From Azolla caroliniana (lineage: Eukaryota; Plantae; Polypodiophyta): 63,831 nucleotides of DNA. Shown here piece by piece: positions 1 through 63,831 of this stretch. How positions within the stretch are numbered: position 1 is the stretch's first letter; each line of letters begins with the position of its first letter. Both the position numbers and the translations under genes were made by a program. Location: the NCBI GenBank assembly GCA_043228905.1, contig JBHGNT010000159.1, positions 1 through 63,831 on the forward strand, given 5' to 3'. Under the pieces are notes generated by a model. That model did no database searches, was not told the origin of the DNA, and saw only the letters and a list, made by a program, of their open reading frames with translations.

Positions 1-387
1 AATGCACTGCCTCATATTGTACTTTACCATTTTGTATTAAATCAAGAATAAAACATTGTTGACATAGATAGATATAGAGAGATAGAGATAGAGTGTTAGG
101 TTGAGACACACAAATTTAAGTAGATAAGCTAGATCAACTGAGGAAATGAAAAGCAGGTAATTATTGAATGATCGCTAATAGTTATTGAACGCTAGTATGA
201 TGCAATGCTTTATGTTTTTTCAAGTGCAACCCATTCATTGCATTTGAGTTCATCTTGGTTGTTTCATCGAACGACATGGCTAGCATACATCTTGGTTGGG
301 TCTCATGGGGCTCGCTTGGCATTATGTTGGTCACATTGCTTAGTAGATGATATGTTTGGGTGGTAAACTAAACTGCTACTTTGTTGG

Positions 388-1003
388 TGTTGAGATACAA
401 GCTCAACATTGGGTGCGTAAACCGGTGCAAACCAGTGCATAGATTGGGTTCGTAAACCGGGTGTGCAACGAGAGGCCGTAGCGGTGCGTAAACAGGGGGG
501 CCGTTGGATAATTTATTTGATGATCACTCGGCCGGATCTCAGTTACCCGGTCGGCCTGGTCAGTCAATTTATGTTGCAGCCCACGACCAAACACCTTCAA
601 TGTGTGCAACGGATATTGCGCTATGTCTGTGGCAATAAGGATAGGGTGCTGCTATATCAGACCGGTATTGCCAAATTGCTCGTCGGCTACTTGGAGTCTG
701 ATTGGGCCGAAAACGCTGGTGATCATAGATCCACATGCGATCTTAGATCCACATCTGGGTTCGCTTTCTTGCTTGGGAGCGCCGCGATCGCTTGGAGCAG
801 CAAGAAGCAGCCGACAATTGCACTGTTGAGCACGGAGCCTGATTATCGAGGTGCAGCTTCGCCATTTGGCTCAAGAGGCTACTCAAGGATCTGCAAGTGG
901 AGGTGTCCGCTCAGACGACGATCTACTGCGACAACCTCAACAACATCCAACTTGCGAAGAACCCTGTCTTCCACGCTCGGACCAAGCACATTGAGGTGCA
1001 CTG
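388..1003 (+). pseudogene. Internally deleted Ty1/copia remnant (F/G/H family): LTR 5' end fused directly to an RT-end/RNase H fragment
   Basis: Starts TGTTGAGATACAAGCTCAACA, like the H and F LTRs. From ~511 it encodes IYLMITRPDLSYPVGLVSQFM...SDWA...SGFAFLLGSAAIAWSSKKQPTIAL (ORF 463..1017), then a frameshifted NPVFHARTKHIEVH. Confidence 0.85.
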
Positions 1004-1138
1004 CATATGGGCTTTAAGACGTCCCATGTACATATGGACATAGAGAGTCTAATCATTATGGTGTCCTAGATAATATATAACAAAGTATCCAACCCACATG
1101 AGATCATTTGAGTTCAATTGACAAAACCCTCCCCCCTT
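1004..1138 (-). mobile_element. Possible PPT and start of a 3' LTR of an unidentified, decayed LTR element
   Basis: Minus strand reads CAAGGGGGGAGGGTTT (1138..1124) followed immediately by TGTCAATTG from 1123. No partner LTR was found. Confidence 0.4.
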
Positions 1139-1980
1139 GATGATAGAAGCATTGTTCCATCAATCCAAAACAATCACTAATATCACTAAACCCATACATA
1201 CTAGTTATGATTTAGTGACAATTCAGCTTTACCTGAAAATACTTCTCTTTGGCAAAAAGATCATACTTTACCGATTATACTTTTAAGCAAAGGATTATCT
1301 CTAAGATATGACATATAGCTCCAAGCATCCAAAACTTAGCCGTATGTCCACATTAGTATGTTACTATCATAACTCCACTAACGAAGGCCATGTAGAATTT
1401 TCATGAAATAGAGATTAGGTAAGGATAAGAGATTGACACCATTGAACCTTTCGAATTGCAGCACACTTTGAGTGTGTGCTATCTACTGCATAGCAACCAA
1501 GAAGAAATTCCCAGTCTTATGCCCTTATTGATGAATCCACACCATGAGTAATAAGATTTGAATTTCATATAGAATAATGTGGGTTAATCCTCTATTAGAG
1601 GTTTTATACTTTAACAACTTTTTGATTCTTTCACAAGTTGCCATAAAAAATACACCCCAAATGATCATTGCATCATGAAGACAATAGTGAGATAAATGAA
1701 AGGCTTACACTATGCTACATTGTGTAATTATTGTGGCTTAATGCATTCCTCCAGTCCTAAACTGAATCTTTCATGGGTAGCATCATCACCAAAACATGGT
1801 TTTTAAAGAATAGTCTTCCCAAATAAACCATGTCAAAAGAGCATAAATATGACAAAACATTCCTGGATTTCCATTGGCACCAAGAAAATATTGTTGTTGG
1901 GAACAAGATCATCAACTCATTTTAGCTAAAATTCTTTGGATGCCAAAATTTGGATCCGAATGAATTTACTACATCCCAAA

Positions 1981-2325
1981 CCCAATAAACCCTAAATCCC
2001 CCATCTCCCGTGGACGATCAAGAATCTAGATTCTTTTCTATTCTATCTAGTTCCAAAATTCATGTTATTGGCCACTCGAGAAAGATACAAGATCATCATC
2101 ATCGTTGTGATCATCATTCTCTTCATGATCGTGATCATGATCATCTCTTTCTCTCTAAGAAGCCCAAGAAACCCTAAATCCCCCATATCTCGTGGATGAT
2201 AAAGAATCTATTCTGTCTAATTTTAGAATTAATGTTATTGGCCACTCAAGAAAGATAGAAGACCATCATCATCATCATCATTGTGATCATCATCTTCTTC
2301 ATGATCATGATTGTGATCATCTCTC
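1981..2325. repeat. Degenerate ~180-bp tandem duplication with (ATC)n/GATCAT-rich tails
   Basis: AAACCCTAAATCCCCCAT...GTGGA..GATxAAGAATCTA...ATGTTATTGGCCACTC.AGAAAGATA occurs at ~1987 and again at ~2169. Confidence 0.8.
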
Positions 2326-2899
2326 TTTTTCATTCCGTAAAAAATGGCTTTCATTACGAAAGAAAAAACACCACCATGACTCTAAAGTATAGAACCCTTC
2401 TATCTAGGAATCTAAATACTACTCTACTATGACTTCAAACTCAATGCCACCCTATACACCAATTCAAATGATGAATATGATGATATGTGGCCCTACAAAG
2501 TTCTCTCTCTTCATGGTTGAGATTTCGTGACTTCTCTAGCACTATCAATTGCAACAAAAGAAGTCCTTTTAACTTTACAACATATTTTCTCACTCCAACT
2601 TGTGAATCAAAAGTGAAGGCGTTCCAGATATTCCAATTGAACCATAGCCCCCAATACCCGAAGAACTCAAAAATAATTTGGAAACAAGGCATCAGTTCAT
2701 TGTTCTCCATATGTGCAAAAACCTAACTAAAGGAAGATAGACTTACTCCAGTTAGAGATATCCACACTAAATTGACATCCCTTTCAGAATTAATGATGTT
2801 CCACCTCTTAGCTTCAATTGTCATGTTTCCAAGCTTAATTCTTGTATTCTCTATAAAGTATGCCACCATTTCTGTCCAAGGTTATACACCCTCAAACAT

Positions 2900-3817
2900 T
2901 GTTGGGAGACAGGTCCCTCCGGATGGGAAGGGAGAAGAACAGTGCTGATGAACAAACCCGGCCGAGGCCAAAACCGTATGACGAGTACCCGGCTACGGAG
3001 AGCCGGATGGTGCAGACCCGGTGAGAACCGGATGAAGAGTACCCGGCTACGGAGAGCCGGATGGTGCAGACCCGGTGAGAACCGGATGAGGAGTACCCGG
3101 TTACGGAGAGCCGGATGGTGCAGACCCAGTGAGAACCGGATGAAGAGTACCCGGCTACGAAGAGCCGGATGGTGCAGACCCGGTGAGAACCGGATGAGGA
3201 GTACCCGGTTACGGAGAGCCGGATGGTGCAGACCCGATGAGAACCGGATGAGGAGTACCCGGTTACGGAGAGCCGGATGGTGCAGACCCGATGAGAACCG
3301 GATGAGGAGTACCCGGCTACGGAGAGCCGGATGGTGCAGACCCGGTGAGGAATGCTCACCGGATGAAGAGACATATTCGTAAATATGTTTCTGAGAGTCC
3401 ATCGAGGCTATATTTGTAAATAGCCGAAAAGTCATATTAGTATAAATATGACTTAGGTCAAACTTTTAGACTACTGTTGTTGTCATTCTTGTTGGTGCAA
3501 GAAAAGAGAGAGCGCGTAACTGTGTACAGAGAGAGAGAGAGAGAAAGAGGTCGTTGCCTCTGTTGTAACCGCCGCCTGTGGCGAGGATTGTGAGCACGAG
3601 GTCGTTGCCTCCGTGAACTCACTATTGTACATTCTAACATAGTGATAGTTTGCAGCCTGTGGGCTGCCGTGGTTTTTCCCTTAGTTTGGGTTTTACATGT
3701 AAACATCATGCGTACTCCTCTCTTCTTCGTGTCATGCTTTATTTCCCGTTTTCTGTGTATGATTCTAAGCTCGGTTGTGGCCGAGCGTTGCGTATAGGGA
3801 GCGTTTAGTTCCTGTCA
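2900..3817 (+). mobile_element. Solo LTR, copia family B, with 5-bp TSD AACAT
   Basis: TGTTGGGAG...TTCCTGTCA termini; AACAT at 2895-2899 and 3818-3822; homologous to the reverse complement of the LTR at 7596..8404. Confidence 0.95.
2975..3352 (+). repeat. Minisatellite inside LTR U3, 7 x 54 bp
   Basis: Unit CGGATGAGGAGTACCCGGCTACGGAGAGCCGGATGGTGCAGACCCGGTGAGAAC, visible as 18-aa repeats in three ORF frames. Confidence 0.95.
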
Positions 3818-4219
3818 AACATAAACCTAATGAAAGTAAATCGACGAGCCACCATATGCTCATATAAATTCAATATTGATGCTCCGCCAAGATGCTTCAG
3901 CGTACAAACATGATCCCATTCCAACCATGACAAGACACTTTTCCCTTTTCTTTTCCATAACAACAAATTTCGCATTGAGTGTGACACCATTTCAAGAGCT
4001 TTCTTCGACCATGGTAGCAGAGGAAGATAATAAGAAACCATAGAGACCATAATCGATTGGACCACCTTAAGTCGTAGATGAAAAGGCCAGAATTGAGACC
4101 TCTAATACATAAATTTATCCGCCAACCTTTTGGATACCCACTCAATAAGTTTCACATGAGAAACTTCCACCCTAATTGGATATCCAAGGTGACGTCAAAT
4201 GATACCATGATGTACTATT

Positions 4220-7200
4220 TGTTAGCCGGTCGGCTACCCGAGGTATAAAAGTCGACAAGGGAGTCAGAGTCGGGGTTGGAGTCGGAAGAGTATGAAAGGA
4301 CATAATTCAAAATGTAATTTTTCCAAGTATAAAAAAATATAGTAATTTAGGAAATAAGACAATTTTGTATAGTTGTAGGTTCTTGCCGAACATGAAAGTG
4401 TATCATCTTGGAAAAAACTCTCAGGTCACCTATAAAAAGGGACCGAGAGCATTGTACTATCATCGTTCTGTTTTGGTTTTAATATAGTTTTTGTAGTTAG
4501 AGTATTTCTGCGTCGACTATTCTGTCATTCTTTATCTAGCTATTTACTATATTGAATATTTGAATTATTCTATGCTACACTGATTATGTTATACTAACAG
4601 TCGATCAGGATTGTATGTTCTAGTTCTAAGTAATTAGGCTCTAAGTGACCATTGTTTTACATAAAGTTCTGAGTAGTGTTGACACATGCCATCTCTCCAA
4701 CCACAATCGTCTTGATAGAATGTTCTCAGTAGTAAGACGTTCGACCTATTGTGTCTGTCGACTGTCGGTAGAGCAACACAATATTTTGGCACGCTTGGTT
4801 ACATTTGCTACGAGTAGAGAACAAGGAGAATGGATGTTGGCTAGTCGATTCAATATAGACCAACCTGTTGAAAGAAGAAGACCACACACTAGATCAGACA
4901 ATTGTTGTGTAGAAAGGGGTAGTTCTGATAGTTCGGAGTTTGCTGAACAAACCCAACAAGAAGTTGAAGGGGAATTGAGGGTACTTCTCGATTTAACTAC
5001 AGATAGTAGTTCGGATGAGGAGCAGTTCGACCAGAGTTACTTAGTCAAACATTGTGAGGAGGATACAATGCTGTATCCCTATCCTAAATACAATCATGAA
5101 GCAGACGTGGAGGCTCATGTGCGTGCTTTTCTTACAACATGGCAGGCTAACCATGTGTCGCAGAGATTGTCGGAAGCGAATGCTAACAAATAAAAATTTG
5201 CCGAATTTGGATTGTCATTGGAAGGGCAATTAGCAAATTGGTACTCACAACATGAGGTGGGTGAGTTCGAATCCTTTAAACAATTTACTGCCAAGTTTAT
5301 CAGGTTATTCCACCGACATGTTCCAAAAAGGGAACTTATGAGCCAATTCTATGCGGCTTATCAAGAAGCGCATGAAACTGTTCCACAATTCATCATTTGG
5401 TTTCAAAACCTTCGGAGATAGTTAGCAAGAACTCTTCCGGAAGAGGATGTGAAGGAAAGTTTCTTGTCGGCACTACGAGAGCCGCTTCGAACGACACTAG
5501 CCGTGTTCGACTTTAAGGATCAAACACTGGAGCAAATAATCGATAAAGCACTGATCATGGACAAGACCTAGACCAGTAATAGTATGTCAATGGCATCGTT
5601 ACAAAGGTCTCTACCAACATTGGAAGAAGTATAGTTTCGGAAAGCAATTCAATACATACGACATGCCTCAATCTAGGGCATTCTACAATTAATTGCACCT
5701 TATGCACACATTGTGTGATCTGTCATTCCAAGGCACATACGATTGACCAGTGTGAGTATAATCTGCTAAATAAGGTCGCCGCTCTAGTGAGGCAGATACA
5801 ACCTCATGGCACCGCCAAGATGATAGGAATCTGTTGATGCACTGGTTTCACGATGATGATAGGCCAAGATATGATGATCACTACCAGTCGGATCGAAATC
5901 GACAAGGCAATTATCTACGAGATGAGCGATACAATGATTATTGGCGAGAAGATGACCAACAAGATGAGTATAGGAGGGATAGTCGTAACAGTTACGACCG
6001 TGACTATTCACCCCGTCAAGATAGAAATGATCGTCGCCCTTATAGAGGTAATCAATATCATGATGATAGAAGGTCCTACGTTCAAAGGAGAAATGAAGAC
6101 AATCGACCCCATAATCATCGATTTCAGAATGATAGACGGAATGATAACAGAAGACCCAAGGTATCCCGACAATTTCAGTATAATTCCAAAGGTTGAGATG
6201 AGCCGAAACTATAGGATGTTCGGCAATCGCATAATGAGAACAACGAATCCAGTGAGCTGTCAATGTTGAATTGCTATATTTGTAGGAAAGATGGGCATTA
6301 TGCAAATCAATGTCCAACGAAAGACAAAGGTAAGGCTCCAATAGTCAATATGGTAATTGCAGAGGTTCAACAAGTCACCACCTGGAGCAAAGCCAAACAA
6401 TCTAAGTGGCATATACAGGAAGCAGTTCGGAAAGTAGGGAAGGAATGGGTCGAGGAAGCTAACAACAACAATGTCACTAGGATGCTGCAGGAGAGTAATG
6501 CCTCGAATGTCACATCTGACAAGTAAGGAAGTCGACAAGAGGAGCTACTGACTGAAACACCTGACGAGGATGAAGAATGGAAAGTCTTGACGGACAACCA
6601 TGTATCATTACGACTAATAGGGTTATTAAAATTAGTTCCTCAATTCACAGAAAAGGTCACCCACATCATTGCGAGAAATGAGTCAGAACAGGTGTCGGTA
6701 AATTTTACGAACCTAGTGAAGGGACCGACAATTATGGACGAGCAAAACCCAAAAATCAAGGTAATTATTCAAGGTCAAGAAGTTTCGGGTAGTATCTTAG
6801 ATGGAGGATTTGAGGTAAATTTGATTAATAAGGTCACTTGGGATCGTCTCGATATCACAAAATGGGAGCCATGTCCATTTTGGTTATGAATGGCAGATAC
6901 CGGTACTGTTTGACCAATAGGGCTCATTCGACAACTTTATATCATCATTGGTGGCCATAGTTTCCAAATATCGGTGGTCATTCTACATTTGGTGGCACCG
7001 GGAGCTTACCCTTTGCTATTGGGCGGACCATGGCTTAGAACTGCGAGCATCAAACAGAATTAGCAGAAGAATCTTCTAACATTTCGGAAGGGCAAAATAA
7101 AGATCAAAGTTTTGACTCAGGAGAAGGTAGCAACAACACGAGAATTATATGCTGAATTTGTCAATATGATGGGGAAGAGAATCAATATTTTGATGAAAAT

Positions 7201-7595
7201 CCGAAGATAATTCCCTTATTTGAAATTGACGTAGTCGAAATCATCAAGCCATATCTCGGAAATGAAGACAAGGAGGTTGATGTTCCGGTTGATGATAAAA
7301 CTCTAATGGAGTTATGTCATCAATAGGAAGCCATGGAAAAAGAAATGCAGGTATCACGACAAGTGCAAGCTTCTTCACTCGAGGAATTAAATCTGGCGGA
7401 CGATGATGGAGAACCCAAAACAATGCTAATTGCAAAGGAAATGCAGTCGGCTGACAAGACCAGGCTCACAAAGATACTACGCCAGTATAGAGATGTGTTT
7501 GCATGGTCATTTGAGAATATGAAAGGACTAGATCCGACGTTCTGTCAGCATAAGATCAACCTCCATAAAGATGTGAAGCCAGTGCAACAACGACG
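4220..7595 (+). mobile_element. Ty3/gypsy element A (non-chromovirus, same clade as D/E), 3'-truncated by copia B
   Basis: LTR starts TGTTAGCCGG at 4220 and ends ~4780, followed by TTTTGGCACGC (PBS-like). Decayed gag-pol follows, breaking at KPVQQRR where the B LTR begins. Confidence 0.85.
4832..7595 (+). pseudogene. Element A gag-protease-RT start, many stops and frameshifts
   Basis: YPYPKYNHEADVEAHV, CYICRKDGHYANQC knuckle, ILDGGFEVNLI protease and YRDVFAWSFENMKGLDP; colinear with ORF 31265..36361. Confidence 0.9.
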
Positions 7596-8404
7596 TGTCA
7601 GGAACTACATGCTCCCGATGAACAACGTTCGGCCACAACCAAGCTTAGACTCAAACACAGAAAAATGGGAATGAATGCATGACACAATGGAGAGAAGAGT
7701 ACACAGGATGTTTACGTGGAAAACCCAAACATGGGAAAAACCACGGTAGTCCACTGACTGCTAACTATCACTATGTAACAAAATACAATAGATGAACACA
7801 GAGGCAACAACCTCTTGTTCACTGTCTTCGCCACAGGCGGTGGTTACAACAGAGATACGAACTCTTCGTCTCTCTCTCTCTCTCTCTCTCTCTCTGTACA
7901 CTGTTGCGCTCTAATCTTGCGCCAACAAGAATGACAACAACCACTTCCTCTAAGTTTGCCCTAAGTCATATTTATACTAATATGAATTTTTGGCTATTTA
8001 CAAATATAGCCCCGATGGACTGTCAGAAAACATATTTACGAATATGTCCTTTCATCCGGTGAGCACTTCTCACCGGGCCTTCACCATCCAGCTCTTGCCG
8101 GGTACTTGTCATCCGGTTCTCACCAGGTCCTCCGTAGCCGGGTACTCGTCATCCAGTTCTCACCGGGTCCTCCGTAGCCGGGTACTCGTCATCTGGTTCT
8201 CACCGGGTCTTCCGTAGCCGGGTACTCGTCATCCGGTTCTCACTGGGTCCTCCATAGTCGGGTACTCGTCATCTGGTTCTCACCGGGTCCTCCGTAGCTG
8301 GGTACTCGTCATCCGGTTTCGGCCGAGGCCTATCGGCCGAGGCCGAGTTTGCTCATCAGTACTGTTCTTCTCACTTCCCATCCAGAGGGAACTATTTCCT
8401 AACA
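7596..8404 (-). repeat. 3' LTR of copia B, containing a 5 x 40-bp minisatellite (8113..8312) and (CT)n
   Basis: TGTTAGGAA...CCTGACA on the minus strand; unit CCGGTTCTCACCGGGTCCTCCGTAGCCGGGTACTCGTCAT. Confidence 0.93.
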
Positions 8405-8414
8405 AACTCCCCCT

Positions 8415-10939
8415 TCACTCCGGCATGGGATGTCTTACTAGTCCGATCCGCTTCCGGCATGCATCCAGCTTGTCAAGTATCAGTACTTTGGTCAACATAT
8501 CTGACCCGTTCTCGGCCGTGTGGATCTTCGTCAGCGTGAACTCCTGGTCATCTACTCTTTCCCGGATCCAGTGATACCTTCGCTGGATATGCTTCGTCCG
8601 GGAATGGTAGGCTGCATTCTTAGCAAGGTGGATGGCACTTTGACTGTCGCAATAGAGCCGGTATTCATCTTGCCGGATACTGAGCTCTCCGATGAAGTCC
8701 TTCATCCATAATATTTCCTTCCTGGCTTCCACATCTGCCATGTACTCCGCCTCCGTGGTTGACAACACAACCGTCTTCTACAGCCTCGACTGCCACGAAA
8801 CAGCTCCCCCTGCATATGTCATTACATACCCGGATGTAGACCGGCTGGTATCCACATTAGCCGACATGTCCGAATCGGTAAAACCATCAAGTTGAGGTTT
8901 TCAAGAGCCGAATCGGAGACACATATTTGAAGTGCCCTTCAAGTACCGGAGTATCCATTTGACCGTGTTCCAGTGCTCCTTGTTGGGATTGCTCATAAAC
9001 CGGCTCACCACTCCGACTGCGTATCCTATATCCGGTTGGGTACACACCATTGCGAACATTAAGCTCCCGACGACAGAGGCATATGGAACCTTAATCATAT
9101 CAACCTTCTCTGCTTTCGTCTTCGGGCTTTGCTTATCGGATAATCTGCAGTTTGCCGGGAGTGTCGATCCAACCGGTTTCGCTTCTAACATGTTGAACCG
9201 CTGAAGCACCTTTGTCACGTATTTCTCCTGTGACAGCCACAGTTGCTTCGTTGGCCGGTTCCGGATGATATGCATCCCCAGCATCTGTCTTGCCGGACCC
9301 AAGTCTTTCATCGCGAAAGTTCGGTTGAGAGCCTTCTTTAGCATCCGTATTTTGGCTTGGTTCCGTCCGACGATCAACATGTCGTCCACGTACAAAAGGA
9401 GTATCAGGAAGTCGCCTCCTTCGAACTTCTTCACAAACATGCAGTGATCGGCCTGCGTCTTGTGGTACCCTTGATCGGCCATGAAGGAGTCGAACTTCCG
9501 GTACCATTGTCGAGGAGCCTGCTTCAGTCCGTACAGGCTCTTCTTCAACCGACAAACTAGGTGCTCTTTCCCTTTCTCCACGAATCCTTCCAGTTGCTGC
9601 ATGTAGATCTCCTCTTCGAGGTCACCGTGAAGGAATGCCGTGTTCACGTCCAACTGCTCTACCTCGAGGTTCATGCTTGTCGCTATACTCATCACCGTCC
9701 GGATGGAGGTCATCTTTACTACCGGGGCAAATATCTCGTCGAAGTCCACACCCTTCTCCTTTTGGAACCCCTTCACCACGATCGTAGCTTTGTATCTCGG
9801 GGGGTTGCCGGCATCTCCCGGTTTCAACTTGTACACCCACTTGTTTCAGAGTGCCCGCTTTCCTTTCGGCAACTCCACCAATTCGTACGTATGGTTGTCA
9901 TGCAGGGAATCCATCTCATCCTGCATTGCACTTAACCATTTGCGGTTGTGGGTGTCATCCTTCGCTTCATCGAAGCTTTCTGGCTCCCCCTCATCGGTTA
10001 GCAGCACATGCTCTGCATCCGGAAATCTCCGGGGGGCCCTTCTCTCTCTGAGAGGATATCTCCGTCTTTGGGCTTCAATAACCGTCTCCTCCATTTGCTC
10101 TTCATCCGAATCCGATTCGGGGTCTTGGCCGGTTTCGGTTTCAGCTTCCTCTACTTCTTCTTCTGCCGGTTCGGTATCCTCATCGTTACCGGCTGGTTCC
10201 TCGAGTGCTAACCGGTCTCTTGCTGGTTGGGTTTGCTCATCGTAGAATCGATCCTTACCGGTCGACTCAGAGTTCATTATCTGTTTCTCTGACTCCCAAT
10301 CGGCGAGCGTCTTGTCCTCCATGAAGATAATATCTCGACTCCGGAATACCTTCTTGTTGACCAGGTCCCACACTCGGTAGCCGAACTCATCGTCGCCGTA
10401 ACCGAGGAATATGCATGGCCGGGTCTTCAGATCTAGTTTTCCTCTCCGGTCCTTAGCTACATGCACATACACAAGACACCTGAATACCTTCGGATGCCGG
10501 TAGGACACTTCCTTACCGGTCCAGACTCTCTGTGGTGTGTCTTCGTCCAAGGGTACTGAGGGTGATCTGTTTATCACATATGTCGCCACTGACAGTGCCT
10601 CCACCCAAAACATCTTGGGTAGTTTTGCATGCGCTAGCATACTCTGGACCCTCTCCGTTATGGTCCGGTTCATCCTCTCGGCCAACCCGTTTAGTTCCGG
10701 CGTCTTCGGCACGGTAAATTCGAGCCAGATTCCCTTCGAGCGACAATACTCCTCGAACTGCCCCCGGTATTCACCTCCGTTATCTGCTCGAACCGCCTTC
10801 AGCTTCCGACCGGTTTCTCTTTCCACTCTCGCGTTGAGCTCTTTGAAGACGGATAACACCTGATCCTTCGTCTTCAACGGTCTGACCCACAGCTTCCGGC
10901 TGTGGTCATCTATGAACGTCATGAAGTACTGTGATCCGG
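8415..10939 (-). pseudogene. Copia B pol: integrase (9846..10922), RT (8901..9836), RNase H (8415..~8900)
   Basis: TFIDDHSRK, RADNGGEY, PELNGLAERMN; QLDVNTAFLHG, LLYVDDML; LSTTEAEY, YCDSQSAIHLAKN, SRTKHI. Interrupted by stops. Confidence 0.95.
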
Positions 10940-10998
10940 TGTCGCGTTGTTACGCGTGTGTGTGTAGAAAGAGGCGGGACCACGGGGGTCTCGGACCA

Positions 10999-11047
<49 letters not shown>

Positions 11048-12602
11048 GTACACAGAGAGAGATTAAGAGCAAGGAAAACAGGAACCTGATTACTATAGTC
11101 AATAGCTTACAACCGACAACCCGGTAATGGACCCGACATGGGGTCCTACTCACGCACACCGACGACAGCCGCACGACTCGAAGAAACAAAAGGGGAAAGG
11201 GGAAGGAGAGAGACTCTGCTGGAAGCACACAGGCTGTCCACGAAGCAGAGGCAACGAACTCCCGACACCCGCAGAGAACGACGATTTGAGGAGAGAGAGA
11301 GCCCGACACTCGGTTTTGCAGGAGCACTTCGTCCTCGCCAACACGCGATCTTTTCTCTCCCCTCTCTCCTCTCGTTAAATAGTTCCCAAAAGGGGGTGCC
11401 CTTTCTCCCTAGTCAAATCACTTTATTCCCTATCCCTTATGACAGAGATATGCACAATCCCCTAATAAATGTGTACTACTTAGTATTTACATCAGCCGAT
11501 CCATTTATGAATCATGTACAAAATATCAAAATATCAATTCATGCGCCCATCCGTGTAAGAGCCGGTTCCTGCGCCTTTTTCTCCGATTCCGCATATGCCC
11601 AGTTTTCTTCACGACATTCACCCCCACCAAACCGTGCATCCACCGGCATGTGCCAGAGACGGGTAGATACCGAAGAAAACCGGCTTCACTCGTCGTTCTC
11701 CGATTCTCAGTCGGGCCCAAACTGATAGTCATTGTCGCTCCCGCTTGCAGGCTCCGGCTTGTCTTCGAACCGCTTCTTGAACACTTTGATCCGCTTCCCA
11801 GCCACCGGCACCGCTAACTGTGTCCCGTCAAGTTCCGCGAGGTGGTACGTGCCGTTGTCATTCGCGCTCGTCACCGTGTAGGGCCCGAACCATCTCCTAG
11901 CGAACTTTCGCACCGCCTTGTGCTGATTGTCGAGGATGCTGTCGTATACCAAGACCCAGTCGCCTTCCTCGATCTTCTTGGGTCGCAACCAGTGCGTCCG
12001 GTTGAACCGGCTCATGTTCCGCTCCCTTGCCACTCACAGTTTTTTCTTCGCCCGTTTCACGTCCTCCATCCTCCGCTCGAGTTGCCGAATCCGCGCCGCC
12101 AACAACTCCTCTCGTCTCATTTCGTCCTTCCAATCTACCGCCGCCCATGAAGAAACCGTCCGTTCCACCGGCATGATCGGCTCTTGTCCGTGCATCAGCT
12201 TTGCCGGCGTAAACCTTGTCACCGAACTGTGCGTAGTTCGGTCTGCCCATAGTGCGTAAGGAAGGAGCCGCAGCCAATTCCCGACCTGCCCTCTGCATGC
12301 ACGCACCAATGCCTTTACGATCGGCCCGTGCCCATGTTCTACCTTTCCGTTCACCTCCGGATTGTACGCCTTAGTGAGGGAGAGTTTGACGCCTAGCCGG
12401 TCGAACAACTGCTCAACTTCCCGCGTATCCAGCTATCCCCGGTCTGCCACGATCCTCCCGACGCACCCGTATCGACACACTACCTCTTCGATCAGGAACC
12501 GGCATACCGCTGCGGTTGTCTTGTTCTGCAGTGCACAACCTTCCACCTGGTTCGTTAAGTCTTCTCGCGCAAGCACCAGGTATCACATCTATCCTACTCC
12601 CA
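10940..12602 (-). mobile_element. Gypsy family C copy C1: integrase C-terminus, PPT and 3' LTR (10940..11616)
   Basis: Closely matches the reverse complement of 42140..43772 (AYNPEVNGKVE, RRWFGPY; PPT GGTTTGGTGGGGGTGAA; LTR TGTCGTGAAG...AACGCGACA). Confidence 0.93.
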
Positions 12603-13351
12603 ATTTAAAAATATGTTAAATACGTTTTCTTAATATGTTAAATACTTATAAAATATGTTAAATACGTATTTTACGTATAATACGTTAAATACTTCTAGAA
12701 TTTGAAAATTACTTACCTTTCAAAAAAATATCTATAATATTGTAAAAAACATCTATGTTTACACAATTTTGTGATGTACAATATAGTTCTACATCCTAAA
12801 ATGCATATAAGACATTTGAACATTTCACATCCTAAAATACTTGTAGTAATATGGATGTCGACATTCCCTTATTCTATAAATCAGTGTAAGTGTGTATCAC
12901 GATGTTCTACTTTAAATTGTAATTATTTACAATTATGCCTTCATAGATTGAGGAATCGTCTACGATTATCACGCTTATGATAAGTTTCTCTTTTCTTCAT
13001 TTTCTTCTTCTTCTTCTTCTATCTTTTGCGATTATCACACTCAAGACAGGTTTATGTCTTCTTTTCTCTCTTCTTCTTCTTCTTCTTCATCGTCGTCTCT
13101 TCTATTCTTCTTCCTTCCTTCCTTTGGCTTCATTTTCACTAAAATATTTTTTTCTTTTGCTTTTTGTTAGGGTTTTACTTACATTTTCTTTATAAATACG
13201 TATTATACCTATTTTTTTATAAATACGTTAAATACTGTATTGGACAAACGTACATGATGTTTGACTGAACAACATTGAGGTATAATACGTACTATACAAA
13301 TGATGAGGTATTATACGTATTTAAACGTTAAATACGGGTACGTAAACAACC
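12603..13351 (-). mobile_element. AT-rich end of a probable DNA transposon (MULE-like), truncated
   Basis: Abrupt compositional change; terminus GGTTGTTTACGTACCCG on the minus strand; repeated TA(C/T)GTTAAATAC subterminal motif (~12612, 12633, 12654, 12681, 13224, 13325). Second end not found. Confidence 0.5.
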
Positions 13352-15085
13352 ATGGGCGGCGGCAAGGCGGGCAACCAAGACGACAGCAAGGAGATCAAGG
13401 AAGAGGAGGTGGCAAGCGTAATCGAGGCTTGGGCGATCGGAGACGGGGTAGCCACGGACAACGACGTCCGGACGGAGGCAGCTAAGGAGACAACGAGCGG
13501 CGGTGCCGCGGCCTTACACACAGTGGCCCTAGAGACTCCGGCGGTCGGCCCGAGTGCCGGCGTGAGACCTAGAGCGACGGGCAGTGGCGGCGGCAAGGTG
13601 GGCAACCGAGATGAGGATGAGGACGAGGAGGTAGCAAGCATAACTGAGGCTTGCGTAACCGGGGACGAGATAGCCACGGACCACAGTGTCCGAACGAAAG
13701 TGGCTACAAACATGACATCGGGGGTTGATGGTACCGAGACTTTTCCCACACCTATTCTAGAGACTTCGGCGGTCGGCCCCGAGATCCCACGTGAGACCGG
13801 AGAGATGGAAGGTGGCGGCGGCAAAGTGGGCGATCGAAACGACGATGAGGAAGGTTATAGCGGACGGAGGAGAGACCCCTTGACACCGAGACTGGAGACT
13901 ACGACGGTTGTGCTCGAATGCCAACATAAGACCGGAGAGGAGGGCGGTGGCCCTGAGGAGGCGTGGCCCGGAGTGAACACGTACGAAGATGAGGATGCGA
14001 GGTCCGGAATGGGCACATGCAAGAGGATCGACGGAGAGGTTGGGAGCGACGAAGAGGAGAGAGTCGGGAACCGGCCCGACTGGAAGATGAATTGGTCGAT
14101 AATCCGACACGACCAGAAGACGACGCGGAAGAAGATTGGAGCGGGGTTCGGTCAACCGGGCCCGAACCGAAGAAGAGCCGGCAAGGCCGGATTTGTTCGG
14201 ACAAACATGTACCGGCCGGTTACGATTACGGAAGGGAGCCGACCGAACCGGAACATGATCAATCGGGATCAAACCGGGCAAGGACCAAACCGGCATGATT
14301 GGAGATCGGGGCGAACGAGCCACAACACCCGACGGGAGCTGGTAAGAGCGAGAAGGAGGCTAACCGGGCACGACGAGTACGGATCGGTGAGAGGCCGAGA
14401 GCAAGAGGGTCCCTCCACACCTATTCTTGAGACTTTGGCGGTTGCGGATCAACGTAAGACCGAAGAGACGGCAGGTGGTGGCGAGGAGTCGGAGACTGGA
14501 ACGGACGAGGCTACTGGAACGGATACCCGTTGCGTGAAGACGGACGAGCACGGCCAAGAAGGCAAGCCGGAGTCGGAAGGGGCTACGGCAACGAAGGGAG
14601 AAGAGGCCGACGCAGAGGTCGGGACTATGGCGGGAGAAGCGTGTAACACGAAGTATGCATTACGGCATAAAACGGAGCATGCACTACGGCCGGCGAAGGG
14701 CCTAGAAGCAAGCATGCACCCGGAAGAGCGGAAACGAGTAACCGGCAATGACAAACCAGTCGAGCCTTTGAGAGGCAAGCACGCGGCAGGAGATGGAGCG
14801 GTGAGTTGCCAGGATCGGCGGATGGGAGACGAGAGCAAAGGATGGTGCGCGGAGAACAATAGGGTACACATCGGGAAGAGAAAACGCGACGGCTTCCCTG
14901 AGGGCATGCAAGGCCAAGCGGGCCAAGAGGGCGCTAGTCGAGGCGAGGCGGTAATGGGAGCCTCGAGGGACACCGACATGGAGGACAGGATGACGGTACG
15001 CTCTACGGCGAGAGAGCACGGAGAGCAAGGAAGAATTGAGGTGCGTGTAATGGGGTCACCTAAGGACCAAAGAATGAGCGCATAA
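13352..15085 (+). CDS. 577-aa 5'-truncated low-complexity modular ORF of N1 (G/E/T/R-rich, repeated PTPxLETxxVGP...GGG)
   Basis: From the ORF track. The motif repeats internally and recurs in N2. The ATG lies at the junction with the upstream insertion, so it is probably not the native start. Confidence 0.5.
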   Translation: MGGGKAGNQDDSKEIKEEEVASVIEAWAIGDGVATDNDVRTEAAKETTSGGAAALHTVALETPAVGPSAGVRPRATGSGGGKVGNRDEDEDEEVASITEACVTGDEIATDHSVRTKVATNMTSGVDGTETFPTPILETSAVGPEIPRETGEMEGGGGKVGDRNDDEEGYSGRRRDPLTPRLETTTVVLECQHKTGEEGGGPEEAWPGVNTYEDEDARSGMGTCKRIDGEVGSDEEERVGNRPDWKMNWSIIRHDQKTTRKKIGAGFGQPGPNRRRAGKAGFVRTNMYRPVTITEGSRPNRNMINRDQTGQGPNRHDWRSGRTSHNTRRELVRARRRLTGHDEYGSVRGREQEGPSTPILETLAVADQRKTEETAGGGEESETGTDEATGTDTRCVKTDEHGQEGKPESEGATATKGEEADAEVGTMAGEACNTKYALRHKTEHALRPAKGLEASMHPEERKRVTGNDKPVEPLRGKHAAGDGAVSCQDRRMGDESKGWCAENNRVHIGKRKRDGFPEGMQGQAGQEGASRGEAVMGASRDTDMEDRMTVRSTAREHGEQGRIEVRVMGSPKDQRMSA

Positions 15086-16423
15086 TCGGGGGACAACATC
15101 GGCGCACGGGAAGAGACTACGGAAGGCAAGCGCGGAGCGGGAAGAGTCGATACACCGAGGTGTTCGGCATGCGGAGACGATATACCCAAAGGAGCGGCAT
15201 GCAAAGGGCAGAAACCAGATTGCGATCGGAGAGATCCGGAGCGCATCCGGAGGACATACGAGGCGGACCAAGAGGGTGTACCTCGGGGCGAAGCGGCGAC
15301 ATCGGAGGTTGACGAGGACACCGAAGACGAGGGCACTGACACAGATGTCTGGGAAGCAACGTACCTTTTCGAAGGGGTACGCACAGCGGAGCGGAGTGCG
15401 AGACGTGCGATGTGGCCGAGGTAGGGCAGAGCGATGAGCACGAGGATGATCGACGACGAAGTTCGGCACATGACAGTGCCGAGTCGAGGAAGCGGCCGAG
15501 GCGAGACAAGCGTTGACGAAGGGCACACGGTGCAATATCTGGCAAACAGTTGGGAAGAACGAGGATTCGGTGCAAGGTCGCGCACGGAAAAGGAAGGAAG
15601 ACAAAGAGAGGTTTGTGAAGACCAGGTCTGGCGGACCGGGCGGAGACAGTGGTTCGGCGAACTCCGTTGAGTATGGTGGATCGGATGGAGCTGACGGTTC
15701 GACAGCATACGACGGATATGGCGGACCGGGAGGCTACGGTGGTCCATATGGGATGGATGGGCTTGCTCGAAGTGGAAGACGAAGTCGGGCAAAGCTGACA
15801 AAGACGCTAAGGACTCGATTGATCGCCATGGCCGAAAATCTCACCTCTTTCCCCTTCTTGGCACATACCGGTGGATGTGCGGTTTGGTGGGGGTGGATGT
15901 CGTGAAGATTTTCGTCCATAGGCAGAAACCGGGGTGGAAAGGGCAAGTCGGTGGTTTGCAACATGTGCACATGTGTACTAGGAAATGGTGTATAGAAATA
16001 AGAGGGGAAATTTTTTCCCACATTGTAAGGTCCCTCCCTCCTTGGGCTATAAAAGGAAGGGAGAGATCACTTATGAGGGGTTGCCTATTTTGCGTAGGAA
16101 AGGTATACCACTTAGTGTAGAGTTCTTACCGTTTTAGGGTTAGGGTTTCATTTAGGGTCTCCTTGTTCATCCCCGGTTAGGGTTTTCTCATAGTTTTGGT
16201 GCGGTCCATGCGGCCACCATCGTTGTAATCAATCGTTCGTTTTAATATATCTTGTTGTGGATCTTGCTTCCATCTACTTTGGTCTATGATTATGTGCTAC
16301 TCTTCATCTTCTCATCCGGTGTTAAGCTTCCATTTCTCATATCTTATTCTTTCTCCTCTACTCCCTAGTCCAAGACCCCCGTGGTCCCGCCCCTTCTACA
16401 TGCACGCGCGAAACTTCGCGACA
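13352..16423 (+). mobile_element. N1: 3' part of a non-autonomous LTR element related to family C
   Basis: Same PPT as C (GGTTTGGTGGGGGTGGA, 15881..15897). LTR 15898..16423 has C-type termini TGTCGTGAAGA...CGCGACA. No pol motifs in the internal region. Confidence 0.85.
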
Positions 16424-18050
16424 ACGCACCTTCTTGAAGATCAATCAGACAATCATAGAGCCGGTGTTCAGGCAAATGATCAACATTACATTTTTCAAAT
16501 ACATCGGAGAAGTGTTGGTATTTTTCGGGAATAACATGGAGTGTGTTAGAAATGGCGCCACAAACAAACCCATCTTGGACCGATGATGGGGTTGTCAATT
16601 CGGAGTCGACAGTCTCCGAAGGATAGGAAACTAAATTTACCTTCATACTTTTGCAGGAGCATCTTGGCTTGCTAAATGTGATCGAGCGGTTGCACCAATC
16701 CACTATTGGATTGTGCGCCTCCAACCACGCTAGTCCTAAGACGATCAGATTTCGAGGAGATGCGATGAGGTAAACGGCGAGCTCCTCCTGGTGTGAGCCC
16801 ACCCGAAGCCCTAATGGGATTGTAGCTTGAGTAATTGCACCTGACGAGAGGACGCACCCGTCGATAGCTTCAACTGGAATGGGTTTTGAGAGGCCAACGA
16901 CAGGTACGCCATGTGCTTGGGCAAACGCGACGTCGATGAAGCAAGAAGATGCCCCAGAATCAAGTAAAGCAATAGACTGAATGGAACTAGAGTTAAACGA
17001 AAGCCATACCTCCAATGTGAAATTGCTTGATGGTCCGGAAATGGAACCAAGAGAATGTGGGCGACGGGAGATGTCCAGTTGCATGGCTCCTACTACAACC
17101 AAACGATGTCGTTTTCCGGATGTTGGGGTCCGTTAGCTCGATGGAATTATGGGCGAGTACTCCTAGGACAATGGCGAACGACATGACCCGAGGCGCCATA
17201 ATACATGCACAAGCCATTAGCCCGCCGAAATTGTCCTCCAATAGAGGTGACAAGGTTTCTACCAATGGTGCAAACCAAGCTTGGGCCGAACTGGTGAGAA
17301 GGGTGCCCACAAGGCCGACTTGTTGAAGACCATCTCCATAACGTTGAGGTTGTAGCCGAATGATAAGTCGAACTTGGTTGATGAACCCTCGGAAACGCGA
17401 CCTCGTTCCATCAAATTTTTCTGGGAGGCTAACCTTAGGCTCAAGAAACTATGACGAAGATAGGCTAGATGTTGGTAGAAGATCGGGCTCTAGGCTAGGT
17501 TTTTTTGGGAGACTAGGGTTCAGGGGTTGTGAGGATAGGGAGGTACCGACTTGTTCTTGTAAAGAATTTCGAAGAGCTTCATTTTCAAGCTGTAGTTGTC
17601 GTAAGGCTACCATTATTTGGCCTAACTCACTAGTTGAGTCGGACATAGCTATGGCTTATGAGAGGGAGAGCTATGAGGATGGGAAGGTGAACAAACTATC
17701 ATGGATCATAAGCTCAAGAGACAAGCAAGAAGATAACCAAATGGACAAGAAAGAAGATAGTATTAAAGGAAAGAATCCATAATTGGTGTTGTTCACCTTG
17801 AATTCCTTCAAGGTGAACTCCTCTATTTATACTACATGGCATGCATACTTGTTGCACGCATGTGAATCTACAATAGAGCATGTAGGTATGCATGCATGTG
17901 CCAAGTGTAAATACTACGAGGGAGCAACTATGCACATGATGCTAGCAAAACAATAAGGACCAATTACATACGTAACTATGTACTGGATATCTTGGTTAAC
18001 TCATAATACTAGATTATAACATGGTCGTGTCAAGAGTTCGAATCTTGATA
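16424..18050 (-). mobile_element. T1: Tcn1/Tf1-like chromovirus 5' half (LTR 17697..18050, gag, protease)
   Basis: Gag PKVSLPEKFDGTRSRFRGFINQV, LLTSSAQAWFAPL; protease ALLDSGASSCFID, IVLGLAWLEAHNPIVDW; RT leader IPEKYQHFSDVF..LPEHRLYDCLIDLQEG, cut by the N1 LTR. Confidence 0.88.
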
Positions 18051-20455
18051 GCCACGTGTAGATTGCTTTTTCAATTCTTTCCTATTTTTCTCCTGTAAAT
18101 GGCTTTACAACAAATGATGGTTCACCCTGACGCTCATTGTGTCAAAACCAAGGATAGTCATGTGTTCATGACACATTGGGTCTATTAATCTCACGTTGTA
18201 AACTAATGACACGTGCCTCGAGAGCACTTTGAGAATGCCAAAGTTCGGACATCTGATGGCCCAACCACGTGTAGATTGCTTCTTCAGTTCTTTCCTATTT
18301 TTCTCCTATAAATGGCTTTACAACAAATGATGGTTCACCTTGACGTGCATTGGGTCTATTAGTCTCACGTTGTAAACTAATGACACGTGCCTCGAGAGCA
18401 CTTTGAGAATGCCAAAGTTTGGACATCTGATGAGCGGTTGAACTAAGGAAATTTAGGATTTGTAAGAAATATGACTCAATGGAGATTGGTCCAAGAGGAT
18501 TTCCATGAGTTCCTTCCGCTTGAGCGGATGACATCGGGTCATTATTATGAGTCATTGAATGATTATTTCTAGCAAAGAAATAGGATAAGGTTAGACAAAC
18601 AGTCAGAACATCATGTCGTGATGTAAACATATCATGGGCAACCTTAATCGATATCATGATCTCACGTCAATACCCCTCTAGACGTATGAGATGAGGTTCA
18701 AGATTAGGTTACTATGGTAACACAAAGGTGTTTTAAAAACCATGGGGGTGACAAATTAATGTCTTTCCTTGATCTCTATATCAATTTTTTCATGGCAGCT
18801 CCCCGAGGCTCAACCATGTATGTTTGCGTCATGAATAATTTATACATGAAAAAAATGTTACAAATAAACTATGTTTCTGTGCCCATGTATGTGGTTTCGG
18901 CTCTTTAAGTCCTATTACGAGGACCCCGAAGTGCACTTAGAACTAAAGTCTAAACATGTATTATCGTGATATGTATCAACAATTTTGTATGGTCTTGGTC
19001 ATATTTGAACTAGAGACCTTGAGAACAAATGCATTAAACACTTGAGCTAACCAAATAGGTTGCTCATGTTGAATATTTAACGTTTTATGCGTATAAGAGA
19101 TATGCGAGGCATTTGCCCATATATGTTTTTTTTAAAAGAAACATATATGCCAAGAGTCCTTATTTCCCTCTCATTTACCACAAACTATGTTGGTACGTTA
19201 CCTAACCTCAAGTCTCATAATTACGATGACATATGCCAAAATGCAACCTAATGGTCAAGCTAAATGAGCCCTCTTTTCGTAGTAGGCCCACGTGGCCCAT
19301 CACATGGTTACGTCATTACGAATGCCTTTCGTAAGAATGATCTCATGGTGTCATCGTACCCATGTAATGAGGGAGGGATGTTGGATATGTGTCTCATAGG
19401 AGCGACCTCACATGAAGTGGGTCAAGCCCTACATTCTCAACATCATTGTGACTATGATCGTTTCATTACGTAATGAAAATGAAGTGACCAACGGGGATGT
19501 CAACAAAAAAATTGTTGAAAAAAGGATAGTGACTACGCCATTCTCACAAAAATGTGAGGATGGCCACCAAGATCCTTTCCTCGAATATAGACATACGATA
19601 TAGAAATCACGTAATAACTAATATACACATGTATTAATCACATATATACGATCAAATACGTATACACGTGACCACATATGCATATATTAAAAAAAATCGT
19701 AATATCAAATAGCCAACAATGATGTAATCAAGGTATATAGCCTCTATGCTCACGAAACATCCAAAAATAAGGGTTAAACGTAATATGCAATTGAGGTATT
19801 GACCTCTTATGCATACGATACCAAACGCATATCATTTACTTAGAAATCGAGGTATTGAACTCATACGCATACGCAACAAATCACATATCAAATATATGTC
19901 AAATGAGGTATTGACCTCATACAGATATGTAAACGTTTTATACAACTAATTAATTACTATTACAACATCATTGAATCAATGAAAGAAAACACATATTGAC
20001 TATACATGATTAGATTGGGAGAAGAAAGAATAGAAAAAAACAAGAAAGAGTTACTGAAGTTCCTTTCTTGATCGCTATCTGGATCAAGGTTGACTGCACG
20101 TCGATTGATCACCATCCATTAAGAAGACAACAAAAACCAACAAAAGAAACATTAGAAATATAAGCTCTGATACCAACTATTAGAGTGATGATCTAATGTA
20201 AGCATATAATAAGGATATAATGTATATGAAATAAGAAAGGAGAGAGAAAGAAGTCGAGTGAAGGGATTGAGATGGACTTGAGCCTCGATCGGCGTCCCAT
20301 ACCACCACCGTAGTGTCAAGTCGTACCTAGTGTTGGCATACTCGCTACAAGAGTTGACCCACCACAAGAACAGAGTCTCGGCGTAGTCAAAGATGATGAA
20401 ATGAGGGTAGCTAGGCCTCATATTTATAGCGAGACCCAAGGGCCCCAGGCAAGTT
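18051..20455 (-). mobile_element. K1: chromovirus 5' end (partial LTR, iMet PBS 20164..20175, long leader, gag start with tandem duplication 18051..18430)
   Basis: PBS TGGTATCAGAGC; inverted homology to 20484..21371, 45166..46223 and 48912..49140; gag start MSSAQAEGT (ORF 18295..18657). Confidence 0.85.
18140..18173. mobile_element. 34-bp LTR-like remnant TGTCA...TGACA with 5-bp TSD CATTG
   Basis: CATTG at 18135-18139 and 18174-18178; the insert is absent from the duplicate copy at ~18348. Confidence 0.7.
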
Positions 20456-21024
20456 CACACTTGGCCTAATGGGTTGTCTCAATTGCTATAAATAAGAGGC
20501 CTAGCTACCCTCATTTCATCATCTTGTTGACTACGTCGAGACTCTGTCTTGTGGTGGGTCAACTCTTGTAGCGAGCGTGCCAGCACCAGGTACGACTTGA
20601 CGCCACGACGGTGGTATGGGACGTCGATCGAGGCTCGAGTCCGTCTCGATCCCTTTGCTCGGGGGTGGTTGGGTGGATCGACACCCTTCTTTCCCTCTCT
20701 CCTTTCTATCTAGATCTATCTTTTATCCTTATTTTATGCTTACATTAGTTCATGTCTCTAATAGTTGGTATCAAAGCCTATGTTCTAATGTTTCTTTTGT
20801 TGTCTTTTGTCTTGTTGATTGATGGTGATCGATCATTGTGCGGTCGGCCTTGATGCAGACAACGATCAACAAAGGAACTTCGGTAACTCTTTCCTAATTT
20901 ATTTTTTTCTATTTTTTCTTCTCCCATCTAATCATGTGTATAGTCTATATGTAATTGTTTTCATTAATTTAATGATGTTGTAGTGGTAATTAATTGGTTG
21001 TATAAAACGTTTACATATGTGTAT

Positions 21025-21270
21025 GAGATCAATACCTCATTTGACATATATTGAATATGTGATAAGTGTCGTATGCCCACGAGTTTAATACCTCAATTGC
21101 ATATTACGCTCACATACATATGTTATGTATGCGTATGAGGTCAATACCTCGATTTCGTTGTAAATGATATGTGTTTGGTCTCGTATGCGTAAGAGGTCAA
21201 TACCTCAATTGCGTATTACGATGAACCCTTATTTTTGGATGTTTCGTTTGCGTAGAGCTATATGCCTCGA
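21025..21270 (+). repeat. 56-bp-period repeat with hairpin core GAGGTCAATACCTC in the K2 leader (mirror copy 19731..19918 in K1)
   Basis: Cores start at 21025, 21081, 21137 and 21193; reverse-complement cores at 19793, 19849 and 19905. Confidence 0.85.
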
Positions 21271-21989
21271 TTACGTATCTCGATTATATCATTTATGGCT
21301 ATTTGATGTAACAATTTGTTTAATATATGCATATGCGGTCACTTGTATATGTATTTGATCGTATATATGTGCATCATGTGCCCTCACCCTTGTATAAACG
21401 TGTGAATAATAGGGGTGCCTTTATGGCGCCGAGTGGGAGTCAAGTCGGGACAAAGAATCCCATGTAAATCGAGATTTATCCCACATTGTAACGCATCCCT
21501 CTCCTTGTTCTATAAAAGGAAGGGATGGTCCCTTGTAGAGGGGTTGCCCATTTTGAGTCGTCGGGGTATACCATTTTGTAGAGGGTCATTTTGTTAAGAA
21601 TATTTGGGGTTAGTAACTGTCTTGTGGTCTTCTTCTTCTTCTCCTTCTTGAGAAGTTGGGCGCAGTAGCCATGACGGCAAAGCTCTGTTAGGGTTAACAT
21701 CTTTTCTTTTGAGCGTAGCCCGGTTCGAAGCCGGGGTTGTATCTTTTCCTTTGTAATATATACGCTTGTATCTGTTTGTGCATGTTGGTGTGTTCGGTGG
21801 TGTCGGGAGCATAGCCCTCCGTTCCCTGTGCATAAGAGTTGGTGTCATGCACACGCTCTCTCTCTCTCATGTTCGGTCGCCTACGGGTCATGTCCGGAGT
21901 CGGTTTTCTTGGCATCCCTTTTTCCCTCGTCCAAGACCCCCGTGGTCCTGCCCCTTTCTACATGTACGCGCGTAATAACACGGCATCTT

Positions 21990-22007
21990 TGGTGAACCCG
22001 ACGTGAA
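21990..22007 (+). promoter_or_regulatory. Primer-binding site complementary to the tRNA-Trp 3' end (N2)
   Basis: TGGTGAACCCGACGTGAA is the reverse complement of the plant cytosolic tRNA-Trp 3' end (UUCACGUCGGGUUCACCA, recalled sequence); it lies 4 nt after the LTR. Confidence 0.85.
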
Positions 22008-22010
22008 AGG

Positions 22011-22554
22011 TGTTGGGAATATGTCCCTCCAGTGGGAGGATGATCCAACTATTCGGAAAACCGACAGTCGAAGAGTCGAAAAACAGGACCCGAGTTTCCA
22101 CACGAAACTGGATATATAATAGCCAACTCGGGAGACTATATTTGTAAATAGTCTAAGTGTTCGCCCCATGAGGGCTACGTATGTAAATAACCGGAAAGTT
22201 GTGTAAGTATATATACAACTAGGGCAAACCTTATGTATGTGTAGAATGTGTTTGTGTTGAGAACGAGAGAGTGTGAGACAGAGAAGGTAGAGTCGCGCCA
22301 TAGCTATGTGCGTAATAGCAGACGCGAAGAGCCATGTGCGGCTGATATACTCGATAGAGTATTGTAATCATCTCCGTGTTGTATATCCACTAGATATAGT
22401 GAAGAATCTGTTCTTGTGGTTTTCCTCGTTTTAGGGTTTCCACGTAAATCTTTGTGCACCATTGTTTATCTTGTCTATTCTGTTATTCGGGTGTAATTCG
22501 TATTTCAGCGTTGTCTGTCTATTGTGATTTGAATTCCGTGATGGTTTCTCTACA
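22011..22554 (+). mobile_element. Solo LTR (copia B-related) with TSD AAAGG
   Basis: TGTTGGGAAT...CTCTACA termini; AAAGG at 22006-22010 and 22555-22559; shares the start and CTATATTTGTAAATAG with the B LTRs. Confidence 0.9.
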
Positions 22555-22572
22555 AAAGGGTGGCAAGGGAGA

Positions 22573-23412
22573 ATGGAGTTGGAAGAAGACGACTTCGCGC
22601 AACTTTTTGTCGAAGTAGTGAGGGAGTTTGAACGAGCAACAACAAGAAGAGAGACGGCGCAACAAGCTATTGAGCGAGTGGTCGAAAGAGTTGGCCGTTT
22701 CAATGGGGACAAGGTCCCATTCTACTTGGAAGCCTACAACGCGGAAATGGAGGAGCGAGACGTAGATGAGGCGTTGAGGCTGGAGTTCTTTTGTCGGGTC
22801 GTCGTCATCCGTATGCACGCAGAAGTGAAGGAGCTCTGAGAAGCTCATAGTTCGTGGGAGGCCTTCGAAGAGGCGCTCCTGCAGGCATATGGAGGACGAC
22901 GGAAGAGTCAGGGACGACGTGGCTTCGACTAGTGGGTGGCATCGGCGAAGACGTACTGGGGCAAAACGAAGGCATTCCGAGAGTTCGAGCGACGGCTTGC
23001 TCGACTCCCAAAGCGGGAACAAGGTTTGGTGGGGGCGGACAAAGTCCTATTGTTCGTTAAGTCGATCGACCAAGCGGAACGGGAGGCCATCGGGATTGAG
23101 CTCAAAGACGAGGACGGACCGAATGGCCTTACAGAGGACTGGTCGAAGGTCGGAAGGATATGCCAACAGCTAGATGACGAGTGGGCTGAGAAGGCTAGGA
23201 GGAAGGCGTGTGACGGCGTGCCATCACAACGGGAAGAGGCCGAACGGCAAAGAGATTCCGCAAGGCTCAACTTCGGGGCAAGGTTTGCGAAGGTGTACGC
23301 AGCTCTCGAGGCAATGCTTGAAGTAGAGGAAAGAATGAGGCTGCAAGCTGAAACCGAGGAGACGGACTTGCCCCACAAGATGGCGGAAGATTGCTACGAC
23401 GGTACCACGTGA
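22573..23412 (+). pseudogene. N2 Gag (family C type), two in-frame stops
   Basis: AIERVVERVGRFNGDKVPFYLEAYNAEM and VLLFVKSID..GLTEDWSKV align with C2 Gag AIESIVGSIGRFGGKDATSYLEAYRAEM and VLLFVKSLD..GLTMDWAMV. Confidence 0.88.
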
Positions 23413-24970
23413 GAGGGTGCGGAACAAAACGCCCTCTCAGCTTGCGAAAACGGAACGGCCAAGGACAAGGCCGAGATACCGATCGCAGAATCGGAACGTT
23501 GGAACCGGCGGTTTTAGGCACGTCAGCCTGAAACTCCGGACATTGGAGAAGCAAGCCTAGGCAGGGCTTGCGCAATCGGTAAGGAGTCGACCACCGACTA
23601 TGAGGAGCCGATGGCTACGGACAAGGGCACAAATACGACGGGCGGTTCTATGCGTCTTCCCACACTTGCTCCGAAAACGATGGCAATCGGGCCCGAGTGC
23701 CCATGTGAGTCCCAAGAGGAGGAAGGTGGCGGCGTGAGACCGAGAATCGCCGGTGAGACGATACGAGGAAGGAGCGGACAAAAGCCCTCGGAACCGATTC
23801 CGGAGAACTCAGATTCGAGCTGTTATGCCCACGTGAGACAAAGGAGATGGATGACGATATCGAGGAGTCCTGGCACGATGTCAGTGAAGATGGATGGGAA
23901 ATGGCCCGCGAGGAGATCGGCGAAGGAACCATGGAACGACCTGATTGGGGACCGAACCGCACGGCACTCCGATTCGGGTGGGGCGCGATCCGGTTGTGGA
24001 TTGTTCGACTGTGCTAGAATCCGCATGAGGGTGCTGATACGAGAGGGGGTGTAGAACAAGCCGCCCTCTTTTACATGGGGAGAAAGACCGACCAGGCGAA
24101 GGTCGGAAATCAAAAGGAAGGTGATCAAGGGTTCAGAACGAATCCGGCGGGATCGGCATCGGAGCCGAAACTCCAGACATTGGAGAATCAAGCCCATGCG
24201 GGCTTGGTTGATCATAGAGCAGATGCTATCCATTGACACCACTAAAAGGGTCGGTGGCCTGGGATGAGTTGCCGAAAGACGTTACGAAATCGGTTACCCC
24301 ACATCTTGACCGGAGACTTCGGCGGTTCAAGCCAACGTGGCAACGTGGAAGGAGCGTAAAAGGTGGATCAATGGCGACGAGGGGGAAGAAGGGGTGGTTG
24401 ACCGAAATATGGGTCCTCCACACTCATTGCCGAGACTGAGGCGTTTGCGTTTGAGAACCAAAGGAAGACCTAAGAGACGGAAAGTGGTGCGAGCCACCCT
24501 CTCGACATGCGAAGAAGGAAGACCCAGGATAAGGGTCAGAGATACAGCACGCCCGAGGAGGATCCTTCACACCGGTTTTAGAGACTCCAATGGTCGGCCG
24601 AGAGCCGGCATGAGACCTAGAGTGATAAACGGTGGCGGCAAGGGGACGAGAGTGGAAGGCAGTGAAAGGCCGATCCTAAGGTGATCCTCACACCAATCCG
24701 GAGACACCAGTAGTTCAAGCCGACGTGGCAATGTGAGACCGATTGAGAAGGATGGTGGCGGCAGGTGAACGGGATCAAGCAGGAGGGGCGGAGGCAGAGC
24801 GGCAAGGAGGTATCAGTCCGGCACGGTGACCACTAACCGAAACTGGGCTGGAAGACAACGCGGAAGGAGGAGGAAGAATCGAAGGAAGGTCCTATGGGAT
24901 CCTCACACCAATATGGGGACACGGGTAGTTCAAGTCGACGTGGTAACGTGAGACCAAGTGAGAAGGATGG

Positions 24971-27900
24971 TGTAAAAAGTAACGTGCGGAAGCAAGTATG
25001 AAGACCGAGCAGAAGGAAGAAAACTCAGGTTTAATGGAGAGCTTGAGCTTACGCAGTATACGCAGGAGAGACAGAGAGAGTGAGAGAGAAAACACAAGAA
25101 CTATATTCAACAAAAGATCTCGATTCACTACTCTATACATATGTGTGTTCCATGAACACTTTTATACCAGTCCTCGAAGGATTGACCGAAGTACTAACCG
25201 TACTTCAATGCTCTTTAAGAGCTCCTACACTAACTCCCAAATATATTCCTCACGGAATATCTTTCCTAACGGCCTCCCGGTTTACGCACTCGGCCTAACC
25301 GATCGGTCCCAATCGATCCGGTCCTCGGCTTCTTCAGCCGATCCGGCCGATGTTGAGCTTGTCTCTCAACACTCCCCCTCAAGCTCAACTCGAGGCTCTT
25401 CGGGACCCTCGGGCTCACAGCTCCGGTTCCTCCTGGTTTTACGCCTCGCTCGCGCTCCTCGACCTGTTCGACTCCGCGCGCTTCGACCCTTCCAGTCGGC
25501 TTGTTTGCTCATGCGGCCCTTATCAGGTCTTCTGTTGTTGCGGTGTTGACACTTCTCCTGCTGCCTTTTCTTCTGCTTGGGCCTCGGTTGATTCAGCGTA
25601 TCTGAATCAAACATCCGAAAGGACTCGGCTACCTCCGACCGGTTTTCGCTCCCGTCCGAGTTGGCTGTCTCCAACTCGTCTTCGGTCTTCTCGCCCTTGC
25701 TGGCGTCATCTTCCCCATGCGTGGTTGGCTTCGGCTCTCTCCTTCGGCTGCTCCCCTTCTGTCCGCTTTCGGACTTTTCCACAGGGGGTCCGCCCTTGGC
25801 TTCTTTAGCCGATCCGAAGTCGAACTCGACAACCGAGTCAACAACCGAGTCAACCGACTCGGTGTCGCGGCCTCGGCTCCTTTCCTGCTGCTTTGCTTGG
25901 TAGTTCGGGATTGTTCTCCCCCGAGAATTGGCACGTCGAGAATTGCCGCAACTTGTCCAGACCAAGGTGCTTAGTGAAGATGTCGGCAGTCTGCCGATCC
26001 GTCGGAATGTACCGAAGTTCGTCTTCACCGGAAAGGACACGCTCACAGAAGAAATGGTAGTGCACCTCAATGTGCTTGGTCCATGCGTGGAAAACGGGGT
26101 TTTTCGCGAGCTGGATGCTGCTGAGGTTGTCGAAGTAGATCGTCGTCGGATCTGACACCTCCTCTTGCAGATCCTTAAGTAGCCGCTTCAACCATATGGC
26201 TTCGCATGTCGCGACAGCCGCTCCTCGGTACTCAGCTTCGATGCTCGACAGTGCAACTGTCGGCTGCTTCTTACTGCTCCACGCGATCGCGGCACTCCCG
26301 AGGGAGAACGTGTATCCAGACGTGGATCGGCGATCAGCGGCGTTGCCAGCCCAATCAACATCGGTGTAGACGACTAACTGCGCGGCTGCACCGGTCCGAT
26401 ATAGTAGTCCCCGGTCCTTAGTGTCGTTGACATACCGAAGTATGCGTTCCGCACACTGAAGGTGCTCCTCGGTAGGTCGCGCCATGAACTGACTAATCAC
26501 TCCGACCGGATAACTGAGGTCGGGTCGGGTGATGGTCAAGTATATGAGGCTTCCGACAATTTGTCGGAACCTCGTCGGGTCGCATACCGTTCCCGTATCG
26601 GGACGAAGCTTGACGGTTCTGTCCAGAGAAGTTGAGACTGACTTACAGTCGACCATCCCGAATTTGAAGAGCATACTCAGCACGTAGTGACGTTGGCTGA
26701 TCAATATGCCTTCGGGGGTACGGATCACTTCGATCCCGAGGAAGTAATGAAGGTCCCCCAAATCCTTCATGTCGAACGATGCCGCAAGCTAGAGCTTCAC
26801 GCGGTGGATTTCACCTAGGTCGGCGCCGGTGATGACAAAGTCATCAACATATAGTAAAATACTAACCGGTCCGAGTTGACCTTTCCGGATGAACAGGGAA
26901 GAGTCCGATTTTGACGTGACGAAACCCATCCGACGCAATTGTTGCGTGATCTTCGCGTTCCAGGCACGCGAGGCTTGCTTCAGTCCGTAAAGGGACTTCT
27001 TCAGTCGGCATACTGCCGAGGAGTTCGTTCCAGAGTGAAATCCAGGGGGCTGTACCATGTACACCTGTTCCTCAAGGTCACCTTGCAGGAACGCATTCTT
27101 TATATCCATCTGATGTAAGTGCCACCCCTTGGCCGCGGCTACTGCGAGCAAAACACGGACGGTCGTCATTTTCGCGACCGGCGCAAACGTCTCATCGTAG
27201 TCGATGCCGTGTTTCTGCGCGTAGCCCTTTGCCACTAGCCGAGCCTTGTACCGGTTGACTGAGCCATCGGTGTTGTAGTTGACCTTGTACACCCACCTAC
27301 ACCCGAACGGTTTTACCCCTCTTGGTGCGTCAACCAAGTTCCAGGTCTCGTTCTCCGCCAATGCATGCATCTCTTCCTCCATCGTGGCACGCCAATTCGC
27401 GTCTTTAGCAGCTTCTGCATAGCTCTCCGGCTCATGCACTTCCGCTACACGGGTCATGTACGCATAATGATGCGCCATGTACTCGTTGTATCCGAATCGC
27501 AAAACAAGATTCTTCTGGCGGGTAGATCGGCGTAATCTCACATTAGCCGATGTCGAGGCCTTCTCGGTCGACGCGGTCTTCACCTTTAAAGACCCGTCAC
27601 CGGTTCCCTCGGAGTCGGACTCGCGTCGGTCTGACTCGTTCCTATCCGTGCCGGAATCCGACACCTTCTTCTTCCCTTTCTCTTTGCGTGTAAGCCGTCT
27701 CCTCGGTTTCCTGCGCGGGGAATGCACGGCCGAGTCTCCACTACTCGTCGGCTCTTCATCGGACTGGTCGTACCGACTCACTCGTCCAATCGCTCCACTT
27801 AAACGGAGTGAAATCGGACTCTCTTCGCGGGTCTTGATTTCGGGCTCATCCGGAGGCATCTCGGCCTCGCTGACCTCATCGTCAGAGCTCGGATTGGAGT

Positions 27901-30479
27901 TGGGGTTCGGAGTTGGGGGCTGGTACCAGGACGCGGACTCGTCAAACACAACGTCGCGGCTAACACGCGCTTGTTTGGTGCAAGGGTTATAGCACTTATA
28001 GCCCTTCTGCTCGTCCGAGTAACCGACCAAGATGCATTTCTCGGCCTTTGCGTCCAGCTTCCTCCTTTTCTTCTTCGGTACATGCACATACGCAATGCTA
28101 CCGAACACCCTCAAGTATCGCAAGTTCGGCGTGTATCTACAACTGAATTCGCGCCGAATTCCCATTTGTTGTAGATAACCGTTGAATTGACCTGAAAAGT
28201 ACTCTTTCCCGCCATCCGACCGCAGGCACTTGATCTTTCGTCCCGTTTCCGTTTCCACGAACCCTTTGAGGTCCCGGAAATAGTCGAAGACTTCGCTCTT
28301 CCTCTCAATGAGGTAGATCGACGTGTGCCGCGTGTGGTCGTCGATGAAGGAGACGAAATATCGGCTCCCACCAAGACTAACATTTTGTGCCGGCCCCCAT
28401 ACATCGGAGTGTATAAGGTCGAGCTTATTCCGGCTCCGGTTTTGCTCGTTGGGGAAAGGAAGTCGGTGTTGCTTCCTGAGCTGGCAGGCTTCACAAATTT
28501 GTGCCTTTCGGCCACTAAATTTGGGCAATCCGAACACTACCTGTTTCGATTGCAGATCTTGAAGCCGCTGGTAGTTGACATGGTCTATCCGCTTGTGCCA
28601 CAAGTCGATGTCCGACTCGGTTTTTCTTCCCTTCGCAAACATTGTGGTGCCGCCGTCAGTGGAGTTGAGGATGAACATCCTCCCGTCTCTGCGCCCTTGC
28701 GCAATCACACGGCCTTCTTCCTCAATGAAGCACCCGAGGTGTGTAAACCGGACCTCCATCCCTTGGTCGACGATCTGTCCGACCGAGACCAAGTTCTTCG
28801 TGATTGTCGGAATGTGCAGCACGCTCATGAGTTTCCCTTTCTGCCCGACATGGCTAAGGGGAACTTCTTCGACATTCGCGATCGGATGCGGAGTGTCGTC
28901 TCCTGTTGCGACTACTCCAGGTTGTATCGGTTTTTCAAGGTACGAGAACCACTCCTTATGGCTCGTCATGTTGATTGACGCGCCGGAGTCTACGTACCAT
29001 AGCTCATCCGATCTCGGGGTGATCTGTTTCATTGACTTTGGTTTGTGTCTCGTCACGAAGGCAGACCCTTCTCTGGCTCTCCCGGAGTCTTCGGCGTAGT
29101 GTGATCACTGCCGATTTCCCTTGTCGGTATGTCCGGAGCCGTTTTCGGAACCGGTTCTCTCCGAATCGGCGTGCTTCTTCCAGCACTCACTTTCCCTGTG
29201 GCCTTTCTTGTCACAGTACCAGCACTCCGCGATGGCCTTCTCTTGCCGGTTCTCATCGCTTCGACTCCCCCTGTTTCCGGAGGGTTCGGAGTTGCTGTCG
29301 GCCCTAAACCGGTGCCTTCTTCCTTGATCTCGTCGGCCGCCTCCATTGCGCGCCGACTCGCCTCGACCTCCACGTCCACGGGGCCTATCTCCCTCCGTGT
29401 ACAACATTCTGCCGTCGGTGTGCGTGCTTGTAGAGGCACCCGCGTGGTTCTCCTCTACCAGGAGCATTGACTGTAAGTCGAAAAAGGACGACGTATTCTC
29501 CCGGGTACACACAGCCGTCCAGAACGCTCCGAACTTCGACGCCAAACCTCCGAGACAGATCTGGACCATCTCACTCTCCTCGATGTTCACCTCTATGGAG
29601 GCGAGGGAGTCGCAGATATCCTTGATCTTCGAGGTATAGTCCGCCACCGACAAGTCGCGTTGTCGTAGGTTGCTCAACTCCTGTCGGAGCTGAAGCTTCC
29701 TGGCTGTGGTGCTCATGGCGAAGATCTTCTTCAGATTTTCCCATGCACCCTTCGGCGTCTTTGCATCCCGAACATAGCTCAATAGCTGTCCACACACGAC
29801 GCGAAGCAGTATAATACCCTGCTCACCGATTGCTCCCACGACGGGAAGTCTCTGTGTGTCGATTCAGGTGCCGCGTCATTAGCTCCTTCGACATAACTCT
29901 AGTAGCCGTGCCCGAGCAGGTACTGGTGCATCTTGTAAGACCAAGACGTGTAGTTGGTTCTGTCGAGCTTCTCTGTTGGAAGCGAGCTCACCATGCCTCT
30001 ATCCATCGTTCTTCTTGTTCTTCTTCGTCAAGCTATGTCGGCTGCAGAGAGGTTCTCAACCCTTGCGCTCTGATACCATGTAAAAAGTAATGGGCGGAAG
30101 TAAGTATGAAGACCAAATAGAAGGAAGAAAACTCAGGTTTAATGGAGAGCTTGAGCTTACGCAGTATACGCGGGAGAGACAGAGAGAGTGAGAGAGAAAA
30201 CACAAGAACTATATTCAACAAAAGATCTCGATTCACTACTCTATACATATGTGTGTTCCATGAACTCTTTTATACAAGTCCTCGAAGGATTGACCGAAGG
30301 ATTGACCGTACTTCAATGCTCTTTAAGAGCTCCTACACTAACTCCCAAATATATTCCTCACGGAATATCTTTCCTAACGGCCTCCCGGTTTACGCACTCG
30401 GCCTAACCGATCAGTCCCAACCGATCCGGTCCTCGACTTCTTCAGCCGATCTGACCGATGTTGAGCTTGTCTCTCAACA
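24971..30479 (-). mobile_element. Copia F, complete: two 401-bp LTRs (24971..25371, 30079..30479), TSD GATGG
   Basis: GATGG at 24966-24970 and 30480-30484; iMet PBS 30067..30078; PPT 25372..25383. Confidence 0.97.
25372..29994 (-). pseudogene. Copia F gag-pol with stops, frameshifts and an integrase deletion
   Basis: Gag knuckle CWYCDKKGHRESEC; protease WYVDSGAS; IN HSDVWGP, RSDGGKEY; RT QMDIKNAFLQG, YVDDF; RH DVDWAG...TKHIEVHYHF (ORFs 29105..29839, 26789..29056, 25850..26770). Confidence 0.95.
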
Positions 30480-30808
30480 GATGGTGGCGGTAGGAAACGG
30501 GAACCGGCGATGTAGAAAGAGCGGATTGGGAGCCGATGAGACGGGAGCCGGCAAGACTCAAATTGAAGAAGGGGCGAACCCTTACCGGTCGGTTACGGTT
30601 TCGGAAGGAGCCGGTAAGGACCAACCAGGGAGCGGTGGGTCAAGCTGGAAATGCACACCCGGGAGCGGAACATAAGACGTGCATGTGGCCATTAAGGACC
30701 AATTTGAAGCACGAGTATGGGACGATGTTCGGCACGGGTGGTGCCGAACAAGGATGGTGGAAGACGGTGTCGTGAAGAAAATCAGCCATAGGCGGAATTG
30801 GAGAGAAG

Positions 30809-33800
30809 TCCTCCTGCTTTTATCCCCGTGAGCGCCTGCACCGCTCCTTCCGTGACTTCTGATATATCGATCGATGCTGCCGCCTGCTCTGGTTCTGCGT
30901 GTGGTGGAGCGTCGGCGATCCGCAACAATCCTTTTAACCCGTTCTCCCTCATCCATTGGCGTGCCTCTTCCGACAGTACCATTGTTTCGAATTCTTCTTC
31001 TGCTGCCTGTTGTTCAGGATCGGGCTGTGTGTGCTCTGTGCGTCGGATCGCTCTACTGTGCTTCAGCGCCTGTATGTAGGAAAATTCGTAAAAAGTGAGT
31101 CCTTCGCAGGCCTGTGTCTTATATAGTGGCCTTTGGCTCGAGCCGCCCTTTTTCGTTTCCCGCGCATGTTCCTCTCCCGCCATAATTAGTATGTCCTTTC
31201 TTGTTTGCCGCGTGTGAGTGCCCACGTTCCATGCTTTAAATAGCAAGTACGCGCACGTCCTTCTTTAATGCATGGCGCCTCTTCGTTGCATGGTGGCGCT
31301 CCCACCTCTTGTGATCTCCCCATCATTACTATGATTCGCATCGATTTTGCCCACGTCTTCTTTTTTTTTTTTTTTTTTTTCTTTGTTTGGACCACGTGAT
31401 TTGCTGGTCCCCCCCGATTTGTTCGGGTCGGTTCGTGTGGATACCGGATCCTTCTGTCGGTTTTCCGGGATAGTCTTTGTCAATATCGGTGTCGGTTCTT
31501 CATCTTGCCGGATTTTCGGGTTTTTCTTGAACGGGTTTGCTGGCATATTTCCCTTATACGGCTTTAGCCGAAACCCATTTGCCCACTTGCCGATGACATC
31601 TCCAGACAACGTGCCGAGCTGATACGACCCATTGTACTCCTTGGTGATCCAGAACGGTCCGGTCCATCGAAACCGCAACTTTCCCGACATGTTCCCTATC
31701 CGTGTCTGGAATAGTAGCACCGGTTTCCCAACTTCGAACTCCTTTTCATTGCCACGCCGGTGTCGGTCCACGAAAGCTTTTCTCCTCCTTTGCTCCAGTT
31801 CGAGTTGTAGTAAGCTGGCTATTCGGTTTTCTTCTAATTCCAACAACGTCGCCAGCCAGATTCGTTCGGACTCGTTCTCACTTAAGCGCTCCTTCACCTG
31901 AATCCGTAAGCTGGGGATCTGGAACTCTACCGGCATGACCGCTTCTAACCCGAATCCTAGACGGAACGGGGTTGTCCGGATGCTGGTTTTGTACGTTGTT
32001 CGGTACGCCCATAGCGCGCTTTGCAATTTCGTATCCCAGTCGGTCCGGTTCTCGTTGACGATTTTTCGTAGGATGTTCTGCAGAGTTTTGTTCGTTGATT
32101 CCGCTAGTCCATTGGCTTGAGGGTAGTAGGGTGTACTCTTTTTATGTACCACCGCGTAAAATGACGTCAGGCTTTCTACTACCTGCCCGAGAAAATGCCC
32201 TCCTTGGTCACTTATAAGCTTGATCGGGCAACCATACCGGCACCATATGCACTCGTACAGGAGCTTTGCCCTGGACGCGACCGTGTTGTCCCGTAAGGCC
32301 TTTGCTTCTACCCATTTGGTGCAATAGTCGGTTGCCACTATGACATACCGATTTCCGGTTCGCATTGCCAGTTGCTTGAAGGGACCGACAAAGTCCAAAC
32401 CCCACTTTTGAAACGGTTCTAAGGGCAAGACCGGGTGGTGTGGCATCCGGGCCTGCTCTGTGGGTTGGCCCAGTTGTTGACACAAATCGCATTCTCTGCT
32501 ATACTTCACGGCATCTTTTAGGGTGGTGGGCCACCACAGTCCGCTCTGCCATATTTTTCGAGCGGTTGCGTCGCCGGCATAATGCCCACCGGCAATTCCA
32601 CAGTGGGCTTCCCTGAGGATTAAATCCTTCTCATCGCTCCGCACTGCTCGTCTCCAGATGCCATCTGCCCCCTTGTGATAGAGGGTGTCTCCAACCAAGC
32701 AGAAGTGTCTACTTCTTACTGCTACCCTTTTCCTTTCATCGCGGTCCATGTTCTCCAGGGGAACTCTGGTGCTCAGGAACTGATGCATCTCAGTTAGCCA
32801 TGTGTCTTCATCGGCTACCGTTGTATCCGTTGCCGGTTTCGTCGTGATCCGGAACAATTCGGCGTCGGGAAAGTCATCCTGGACGCCGTCCCCTGCTTCT
32901 CCGGATTCGAGTCTGCTTAGGTAGTCCGCTACCGCATGCTGCGCCCCGGGTCGGTGGAAAATGTCGAATTCAAATTCCTGTAGCAGCAGTGTCCACCGTG
33001 CAATTTTTCCCGTCAGGGATGCCTTCGAGACCAGGTAGAGTAGTGCCGAATGGTCGACATGGAAGGAAAACTTCCTTCCGAGCAGATAGTGCCTGTACTT
33101 TGTGACACTATACACCATTCCCAATGCCTCGCGTTCCGTCGTAGAGTAATTCCGTTCGGCTTTTGAGAGTTTCCGGCTTGCGTAGTACACCGGTCGGTAC
33201 CATTTCGGCTCCGTGAGTTGCATCAGAACCCTGCCGATTGCTACGTCCGACGCGTCGACGAAGACGTGAAAGCTTTTACTCCAATCCGGCGGTTGCACCA
33301 CCGGAGCTTGCGACAACATAACCTTCAACGCTTGGTAGGCTTCCTCCTCCGTCTCCGCCCATAGGAAGGGTACCCTATGTACGGCGGTATGTAACGGTGT
33401 AGCGAAGTTTGCGAGGTGCCGTATCATCCGGCTATGCCACCTTATTTGGCCCAGGAACCGGCTTAAAGCCTTTGCGTTATTTGGTGCTGGTGCCTCGAGA
33501 ATCGCCTTGACTTTATCCGGATCTACCGCGATTCCTTCCTTACTCACCACGTGCCCTAGTAAGTTGCCGCTTGCCACTCCAAAGACGCACTTGGCCGGGT
33601 TCAGGCTTAATCGGTACTCGCGGCACTTCTCCAAGCACAGCCGGAGGTGATCGAGATGCTCTCCGTGCCGGCTATAGACCGCGAAATCGTCAAGGAAGAC
33701 CTGCATAAAACCGGGGATATATTTCCCGAAAATTTCCATTATTATCTTTTGAAAGGTCGCTGGAGCCGTCTTTAGTCCGAACATCATCACGACCGCGACG

Positions 33801-36800
33801 AACACTCCCCATTCCGTCACGAATGATGTCTTCTCCTGGTCGGCCGGGTTCATTCGTATTTGGTTGTAGCCGCTAAATCCATCTAGGAAGCTGTAAACTT
33901 CGTGGCCGGCTACCGCATCTAACACCCCGTCCGTAAATGGTAGTGGAAACGCATCGGTCACTGTTGCGGCATTTAGTTTTCGGTAGTCCACGCATACCCG
34001 GATTTTGCCGTTCTTTTTCGGGACCACCAATATCGGACTCAGCCAGGTTGCCTGCTTGACCGGTCGGATAAATCCGACCCGGAGGAGCTTATCAATTTCC
34101 TCCTTCACCTTTGCCGCATAATTCGGATTCATCCGGTACCTTCGTTGAGCGATCGGTTTCGCGTCCGTACTTAGGTGAATTTGGTGCTGATAGAGCTGGG
34201 GGTCCAACCCTCGCATGTCTTTGTACGACCACGCGAACACATCCTTGAAGTCTGTTAATAATGCTACCATTGCCTTCTTTTCTTCCTTCGGCAATTCCTT
34301 TGCAACATTTACCGGTCGGGGCTTGTCTGCTGTGCCAAGGTCCACCTCCTCGAGTTGGGATGCTTTTACCCTCTGGGATATCATCATTTCCCTCTCTAGG
34401 GATTCCTGCGCTTGTCGCAGTTCCCGGATCGCTGCGTGGTCCGGTTCATCCGGTGTCGTAATGTACGGTTCTACTGCCGCCGTGATATCCACCTCAAATA
34501 GTGGGACGATTCCTGGGTGTTCCTCGAGGTACCGCTCGACTTCCTCGTCCGGTAATCCCTCCAACATGTTAATGCTTTCCGCATACAATGGAGTTGCTTC
34601 CTTACTGGTGATCACCCGTGGTTGCGTCGTTACTCGTACCTTTGTTTTCCCTCGCCGGAATGTGATCATGTTCTTTTGCCAGCTCTGCTTCATATGCGCC
34701 GTTCGCAGCCATGGTCGTCCGAGCAGTAGGGGGTACGCGCCTTGTACATTCAGCTGCAGCACCACGGCCGATATCCGGAATACGTGGCCTCCGATCGTTA
34801 CTTCCAAATCCCGGATAAGCCCGGTCTGTCGGACTGAGCTGGTATCCGCCATGCGTAACCAGAAGGGGCATGGTTCCCAATCCCGGATGCCCAGGTCGTT
34901 GCATGTCTGTTGGCTGATGACATTTACCCCGGAGCCTCCGTCAATAATCGTTCGAGCAATTTCCTTTCCTTTCACGATTGCCGTGATCGCCGGGCTACTT
35001 GTATCGACCACCGCTGGTCCTTCCTCCGGGTTGGAGAAGAATGTTGGTGCTTGCGTCGGCTTCGGTTTGCTCACGGATGCCTGTAAGTCTGCCGTAAACC
35101 GTGGCACCAACTGTAGTAGTGGTGCTAACGGCAGCACGATTTGACAGTCCTGTAGCGCTTGCCACGTCGGGTTTTCCCCTGGCTGTATGATTTCTTCGTC
35201 TTTTGGCATATTTTTGTCTCTTACTTCTGCCGCATTTTGTTCATTGGCCTGCTTGATCCATTGTGCCGCTTGTTTTCTGATTGCCTCCTGGGCTTCCCAC
35301 TCGGCAGTCTTTCCCTTTGACCGGGTTGTGACCTGCTGTACTTCTGTTATTTCGGCTGTAACCATGTTGACTTCCGGCTGCTTGTCATTGGTTTTGCTTG
35401 GGCATTGGTTACTATAGTGGCCTTCCTTACGGCAGTAATAACAGTACACCTTGTGACTATTGCTCGTTTCTCCTTTGTCCCCGGTTTGGAGGGTGGGTAT
35501 GCTCCGGCGGTCGTCTTCGGTTTTTCGGTTATCCGGTACCGATACCGGGTTGTCATTCCTCGCTGCCTCCCGACGTTCCTCTCTTCGGAAAAATCCACGC
35601 TTCTGATTCCGTTGGAAATTTCTGTTCCCTTGTCGCCTCTCTTCTCTGCATCGTTCGTATTCCGGGGATTCGTCTCGGTCGTACCGGTCCCGGGGGTAGC
35701 TATCTCTGTGTCTCTCCTCTCGGTCATAGTTATCGCGTCTTCTATCAGCGTATATGTTACCGTCGTCTCTCCGGAATCGATCCTCGTCCGGGTTCTGATT
35801 GCGCGGTTCTATGTGTCGAACCGGTGCTGCCTGCCGATTTAACAGGTTATATTCGCATCGGTCCGTTGTATGGGCTCGAGAGTTGCAGATCATACATTGT
35901 GTCCGCAGGGTGCAGTCTACTGTTGAGTGCCCCGAATTTAGGCATGTTGTACATTGTAAGGCCTGTCGGAACCTCAGATCTTCCTCCTTCGGGAGTGCCC
36001 GGTGTAACATCCCCATCGACAAGAAGGGGCTAGTCTTGTCCATTTCTAAAACCCGATCAATAACTTGGTCCATTGTGCGGGTTTGGAAATCAAGGACTCC
36101 GCACATTGTTCGAAGTGGCTCTTTTAGCGCGGCCAAAAAGACGGCTTTGGCTTCGTCTTCGGGTGGTGCTCTTATCAGTTGGCTGTGCAAGGTCTGAAAC
36201 CGAATGATGAATTGTGGCACAGTCTCGTTCTCTTCCTGCCGGGTGGTGTAGAACTGCCCGACCAATTCCTTTTGCTCAAATTGTCTGTGAAAAAGCCTGA
36301 GGAATCTGGCCTTCAAGGCATCGAATGTGGCAAAGCTGCCCGGTAAGTGCTTTACGTGCAATCGGGCCGCCGGTCCTTCTAAGGTTATGCCGAATTCGGC
36401 GACTTTGGATCATTCGGCTTCGGGCTCCGTCAGTCTTTGGGAGACATGGTTGGCTTCCCATGTTTGGAGGAATGCGTACACGTGTGCCTCCGCGTCGGCC
36501 TCATCCCGGTACTTTGGGTATGGGTACGGCATCGTGTCGTCCAACTGACTCTCCTGCTTCCTTCGCTCTCTGTCCGCTGTTGGCGTTGGTGTGAGAACCC
36601 TTGGTTCCTCCGTGGGTGTTGCTGGTGTCCGGTCCTTTGGTTCCTCCGCGGGTGTTGTCGGTATCCGCTCCTTCGGTTCCTTCACGGTTGTTGTCGGTAT
36701 CCGGTCAGCCTCCCTCGGCGATTGCCGGTCACCGAATTCCAGGGTTATTTCTTCCTCTGGCGCCGGTGTTACTGAGTCTTCCAACCCCTCGTCCTCCCGG

Positions 36801-37582
36801 TCATTTGGTGTGTCGTGGCTGCTTTTATACCGGGACGCAACGCTTCCGTCGCTTTCCGACTCCGCCTCAAGTGTTGCGAATGCTTCTGAGTCCCCGTCGC
36901 CCCCGGCGAGCGTCTGCAGTATCGTTTCCGCCTCTTGCAGGCTTGTTATGCTACTGCCTTCGTCGGGGATTTGCAGAACCCGGAACTGCAGTGCTTCTTC
37001 TGCGACTCTCCGAAGAGTTTTGGAGAATGACCGATCCCGTTGGATCTCGTCGACGGCTTACTGCAGGGCTTCCCGTCGTTGCTCGCGTTCGGTGTATCGT
37101 CTCCCTCGTTCGGTGATGTGGTCGTCGTTTGGTATAGACATCCATCCCCCGGTTGTCCTCTGCACTTTGCAGGAATCGTGGTCGCCAAAATAGTGTTGTC
37201 TGGCTGGCCGGACTAGCCTCAACACAGGTGTCTATCCAACACTTCTCCAAAGGGGTGGTAAGGATTGAATGCTAGGTTACACGCGTAAGATGATTACAAT
37301 TAAGCATAGACGGTAAACAATACGAGATACAGATAGACACGCAATAATTACTATTGTATTACTTCCGTCAAACCCTTTACAAATCATCGGATCCTTTTAT
37401 AGGCATCCGGCAAGGTTACAATCGGTGCGCTTAGGCAACCGACATCCGAATCGGTCCGGATCCGGATCGGTACAACTGTACCGGATCCGTCCCTCCGAAT
37501 AATAATTCTACTATTATTTACTTCCTATTATCCGGTCCGACTCCGCCTTCCCACTTGTCCTTGCTCTTCTGACCGGCCAATA
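30809..37582 (-). mobile_element. Gypsy D (Athila/Tat-related non-chromovirus); 5' LTR ~37194..37582; 3' end deleted
   Basis: PBS TGGCGACCACG (tRNA-Arg-like, inferred); long gag-pol; no chromodomain; inserted in the C2 5' LTR. Confidence 0.92.
31265..36361 (-). CDS. Gypsy D Gag-Pol (gag, 3 CCHC knuckles, PR, RT, RNase H, IN); gag probably starts at 37141 and is frameshifted near 36410
   Basis: 1698-aa ORF: IIDGGSGVN, CVDYRKLN, FLDGFSGYNQI, VFLDDF, FVDASD, HCGIAGGH..CDLC, WGLDFVGP, PQANGLAE, WTGPF. Confidence 0.95.
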   Translation of the reverse strand: MHVKHLPGSFATFDALKARFLRLFHRQFEQKELVGQFYTTRQEENETVPQFIIRFQTLHSQLIRAPPEDEAKAVFLAALKEPLRTMCGVLDFQTRTMDQVIDRVLEMDKTSPFLSMGMLHRALPKEEDLRFRQALQCTTCLNSGHSTVDCTLRTQCMICNSRAHTTDRCEYNLLNRQAAPVRHIEPRNQNPDEDRFRRDDGNIYADRRRDNYDREERHRDSYPRDRYDRDESPEYERCREERRQGNRNFQRNQKRGFFRREERREAARNDNPVSVPDNRKTEDDRRSIPTLQTGDKGETSNSHKVYCYYCRKEGHYSNQCPSKTNDKQPEVNMVTAEITEVQQVTTRSKGKTAEWEAQEAIRKQAAQWIKQANEQNAAEVRDKNMPKDEEIIQPGENPTWQALQDCQIVLPLAPLLQLVPRFTADLQASVSKPKPTQAPTFFSNPEEGPAVVDTSSPAITAIVKGKEIARTIIDGGSGVNVISQQTCNDLGIRDWEPCPFWLRMADTSSVRQTGLIRDLEVTIGGHVFRISAVVLQLNVQGAYPLLLGRPWLRTAHMKQSWQKNMITFRRGKTKVRVTTQPRVITSKEATPLYAESINMLEGLPDEEVERYLEEHPGIVPLFEVDITAAVEPYITTPDEPDHAAIRELRQAQESLEREMMISQRVKASQLEEVDLGTADKPRPVNVAKELPKEEKKAMVALLTDFKDVFAWSYKDMRGLDPQLYQHQIHLSTDAKPIAQRRYRMNPNYAAKVKEEIDKLLRVGFIRPVKQATWLSPILVVPKKNGKIRVCVDYRKLNAATVTDAFPLPFTDGVLDAVAGHEVYSFLDGFSGYNQIRMNPADQEKTSFVTEWGVFVAVVMMFGLKTAPATFQKIIMEIFGKYIPGFMQVFLDDFAVYSRHGEHLDHLRLCLEKCREYRLSLNPAKCVFGVASGNLLGHVVSKEGIAVDPDKVKAILEAPAPNNAKALSRFLGQIRWHSRMIRHLANFATPLHTAVHRVPFLWAETEEEAYQALKVMLSQAPVVQPPDWSKSFHVFVDASDVAIGRVLMQLTEPKWYRPVYYASRKLSKAERNYSTTEREALGMVYSVTKYRHYLLGRKFSFHVDHSALLYLVSKASLTGKIARWTLLLQEFEFDIFHRPGAQHAVADYLSRLESGEAGDGVQDDFPDAELFRITTKPATDTTVADEDTWLTEMHQFLSTRVPLENMDRDERKRVAVRSRHFCLVGDTLYHKGADGIWRRAVRSDEKDLILREAHCGIAGGHYAGDATARKIWQSGLWWPTTLKDAVKYSRECDLCQQLGQPTEQARMPHHPVLPLEPFQKWGLDFVGPFKQLAMRTGNRYVIVATDYCTKWVEAKALRDNTVASRAKLLYECIWCRYGCPIKLISDQGGHFLGQVVESLTSFYAVVHKKSTPYYPQANGLAESTNKTLQNILRKIVNENRTDWDTKLQSALWAYRTTYKTSIRTTPFRLGFGLEAVMPVEFQIPSLRIQVKERLSENESERIWLATLLELEENRIASLLQLELEQRRRKAFVDRHRRGNEKEFEVGKPVLLFQTRIGNMSGKLRFRWTGPFWITKEYNGSYQLGTLSGDVIGKWANGFRLKPYKGNMPANPFKKNPKIRQDEEPTPILTKTIPENRQKDPVSTRTDPNKSGGTSKSRGPNKEKKKKKKEDVGKIDANHSNDGEITRGGSATMQRRGAMH

Positions 37583-37939
37583 GGGGACAGGGAATAAAGG
37601 GGAGAGGACAAGAGCAAACGGGGCATCGCGCGCGAGGAGGTAGGGGGAGAGGCTTCGGAACGGAAGCCCGAGCTCTCTACTGGAATCGTCGCTCTCTGCG
37701 GGTGTCGGGAGGTCGCTGACTCTGCTTCGTGGATAGCCCGTGTGCTTCCAGCAGAGTCACTCCCTTTTGCCCCTTTTGTTTTCTTTGAGTCGTGTGACTG
37801 TCGTCGGTGTGCATGAGTTGGGTCCCCGTGTCGGGTCCGTCGCCGCCTTGTCGGTTGTAATTGTCGGAGCTTGTAACCTCTTGTCATTATAATTAAGTGT
37901 TACGTTCTATATCTCTTTTTCTTGCCTGTACGTGTCTGT

Positions 37940-37993
<54 letters not shown>

Positions 37994-38061
37994 CTCCTCG
38001 GTCCAAGACCCTCGTGGTTCCGCCCCTTTCTACACGTACGCGCATAACAACGCGACATATT

Positions 38062-38079
38062 TGGTGAACCCGACGTGAA
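38062..38079 (+). promoter_or_regulatory. tRNA-Trp PBS of C2
   Basis: TGGTGAACCCGACGTGAA, identical to the N2 PBS, 4 nt after the LTR end at 38057. Confidence 0.85.
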
Positions 38080-38101
38080 GGGGCAGCAAAGGAGTCAAAA
38101 G

Positions 38102-40232
38102 ATGAGGGGATCGGAGCTAGCAGAGGCAATGGCGGTGGCCGTCGACCGGCTGGTGAGCGCTCGTGAGGGGACAGGTACCCTCGATAGAGCCATAGAATCG
38201 ATCGTCGGCTCTATAGGCCGTTTCGGAGGGAAAGACGCCACAAGTTATTTGGAGGCTTACCGGGCCGAAATGATCATGAGGGATATCCCGGTGGACAGGC
38301 GGCTGTCCGGATTCCCTCGGGTGGTGACGCCGGGCATCCATGCAGAGGTGGTCGAGGTGCTGGCCGGATGCCAGACTTGGGAGGAGTTCGAGCTGCAGCT
38401 CCTCGAGAAGTACGGGTTTGACGACTCGCTCCGGCTGTTGAGGCGGGACTTCATGGCATGGGTGGAAAGCCCCCGAAAGGGGAGGAACACGTCGGTGCTC
38501 CTCCAGGAGTTGGAAAAACGGTTCGCGCGGCTGTCGACGCTGGACCGGACGGTGCTCGAAACAAGTCGAGTACTGCTGTTTGTCAAGTCGCTGGATGCGC
38601 TCGACAGGGAAAAGGTGGGTCCCCTATTGGAAATGGACAAAGGGCTCACGATGGACTGGGCTATGGTAAAACGGGTCTGCAACCGTTTCGACAAACGACG
38701 CGATTGGAGCAAAGGAAGCACGTCCCGGGGAGGAAACTCGAGGAGCCAGTTTCGGTGCCGGATGGGAGGAAGGAAGAGCCCCGAATCTGGCCGGAGTCGG
38801 GGTCGGCATCGAACGACGTGGTCAGAGGCCCATCAGGAGGAGCGGCTCTGGAGGAGCGGCTCTGGAGGAGCTGACACAGATGGTGCGCGACCTGCAGATC
38901 GCACAGGCCCGGAGAGACAACGGTGAACAACCTCGCGACTGGAGGCCGCCAGCTGGGCAACAGTGCATGTGGTGTGACATGATCAGTCACATTCGGAAGG
39001 ATTGCGCGGATTTCGCCGACGCGCTCAGGACCAACGTGGTGTACCTCTGGAACGGGCGGGTGCACGCAAGCGAGACCCGGAGAGCCCTAGAACTGAATAC
39101 GGGGCGCGGCGGAATGAAGAGGTTGATGGAAGAGGCCGTGGCACGGCACGTCGAAGCCGTCAACTACTCGGTGTCGGCGGGAATTCGGATCGGGGGTGAT
39201 GAGACCCGGAAGGCGAAGGATTCCAGATTCTGGCCGCTAGTGCTAGAAGGCCTCTCTGGAGTTCGGTTGAGGAAGGAAGAGGCGGACCGCGCGGAATAGA
39301 GGGTCCAGGAGGTCACCGGTTGGGACGATCCGGTCGAAGAGAAAACGGGCTTTGTAGAAACCACTCGCCAGAACTACGAGAATCTGGTGGAGGACAAATG
39401 GGCAAGAAAGGCCGGAGGGGTCGGACCCCCGAGGTATGAGACTTGGTTCGGACCGAAACCGACCGGTGCCGGCAACCCAGGCGCGCCGGACGAAAAGAAG
39501 CAGGCAGGGTTTCGGTTGAGCACCGAGATCGAAAGGACCACAGACCTACGAAAGGTCCTGGAGGAACGTATCCTCGACAACAAAGTGGAGTTGTCATTGC
39601 GGGAGGTGCTGGGAATCGCCAAGAGGGAGTTCCACGACTCTATCGTAGACTTGGTGAAGCGCAAGAGGCTCTCGACGGAGCTGGAACCGGAGATGCCGGT
39701 GGAGGTACGGACCACGCACCTGGAAGACGAAGCCCTGGAAGACGAGCTAGTGGGAAGCCACTACATGAAGCCGCATTGGGCCAGGGCGACTACGGAAACC
39801 CCTATACAGATTGGGAACGTTCTGGAACCGGTGGTGGCGTTGGTAGACCATGGATCCGAAATCAACCTGATGTCCATGGATTTCTACAAGAAGGGTAAAT
39901 GTCCGATCAACACCAAGCATGGTTGGAAGATACGGGCAGCGACGCGCGCCACGGAAGAACTACATGGGGCCTGTCCGAACGTACGGGTGAAAATCGGCGA
40001 TGTCGAGATCGACCAACACTTCTTCGTGCAGGAGACGTCCTCGCATTTGGTTATACTAGGAGAGCCATATATCACGGCAGCACGGATGGAGACCAAGGTG
40101 TTGGACAAAGGTTCAGCCTATGCTAGAGTCAAGAGCCAGGACGGGCGTCACTCGGTCCAGTTCCTAACGGTGCGACCAAACCACGAGCGTAACCGCGAGG
40201 CCTTGGGCAGCGAAACCCGAGGGTATTTTTAG
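38102..40232 (+). pseudogene. C2 gag-protease (capsid-like region, CMWCDMISHIRKDC knuckle, aspartic protease)
   Basis: ORFs 38075..38926, 38880..39299 and 39387..40232; LVDHGSEINLM, QHFFVQ, VILGEPY. Confidence 0.88.
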
Positions 40233-43057
40233 AGAGGGCTATCGAGGCGTGGAGCCACGATAGTTCGGACGTCCGGGAACAACCCCACAAATGTACAGAA
40301 CGAAAGAAGACTTGTACCATGGGTAGGAAGTTTTGGTTCTCCGACAACGGAGGTTGTACTATAACCGGCGTCAACGGCCGGGAGAGGAAGCGAGCGGAGG
40401 AGCGGCTCAAGGGATGCGGAGTCCTCTTCCCCGACGAAGACATCAGGGGCGCCGTGGAGGCGGTCTCTTTTGACGACACCTTGGGAGAACTACGAAAGGT
40501 GATTGATGAAGACCTTAGAGAAGACCGGACCGTTCCGATAGGATCGATGGGAATGTACGATCAGTTCCAACTAGCCGTGGAGAGTAGAGACATTACGACG
40601 ATGCAGACTCCTCTCGGCCTAGTGCAGATGTGTACCCTGCCACAAGGAGGGACGGACTCAGTGGCTCACATGGTGAACGCGATGAACAAAGTGCTCAGGG
40701 ATTGTGTCCCGGACATCACCATGCCATTCTTAGACGACATCCCGATCAAGGGATGCCCGATGGAGAAAAGGGACGAGGCAATCGGGCTGAATGGATGTCG
40801 GAATTTCGTGGTGTCCCACATCGATGACTGCGAGAAGGTGTTGCAGAGACTAGAGCGCACGAGGCTCACCTTCTCCAGGGAAAAGTCGGCCTTCGGACAG
40901 TCGGAGATCTTGGTGGTCAGACACCTGTGCGGGCCTTATGGTAGGAAACCGTCTCCGGAAAAGGTAGAGGCCATCTCCGCGATGAGGAACAATTGCGGGT
41001 CGGTCACGGAGGTCCGCAGATTCTTGGGGGCATTCGCGTTCTACCACATCTGGATCCTGCACTACGCACATGTCGCGGAACCCCTCTACGGGCTATTGAA
41101 AAAGGGGCGTAGCTTTGAGTGGAGGACAGAGCACACGGAGTCGGTTCGGAGACTAAAGGAGGCGCTTACGGTAGCGCCGGCTCTCCGTAAATCGGTTTAC
41201 GGCAAGGATGTTCCCATCTGCGTAACGGTGGACACTAGCCCGACCGGGATCGGGTGGGTAATCAGTCAAGAGGACAAGGGCGGCGTACGATTCCCGATCC
41301 GGTTCGGGGTGAAGGTATTAAGCGAGCGACAACGAGGGTACGCCCAGGTTAAGCGCGAACTTTGGGGTGTCGTTTCGGCAGTCAAGGCTGACAAGGATTA
41401 TCTGATCGAGACAGAGGTGATCATCGAGACAGACTGCCTGCCGATACTTGGCATGGTTTCCGGATGCGCGACGCTAAACCTAGCAATGCTCTGGTGGATA
41501 GCGTACATTAAGTCCCTGAACCTGGAGATATGGCACATCTCCGGAAAGGACAACGCCATGGCCGACATGCTTTCGAGGGCAAGGTTCAATGACGAAGACG
41601 GTATGGTTTCGGATGACGAAGAAGTCGGCGAGCACTTCTTCGGGTCGGCTAACGTAACGACGAGGAAAGGGAACACTCCAGCGTCTAACAAATTTGACGA
41701 AAGCAGGTACGACGGGCAGTGGCTCCAAATCGGGAGTTTCCTACGGACGATGAAGCCGGACGCAGTATGGGCGAGAGAGGAGGCAAGCCGGATACGGAGG
41801 AAGGCGTACCGATTCTTCCTGCGGGACAGGTGCATATGGAGGCACCCAAAGAAGAGAAGCGGCATTCCACTCCGAGTAGTAGCAAAGAAAGAAGAACAGG
41901 GGAAACTACTGGCGGCATTTCACGAGAGCCCCTGGGCCGGACACCGTGGAACGTGGGCCACTTTCGAGAAGCTGAAGCTGAAGTATTGGTGGCTGGGGCT
42001 GTACCAGGACGTGCATCGGTACGTAACGACTTGCGAAAGCTGTCAGATGCACTCTGTAGTCCGACACCGGGACGAGCTACACCCGTCCTACGCGCCTACG
42101 GTCCATTTCAAGTGGATGGTCGACTTGATGATGATGCCGATGGGGGTAGGACAGATGCGATACCTGGTGCTTGCACAGGAGGACTTAACGAACCAGGTGG
42201 AAGGCCGTGCACTGTAAAGCAAGACAACCGCGGCGGTATGCTGGTTCCTGATCGAAGAAGTAGTGTGTTGGTACGGGTGCGTCGGGAGGATCATGGCGGA
42301 CCGGGGAGAGCTGGATGCGCGGGAGGCCGAGGAGCTGTTTGATCGGCTAGGCGTCAAACTCTCCCTCACCACGGCGTACAATCCGGAGGCGAACGGAAAG
42401 GTGGAATGTGGGCACAGACCGATTGTAAAGGCGTTGGTGCGTGCATGCCGTGGGCAGGTCGGAAATTGGCCACGACTCCTTCCTTACGCGCTATGGGCGG
42501 ACTGAACTATGCACAGTTCAGTGATAGGGTTTATGCCGGCGGAGCTGATGTACGGACAAAAGCCGATCATGCCGGTGGAGCGGACGGTTTCTTCGTGGGC
42601 GGTGGTAGATTGGAAAGACGAAATGAGCCGGGAGGAGTTGTTGGCGGCGCGGATTCGGCAACTCGAGCAGAGGCCGGAGGACGTGATACGGGCGAAGGAA
42701 AGGCTGCAAGCGGCATAGGAGCGGAACAAGATCCGGTTCAACCGGACGCACCGATTGCGACCAAAGAAGATCGAGGAAGGCGACTGGGTCTTGGTATACG
42801 ACAGCAACCTCGACAATAAGCACAAGGCGGTGCGAAAGTTTGCTAGGAGATGGTTCGGGCCCTACATGGTGACGAGCGCGAACGGCCACGGAACGTACCA
42901 CCTCGCAGAACTCGACAGGACACGGTTAGCGGTGCCGGTGGCCGGAAAGCGGATCCAAACTTTCAAAAAGCAGTCCGAAGACGAGCCGGAGCCTGCGAGC
43001 GGGAGCGACAACGACGATCAGTTCGGGTCCGACGGAGAATCGGAGAGCAACGAATGA
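40226..43057 (+). pseudogene. C2 pol (RT with N-terminal deletion, RNase H, integrase, no chromodomain)
   Basis: TPLGLVQMCTLPQGGTDS, PFLDDIPIKG, TVDTSPTGIG, IETDCLP, HESPWAGH..CESC, YNPEANGKVE, WFGPY; several stops. Confidence 0.92.
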
Positions 43058-43644
43058 GGCCGGTTTTCTTCGGTATCTACCTGTCTCTGGCGCATGCCGG
43101 TGGATGCGCGGTTTGGTGGGGGTGGATGTCGTGAAGAAAACCGGCCATAGGCGGAATTGGAGAGAAAGCGCGTAAACTGGCCCTTACACGGATGAACGCG
43201 TGACTGGATACTTTGCACGCGAACCGGTGGATGTAATTACTAAGCCGCACGCATTTATTCGAGGGGATTGTGCGTATCCCGGTCAGAGGGGACAGGGAAT
43301 GAAGGGGAGATGACAAGAGCAAACGGGGAATCGCGCGCAAGGAGGTAGGGGGAGAGGCTTCGGAACGGAAGCCCGAGCTCTCTACTGGAATCGTCGCTCT
43401 TTGCGGGTGTCAGGAGGTCGCTGACTCTGTTTCGCAGACAGCCCGTGTGCTTCCAGTAGAGTCGCTCCCTCTTCGCCCTTTTGTTTTCTTCGAATTGTGT
43501 GACTATCATCAGTGTGCGTGAGTTGGGTCTCCATGTCGGGTCCGTCGCCGCCTTGTCGGTTGTAACTCTCGGAGCTTGTAACCTCTTGTCATTATAATTA
43601 AGTGTTACGTTCTATATCTCTTTTTCTCGCCTCTACATGTCTGT

Positions 43645-43710
<66 letters not shown>

Positions 43711-46223
43711 CCTCGGTCCAAGACCCCCATGGTCCCACCCCTTTCTACACGTACGCGCGTAACAACGCGACAACGGCACACGACGGTGTCGGGAATGAGG
43801 TAACATGGGTGCGCAACAGACTACACGGTTGAAGACCGGAGACGGTATCAAGAGCCGAAGAAGGATCCTCCACACTCACTTTGGAGATCTTGGCGGCTCA
43901 GTCGGAGTGGCAACGACTGGCGTGGCAAGCCGAGCCCGTGATGAGAAGCCGGTGGGGGCGAGGGGACGACGACAAGCAGAAGGATCCGGACCAGTCGTAG
44001 TGGCGCGAGACGAAAGGGGGGGGCAAGTGGGCTACTACGGGGTGGTCCTCGGACACGGAGAGGACACCGATAAGCGGAGAGAGCGTGACACACGGAGGTG
44101 CCAGACCGGGAACACCGGCGCGGAGATAGGTTGCCAGTTCAGGTGATCTCGCATAGAAGGCCAAAGAGGGATCCTCCACATTGGTTCCGGAGACCTTCGT
44201 AGTTCGGCCGCCGTGGCAGCGTAAGACCATGGACAAGGTAGGTGGCGGCGAGGGACGAAGGCGATGGAGATCAGCGCGGGACGAGAACCGGGACGACGCG
44301 AAGGTCAACGGAGGCCGAGTGGGCCATCACGGGTGTTCCCTGGACAGAGGATACCGTGTAACCGCAGGAACGAGCGGCGTGCACGCGGTCAAGAGAAGGG
44401 CCAACGGGGAAACATGCGGACTACGTGATCGCTGCGAATGACCGATCGACAGGTCCAACAAGTGTATGGCAAGGCAAACGTGGAAAATGAACCGGAGCCG
44501 ACGGTTCGGACCGGCGAGGGCAACGCCGCTGTCGGAATGCGGATTATGGAAGACCGGTTCCTCACCAGCCAGAATCCCTCACACTTCTCTGAAGTTGGCA
44601 CGTATCGGTGGACGTGTGGTTTGGTGGGGCCGGATGTCATGAAGATTCTGGGCCATGGTGAGAAACCAGGGAATATCGGAAGAATCGGCGGAGTGCATCA
44701 TGTGCCCTCACCCTTGTATAAACATGTGAATAATAGGGGTGCGTTTATGGCGCCAAGTGGGAGTCAAGTCGGGACAAAGAATCCCATGTAAATCGGGATT
44801 TATCCCACATTGTAACGCATCCCTCTCCTTGTTCTATAAAAGGAAGGGATGGTCCCTTGTAGAGGGGTTGCCCATTTTGAGTCGTCGGGGTATACCATTT
44901 TGTAGAGGTTCGTGTTGTATCTTTTCCTTTGTAATATATACACTTGTATCTGTTTGTGCATGTTGGTGTATCTGGTGATGTCGGGAGCATAGCCCTCTGT
45001 TCCCTGTGCATAAGAGTCGGTGTCGTGCGCATGCTTTCTCTCTGTCTCATGTTCGGTCGCCTCCGAGTCGTGTCCGGAGTCGGTTTTCTTGGCATCCCTT
45101 TTTCCCTCGTCCGAGACCCCCGTGGTCCCGCCCCTTTCTACACGCACGCGCGTAATAACGCGACAACTTGATTTTAATATCAAATGTTTTCCTTTTCGGG
45201 GAAAGGATCTTGGTGGCCGTCCTCACATTTTTGTGAGCATGGCGTTGTCACCATCCTGTTTTCAATAATTTTTCATTGTTGACATTCCCGTTGGTGACTT
45301 CGATTTTATTACGTAAAGAAATGCCTATAGTCACAATGATGTTGAGAACCTAGGGCTTGACCCACTTCATGTGAGGTCACTCCTATGCCACACATATCCA
45401 ACATCCCGCCCTTGTTACATGGATACGATGCCACCATGAGATCATTCTTACGAAAGGCATTCGTAATGACGTAACCATGTGATGGGCCACATGGGCCTAC
45501 TACAAAAAAAGGGCTCATTTGGCTTGACCATTAGGTTGCATTAGCGTATGCCATTGTAATTACGAGACTTGAGGTTAGGTAACGTACCTACAAAGTTTGT
45601 GGTAAACGAGGGGGAAATAAGGACTCTTGACATATATGTTTCTTTTAAAAAAACATATATGGGCAAATGCCTTGCATATCTCTTATATGCATGAAACATT
45701 AAACATTCAAGAAGAGAAACCTACAACATCGTTGATACATATGAGTATAACACATGTTTAGACTTGAGGTCTAAGTGCACTTCAGAGTCCTCGTAATAGG
45801 ACGTAAAGAGACGAAACCACATATGTGGGCACAGAAACATAGTTTATTGTTAACATTTTTTTTCGTGTATAAACTACTCATGACGCGAACAGATATGGTT
45901 GAGCCTTGAGGAGCCGGCATGAAAAAATCGATATAGAGATCAGGGAAATACATTAATTTGTCAACCCCATGGTTTTTAAAACACCTTTGTGTTACCAAAG
46001 TAACCTGATCTTGAACCTCATCTCATACGTCTAGAGGGTATTGACGTGAGATCATGATATCGATTAATGTTTCTCCATGATATGTTTACATCACGACATG
46101 ATGTTATGACTATTTTTCTGACCTTATCCGATATCTTTGCCGGAAATAATCATTCAATGGCTCAAAATAACGACCCGATGTCATGCGCTCAAGCGGAAGG
46201 AACTCAAGGAAATCCTCCTGGAC

Positions 46224-46623
46224 AATGTCGAAGTGAGTAAAAAATTGTGCCCACCGAGCTTGTTGGCGACTCAAGACTCGAGCATTTTGGAAATATGTCA
46301 AGTTCTTATGATCATTGTAAACAATGATTTGCTGAGAAGAACCTTCTAGAAAATGTCACCATTGTTGAAAAGAATCCACAATTGCAAGAATTTCTTTGTC
46401 ATGGATCTCGTAGTTGATCTCTGCAGCTTCAAACTTTCGGGAATGAAAGGCAACAGGGTGTAGCTGTCCATCATCTCCAGTCTGTGATAGGACACTCCCT
46501 AGTGCAAAATCGGATGCATCGGCTTCAAGGATGAAGCGTTTTGTTGGGTCGACATGTGCTAAGATAGGTGCCGTTGTAAATGCTTGTTTTAAGCTTTCGA
46601 ATGCCTCAGCTGCATCTGAACTA
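46224..46623 (-). pseudogene. Tcn1-like RNase H fragment (continuation of the T2 RT, inverted)
   Basis: [69 protein letters not shown]. Confidence 0.88.
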
Positions 46624-46689
46624 GACTATAGGTTGGCAGTAGCTAATTAGCTATTCTTCCTAACTATGGCAGTAGCTAATTAGCTACCA

Positions 46690-47005
46690 CTCTCGACCGA
46701 GTAGATAGACCTTCCGACAAAGGCCTCTGTGAACTCATCGATTGTCGGGCCGACTCCTGCATTTCGAATGGTCACCTTGTTGACCGGCTGTAGGTCTTGA
46801 ATAAAGCCTAGTGTGTCGTTCCTGTTCGGCACCGTAAACCACCCGTTTGAATAAGGTTCATAGCACTCGATGGCTCAAGGATACCCATCTCCACTTTCTG
46901 CTTGAGCAGCTCGAGGATGGAAGCCCTCGGTACCGGAATCGGTTTGAGACTCCACGGCACATGCGGTATCGTGAAGATCATCATTGGTTCTACGATAGTC
47001 GGGTC
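46690..47005 (-). pseudogene. Family C-type RT N-terminal fragment
   Basis: FTIPHVPWSLKPIPVPR..KVEMGILEPS, WFTV, FIQDLQPVNKVTIRNAGVGP..EAFVGRSIYS. Confidence 0.8.
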
Positions 47006-47076
47006 TACATGTTGTTGGGGTGGGGGGTTGGGTCTACATCTTCTTGGCTTCACCCCCCTCTCAAGGGGGTTTCAAT

Positions 47077-48911
47077 TGTCATGATGACACTAACATCATG
47101 CCTCGAAAGGGTTTGGACCCACAACCTTGTTGTGCACATGTCAAATCCTTAACCATTGTATTAATATTCTTATATGTATAGTTTTTAGAATATATAATCT
47201 AATATCATAAGAGTATTCTATATTACTCTACATTCTAAAATGACCTAGAATATTCTAGAGTGTTCCATACACTAGAACCTTCTAGATCACTTTACATTCT
47301 AGGATGACCTAGAATATTCTAGAGTGTTCTCTATTACTTATAAATAGGGATCTATGAATCATCCCAAACCTAAATTGGTTCAACTCCATTTTGTAACACT
47401 CTATTACCTACTCCTTGTAATCCATTTTACTCTACAATACAATATTTCCCTTTCAATTCTCTCTCTTTCTTTGTCTTTGCGCTATACCTTTCTCTCTCTT
47501 TCTCCCTCTTTCTATCTCTCCGTCTTGATAGTTTGAACCGATTTTTTCATTTCTTCCCCTTCCACAAACCTTAACAAGTTCTCTTTTTCCTTCTCCTCTC
47601 CCCTCGTAAGCTATGTAGTCTGTCAGCAAAGAGGAGTGTATGCGTGTTCTTTCTGAGCTCGACATGCTCACGAATAAATTTGTGGCATTAGAGCATGAAA
47701 ATCAAAGGCTACTTGGAGACCTACAACAAGTAAGCATCGAAAAAACTCAACAGTATGAAGAGTTATCACAATGGGTTCACCAACTCGAGGCGACTATATT
47801 AGCGAGAACAAGCGTTGGGGGCTCAGAACTCCCCTAGAGAACCAAAGATTATCCTCCCCACATCCCTCTCTCTGACATGTGATACTAGATCCCCTGAGTT
47901 ATCGACCATCTCTCTACGACAATTGCGTGAGGAAGGGGGGAACGAGGCCATGTTCGTCTTCGCAATAGTAGCAACTCCATCATCCACTTTACATGAAGCG
48001 GAAATTAAACTACCAGAGAAATACAAAGAGTTCTCAGATTTCTTTGATAAGGTGAAGGCCAATATATTGCCGGAGCATTAGCCATACGACTGCCCTATTG
48101 ACTTACAACCAGTGAAAGAGCCTCCATGGGGCCCAATTTATAATCTCTCCCCGATAGGGCTAGAGACTTTGCGGGAATATATTGATGAGAATCTGGCAAA
48201 CGGATTCATTCGACATTCTGGATCCCCTGTTGGTGCACCTGTCTTCTTCGTTAAGAAACAGAATGGGACTCTTCGGTTGGTCGTGGATTATAGAGGGCTA
48301 AACAAAGTGACTCTCCTGAATAGATATGCTCTACTGTTAATATTGAATCTTTTGGAACGTCTTAGTGGAGCAAAATATTTCACGAAGTTGGACCTTCGCG
48401 GTGCATATAATCTAGTTCGGATTCACCCGGGGGATGAATGGAAGACAACTTTTCGCACTCACTATGGACATTTTGAGTATACTGTGATGCCATTCAGTCT
48501 CACGAATGCACATGTAGTTTTCCAACATATGGAGAATGATATTTTTCGAGATTTTCCTGATATCTTCATTGTAGTTTACCTGGATGATATTTTAATCTAC
48601 TCGAAGACCCAAGAGGAGCATGATGAACATGTTCGTCAAGTATTGCATCGACTCCGAGAATATGGTCTCTACGCAAAATTGGAAAAGTGTAGTTTCAGCC
48701 AAAATCAAGTGGAATTTTTGGGGTATGTTGTATCATCAGATGGTATTACTATGGACCCCATGAAGGTACAAGCAATTTTAGATTGGCAAATGCCCCTTTC
48801 AGTGCACGATGTGCAATGTTTTCTCGGGTTTGCAAATTTTAATCGAAAATTTATTAAAGATTATTCCAAGGTCATGCTTCCGCTCACTCAACTCACACAC
48901 AAAAATTAGCC
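47077..48911 (+). mobile_element. T2: Tcn1-like chromovirus (LTR ~47077..47530, gag start, deletion, RT 48112..48909)
   Basis: TGTCATGA...TCTTGATA termini; REPKIILP; [42 protein letters not shown]. Confidence 0.88.
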
Positions 48912-50759
48912 ATTTCCATTGAGATGTATTTTTCGCAAATAACCCAATACCTTAGTTTCACCGCTCAACAGATGACCGAACTTTGGCAATCTCAAAGTGC
49001 TCTCGAGGCACGTGTCATTAGTTTACAACGTGACACTAATAGACCTAATGAGTGACAGGGTGAGCCATCATTTGTCATTAAGCCATTTACAAGAGAAAAA
49101 AAGGAAAGAATCGAAGAAGCAATCTGCACGTGCCTGGGCCGATGGGAGTCTCATTTTGAGCTCTATCCCATGCCAGATAGTACGAAGATTGCATATGTCG
49201 GCCGAGAACTAGAGGGTAAGGCCGTCTCCTGGTGGCGTGGGCTCCGTACTTTGGGGAAATTGCCTGATACCTGGACAGATTGTGTCACAGTTTTCAAGGG
49301 ACAATTTCTGCAACCTCCCTCTTGAACCGAGGCAACACAAGCTTTAATGAACCTCTCTAGCCGGAAATTTTCTTCACTAGAAGATTATGTTCACCATGCT
49401 AGAACCCAAATCCAAAAGTCGGGTCTAGAAGGGGACAATTGGTTAATATAGCTTGTTTTGTCAATGGCATCCCCAATTCGAACTATCACTAGATAGTGCA
49501 CGATAAGGATCCAAAATCCTTCGAAGAGGTCGTTGAAATAGTTCTTCTCTATCAACACACTTTGAAGAAGGACCACAACAAACCCAACGAAGCGCCCAGG
49601 GCTAAGCAGTCGCAATTCGCTAGGAAACACAAGACACCCAACGAATTCATAGATCACGATTGTAAGTGACAACATCTTTTTTGCGTATTCTGCAAAAAGA
49701 AGGGTCATACAAAAGAGCAATGTCGAAAGCTCCAACGGAAAGAGCATGACAACAAAGCTAAAGCTGCAGAGCATAAAGGTCAGATTCCTAATGTCCCTCA
49801 AGTCTATACACATCATTTAAGTAATTGTCAATGTTTTTTCCCTCACTATGTATTGGGTCCCAGTGATTTATTACGTGCAAACGGGTATATCAATGGATCT
49901 CCTATACAATTTTTGTTTGATTCGGGAAGCTCACACAATTTTGTGAATGATCGTTTGGTTCAGATATGGGGAATCCAACCCACCGTAAGTGATCACACCT
50001 ATAGGGTGCACTTGGTTGATGGAAGAGTACAATACATCAATGGGGTGATTCATTCATTAGGAATTTCTATTGATACTTATATAGAGGAAGTAGACTTCCA
50101 TGTAATGAATCTTTGTACCACTGATGTAATACTGGGTTATCCCCGGTTTTATAATAAAAGCTCTTCTTTATCTATTGATTGGGTTCATCATTCAATTACA
50201 TTTATACTGAACGACTATACTCATTTTATTCAATGTGTAAAAAAACAATCCCTCTCGATTGTTTCCTCTCCAACAATATCCAAGTTGTCTTTTTCTACTC
50301 TATTTTATTGTGTACTTGATTCAGACATTCACGTTTACAATATCGATAATGTCTCGATTCAATTAACATATTTTGAACAACAATAACTTGATGAAAGCTT
50401 AAATGATTTTCGTGATGTTTTTTCAAGGGAACTACCAGATGGGTTACCTCCTAAACGTAATATAGACCATTGTATAGATATTGTACCTGGCGTTGCACCA
50501 ATAAGTATACCTCCTAATCGCTTAAGTCGATCCGAAGAGGATGAGATATCTAAGCAAGTCAAGGACTATTTACGAATGGTTATATACGTTATAGTAAATC
50601 TCCATGGGGTGCACCAGTTCTCTTGGTTAAAAAGAAAGAGGGCACATGGCGTATGTGTATTAATTACCGACGCTTGAATAAAGTGACGATCAAGAATTCG
50701 TATACATTGCCCCGAGCTGACAATCTAATTGACCGTCTCTAGGAAGCTCGGTATTTTAC
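48912..50759 (+). pseudogene. K2 gag remainder, protease (49853..50386) and RT start
   Basis: [65 protein letters not shown]. Confidence 0.88.
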
Positions 50760-53700
50760 TGTAAAAGAATACGTTGTGCAGAAGCGTGTGCGTAAACACA
50801 GAGTACATAGTTCGGAGGAATAAGACAGTTCGGTAAAAAAAGCACAGAAAACGCAAAGATGGAGATGGAGAGAGAGAGAGCAGACAATAGAAAACTCAAA
50901 TTCAAAATAATACTCTCTGTACATACACCGTGCTCAGTGAGCGGCTTTTATACAAGCCCTAACATTCGGGTTGACACAAGTACTAACAGTACTTGACGCT
51001 CATAAATGAGCCGAGGAATATCTCTCTAACGGCCTCGCGGTTTACGCACCGCTACGGTCTATTGTGCACACGGTTTTACACACCCAATTACGCACCAAAT
51101 GTTGAGCTTGTCTCTCAACACTCCCCCTCAAGCTCATCTTGAGGTTCTGTCCGCTCTTCCAAATTCTACGCTCCGGTTCCTTTTGGCTTCACGCATCGCT
51201 CGCGCTCCACGACCCTTCCGGTCAGCTTGTCTGCTCATCCGGCCCTTCTCAGCTCCCTTGCTGTCGCGGTGTTGGCGCGTCCTTCGCTGCCCTTTTCTCC
51301 GCATGGCCCTCAGTAGGTTCGGCATATCCGAATCGAACACGTCCGATTCAATTTCACTCTCATCTGAATTGGTTGTCTCCAATTTGTTTTCAGCCTTTAG
51401 GCCTTTGACTACATCAGACCACAACTTGGTCTTGGCCTCTACGCCCTTCTTGGTTGTATCTCCCCCTGATTCAGGTATCCTCGGCTCTTCCCTACGGTTA
51501 TGGCCCTCGCTCTTTTCTTCGGCTTCTTCAGCCCGCCCGAAATCGAATTCTTCATTCGATTCCTCATCACGGTTACTTCCGTCGTGGTGAACACCTCTGC
51601 TCCTTTCATGCTCTGGTTCTTGTTCTTCCTTTCTCCCCTCAAGTTCGGCGTGTCGAGGTGACGCAACCCTAGCTCACCTGAGAAATGTTGTAACTTGTCG
51701 AGACCAACAGGCTTGCTGAAGATGCCGGCAACCTGCCGATCCATCAGAACATACGCTAGTTCGACTCCACCTAAAAGGACCTGCTCGCGGAAAAAATGGT
51801 AATGCACCTCAATGTGCTTGGTCCGGGTGTGGAATACAGGGTTTTTCGCAAGGTGGATATTGCTGAGGTTGTCGCAATGGATCGTCGTCGGATCAGACAC
51901 CTCTACATGCAGATCCCGTAACAGCCGTTTTAGCCAAACGACTTCGCATGTAGCGACAGCCACCCCTCGATATTCGGCCTCTACATGATCGCCGCACTTC
52001 CTAGAGAGAATGCGTATCCGGATGTGGATCTACGATCGTGGGCATTTCCAACCCAATCGGCATCCGTGTAACCGACTAACTGTTCGGCTACAGCTCAAAG
52101 TGTTCGGTCGTAGGTTGCGACATAAATTGACTGATTAAGCCGACCGGGTAGCTAAGATCTGGCCGAGTAATCGTCAAATAGATGAGGTTTCTGACAATCT
52201 GTCGAAACCGTGTCGGGTCGCATGCCTTGCTTGAATCTGGGCGAAGCTTCACATTTCTATCCAGAGGAGTCAAGATGGGTTTACAGTCTGCCATCCCGAA
52301 CTTGAAGAGTATATTCAGGGCATAATGACGTTGGCTGATCAATATGCCTTCGGGGGTACGGATCACTTCGATCCTGAGGAAGTAATGAAGGTCCATGAGA
52401 TCCTTCATTTCAAACGATGTCGCAAGCTGAGACTTCACGCGGCGGATTTCGTCAAGGTCGGCACCAGCGATGACTAAATCATCAATGTACAAGTGTAGGC
52501 TGACCGATCCATATTGTCTTTGCCAAACAAATAGAGAAGAGTTGGATTTCGACGTCGTAAACCCCATCCTACGCAACTATTGTGTAATCATTGCATTCCA
52601 TGCTCGCGGGGCTTGCTTGAGTTTGTAAAGTGACTTCTTCAATCAGCAAACTGCCAAAGTGGTGGTATGTTCGGATAGAAATCCGGGGGTTTGTACCATG
52701 TACACCTCTTCCTCAAGATCGCCTTGTAGGAACGCATTCTTTACATCCATTTGATGTAAGTGCCACCCCTTTGCCGCTGCTACTGCTAGCAGGACTCGCA
52801 CAGTAATCATCTTCGCGACACGCGCGAAGGTCTCGTCATAGTCCACACCATGCTTCTGCGCGTAGCCTTTTGCTACTAAACATGCCTTGTAGCGGTTGAC
52901 GGAGCCATCCGTCTTGTATTTCACTTTATACACCCACCGGCAGCCAATCGGCTTCACACCCTTTGATGCTTCAACCAGGTCCCATGTGTCGTTCTACGTT
53001 AAGGCGTGCATCTCTTCCTCCATCGCGGCGCGCCAGTTTGCGTCTCTCGCCGCTTCTACGTAGCTCTTCCGCCACTCGTGTCATGTATGTGTAATGATGC
53101 GCCATGTATTCATTATACCCATACTTCTTTACGGGGTTCTTCTGGCGGGTAGATTGGCGTAAATCGTGATTACCCGATTTAACGACCTTTTCGGCTGATT
53201 TTGACCTCTTCCGTGGAGGTTTCTTTACGATCAGCTCGATGTTAGATTCACTTCGAACGGACTCGGCGCTGCCGAAATTGTACTCTCGCATTTTCTTCTT
53301 GCCCTTCTCCTTTCGCGTAAACCGTCTCCTCGGTTCTTTACGCGGGGACATCATGGGTGAGTCTCCACTACTCGCCATCTCTTCATCTGGTTGGCCATCT
53401 CAACCAAACCTCTCATTTGGCCCACTTAGCCGAAATGAGATCAGACTCTCTCTTAGAGGTCCAACGTCCTCATCATGTGGAGGCATTTCAGCCTCGTTGA
53501 TCTCTTCTTCAGAGATTAGAATGGAGTCTTGAGGTACTGGAGGTGAAGGTAAGTTCCACAAAGCGGACTCGTCGAACACGACGTCGTGGCTTACACGTAC
53601 TTCCTTTGTTTGAGGGTTATAACAATTATACCCTTTCTGCTCATCTGAATAGCCTACCAAGATACATTTCTCAGTTTTAGCATCCAATTTCCTCCTTTTC

Positions 53701-54503
53701 TCCTTCGGCACGTGCACATACGCGATACTACCGAAAATTCTCAAATGTGCTAAGTTCGGCTTCTTCCCGAAATACAACTCATGTGGCAACACTCCTCCAT
53801 TAGCAGAAGTCTGATTCTGCAAGTAGATAGTCGTCTTCAGGCTTCAGTCCAATAGAATTTTGGCATATGCTTCTCTTCAAGCATTGCCCTGGCCGCTTCT
53901 TCAATCGTCCAATTCTTCCGCTCAGCCACACCATTCTGCTGCGGCATGTATCTACACGAGAATTTGCATCGAATTCCCTCCTTCTGTAAATAACTTGTGA
54001 ACTGGTCGGAGAAGTACTCCTTCCCGCCTTTGGACCGTAGGCATTTGATCTTACGCCCTGTTTCCCTTTCCGCAAGGCCCTTCACCTTCAAGAAACATGC
54101 GAAGACTTCGCTCTTCTTCGCGATTGTGCACACCCACGTGTACCGAGTGAAGTCGTCGATAAAGGTTACAACAAAGTAACGGCTTCCACCGAGACTCGCG
54201 TTCTCTGCCGGTCCCCACACATCCGAATGGATCAAATCCAGCGGAGTTCGACTACGATTACACTCATCAGGGAATGGAAATCGGTGTTGTTTTCCCATCT
54301 GACAAGCTTCGCAGACTTGGCCATTATGGCCCCGAAATTTCAGCAAGCCGAAGACAATGTTCTTCGTCTACATCTCACGAAGCCACGGGAAGTTTACATG
54401 GCCGAACCACTTGTGGGACATGTCGATATCCGATTCGACCTTTTGTCCTTTCGCGTACAACGTGGTTCCGTTTTGATTAGTGTCGAGGATGAACATCCTC
54501 CCT
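50760..54503 (-). mobile_element. Copia H (F-related), 3' LTR 50760..51120, decayed IN-RT-RH, 5'-truncated
   Basis: PPT 51121..51132; ORFs 53837..54346, 53400..53822, 52643..52957, 52088..52576 and 51439..51963. Confidence 0.93.
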
Positions 54504-54518
54504 TCTTAGTGTCGAGGA

Positions 54519-57500
54519 TCAACATCGGCCGGTTCGGCTGAAGAAGCCGAGGACCAGATCGGTTAGGACCGATCGGTTAGGCCGAGTGCGTAAACCGGGA
54601 GGTCGTTAGGAAAGATATTCCGTGAGGAATATATTTGGGAGTTAGTGTAGGAGCTCTTGATGAGCATTGAAGTACTGTCAGTACTTCGGTCAGTCCTTCT
54701 AGGACTTGTATAAAAGTGCTCACTGAGCACGTCTTATGTACAGAGATTGAGTATTATTGTGGAATATAGTTTTCTGTGTTTCTCTCTCTGTCTCTCCTGC
54801 GTATACCGTGTAAGCTCAAGCTCTCCATTAAACCTGTTTTTCCTTCTTTCTGTTCGGTCTTCATACTTGCTTCCGCACGCTACTTTCTACATGGTATCAG
54901 AGCGCGAGGATTGAGAACCTCTCTGCAGCCGACACAACTTGACGAAGAAGAACAAGAAGAACGATGGATAGAGGCATGGCGAGCTCGCTTCCAACAGAGA
55001 AGCTTGACAGAACCATCTACGCGTCTTGGTTCTACAAGATGCACCAGTACTTGCTCGGGCACGGCTACTGGAGTTATGTCGAAGGAGCTAATGACGCAGC
55101 ACCCGAATCGACACACAAAGACTTCCTGTCATGGGAGCAATTGGCAAGCAGGGTATTGTACTGCTTCGCGTCGTGTGTGGGCGAACAACTATTGAGCTAT
55201 GTTCGGGATGCAAAGACGCCGAAAGGTGCGTGGGAAAATCTAAAGAAGATTTTCGCCGCGAGCACCACAGCCAGGAAGCTTCAGCTCCGACAGGAGTTGA
55301 GCAACCTACGACAACGCGACTTGTCGGTGGCGGACTATACCTCGAAGATCAAGGATATCTGTGACTCCCTCACCTCCATAGAGGTGAACATCGAGGAGAG
55401 CGAAATGGTCCAGATCTGTCTCAGAGGTTTGGCGTCGAAGTTCGGAGCGTTCCGAACGGTTGTGTGTACTCGGGAGAATACGCCGTCCTTTTTCGACTTA
55501 CAGTCGATGCTCTTGGTAGAGGAGAACCATGCGGGTGCGTCTACAAGCACGCACACCGACAACAGAATGTTGTAAACGGAGGGAGATAGGCCCCGTGGAC
55601 GTGGAGGACGAGCCGAGTCGGCACGCAATGGTGGAGGCCGACGAGATCAAGAAATAAGGCACCGAAGTGATGCCGACAGCAACTCCGGACCCTCCGGAAA
55701 CAGGGGGAGTCGAAGCGATGAGAACCGGCAAGGGAAGTCCATCGCGGAGTGTTGGTACTGTGGTAAGAAAGGCCACAAGGAAAGTGAGTACTGGAAGAAG
55801 CGCACCGATTTGGAGAGAAGTGGTTCCGGGAACGGCTCCAGACATACCGACAAGGGAAATCGGCAGCGATCGCACTACGCCGAAGACTCCGGGAGAGTTG
55901 GAGAAGGAACTGCCTTCGTGACGAGACACGAAGCAAACTCAATGAAGCAGACCACCCCGAGATCGGAAGAGGTGTGGTACGTAGACTCCAGCGCGTCAAA
56001 CCACATGACGAGCCATAAGGAGTGGTTCTCGTACCTTGGAAAACCGGTAAAACCTGGAGTAGTCGCAACTGGAGACGACACTCCGCATCTGATCGCGAAT
56101 GTCAGAGAAGTTCCCCTTAGCCATGTCGGGCAGAAAGGGAAACTCATGAACGTGTTGCACGTCCCGATAATCACGAAAAACTTGGTCTCGGTCGGACAGA
56201 TCGTCGACCAAGGGATGGAGGTTCGGTTTACACACCTAGGGTGCTTCATTGAGGAAGAAGGCTGTGTGATTGTGCAAGGGCGCAGAGACGGGAGGATGTT
56301 CATCCTCGACTCCACTGACGGCGGCACCGCAATGTTCGCAAAGGGAGAAAAGACCGGGTCGGACATCGACTTGTGGCACAAGCGGATAGGCCACGTCAAC
56401 CACCAACGGCTTCAAGATCTACAATCGAAACAGGTAGTGTTCGGATTGCCCAAATTTAGTGGCCGAAAGGCACAAATTTGTGAAGCTTGCTAGCTCGGGA
56501 AGCAACACCGACTTCCCTTCCCCAACGAGCGAAACCGGAGCCGGAACAAGCTCGACCTTATACACTCGGATGTGTGGGGGCCAGCACAAAACGTTAGTCT
56601 TGGCGGGAGCCGATATTTCGTCTCCTTCATCGACGACCACACGCGGCACACGTGGATCTACCTCATTGAGAGGAAGAGCGAAGTCTTCGACTGTTTCCGA
56701 GACCTCAAAGGGTTCGTGGAAGCCGAAACGGGACGAAAGATCAAGTGCCTGCGGTCGGATGGCGGGAAAGAGTACTTTTCCGGTCAATTCAACGATTACC
56801 TACAACAAATGGGAATTCGCCGCGAATTCAGTTGTAGATACACCCGGAGCAGAACGGCGTGGCCGAGAGAAAGAATTGGTCGATTGTGGAAGCGGCACGG
56901 GCAATACTGGAGGAGAAGAGCTTGCCCAAGTTCTACTGCACTAAGGCGGTAAGGACCGCGGTATACATCCAGAACCGGATCGGAGACAAAGTGTTGGCGC
57001 ACGAGCTATATTTCGTAACGAAGCCGAACTTGCGACACTTGAGGGTGTTTGGTAGCATTGCGTATGTGCATATACCGAAGGAGAAAAGGAGGAAGCTGGA
57101 CGCAAAGGCGGAGAAATGCATCTTGGTCGGTTACTTGGACGAGCAGAAGGGTTATAAGTGCTATAACCCTCGCACCAAACAAGCGTGTGTCAGCCGCGAC
57201 GTTGTGTTTGACGAGTCCGCGTCCTGGTACCTGCCCTCGACTCGGAACCCCGACTCCAATACGAGCTCTGACGATGAGGTCAGTGAGGCCGAGATGCCTC
57301 CGAATGAACCCGAAATCGAGACCCGCGAAGAGAGTCCAATTTCACTTCGGTTAAGTGGACCGATTGGACGACTGAGTCGGTACGACCAGTCCGATGAAGA
57401 GCCGGCGAGTAGTGGAGTCTCGGCCGTGCATTCCCCACGTAGGAAGCCGAGGAGACGGCTTATGCGCAAAGAGAAAGGGAAGAAGAAGGTGTTGGATTCC

Positions 57501-58571
57501 GGCATGGAAACGAACGAGTCTGACCGACGCGAGTCTGACTCTGAGGGAACCGGTGACGGGTCTTTAAAGGTGAAGACCGCGTCGACCGAGAAGGCCTCGA
57601 CATCGGCTAATGTGAGATTACGCCGATCTACCCGCCAGAAGAATCTTGTTTTGCGGTTTGGATACAACGAGTACATGGCACAGAAGCGGCGAAGGACGCG
57701 AATTCGCGCGCCGCGATGGAGGAAGAGATGCACACATTGGCGGAGAACGAGACCTGGGACCTGGTTGACGCACCGAAGGGTGTGAAGCCGATCGGGTGTA
57801 GATGGGTGTACAAAGTCAAGTACAACACCGATGGCTCGGTCAACCGGTAAGGGGCTCGGCTAGTGGCTAAGGGCTACGCGCAGAAACACCGCATCGACTA
57901 CGATGAGACGTTTGCGCCGGTCGCGAAAATGACGACCATCCGTGTTTTGCTCGCAGTAGCCACGGCCAAGGGGTGGCACCTACATCAAATGGATGTAAAG
58001 AATGCGTTCCTGCAAGGTGACCTTGAGGAATAGGTGTGCATGGTACAACCCCCCGGATTTCACTCCGGAACGAACTCCTCGGCAGTATGCCGACTGAAGT
58101 AGTCCCTTTACGGACTGAAGCAAGCCCCGCGTGCCTGGAACGCGAAGATCACGCAACAATTGCGTCAGATGGGCTTCGTCACGTCAAAATCGGACTCTTC
58201 CCTGTTCATCCGGAAAGGTCGACTCGGACCGGTTAGTATTTTACTATATGTTGATGACTTGGTCATCACCGGCGCCGACCTAGGTGAAATCGACCGCGTG
58301 AAGCTCCAGCTTGCGGCATCGTTCGACATGAAGGATCTGGGGGACCTTCATTACTTCCTCGGGATCGAAGTGATCCGTACCCTCGAAGGCATATTGATCA
58401 GCCAACGCCATTACATGCTCAGTATGCTCTTCAAATTCGGGATGGCCGACTGTAAGTCCGTCTCGACTCCTCCGGACAGAACCGTCAAGCTTCGTCCCGA
58501 TACGGGAAAGGTATGCGACCCGACGAGGTTCCGACAAATTGTCGGAAGCCTCATATACTTGACCATCACCC
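54519..58571 (+). mobile_element. Copia G (same subfamily as F): 5' LTR 54519..54891, iMet PBS 54892..54903, gag-PR-IN-RT with stops, cut by E
   Basis: Highly similar to the reverse complement of F; ORFs 54964..55575, 55810..56493, 56572..57785 and 58160..58571. Confidence 0.95.
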
Positions 58572-61500
58572 TGTTACCGGCCGGCAAGGAGTCCAAAAGA
58601 CGGAGTGAAGGAATTAATTAGATGGTTGTAAATGAGCATAGTGTGGACGGACGGACTGGAAACGGTATGCCGTTCCAGATCCGGACGGATCCCGAATAGG
58701 TGCGAGAGGCACCGTTTTGTACTACGGGCCGGAAACCTATTTAAAGGCCCGGACCCCATTGTAATGACAGCGGATAATTAGTAGAGCTTATGTTGTTTAT
58801 ACTTCTGTCTTGATTTCCGTTCTGTAATCACTGTTATATCTTACGCGTGTAATTAACCAAAGCAATCTAATCGTGTAATTTACGTAAGTCGGTGTAATCG
58901 TGGAATCTTAATCCTATGCCGTAATCACCCTTTGGTGAAGTGTCTCCGTGACACCTTGTGTTAGGCCTTGTCCGGCTAAGAGAATAACACAGTTTTGGCG
59001 ACCACGATTCCTGCTTTCTCGCAACGAACGACGGTAATGGATGACTAGACCAACGCACGACTTGGTTACAGACCGAGCTCGACGCCTCGCCGAACGGCAA
59101 AGACGGCGTGAGACCTTCCAGCAAGCAGCGCAGGAAATTCGCTCGGATCGTTCGTTCTCCAACGAGATCCGGAGAGTCGCGGAGGAATCTCTCCGGTTAC
59201 GGCAAACTCGCGACCAGGACGACGGAGGCAGTCTAAGTAGTCTCCGGGAAACCGAACGACTCCTGGAGGCGTTGGCAAGTGGAGAAAACGAGGCAGAAGC
59301 CTTTTCAGCCTACGAATCGGATTCCGAAGGGGGATACAGCGTGCACACGAACTACCGGAGCAGCAACGATACCCCCGGCGGCCCGGAAGACGACGGGTCG
59401 GATACCGTGCCGACTCCAGAACCGGAACCGCTCAACCAAGGCTATCCGGAACCGCAAACGGAAGCCGTCAACCCACCAACACCGGAAGTGGAAGAAGCAA
59501 AGCCACCAACACCAACGAAAGGGCCGGCAAAAGAACCGGAAGTGGAACCGGAGAAAGAACCGGAAAAATATCAACAAACGCCACTAAACCGCGGCTTAAT
59601 ACTGGACGACGACATGCCGTTCCAATACTCAAAGTACCGCGATGATCCGGATGCGGAAGCGCATGTGGATGACTTCGAGCAGACATGGGAAGCAAATCAC
59701 ACGTCCCAGCGAATGACACCGGAGGAAGAAGAACGCTCGAAGATAGCGGAATTCGGAGTCACGTTGGAGGGACCAGCGACACGATGGCGGCGGTCGCAGG
59801 ACCCGGCGACCATCACAACATTTGCAGAATTAAAAGCAAAATTCTTGCATTTTTTCCACAAGGAGGTCGACCAGACGACAATGGTGGGCCTGTTTTATAC
59901 GATCCGGCAGGAGGCAGGGGAAAGCATTCCCCAATTCGTCATCCGTTTCCAACGAATGCATAGCCAGCTTGCCCGTGCACCCCCGGAGGAGGAATTACGG
60001 ACGATATTTTTAAACGCACTCCGGGAACCGTTACGCACGGTGTGTACGGTGATCGACTTTCGAGGATGCACCATCGATCAGGTCATTGACCGGGTCAGAG
60101 AAATGGAAAAGACAAGCTCATGGCTTACGCTGGGAACACTGCAACGGGCGTTACCCACCGAGGAAGATCTCCGGTTCCAGCAGGCAATTCAATGCACAAT
60201 CTGCTTGAATACCGGACACTCGGCAGTAGAGTGCACCATGCGCACTCAGTGTGTGATTTGTCAATCCAAGAGTCATACAACGGACCGGTGCGAGTATAAC
60301 CTGTTAAACCGACAAGCACCACCCGTCCGACGGATCGAGCCAAGAAGCAGCCAAGACGAAGATGACGATCGTTGGCAAAAAATGAACCGGTACCGACCGG
60401 CACAGGATGTCCGGTACGGAGACAGGCAAGAGAATGATGGCCGGTACGGGAATCGGCGTGATAACTACGACCGGTATGAGCGATCGGACCGTTATCGGGA
60501 GCCCAACAGACGACACGAGCAATACGACAGAGACCATTCCCCGGGTTACCGAAGGCACCAGGAGGACTACGGCTGATTTTACGATCTACCACGACCGGAC
60601 TACCGAAATAAAAATAAGAATAATAAGAAACGTAATTTCAAGAAAGGTGGTCACACTAGGGACCCGGAACAGGGAACCCCAAGGAGCCACCCGGCACAGA
60701 ACGCACCACTCACTACGGGACCGACTCCGGCTACCAGCAATGCTGAATCCAACAATACCCGTAAAGAGTACTGCTACTACTGCAGGCAGGAAGGCCACTA
60801 CAGTAACCAGTGCCCGGTAAAGAGCTACGAGAAACGACCAGCAGTTAATATGGTGGTTCCGGAAGTGGCGGATTTACAGCAAGTAACCACACGGTCGAAA
60901 GGCATGGCCAAAGAATGGGAAACACAAGAGGCCATACGAAAACAGGCGACGGAATGGGTGAAGGAAGCCAATGAAAGGAACGTCGCGGACGCGGAACGGC
61001 AAAAGGCGAAGACCATAGGGAGTGCCGGCGGTAGCCACCCAGAAAACGAGACATGGCAAGCACTACAAGAATGTCAGATCACGTTACCATTAGGAAGACT
61101 CTTGCAGCTCGTGCCGCGATTCACAGAAGGACTAAAAACGGTCATGACAGACGGTATAGCTCCACCGGCACCAGTCCTTTTCTCGAATCCGGAGGAGGGA
61201 CCGACGGTGGTGGACACTAATAGTCCGGCGATTACAGCTATTGTCAAAGGGCACGAACTTCCCGGCACCGTAATCGATGGAGGTTCCGGGGTGAACGTAA
61301 TCAGCCTCCGTACGTGTGATGCCTTGGGTATACATGAATGGGAGCCATGCCCGTTCTGGCTACGGATGGCAGATACGAGTTCGGTACGGCCGACGGGGTT
61401 AATACGGAAATTGGAAGTCACCATAGGAGGTCACACATTTCACATCTCGGCTGTAGTGCTGCAGCTACAGGCGCAAGGCGCGTACCCTCTGTTGCTGGGC

Positions 61501-63831
61501 AGACCATGGTTGAAAACAGCACACATCAAGCAAAATTGGCGAAAAAATATGATTACCTTCCGGCGCGGAAAAGCCAAGGTCCGGGTACCGACACAACCAC
61601 GGACGAGCAACGGTAAGGAATGCACACCGATGTATGCGGAATGTGTGAACATGCTTGAAGGATTGGCAGACGACGAAGAAGCCCAGTACTTGGAGGAACA
61701 TCCGAAAATCGTACCACTCTTCGAGATTGACGTAGTTGAAGCCGTAGCCGCATACTTGCCGCAGCGGGACGACACCGAAGCCGAACCAGACAAAGATGCG
61801 ATTCGGGATTTACGGCAAGCACAGGAAGCGTTGGAACGGGAAATGGCCGTTTCCCAACGGGTAAAAGCATCCCAGCTCGACGAAGTGAACCTAGGAAGCA
61901 AGGACGAATCAAAGCCGATACACATCGCCAAAGAAATGAAGCCGGAAGATAAAGCGGCGATGATCAAACTTCTCACGGAGTTTCGCGACGTATTCGCCTG
62001 GTCATACGAAGACATGCGAGGGCTGGACCCTCAATTATATCAGCATCAGATCCACCTAGGCAAGGACGCGAAACCAGTGGCGCAACGACGATACCGAATG
62101 AACCCCAACTACGCCGCCAAAGTGAAGGAGGAAATCGACAAACTCCTAAGAGTGGGCTTCATCCGGCCGGTAAAGAAAGCGACGTGGCTGAGCCCCATCG
62201 TCGTCGTCCCAAAGAAGAACGGTAAAATCCGTGTGTGTGTAGATTACCGGAAACTAAATGCAGCCACAATTACGGATGCATTCCCTCTCCCGTTCACGGA
62301 TGGAGTACTGGATGCCGTCGCCGGCCATGAAGTTTATAGCTTTCTAGACGGGTTCAGCGGGTACAATCAAATCCGGATGCACCCGGACGACCAGGAGAAG
62401 ACAGCGTTCGTTACCGAATGGGGGGTGTTTGTGGCCGAAGTCATGATGTTCGGCCTAAAAACGGCACCAGCAACTTTCCAGCGAATCATCATGGAGATCT
62501 TCGGCGAATACATTCCTGCCTTCATGCAAGTTTTCCTGGATGATTTTGCAGTCTATAGCCGGGGAAAAGACCATTTGCAGCACCTACGGTTATGCCTTGA
62601 AAAGTGTAGGTTATACCGGCTAAGCTTAAACCCAGCAAAATGCATCTTTGGAGTTTCAAGTGGAATATTGCTGGGACACATTGTAAGTAAGGATGGCATT
62701 GCGGTCGACCCGGACAAAGTAAACGCCATACTAGGGGCACCGGCGCCGAAAACGGCCAAAGCACTAAGCCGATTCTTAGGACAGATCCGGTGGCACAGCC
62801 GGATGCTCCGTCACTTGGCTGACTTGGCTACACCATTACACACCGCGGTACATCGGACACCGTTCCAATGGACGGATACGGAGGATAAGGCATACAATGC
62901 CCTGAAGGTACTTTTATCGCAAGCACCCGTCGTGCAGCCTCCGGATTGGAGCAAGGAATTTCACGTGTTCGTGGACGCGTCCGACATCGCTATTGGCAGC
63001 GCCTTAATGCAGCTTACGGAGCCCAAATGGTACCGGCCGGTATATTACGCAAGCCGGAAGCTGTCCCAAGCGGAGAAGAACTATTCAACGACGGAACGGG
63101 AGGCCCTGGGCATGATCTACAGTGTCACAAAGTTTCGGCACTACCTATTGGGAAGGAAGTTCTCCTTTCATGTGGATCACTCGGCGCTTCTGTACTTAGT
63201 GTCCAAGGCATCCCTAACCGGTAAGTTGGCCCATTGGACCTTGCTGTTGCAGGAGTTCGAATTCGAGATTTTCCACCGGCCCGGTATCCAGCATGCCGTA
63301 GCAGACTACCTGAGCCGGTTAGAGTCCGGAGAACCAGGCGACGGAGTAGCGGATGAATTCCCGGACGCGGAGTTATTCCGTATCACCCCGGAAACGGCAG
63401 CGGACGACACGGTGGCATCAGAAGATAAATGGCTGACAAACATGCACCAGTTCCTAAGCACGGGCCTGCCACCGGAGGAAATGAACCGGGACGAAAGGAA
63501 ACGACTGGCGGTGCAGAGCCGCAATTTCTGTCTGTTACGGGACACTCTTTACCACAAAGGAGCAGATGGAATATGGAGACGGGCAGTCCGTAGTGACGAG
63601 AAAGAAGTAATCTTACGGGAAGCACACTGTGGGGTTGCCGGAGGACACTATGCCGGGGAAGCGACGGCAAGAAAGGTATGGCAGAGCGGCTTATGGTGGC
63701 CCACGACGCTAAAAGATGCCGTCAAGTATGCTAAGGAATGTGACCTATGCCAACGAATGGGCCAGCCTACGGAGCAAGCACGGATGCCACACCAACCGGT
63801 ACTGCCACTAGAGCCATTCCAGAAGTGGGGG
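58572..63831 (+). mobile_element. Gypsy E (D clade): 5' LTR 58572..~58990, PBS TGGCGACCACG 58996..59006; runs off the window
   Basis: Starts TGTTACCGG immediately after copia IYLTIT; colinear with D. Confidence 0.93.
59041..63831 (+). CDS. Gypsy E Gag-Pol, apparently one frame with a single premature TGA at 60574-60576; incomplete at the window end
   Basis: ORF 59041..60576 continues in frame to EYCYYCRQEGHYSNQC, VIDGGSGVN, FLDGFSGYNQI, VFLDDF, and IN HHCC up to LEPFQKW. Confidence 0.88.

Follow-up and report, generated by a model that had tools for sequence, protein, structure and literature searches.

A Gag-only LTR retrotransposon lineage with a long open tail in Azolla caroliniana, a probable satellite of a Phygy-like family

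Two N and two C elements in the window

The window (the whole 63,831-nt stretch of Azolla caroliniana contig JBHGNT010000159.1) contains two copies of a Gag-only LTR element (N1 and N2), both broken, and two of an autonomous-type family (C1 and C2). N2 lies on the forward strand. Its 5' LTR (21369..21985) lacks the first 58 nt and carries an extra piece of ~141 bp at 21595-21735; two parts, measured separately, differ from its own 3' LTR by K2P distances of 0.032 and 0.086. The adjoining 17-nt primer binding site (PBS, 21990..22006), presumably of the tRNA-Trp type, is followed by gag (22573..23409), which encodes a two-lobed capsid (up to ~23180; fold taken from the relative L001) plus a linker and is interrupted by stops at 22837, 22930, and 23410. 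The tail downstream is divided into a decayed first segment (23410..24970, with ~125-nt modules at 23643, 24563, and 24685), a second (30485..30767), and a third (43777..44634) with a polypurine tract (PPT) motif at 44618 and a C-like final ~40–60 bp. A copia element on the reverse strand (24971..30479, TSD GATGG) separates the first two segments, and C1 (30768..43772, forward strand, TSD ACGG) the last two. The 531-bp 3' LTR (44635..45165) is flanked by ACTT, which is not NCGN, and because the 5' LTR is truncated, no TSD can be checked for N2. An earlier note on this DNA had removed the nested inserts from N2 but missed a third, an unrelated solo LTR (TG..CA, TSD AAAGG) in the leader (22011..22554). 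Its description of ~2.7 kb after position 23410 (1561 + 283 + 858 nt) without zinc knuckle, protease (PR), reverse transcriptase (RT), or integrase (IN) was accurate.

The C1 5' LTR (30768-30807 + 37582-38057) is interrupted by another gypsy element, and the interior holds the PBS (38062), gag (38102), a knuckle (~38964), PR, and RT-RH-IN, in that order, before the 3' LTR (43127-43772). C2 (10940..12602, reverse strand) is the 3' part of a second C element, comprising the integrase end, the PPT, and an LTR (11616-10940) flanked by CCGG. N1, on the forward strand, is incomplete at its 5' side. It retains a tail of 579 stop-free codons (13346..15082, modules at 13496, 13727, 13859, and 14410), a 3' tail with main-frame stops at 15083, 15422, 15668, and 15692, a W/R-rich end, and a PPT motif at 15881 (15083..15897), and a 526-bp 3' LTR (15898..16423) flanked on its 3' side by ACGC.

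The terminal likeness between N and C reported by the earlier note held throughout. N1, N2, C1, and C2 share the LTR start TGTC(G/A)TGAAGA and, at 82–90% identity, the final 56–77 bp of the LTR (87–90% for N2 against C1 and C2), while the LTR interiors of N and C do not align. The same PPT 12-mer precedes 4/4 3' LTRs, ~38 bp upstream of the 3' LTR are also common to N and C, and the N2 and C1 PBSs are identical. NCGN was found at 17 of the 19 LTR flanks listed (15/17 sites), N-type and C-type LTR starts alike; the one TSD seen for an N-type LTR, ACGG, belongs to a solo LTR (L011). LTR-pair K2P distances, a comparison of insertion ages that the earlier note had proposed, were similar (N2 0.03–0.09, C1 0.08). 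The N2 Gag is homologous to that of C1 (39% identity over 184 aa, E = 1e-35), as the note had claimed, and N and C Gags generally share 32–39% identity across a long branch.

On its TSD, domain order, and layout, C appears to be a Phygy-like Ty3/gypsy family. Phygy elements likewise have a 4-bp NCGN TSD and a coding region that fills the internal part, with a tRNA-Trp PBS in 81% (Neumann et al. 2019, PMC6317226); the C1 TSD follows this pattern. C has the Phygy-like order GAG-PR-RT-RH-IN, and the precomputed Pfam annotations of close pol relatives list neither chromodomain nor aRH. An intact autonomous C-type element is present in locus L006. At ~7.3 kb (5,686-bp internal part plus ~0.83-kb LTRs), it falls slightly under the range of 7.7–10 kb (7.66–9.97 kb) given for Phygy, which was described as specific to Physcomitrium patens (PMC6317226). 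The same Gag family also occurs in P. patens (P0211), and the nearest named pols to C are those of Riccia sorocarpa (54–72%) and Adiantum nelumboides (68%).

A multicopy lineage without pol

N is a real multicopy LTR retrotransposon lineage of single origin that lacks pol. The N Gags form one clade (support 100/100), and all 30 bins of N1 were covered by thousands of contig pieces from four runs under three organism labels. Among 68 loci, collected with scan patterns biased toward N, all seven complete N-type internal regions, defined by a PBS and PPT in order (L001, L004, L005a, L005b, L006b, L008, and L009, from other assemblies), consist of a single stop-free ORF of 618–1,419 codons starting at the Gag ATG. 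L005b is a near-duplicate of L004, leaving six distinct ORFs. These ORFs reach from just 3' of the PBS to the PPT, join the two-lobed capsid to a tail of 300–1,100 codons, and stop between -109 and +110 nt relative to the LTR start (7/7 ORFs with an LTR start found). Close to the end, all complete ORFs carry a WxIGW-type motif in frame. Internal regions of 2.0–4.3 kb and two LTRs of ~0.5–0.7 kb give element sizes of ~3–5.5 kb (~4.6 kb for N2). Contigs of run X14, whose RNA label is a guess, cover 12/12 bins of an N element plus its LTR; of the C part of L006 they cover little or nothing, a blank that says nothing on expression.

The long modular ORF fused to Gag that the earlier note had envisaged thus exists in the intact relatives (7/7) but not in N2 itself. 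The gag frame of N2 segment 1 contains 10 stops in ~800 codons (31 and 29 in the other frames) and, against related loci, 1-bp deletions near 23813, 24012, 24095, 24199, and 24600. No intact ORF of the N2 subtype was found among the loci, L011, L020, L045, and L057 all being broken. The long stop-free frame in the window is that of N1, where positions 13346-15082 contain 0, 27, and 23 stops in the three frames (shuffles 18.8 ± 4.1; 0/1000 as low).

Searches for pol were consistently negative. Family-specific HMMs found no pol remnant at iE < 1 in six frames of 11 N regions, and the controls matched. Pfam detected no pol domain in 10 N proteins, nor any match for the Gag or tail in these or in the N2 Gag (Retrotrans_gag and UBN2 included). 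Pol matches among the 68 loci were limited to the separate C element of L006 and a weak 39-codon match in L048.

N probably borrows PR, RT, and IN from the Phygy-like family C, with which it shares its termini. Since the N Gag is only 32–39% identical to that of C, separated by a long branch, the helper could also be some autonomous family that carries an N-like Gag and went unsampled. The existence of several C-like families (255 pol matches; the LTRs of C1, C2, and L006 differ) would accommodate such a helper. Yet neither a knuckle nor PR lies behind an N-type Gag at any of the 68 loci, all four proteins of 613–1,953 aa with an N-type Gag are without pol domains, and the close identity of the N2 LTR end to those of C1 and C2 points to C itself, making an unsampled helper quite improbable.

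A conserved capsid and an open tail

The predicted structure of the L001 capsid has the two-lobed Arc/Ty3-type fold. In structure comparison, Arc, dArc, Copia, and Ty3 capsids filled the top rows (Z 9.7, rmsd 11.6, 142 aligned residues; Z 9.0, rmsd 1.9, 69 aligned for the N-lobe alone). Foldseek returned no match at E ≤ 0.001, with Arc/Ty3 capsids nonetheless heading the list.

Within the ORF, the capsid and the tail evolve differently. In two sets of disjoint pairs, maximum-likelihood omega was 0.29–0.40 for Gag (p ≤ 8e-6) and 1.03–1.09 for the tail (p > 0.3, at 0.7–1.3 substitutions per codon); only loci with a long open frame entered the analysis, and L005b was left out. The constraint (dN/dS < 1) that the earlier note had proposed to look for in a gag-fused ORF is accordingly present in Gag and absent from the tail (~1.05). 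In the tail, reversals of charge and hydrophobic swaps occurred at 1.25x the synonymous rate, with intervals including 1, and no amino-acid class was spared. The six distinct ORFs nevertheless remain open although ~20% of their tail bases differ. Nine tails picked as open contained no stops, against ~42 expected under drift. Without selection for openness, we counted 13 stops among 7,912 tail codons where coverage was ≥ 10 and 37 among 5,597 where it was lower (41/68 loci, after leaving out those with fewer than 60 tail codons); for comparison, the other frames of N1 contain 23–27 per 579 codons. Among the joints listed inside N ORFs (the best 12 of 148, plus 5 from a second table, without LTR-to-LTR and C-to-N joints), 15/17 changed length by a multiple of three, but they are not independent, as many jump between in-register modules. 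Since what is conserved is the sequence of the capsid and the openness of the frame, not the amino acids of the tail, translation through the tail is likely under selection.

The plus-strand motif in N2 segment 2, which the earlier note had considered conserved as protein between N1 and N2, is homologous only as DNA: tblastn of the segment against N1 gave E ≥ 3. N1 and L008 read the motif DNA in codon phase 2, the stop-free ORFs of L001 and L006b in phase 1, and other homologous tail DNA also differs in reading frame from one intact copy to another. Antisense coding, considered for a minus-strand frame of 463 codons in N1, was rejected on tail omega values of 0.93–1.11 in the three minus frames and stops in aligned codons. 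Taken as a whole, the N element shows none of the features that the earlier note had set against its own proposal (unique decayed chimeras with no shared interior, degenerate pol, no coding constraint on either strand).

Could composition, recent expansion, or collapse in assembly have produced the open frames as an artefact, with the N copies in truth decayed chimeras? The tail has only ~12% T, and the intact ORFs derive from short-read contigs that are collapsed (shared repeats make L005, L006, and L013 look chimeric), both window copies being broken. N1, however, is a single genomic copy with one open frame out of three that are equally T-poor, and its complete coverage by contig pieces, the openness of six diverged ORFs, and the Gag omega of 0.3–0.4 also contradict an artefact, which is largely refuted and hardly credible.

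An unlikely alternative is that the tail protein matters in its own right, a long disordered acidic spacer with a W/R-rich end replacing the zinc knuckle as RNA binder or driving condensation, the frame being kept to deliver that end. This would explain the WxIGW-type motif, the absence of a knuckle from N, an acidic first third and a more basic last third in six subfamilies, and coil predicted from residue 179 by a single-sequence model, which is weak without an alignment. However, omega in the end region is ~1.0–1.2, charge reversals are not depleted, what follows the motif varies in reading frame and terminates after 10–115 aa, and stop avoidance alone holds TGG codons. The tail does retain a G-rich first codon position, an excess of E/D, and the acidic-to-basic gradient, and such biases could reflect a protein-level function that is invisible to omega.

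Tail modules, probable helper use, and known relatives

The tail is built from a ~125-nt DNA module, of which 101 occurrences were counted, every one in sense orientation and none outside N elements. A rather doubtful reading, though less so than a functional tail protein, is that the tail serves mainly as a series of RNA hairpins, packaging or dimer signals whose number rose to give N an edge over C in the competition for capsids, with openness of the frame as a lesser requirement. Eleven of 21 predicted pairs are compensatory (0/500 shuffles as high), and in held-out modules helices 2 and 3 were 83–85% paired, with 9–10 compensatory events on the tree against 2.2 expected (p ~ 0.001). Against this, 47 modules from distant loci showed no excess (3–4 events against 2.0 expected, p 0.16–0.34), pair-keeping changes were no commoner in module pairs (0.44) than in control pairs (0.50), RNAalifold predicted 0 pairs on 60 modules, helix 4 had no support, single-module folding z-scores were mixed (-2.7 to +2.0), and C lacks the module altogether. 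Folding z-scores of the tail were no better than those of C, and Rfam gave one chance-level match on five loci. A hairpin array is compatible with a tail kept translatable. A separate idea, that the leader motif GGCGGCAAG is a packaging signal copied many times through the modules, was discarded: its copies outnumbered those in every one of 200 shuffles only for L001 and L006b, and L004, L005a, and L009 had 0–1.

Overall, we assign a probability of roughly 0.6 to the reading that N has long persisted as a TR-GAG-like satellite of C and that selection keeps its tail translatable, perhaps as a way to avoid decay. N RNA would be co-packaged with the Gag-Pol products of C, primed at the PBS and PPT common to both, and integrated by the C integrase. 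More speculatively, ribosomes reaching the PPT might leave a short 3' UTR that protects the RNA from nonsense-mediated or similar decay, and the tail DNA might grow and shrink by in-frame duplication of the module, perhaps acting as an RNA hairpin. Counting against the decay step, the gag-PR ORF of C stops ~3.5 kb before its own LTR, decay from long 3' UTRs is described as weak across the transcriptome (PMC6173133), and Ty1 is reported to depend on NMD factors and to show no cis-preference (PMC3945221).

TR-GAG elements (Chaparro et al. 2015, PMC4350172) are, like N, non-autonomous and multicopy, with LTRs, PBS, PPT, and one Gag ORF but no pol, and their mobilization in trans was inferred. Two LTRs, a PBS, and a PPT are all found in N2, and N exceeds the minimum of at least 2 copies; the size limit of <4 kb accommodates some N subfamilies and is exceeded by others (PMC4350172). 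The search rule of that study relies on Retrotrans_gag/UBN2, neither of which detects the N Gag, so that N would be missed by such a pipeline. TR-GAG1 measures ~2.5 kb, its Gag of 433 aa retains the zinc finger without internal duplication, and no autonomous partner was found for it (PMC4350172); N, in contrast, lacks the knuckle, fuses a repetitive tail of 300–1,100 codons to the capsid, exceeds 4 kb in some members, and has a candidate helper in C. The word "selection" does not appear in the main text of Chaparro et al. (PMC4350172), nor does the available text of Neumann et al. (2019, PMC6317226) describe a pol-less Phygy derivative. Among non-autonomous LTR families of sugar beet, 28–29 encode GAG/PROT only, short internal duplications are common, as in N, and partners are often unlike in sequence; the accessible text reports no long fused ORF, frame-only constraint, or capsid-lobe deletion (PMC13570524). 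In the openly searchable literature, we found no description of the N family or of frame-only constraint.

Gag-only LTR elements being already known, N bears on why such elements keep Gag. Its single ORF splits cleanly into a capsid conserved as protein and up to 1,100 codons in which only the openness of the frame is maintained, making it testable whether translation itself (through avoidance of decay or silencing, or through packaging) is needed to mobilize LTR-element RNA. It also provides a natural example of amino acids evolving neutrally along a long ORF that is kept, which bears on the persistence of new coding sequence.

An amplified N subfamily lacks the capsid N-lobe (12/38 N-type positions with PBS and capsid C-terminal domain (CTD), a count without the C element and the repeated L004 PBS, and with L031 taken as full length by spacing); at 11 of the 12, the PBS-to-CTD spacing is 130–132 nt versus 345–381 nt. 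Such a Gag may be unable to close a shell alone and might join or poison the capsids of others. Gag fragments with a capsid CTD are also found in Ty1 p22/p18 (PMC13709905) and Drt2 (PMC12624411), which act on particle assembly and restrict Ty1, the former as the product of an internal transcript, the latter as a domesticated host gene. The N-lobe-less Gag differs in being the sole gene of a self-amplified element. We tentatively picture, with more doubt than confidence, a stop-free array of RNA modules forming a 1–3.5 kb "gene" selected only for being translated, in which ribosomes accompany the RNA to the PPT and shield it from host surveillance; the half-capsid subfamily would dock onto helper particles and may throttle them as a mobile counterpart of Ty1 p22, and a knuckle-less, acidic-tailed Physcomitrium Gag suggests that Phygy-like elements evolved this layout repeatedly. 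With the half-capsid subfamily, capsid parasitism or restriction could be examined in a plant. Abundant N elements slip past Pfam-based annotation and are labelled as hypothetical genes.

A Gag-only family with a single long ORF

N, a pol-less LTR retrotransposon lineage with two copies in the window (N1 and N2), is represented by complete ORFs among relatives drawn from assemblies other than the host genome. All seven N-type stretches with PBS and PPT in order (six distinct) form one ORF of 618–1,419 codons, whose start lies ~40–50 nt from that of the PBS and whose end lies at most about 110 nt from the LTR start, in collapsed short-read contigs (coverage 15–51), some of them chimeric. The proposal in the earlier note that pol is replaced by a long Gag-fused ORF holds for these seven but not for N2 itself, a decayed copy with several 1-bp deletions and, in its first segment, 10 stops in the gag frame. 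N1 retains 579 codons without a stop (other two plus frames, 27 and 23 stops; shuffles, 18.8 ± 4.1). The accompanying claim that N lacks pol and a zinc knuckle was borne out: family-specific HMMs, whose controls scored strongly, detected neither in 11 N regions across six frames.

The N1 ORF matched 10 proteins, six with Gag at the start, and protein clusters supplied further complete N ORFs (1,116 aa; 1,419 aa in five cases). All 30 bins of N1 were covered by contigs from four DNA runs under three organism labels (6,677–10,478 records per run), and a metagenome scan yielded 68 loci. N2-like loci were found at 70–78% DNA identity, no intact copy being seen among them, and the N2 tail was matched by 20 loci. 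At 6660–7540 of one scanned locus (L006), an LTR of the type of family C, the candidate helper, precedes an N-type internal region and a terminal N1-type LTR; this reflects either a join made in assembly or genuine recombination via the common U5–PBS stretch.

Pfam returned no match to the N Gag. Structure prediction (pLDDT 78) gave a capsid with two lobes, best matched by Arc, dArc, Copia, PEG10 and Ty3 CA; the Z scores, at most 9.7, are modest given a helical protein, but the matches are consistent over the top 19. In an unrooted tree, subject to a long-branch caveat, all 17 N Gags fall into a single clade (100/100) that sits on a long branch, separate from the Gags of C (two) and of Riccia (12). 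One subclade lacks residues ~30–113, the entire N-lobe, which is absent at 12 of 38 N-type PBS+CTD positions, some in contigs of coverage 37–44; its C-lobe has an omega (dN/dS) of ~0.5 in a single pair. This half-capsid subfamily resembles Ty1 p22/Drt2 (PMC13709905). N is like TR-GAG in its working, but differs from the elements described in PMC4350172 in its lack of a knuckle, its long fused repetitive ORF, its size and its being missed by the Pfam rule. A literature search returned no description of the N family, nor of any Gag-only element constrained in frame alone.

Selection on the capsid and probable selection on the tail frame

Omega, estimated with codon models for two sets of disjoint pairs, was 0.29–0.40 for Gag, 0.52–0.80 for the linker and 1.03–1.09 for the tail; the end region reached ~1.0–1.2 (larger set). 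The dN/dS below 1 looked for along the Gag-fused ORF is found in the capsid but not in the tail. In DNA-level alignments of nine open ORFs, differences by codon position were 0.21/0.16/0.36 for Gag and 0.19/0.21/0.21 for the tail. Within the tail, no amino-acid class was spared except for K/R exchange (0.42, interval 0.20–0.91). The segment at ~14177 (N1) and ~30548 (N2), previously read as a plus-strand motif with conservative changes, is the same DNA in different phases: among the related loci, L008 shares its codon phase with N1, and L001 and L006b use another. The earlier reading of the motif falls. The N 3' end likewise changes frame between copies, and subtypes of the ~125-nt module repeated in the tail lie a compensated one-base shift apart, even among N1's own copies.

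Despite neutral amino-acid change, the open frame of the tail is kept. Tails chosen as open had no stops where ~42 were expected. In 41 loci unselected for openness, 50 stops occurred in 13,509 tail codons (0.16% at high coverage, 0.66% at low), counted in a protein-guided alignment biased toward open frames. Joints, the rearrangement junctions inside N ORFs, were in frame in 15 of the 17 listed, which are the top entries of longer lists and not independent of each other. Most likely, N RNA would be translated from the capsid ATG through to the PPT. A premature stop would leave 1–3.5 kb of the RNA untranslated, the likely reason why the frame is kept. NMD can be set off by long 3' UTRs, and retroviruses have elements for evading it (PMC5031192, PMC6173133). 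The far-upstream end of C's own gag–PR ORF argues against such a decay step, as do the dependence of Ty1 on NMD factors and its lack of cis-preference (PMC3945221).

Of its two main rivals, a functional disordered protein would draw on the remaining composition bias of the tail (G at position 1, E/D excess, an acidic-to-basic gradient), which leaves room for a protein role. The other, an RNA-signal array, bears on the module, the tail feature common to all N subtypes: all 101 copies lie on the sense strand (four in N1, three in N2), and C has none. Module covariation exceeded shuffles in training and held-out sets. It showed no excess when the distant loci were taken by themselves, and aligning 60 members gave no consensus structure; the module may form a hairpin, a lead for now. 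Contigs of one run that is only presumed to be RNA span an N ORF end to end, which is no proof of transcription.

Family C as candidate helper

C, a Phygy-like Ty3/gypsy family, has the order gag–knuckle–PR, then RT–RH–IN in an overlapping ORF, and is intact in L006. Among named pols, the closest to that of C come from a liverwort, Riccia sorocarpa, and a fern, Adiantum nelumboides, and the Gag family of C extends to Physcomitrium patens, which makes a seed-free land plant the likely host. The frame change in C lies between protease and RT, not gag and protease (window 40193–40232; L006 3131–3150), at a GATTTTT/TATTTTT run directly upstream of the gag–PR stop.

The LTRs of N and C have the first ~11 bp in common and are 82–90% alike over the last 56–77 bp; the PBS and ~38 bp preceding the 3' LTR are also common, and at the DNA level the post-gag region of C had no match to N beyond those ~38 bp. 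Of the 19 flanks listed, 17 carry NCGN, next to LTRs of both the N and the C type; in Phygy, TSDs are 4 bp long with NCGN and most PBSs are of the tRNA-Trp kind (PMC6317226). Insertion ages, whose comparison the earlier note had proposed, are similar for N2 and C1. Because cis-ends and target signature are shared, we infer that C mobilises N: translated N RNA would most likely be packaged with C enzymes, then copied and integrated via the shared ends.

Three proteins of the same Gag family, P0211, P0299 (Physcomitrium patens, UniRef) and P0222, carry an acidic low-complexity tail behind Gag, without knuckle or protease. They are nearer to Riccia-type Gags than to N Gags, and possibly represent an independent pol-less lineage.

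Layout of the window

The interval 21369–45165 is a nest of elements with N2 outermost. Its 5' LTR (21369–21985) lacks the first 58 nt and its 3' LTR (44635–45165) measures 531 bp; inside lie a solo LTR (22011–22554, TSD AAAGG), a copia element (24971–30479, TSD GATGG) and C1 (30768–43772, TSD ACGG), whose 5' LTR is interrupted by a minus-strand gypsy. N1 (13346–16423) is the 3' half of a related element, and C2 (12602–10940, minus strand) the 3' portion of another C element.

A large inverted duplication (18050–21371 and 45166–49140) has N2 in one of its arms; within it, 18489–19612 matches 46223–45166 inversely at 89% and 19639–21371 is a ~1.7-kb self-inverted stretch (78%) with copia-like PBS and LTR pieces. 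The left N2 junction lacks ~26 bp of flank along with the 58 bp of LTR. The gypsy in C1 (30808–37581) encodes a near-intact polyprotein of 1,714 codons; its own 3' LTR is gone, together with ~120 bp of the C1 LTR, its PBS presumably resembles tRNA-Arg, and a relative lies at 58928–63830. One copia family has three copies (24971–30479, 50867–54506 and 54519–58571; 72–91% identity), two of which adjoin in opposite orientations. An element at ~2899–8405 is bordered by two related arrays in inverted orientation to each other (2972–3349; 8097–8318): a 54-bp ×7 tandem array, which is open in several frames, and a 40-bp ×5.6 array.

What the first reader, a model, noticed from the sequence alone, without database searches (positions are those of the whole stretch)
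30768..43772. Fungal-type Gypsy lineage in a plant, primed by tRNA-Trp, with a 4-bp TSD
Seen: RT LPQGGTDS/PFLDDIPIKG followed by an insert, RT start HVPW..PIPVPR/QDLQPVNKVTIRNAG (fragment at 46690), RNase H VDTSPTGIG/IETDCLP, no chromodomain, an 18-nt Trp PBS and TSD ACGG. From recall, these motifs resemble basidiomycete/ascomycete Gypsy elements rather than the standard plant clades, which mostly use iMet/Arg/Lys/Asp primers and 5-bp TSDs. Trp priming is best known from avian retroviruses. Inference: ancient horizontal transfer or a poorly catalogued lineage.
Basis: partly seen in the sequence, partly recalled or inferred. Interest (0 to 1): 0.7.

Follow-up and report, generated by a model that had tools for sequence, protein, structure and literature searches.

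The report
Broken copy of known Phygy retrotransposon
This is a broken jumping gene, likely of the Phygy group already described from mosses, liverworts and ferns, whose odd primer and 4-base target are that group's published signature; its kinship to fungal elements is real but distant.

Summary
In detail: a dead Ty3/gypsy LTR retrotransposon with an 18-nt PBS (38062-38079), ACGG on both flanks, the quoted RT/RNase H motifs and no chromodomain. Corrections: the 5' LTR is split by a nested Gypsy, the RT start is deleted, and the 46.7-kb RT fragment belongs to another remnant. The interpretation mostly fails. REXdb already defines a plant clade, Phygy, by this combination: 4-bp NCGN TSD (100%), tRNA-Trp PBS (81%), no extra domain. 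ACGG is NCGN, and LTR ends in public runs run on through CG (56 of 68 and 55 of 65 listed contigs). Nearest named relatives are liverwort and fern proteins (47-62% RT-RH identity); Chara and two basidiomycetes lie at 33-35%. The tree puts it in a land-plant clade inside a wider group that includes fungi. Nesting within the basidiomycete clade is rejected (AU p=0.011); grouping with Chara is not (p=0.57). No Physcomitrium Phygy sequence was available, so membership rests on traits and host range (~0.85). What remains of interest is the fungal kinship of Phygy, which REXdb left open.

The parts
30764..30767 (+). left target-site duplication ACGG (fits NCGN)
30768..30807 (+). first 40 nt of the 5' LTR (assignment to this element inferred)
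   Evidence: 38/40 to the 3' LTR start; no polypurine-tract context
30808..37581 (-). nested canonical-type non-chromovirus Gypsy: intact 1714-aa gag-pol ORF (31265-36409), PBS at 37178-37187 (Arg label recalled), only one LTR left; right junction uncertain by about 10 nt
37582..38057 (+). rest of the 5' LTR (LTR positions 161-646); positions 41-160 missing
   Evidence: 90.5% to the 3' LTR; K2P 0.081 over 476 sites
38062..38079 (+). 18-nt primer binding site (tRNA-Trp by recall); exact complement of the 18-nt small RNA filed as miR894
38102..40232 (+). gag-protease region, broken by a frameshift (between 38698 and 38856) and a stop (39297); DUF4100 hit near 39489-39668; protease DHGSE near 39846
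40250..43057 (+). RT-RNase H-integrase in the -1 frame relative to gag-protease; about 220 codons incl. RT start deleted near 40550; stops at 42215, 42503, 42716; no aRH, no chromodomain
43115..43126 (+). polypurine tract
   Evidence: same context before 3 other LTR starts
43127..43772 (+). 3' LTR, 646 nt, TG...CA, with a CT microsatellite
43773..43776 (+). right target-site duplication ACGG
46695..47008 (-). separate remnant of the same lineage holding the RT start; not part of this element
   Evidence: 77-83% to P0265 residues 205-310
10940..12603 (-). second, truncated copy (integrase end + 3' LTR); flank CCGG fits NCGN
   Evidence: 85.6% over 1184 nt
21369..45165 (+). related, likely non-autonomous element with the same PBS (21990) into which this copy and a Copia (24971-30479, 5-bp TSD GATGG) are inserted; its 5' LTR start is lost

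Best explanation
It is a dead Ty3/gypsy LTR retrotransposon, likely of the described non-seed-plant clade Phygy, lying in a nest of other retrotransposons. Shown: LTRs, PBS, 4-bp ACGG flanks, gag-protease and RT-RH-IN remains, the breaks, and a CG-centred target preference of the family. Inferred mechanism: the host's cytosolic tRNA-Trp primed reverse transcription at the 18-nt PBS; RT-RH-IN was likely reached from gag-protease by a -1 frameshift at the short overlap near 40220-40232; the integrase made a 4-nt staggered cut centred on a CpG, leaving NCGN duplications. Later a canonical Gypsy inserted in the 5' LTR, and one deletion likely removed that element's 3' LTR with 120 nt of the host LTR. 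The fungal look reflects old common descent from a non-chromovirus radiation that also holds fungal and Chara elements.
For: REXdb supplement: Phygy, 186 elements, TSD 4 bp 100% NCGN, PBS Trp 81%, no extra domain. Window: both flanks ACGG; 3 of 4 3'-LTR right flanks are NCGN, p about 0.001 at CpG frequency 0.063. Public runs: of the loose ends listed behind the LTR end, 56 of 68 (X2) and 55 of 65 (X3) run on through CG at +2/+3, and the rest read by majority as spacer plus PBS; before the LTR start the majority letters of 21 contigs in X1 put CG at -3/-2, and two head-to-tail joints hold a 4-letter NCGN between LTR end and start. CG at +2/+3 and -3/-2 fits a 4-bp and not a 5-bp duplication. 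The 18-mer follows an LTR-end-like motif in 92 of 121 metagenome loci, and 53 of 121 carry a related gag. Named near relatives are Riccia sorocarpa, R. fluitans and Adiantum nelumboides; Phygy is reported from a liverwort and ferns. Land-plant clade SH-aLRT 100 (Adiantum inside it). No aRH in the window ORFs or in any of 12 relatives scanned. 70 of 71 unnamed long relatives have RT-RH-IN without protease, so the split is conserved.
Against: No Physcomitrium Phygy sequence could be put in the tree (REXdb fasta too large; no named moss protein among the hits listed or the 30 clusters looked up). Length without the nested insert is about 6.2 kb, about 7 kb allowing for the deletions, below the 7.7-10 kb of P. 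patens Phygy. One LTR end (45165) has flank ACTT. The free trees place the Chara elements outside a 42-row group holding land plants and fungi (SH-aLRT 98), which does not follow host phylogeny. The Trp identity is recalled. One search hid 33 rows, and contigs are not independent insertions. 27 of 56 tree rows have no known host; trees are quick searches without bootstrap.
Confidence: 0.85

Rival explanations
1. An ancient horizontal transfer from fungi (or another eukaryote) founded this clade in early land plants; it then spread vertically. Compatible with the element being Phygy.
For: Shared LP[QM]G.TNS / DD..IKG motifs and insert with fungal proteins; DUF4100 shared with Phenoliferia; free trees put land plants nearer the fungal clade than Chara; no named seed-plant protein among listed hits; precedent proposed for Tcn1 and Mariner elements in mosses.
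Against: Only 33-35% RT-RH identity to the two named fungi, the same as to Chara; nesting beside Phenoliferia to the exclusion of Tilletia rejected (p=0.011); land plants + Chara not rejected (p=0.566, likelihood 6.3 higher than the free tree). Only two fungi are named, so donors elsewhere were not tested.
Confidence: 0.15
2. It is an undescribed lineage that only converges with Phygy in primer and TSD.
For: No direct sequence anchor to Phygy; shorter than P. patens Phygy; TatI shows that Trp with 4 bp occurs in more than one clade.
Against: It would need four traits (Trp, 4 bp, NCGN, no extra domain) and the host range (liverwort, fern) to coincide; NCGN preference was unique to Phygy in REXdb.
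Confidence: 0.1
3. It is TatI (Trp PBS, 4-bp TSD).
For: Same primer and TSD length.
Against: TatI carries an aRH in 100% of members; none here or in relatives; RT motifs are not of the canonical type.
Confidence: 0.02
4. Recent transfer from a fungus, or fungal contamination of the assembly.
For: Motif resemblance only.
Against: Relatives at 47-62% in named plants against 33-35% in fungi; thousands of matching contigs in each of 4 runs laid; several related copies nested among Copia elements in the window.
Confidence: 0.02

Closest known systems
non-chromovirus|Phygy (REXdb, Neumann et al. 2019, PMC6317226)
   Same: 4-bp TSD, NCGN preference, Trp-type PBS, no chromodomain, no aRH, no extra ORF, coding region fills the interior; host range includes liverworts and ferns (PMC12885004, PMC13477047).
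   Different: Shorter (about 7 kb vs 7.7-10 kb). REXdb lists ORF organisation as not determined; here gag-protease and RT-RH-IN are separate frames, also in 70 of 71 unnamed relatives. Sequence identity to P. patens Phygy not measured.
non-chromovirus|OTA|Tat|TatI (REXdb)
   Same: tRNA-Trp 75%, 4-bp TSD 100%.
   Different: Defined by aRH, absent here; no NCGN preference reported.
non-chromovirus|Selgy (REXdb)
   Same: 4-bp TSD 96%, short, no extra domain.
   Different: tRNA-Ala primer 90%, 4.4-6.7 kb, gag overlaps protease-pol rather than gag-protease overlapping RT.
Fungal non-chromovirus Gypsy: Ylt1-like / SN_1006 (Novikova et al. 2010, PMC2864245)
   Same: No chromodomain; two named basidiomycete proteins share the RT motifs and fall in the same wider clade; DUF4100 in one.
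   Different: 33-35% identity only; separate clade. That these fungal proteins are 'Ylt1-like' is my recall: no Ylt1 sequence was in the tree.
Tcn1 chromovirus (moss/lycophyte, fungal-related)
   Same: A non-seed-plant Gypsy with fungal relatives.
   Different: Chromodomain, self-priming, 5-bp TSD; none applies here.

Membership tests
Ty3/gypsy LTR retrotransposon | LTRs TG...CA, PBS, PPT, order protease-RT-RH-IN | tested here: met
Phygy | RT-RH-INT clusters with P. patens Phygy references (the primary definition) | not testable with these tools
   REXdb fasta too large; no named moss protein
Phygy | 4-bp TSD | tested here: met
   CG position on both sides and 4-letter joints
Phygy | NCGN target preference | tested here: met
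   3 of 4 right flanks and 1 of 1 left flank in window; 56 of 68 and 55 of 65 listed loose ends
Phygy | PBS complementary to tRNA-Trp | tested here: inconclusive
   18-nt PBS whose complement ends in CCA, is conserved in 121 loci and equals an abundant plant small RNA; no tRNA gene retrieved; Trp is recalled
Phygy | No chromodomain, no aRH, no extra ORF | tested here: met
Phygy | Length 7.7-10 kb (descriptive, from one species) | tested here: inconclusive
   6.2 kb as it stands without the nested insert, about 7 kb allowing for deletions
TatI | aRH domain | tested here: not met
Selgy | tRNA-Ala PBS; gag overlapping protease-pol | tested here: not met
   protease lies in the gag frame region and RT-RH-IN is separate; primer identity itself recalled
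Tcn1 | chromodomain, self-priming, 5-bp TSD | tested here: not met
Fungal Ylt1-like clade | RT/IN nests among fungal Ylt1-like elements | tested here: inconclusive
   same wider clade as two named basidiomycetes, but nesting inside their clade rejected; Ylt1 itself not available

The most novel reading that the evidence does not exclude
Phygy is the land-plant branch of the fungal non-chromovirus (Ylt1-like) radiation and entered the land-plant ancestor by an ancient transfer, separately from the Chara elements, bringing a CpG-centred integrase and a split gag-protease / RT-RH-IN layout; it was later lost from seed plants.
Probability: 0.15. Interest if true: 0.55.

Novelty: new member of a known kind. 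Interest (0 to 1): 0.22.

Why it matters
As a locus it is ordinary: one dead copy in a retrotransposon nest. Two side results have modest value. The NCGN preference described from one moss holds in this genome's family too, so CpG-centred integration looks like an old trait of the clade. And the clade sits with fungal and Chara elements rather than with canonical plant gypsy RTs; REXdb called the relation of plant non-chromoviruses to non-plant ones unclear, and my searches found no paper making this link (listings only for most). If an ancient fungal origin were shown, it would be a second case beside Tcn1.

Tried and rejected
No whole genome is held, so no genome-wide TSD census or tRNA set. 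No tRNA gene or Rfam match in the window. Scans for a tRNA gene with the PBS-complementary 3' end found 0 in genome contigs, 0 and 3 in viral contigs, the 3 not tRNA genes; 1 unrelated tRNA-Arg in 121 PBS loci. No paper listed held both the PBS complement and 'trp'; the one paper with miR894, tRNA and Trp did not link them. No related loci in viral contigs. No RNA holder listed. ESM Atlas rows for two relatives were generic gypsy clusters with few taxa. 30 clusters looked up gave host names for 3 only: Riccia, Chara, Phenoliferia. The careful bootstrap tree did not finish; quick trees are reported. For the 56-row tree, 95 proteins were chosen by hand, 10 dropped for under 60% coverage and 29 as redundant. 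Flanks of the ACGG site could not be shown adjacent in another copy. Supplements of PMC7466625 and PMC2864245 gave no usable reference sequence or motif; REXdb files 1 and 3 could not be read and bear directly on membership. The original Ylt1 paper is not held. Earlier scan findings: none. Rejected: TatI, Selgy, Tcn1, recent fungal transfer, contamination.
Full report
Anatomy. The 3' LTR lies at 43127-43772 (646 nt). Its positions 161-646 recur at 37582-38057 (90.5%) and positions 1-40 at 30768-30807 (38/40); ACGG flanks both outer ends. Between the two 5' pieces sits a minus-strand Gypsy with an intact 1714-aa ORF and one LTR. One deletion that took its other LTR and 120 nt of the host LTR is the simplest account (inferred). 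The LTR pair differs by K2P 0.081 over 476 sites. The 18-nt PBS starts 4 nt behind the LTR end. Gag-protease (38102-40232) has a frameshift and a stop. RT-RH-IN follows in the -1 frame, lacks about 220 codons including the RT start, and has three stops in the integrase. The copy is dead. The element sits, with a Copia, inside a related element carrying the same PBS.

Target site. Three of four 3'-LTR right flanks of this lineage in the window are NCGN (ACGC, ACGG, CCGG; ACTT is not), p about 0.001 at the window's CpG frequency. Laying contigs of two public runs on the LTR end, 56 of 68 and 55 of 65 listed loose ends run on through CG at +2/+3; the 12 and 10 that leave at the LTR end read by majority as spacer plus PBS; 33 rows were not shown. 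On the other side the majority letters of 21 contigs in one run put CG at -3/-2, and two head-to-tail joints hold four letters of NCGN form. That geometry fits a 4-bp duplication, not 5. It also weakens the ACGG pair as proof of one insertion (1 in 16 by chance); the lack of a polypurine tract before 30768 supports the pairing.

Primer. Its complement is the most abundant isoform of the small RNA filed as miR894, first reported in moss and already noted to map on gypsy elements (PMC5846777, passages). It ends in CCA, as a tRNA 3' end would. That the tRNA is Trp is my recall; scans for the gene found nothing.

Relatives. Named near hits are Riccia sorocarpa, R. fluitans and Adiantum nelumboides. 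Over RT-RH, identity is 47-62% to these and up to 81% to unnamed proteins, 33% to Chara braunii, 34-35% to Tilletia and Phenoliferia, and 25-31% to canonical gypsy RTs (names). In 56-row RT-RH-IN trees the window falls in an 18-row clade with Riccia (SH-aLRT 100), inside a 49-row group with Chara and both fungi, apart from 7 canonical rows; Adiantum lies in the same clade in the RT-RH FastTree. The free trees put Chara outside a group of land plants plus fungi (98), but a land-plant + Chara clade is not rejected (p-AU 0.566). Placing the clade beside Phenoliferia to the exclusion of Tilletia is rejected (0.011), as is grouping it with the canonical nested element (0.0003). Limits: quick searches, no bootstrap, long branches, 27 ungrouped rows of unknown host, two named fungi. 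In 70 of 71 unnamed long relatives RT-RH-IN is called without the protease, so the split seen here is a family trait; a -1 frameshift is inferred, not shown.

Comparison with the known. REXdb (PMC6317226; passages and supplements 5 and 6) defines Phygy from P. patens: 186 elements, 4-bp TSD 100%, NCGN, tRNA-Trp 81%, no extra domain, 7.7-10 kb, and says NCGN preference is peculiar to it. PMC6911290 (passages) also finds 4-bp TSDs commonest in Phygy. Phygy is reported in a liverwort (PMC12885004, passages) and in ferns (PMC13477047, one passage), matching my hits. TatI shares Trp and 4 bp but has an aRH, absent here. Fungal Gypsy elements fall into chromoviruses and Ylt1-like elements (PMC2864245, section 5; PMC3248453, passages); calling my fungal rows Ylt1-like is recall. 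PMC7466625 (passages) reports that the tree of the moss family RLG2 follows host phylogeny; whether RLG2 is Phygy I could not tell. PMC8282616, PMC9033089, PMC5014426, PMC8307478, PMC3431224 and PMC12877858 were seen as passages only and added little.

Mechanism. Shown: structure, breaks, 4-bp CG-centred targeting by the family. From established knowledge of LTR retrotransposons: tRNA-primed reverse transcription, PPT-primed second strand, staggered integration. Inferred: Trp primer, -1 frameshift, order of nesting, vertical descent among land plants.

Verdict. Real observation, known kind: a new, dead member of Phygy (about 0.85; the defining tree with P. patens references could not be run). 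The fungal resemblance is true kinship at 33-35% identity, not evidence of recent transfer. An ancient transfer remains possible (about 0.15). I found no paper linking Phygy to fungal elements in searches for Phygy (18 papers listed) and Ylt1 with fern, Physcomitrella or clade; subscription papers and unreadable supplements may hold it. Interest 0.22.

Noticed in passing
window 38062-38079 and 21990-22007: The PBS is the exact complement of the 18-nt small RNA filed as miR894; it is likely a 3' tRNA fragment and could act on these elements. The link to gypsy elements was already raised in PMC5846777, from a conifer.
   Followed up: partly
window 40193-40250: Gag-protease ends in a T-run before its stop and overlaps RT-RH-IN in the -1 frame; 70 of 71 unnamed relatives have RT-RH-IN without protease. 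REXdb lists Phygy organisation as not determined.
   Followed up: partly
window 13300-16423 and 21369-45165: Likely non-autonomous derivatives sharing LTR ends, polypurine tract and (at 21990) the PBS, with GC-rich non-coding interiors and a decayed gag at 22528-23412.
   Followed up: partly
window 30808-37581 and 58500-63831: Two copies (about 72% alike) of a canonical-type non-chromovirus Gypsy without aRH or chromodomain hits; the first has an intact 1714-aa ORF but only one LTR. Clade not determined.
   Followed up: partly
window 38058-43126 and 30808-37581: CpG is not depleted in either Gypsy (observed/expected 1.08) although the outer one has 8% LTR divergence.
   Followed up: no
window 19639-21371 and 18489-19612 vs 45166-46223: A 1.6-kb inverted duplication holding iMet-type PBS copies replaces the start of the LTR at 21369, and the flanks of the whole 21-45 kb nest are inverted repeats of each other (about 89%).
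   Followed up: no
window 24971-30479, 51099-54506, 54519-58571: Three related Copia copies; the first is full length with 95.8% identical LTRs and a 5-bp TSD.
   Followed up: partly
window 46341-46600, 48082-48909, 16365-17782: Fragments of canonical gypsy RT, RNase H, gag and protease that resemble Tcn1-type elements by recall; not tested.
   Followed up: no
window 2918-3403 and 8057-8358: Related tandem arrays with 54-nt and 40-nt units, inverted relative to each other.
   Followed up: no
P0128, P0263 (Chara braunii): [quoted passage not shown]
   Followed up: partly
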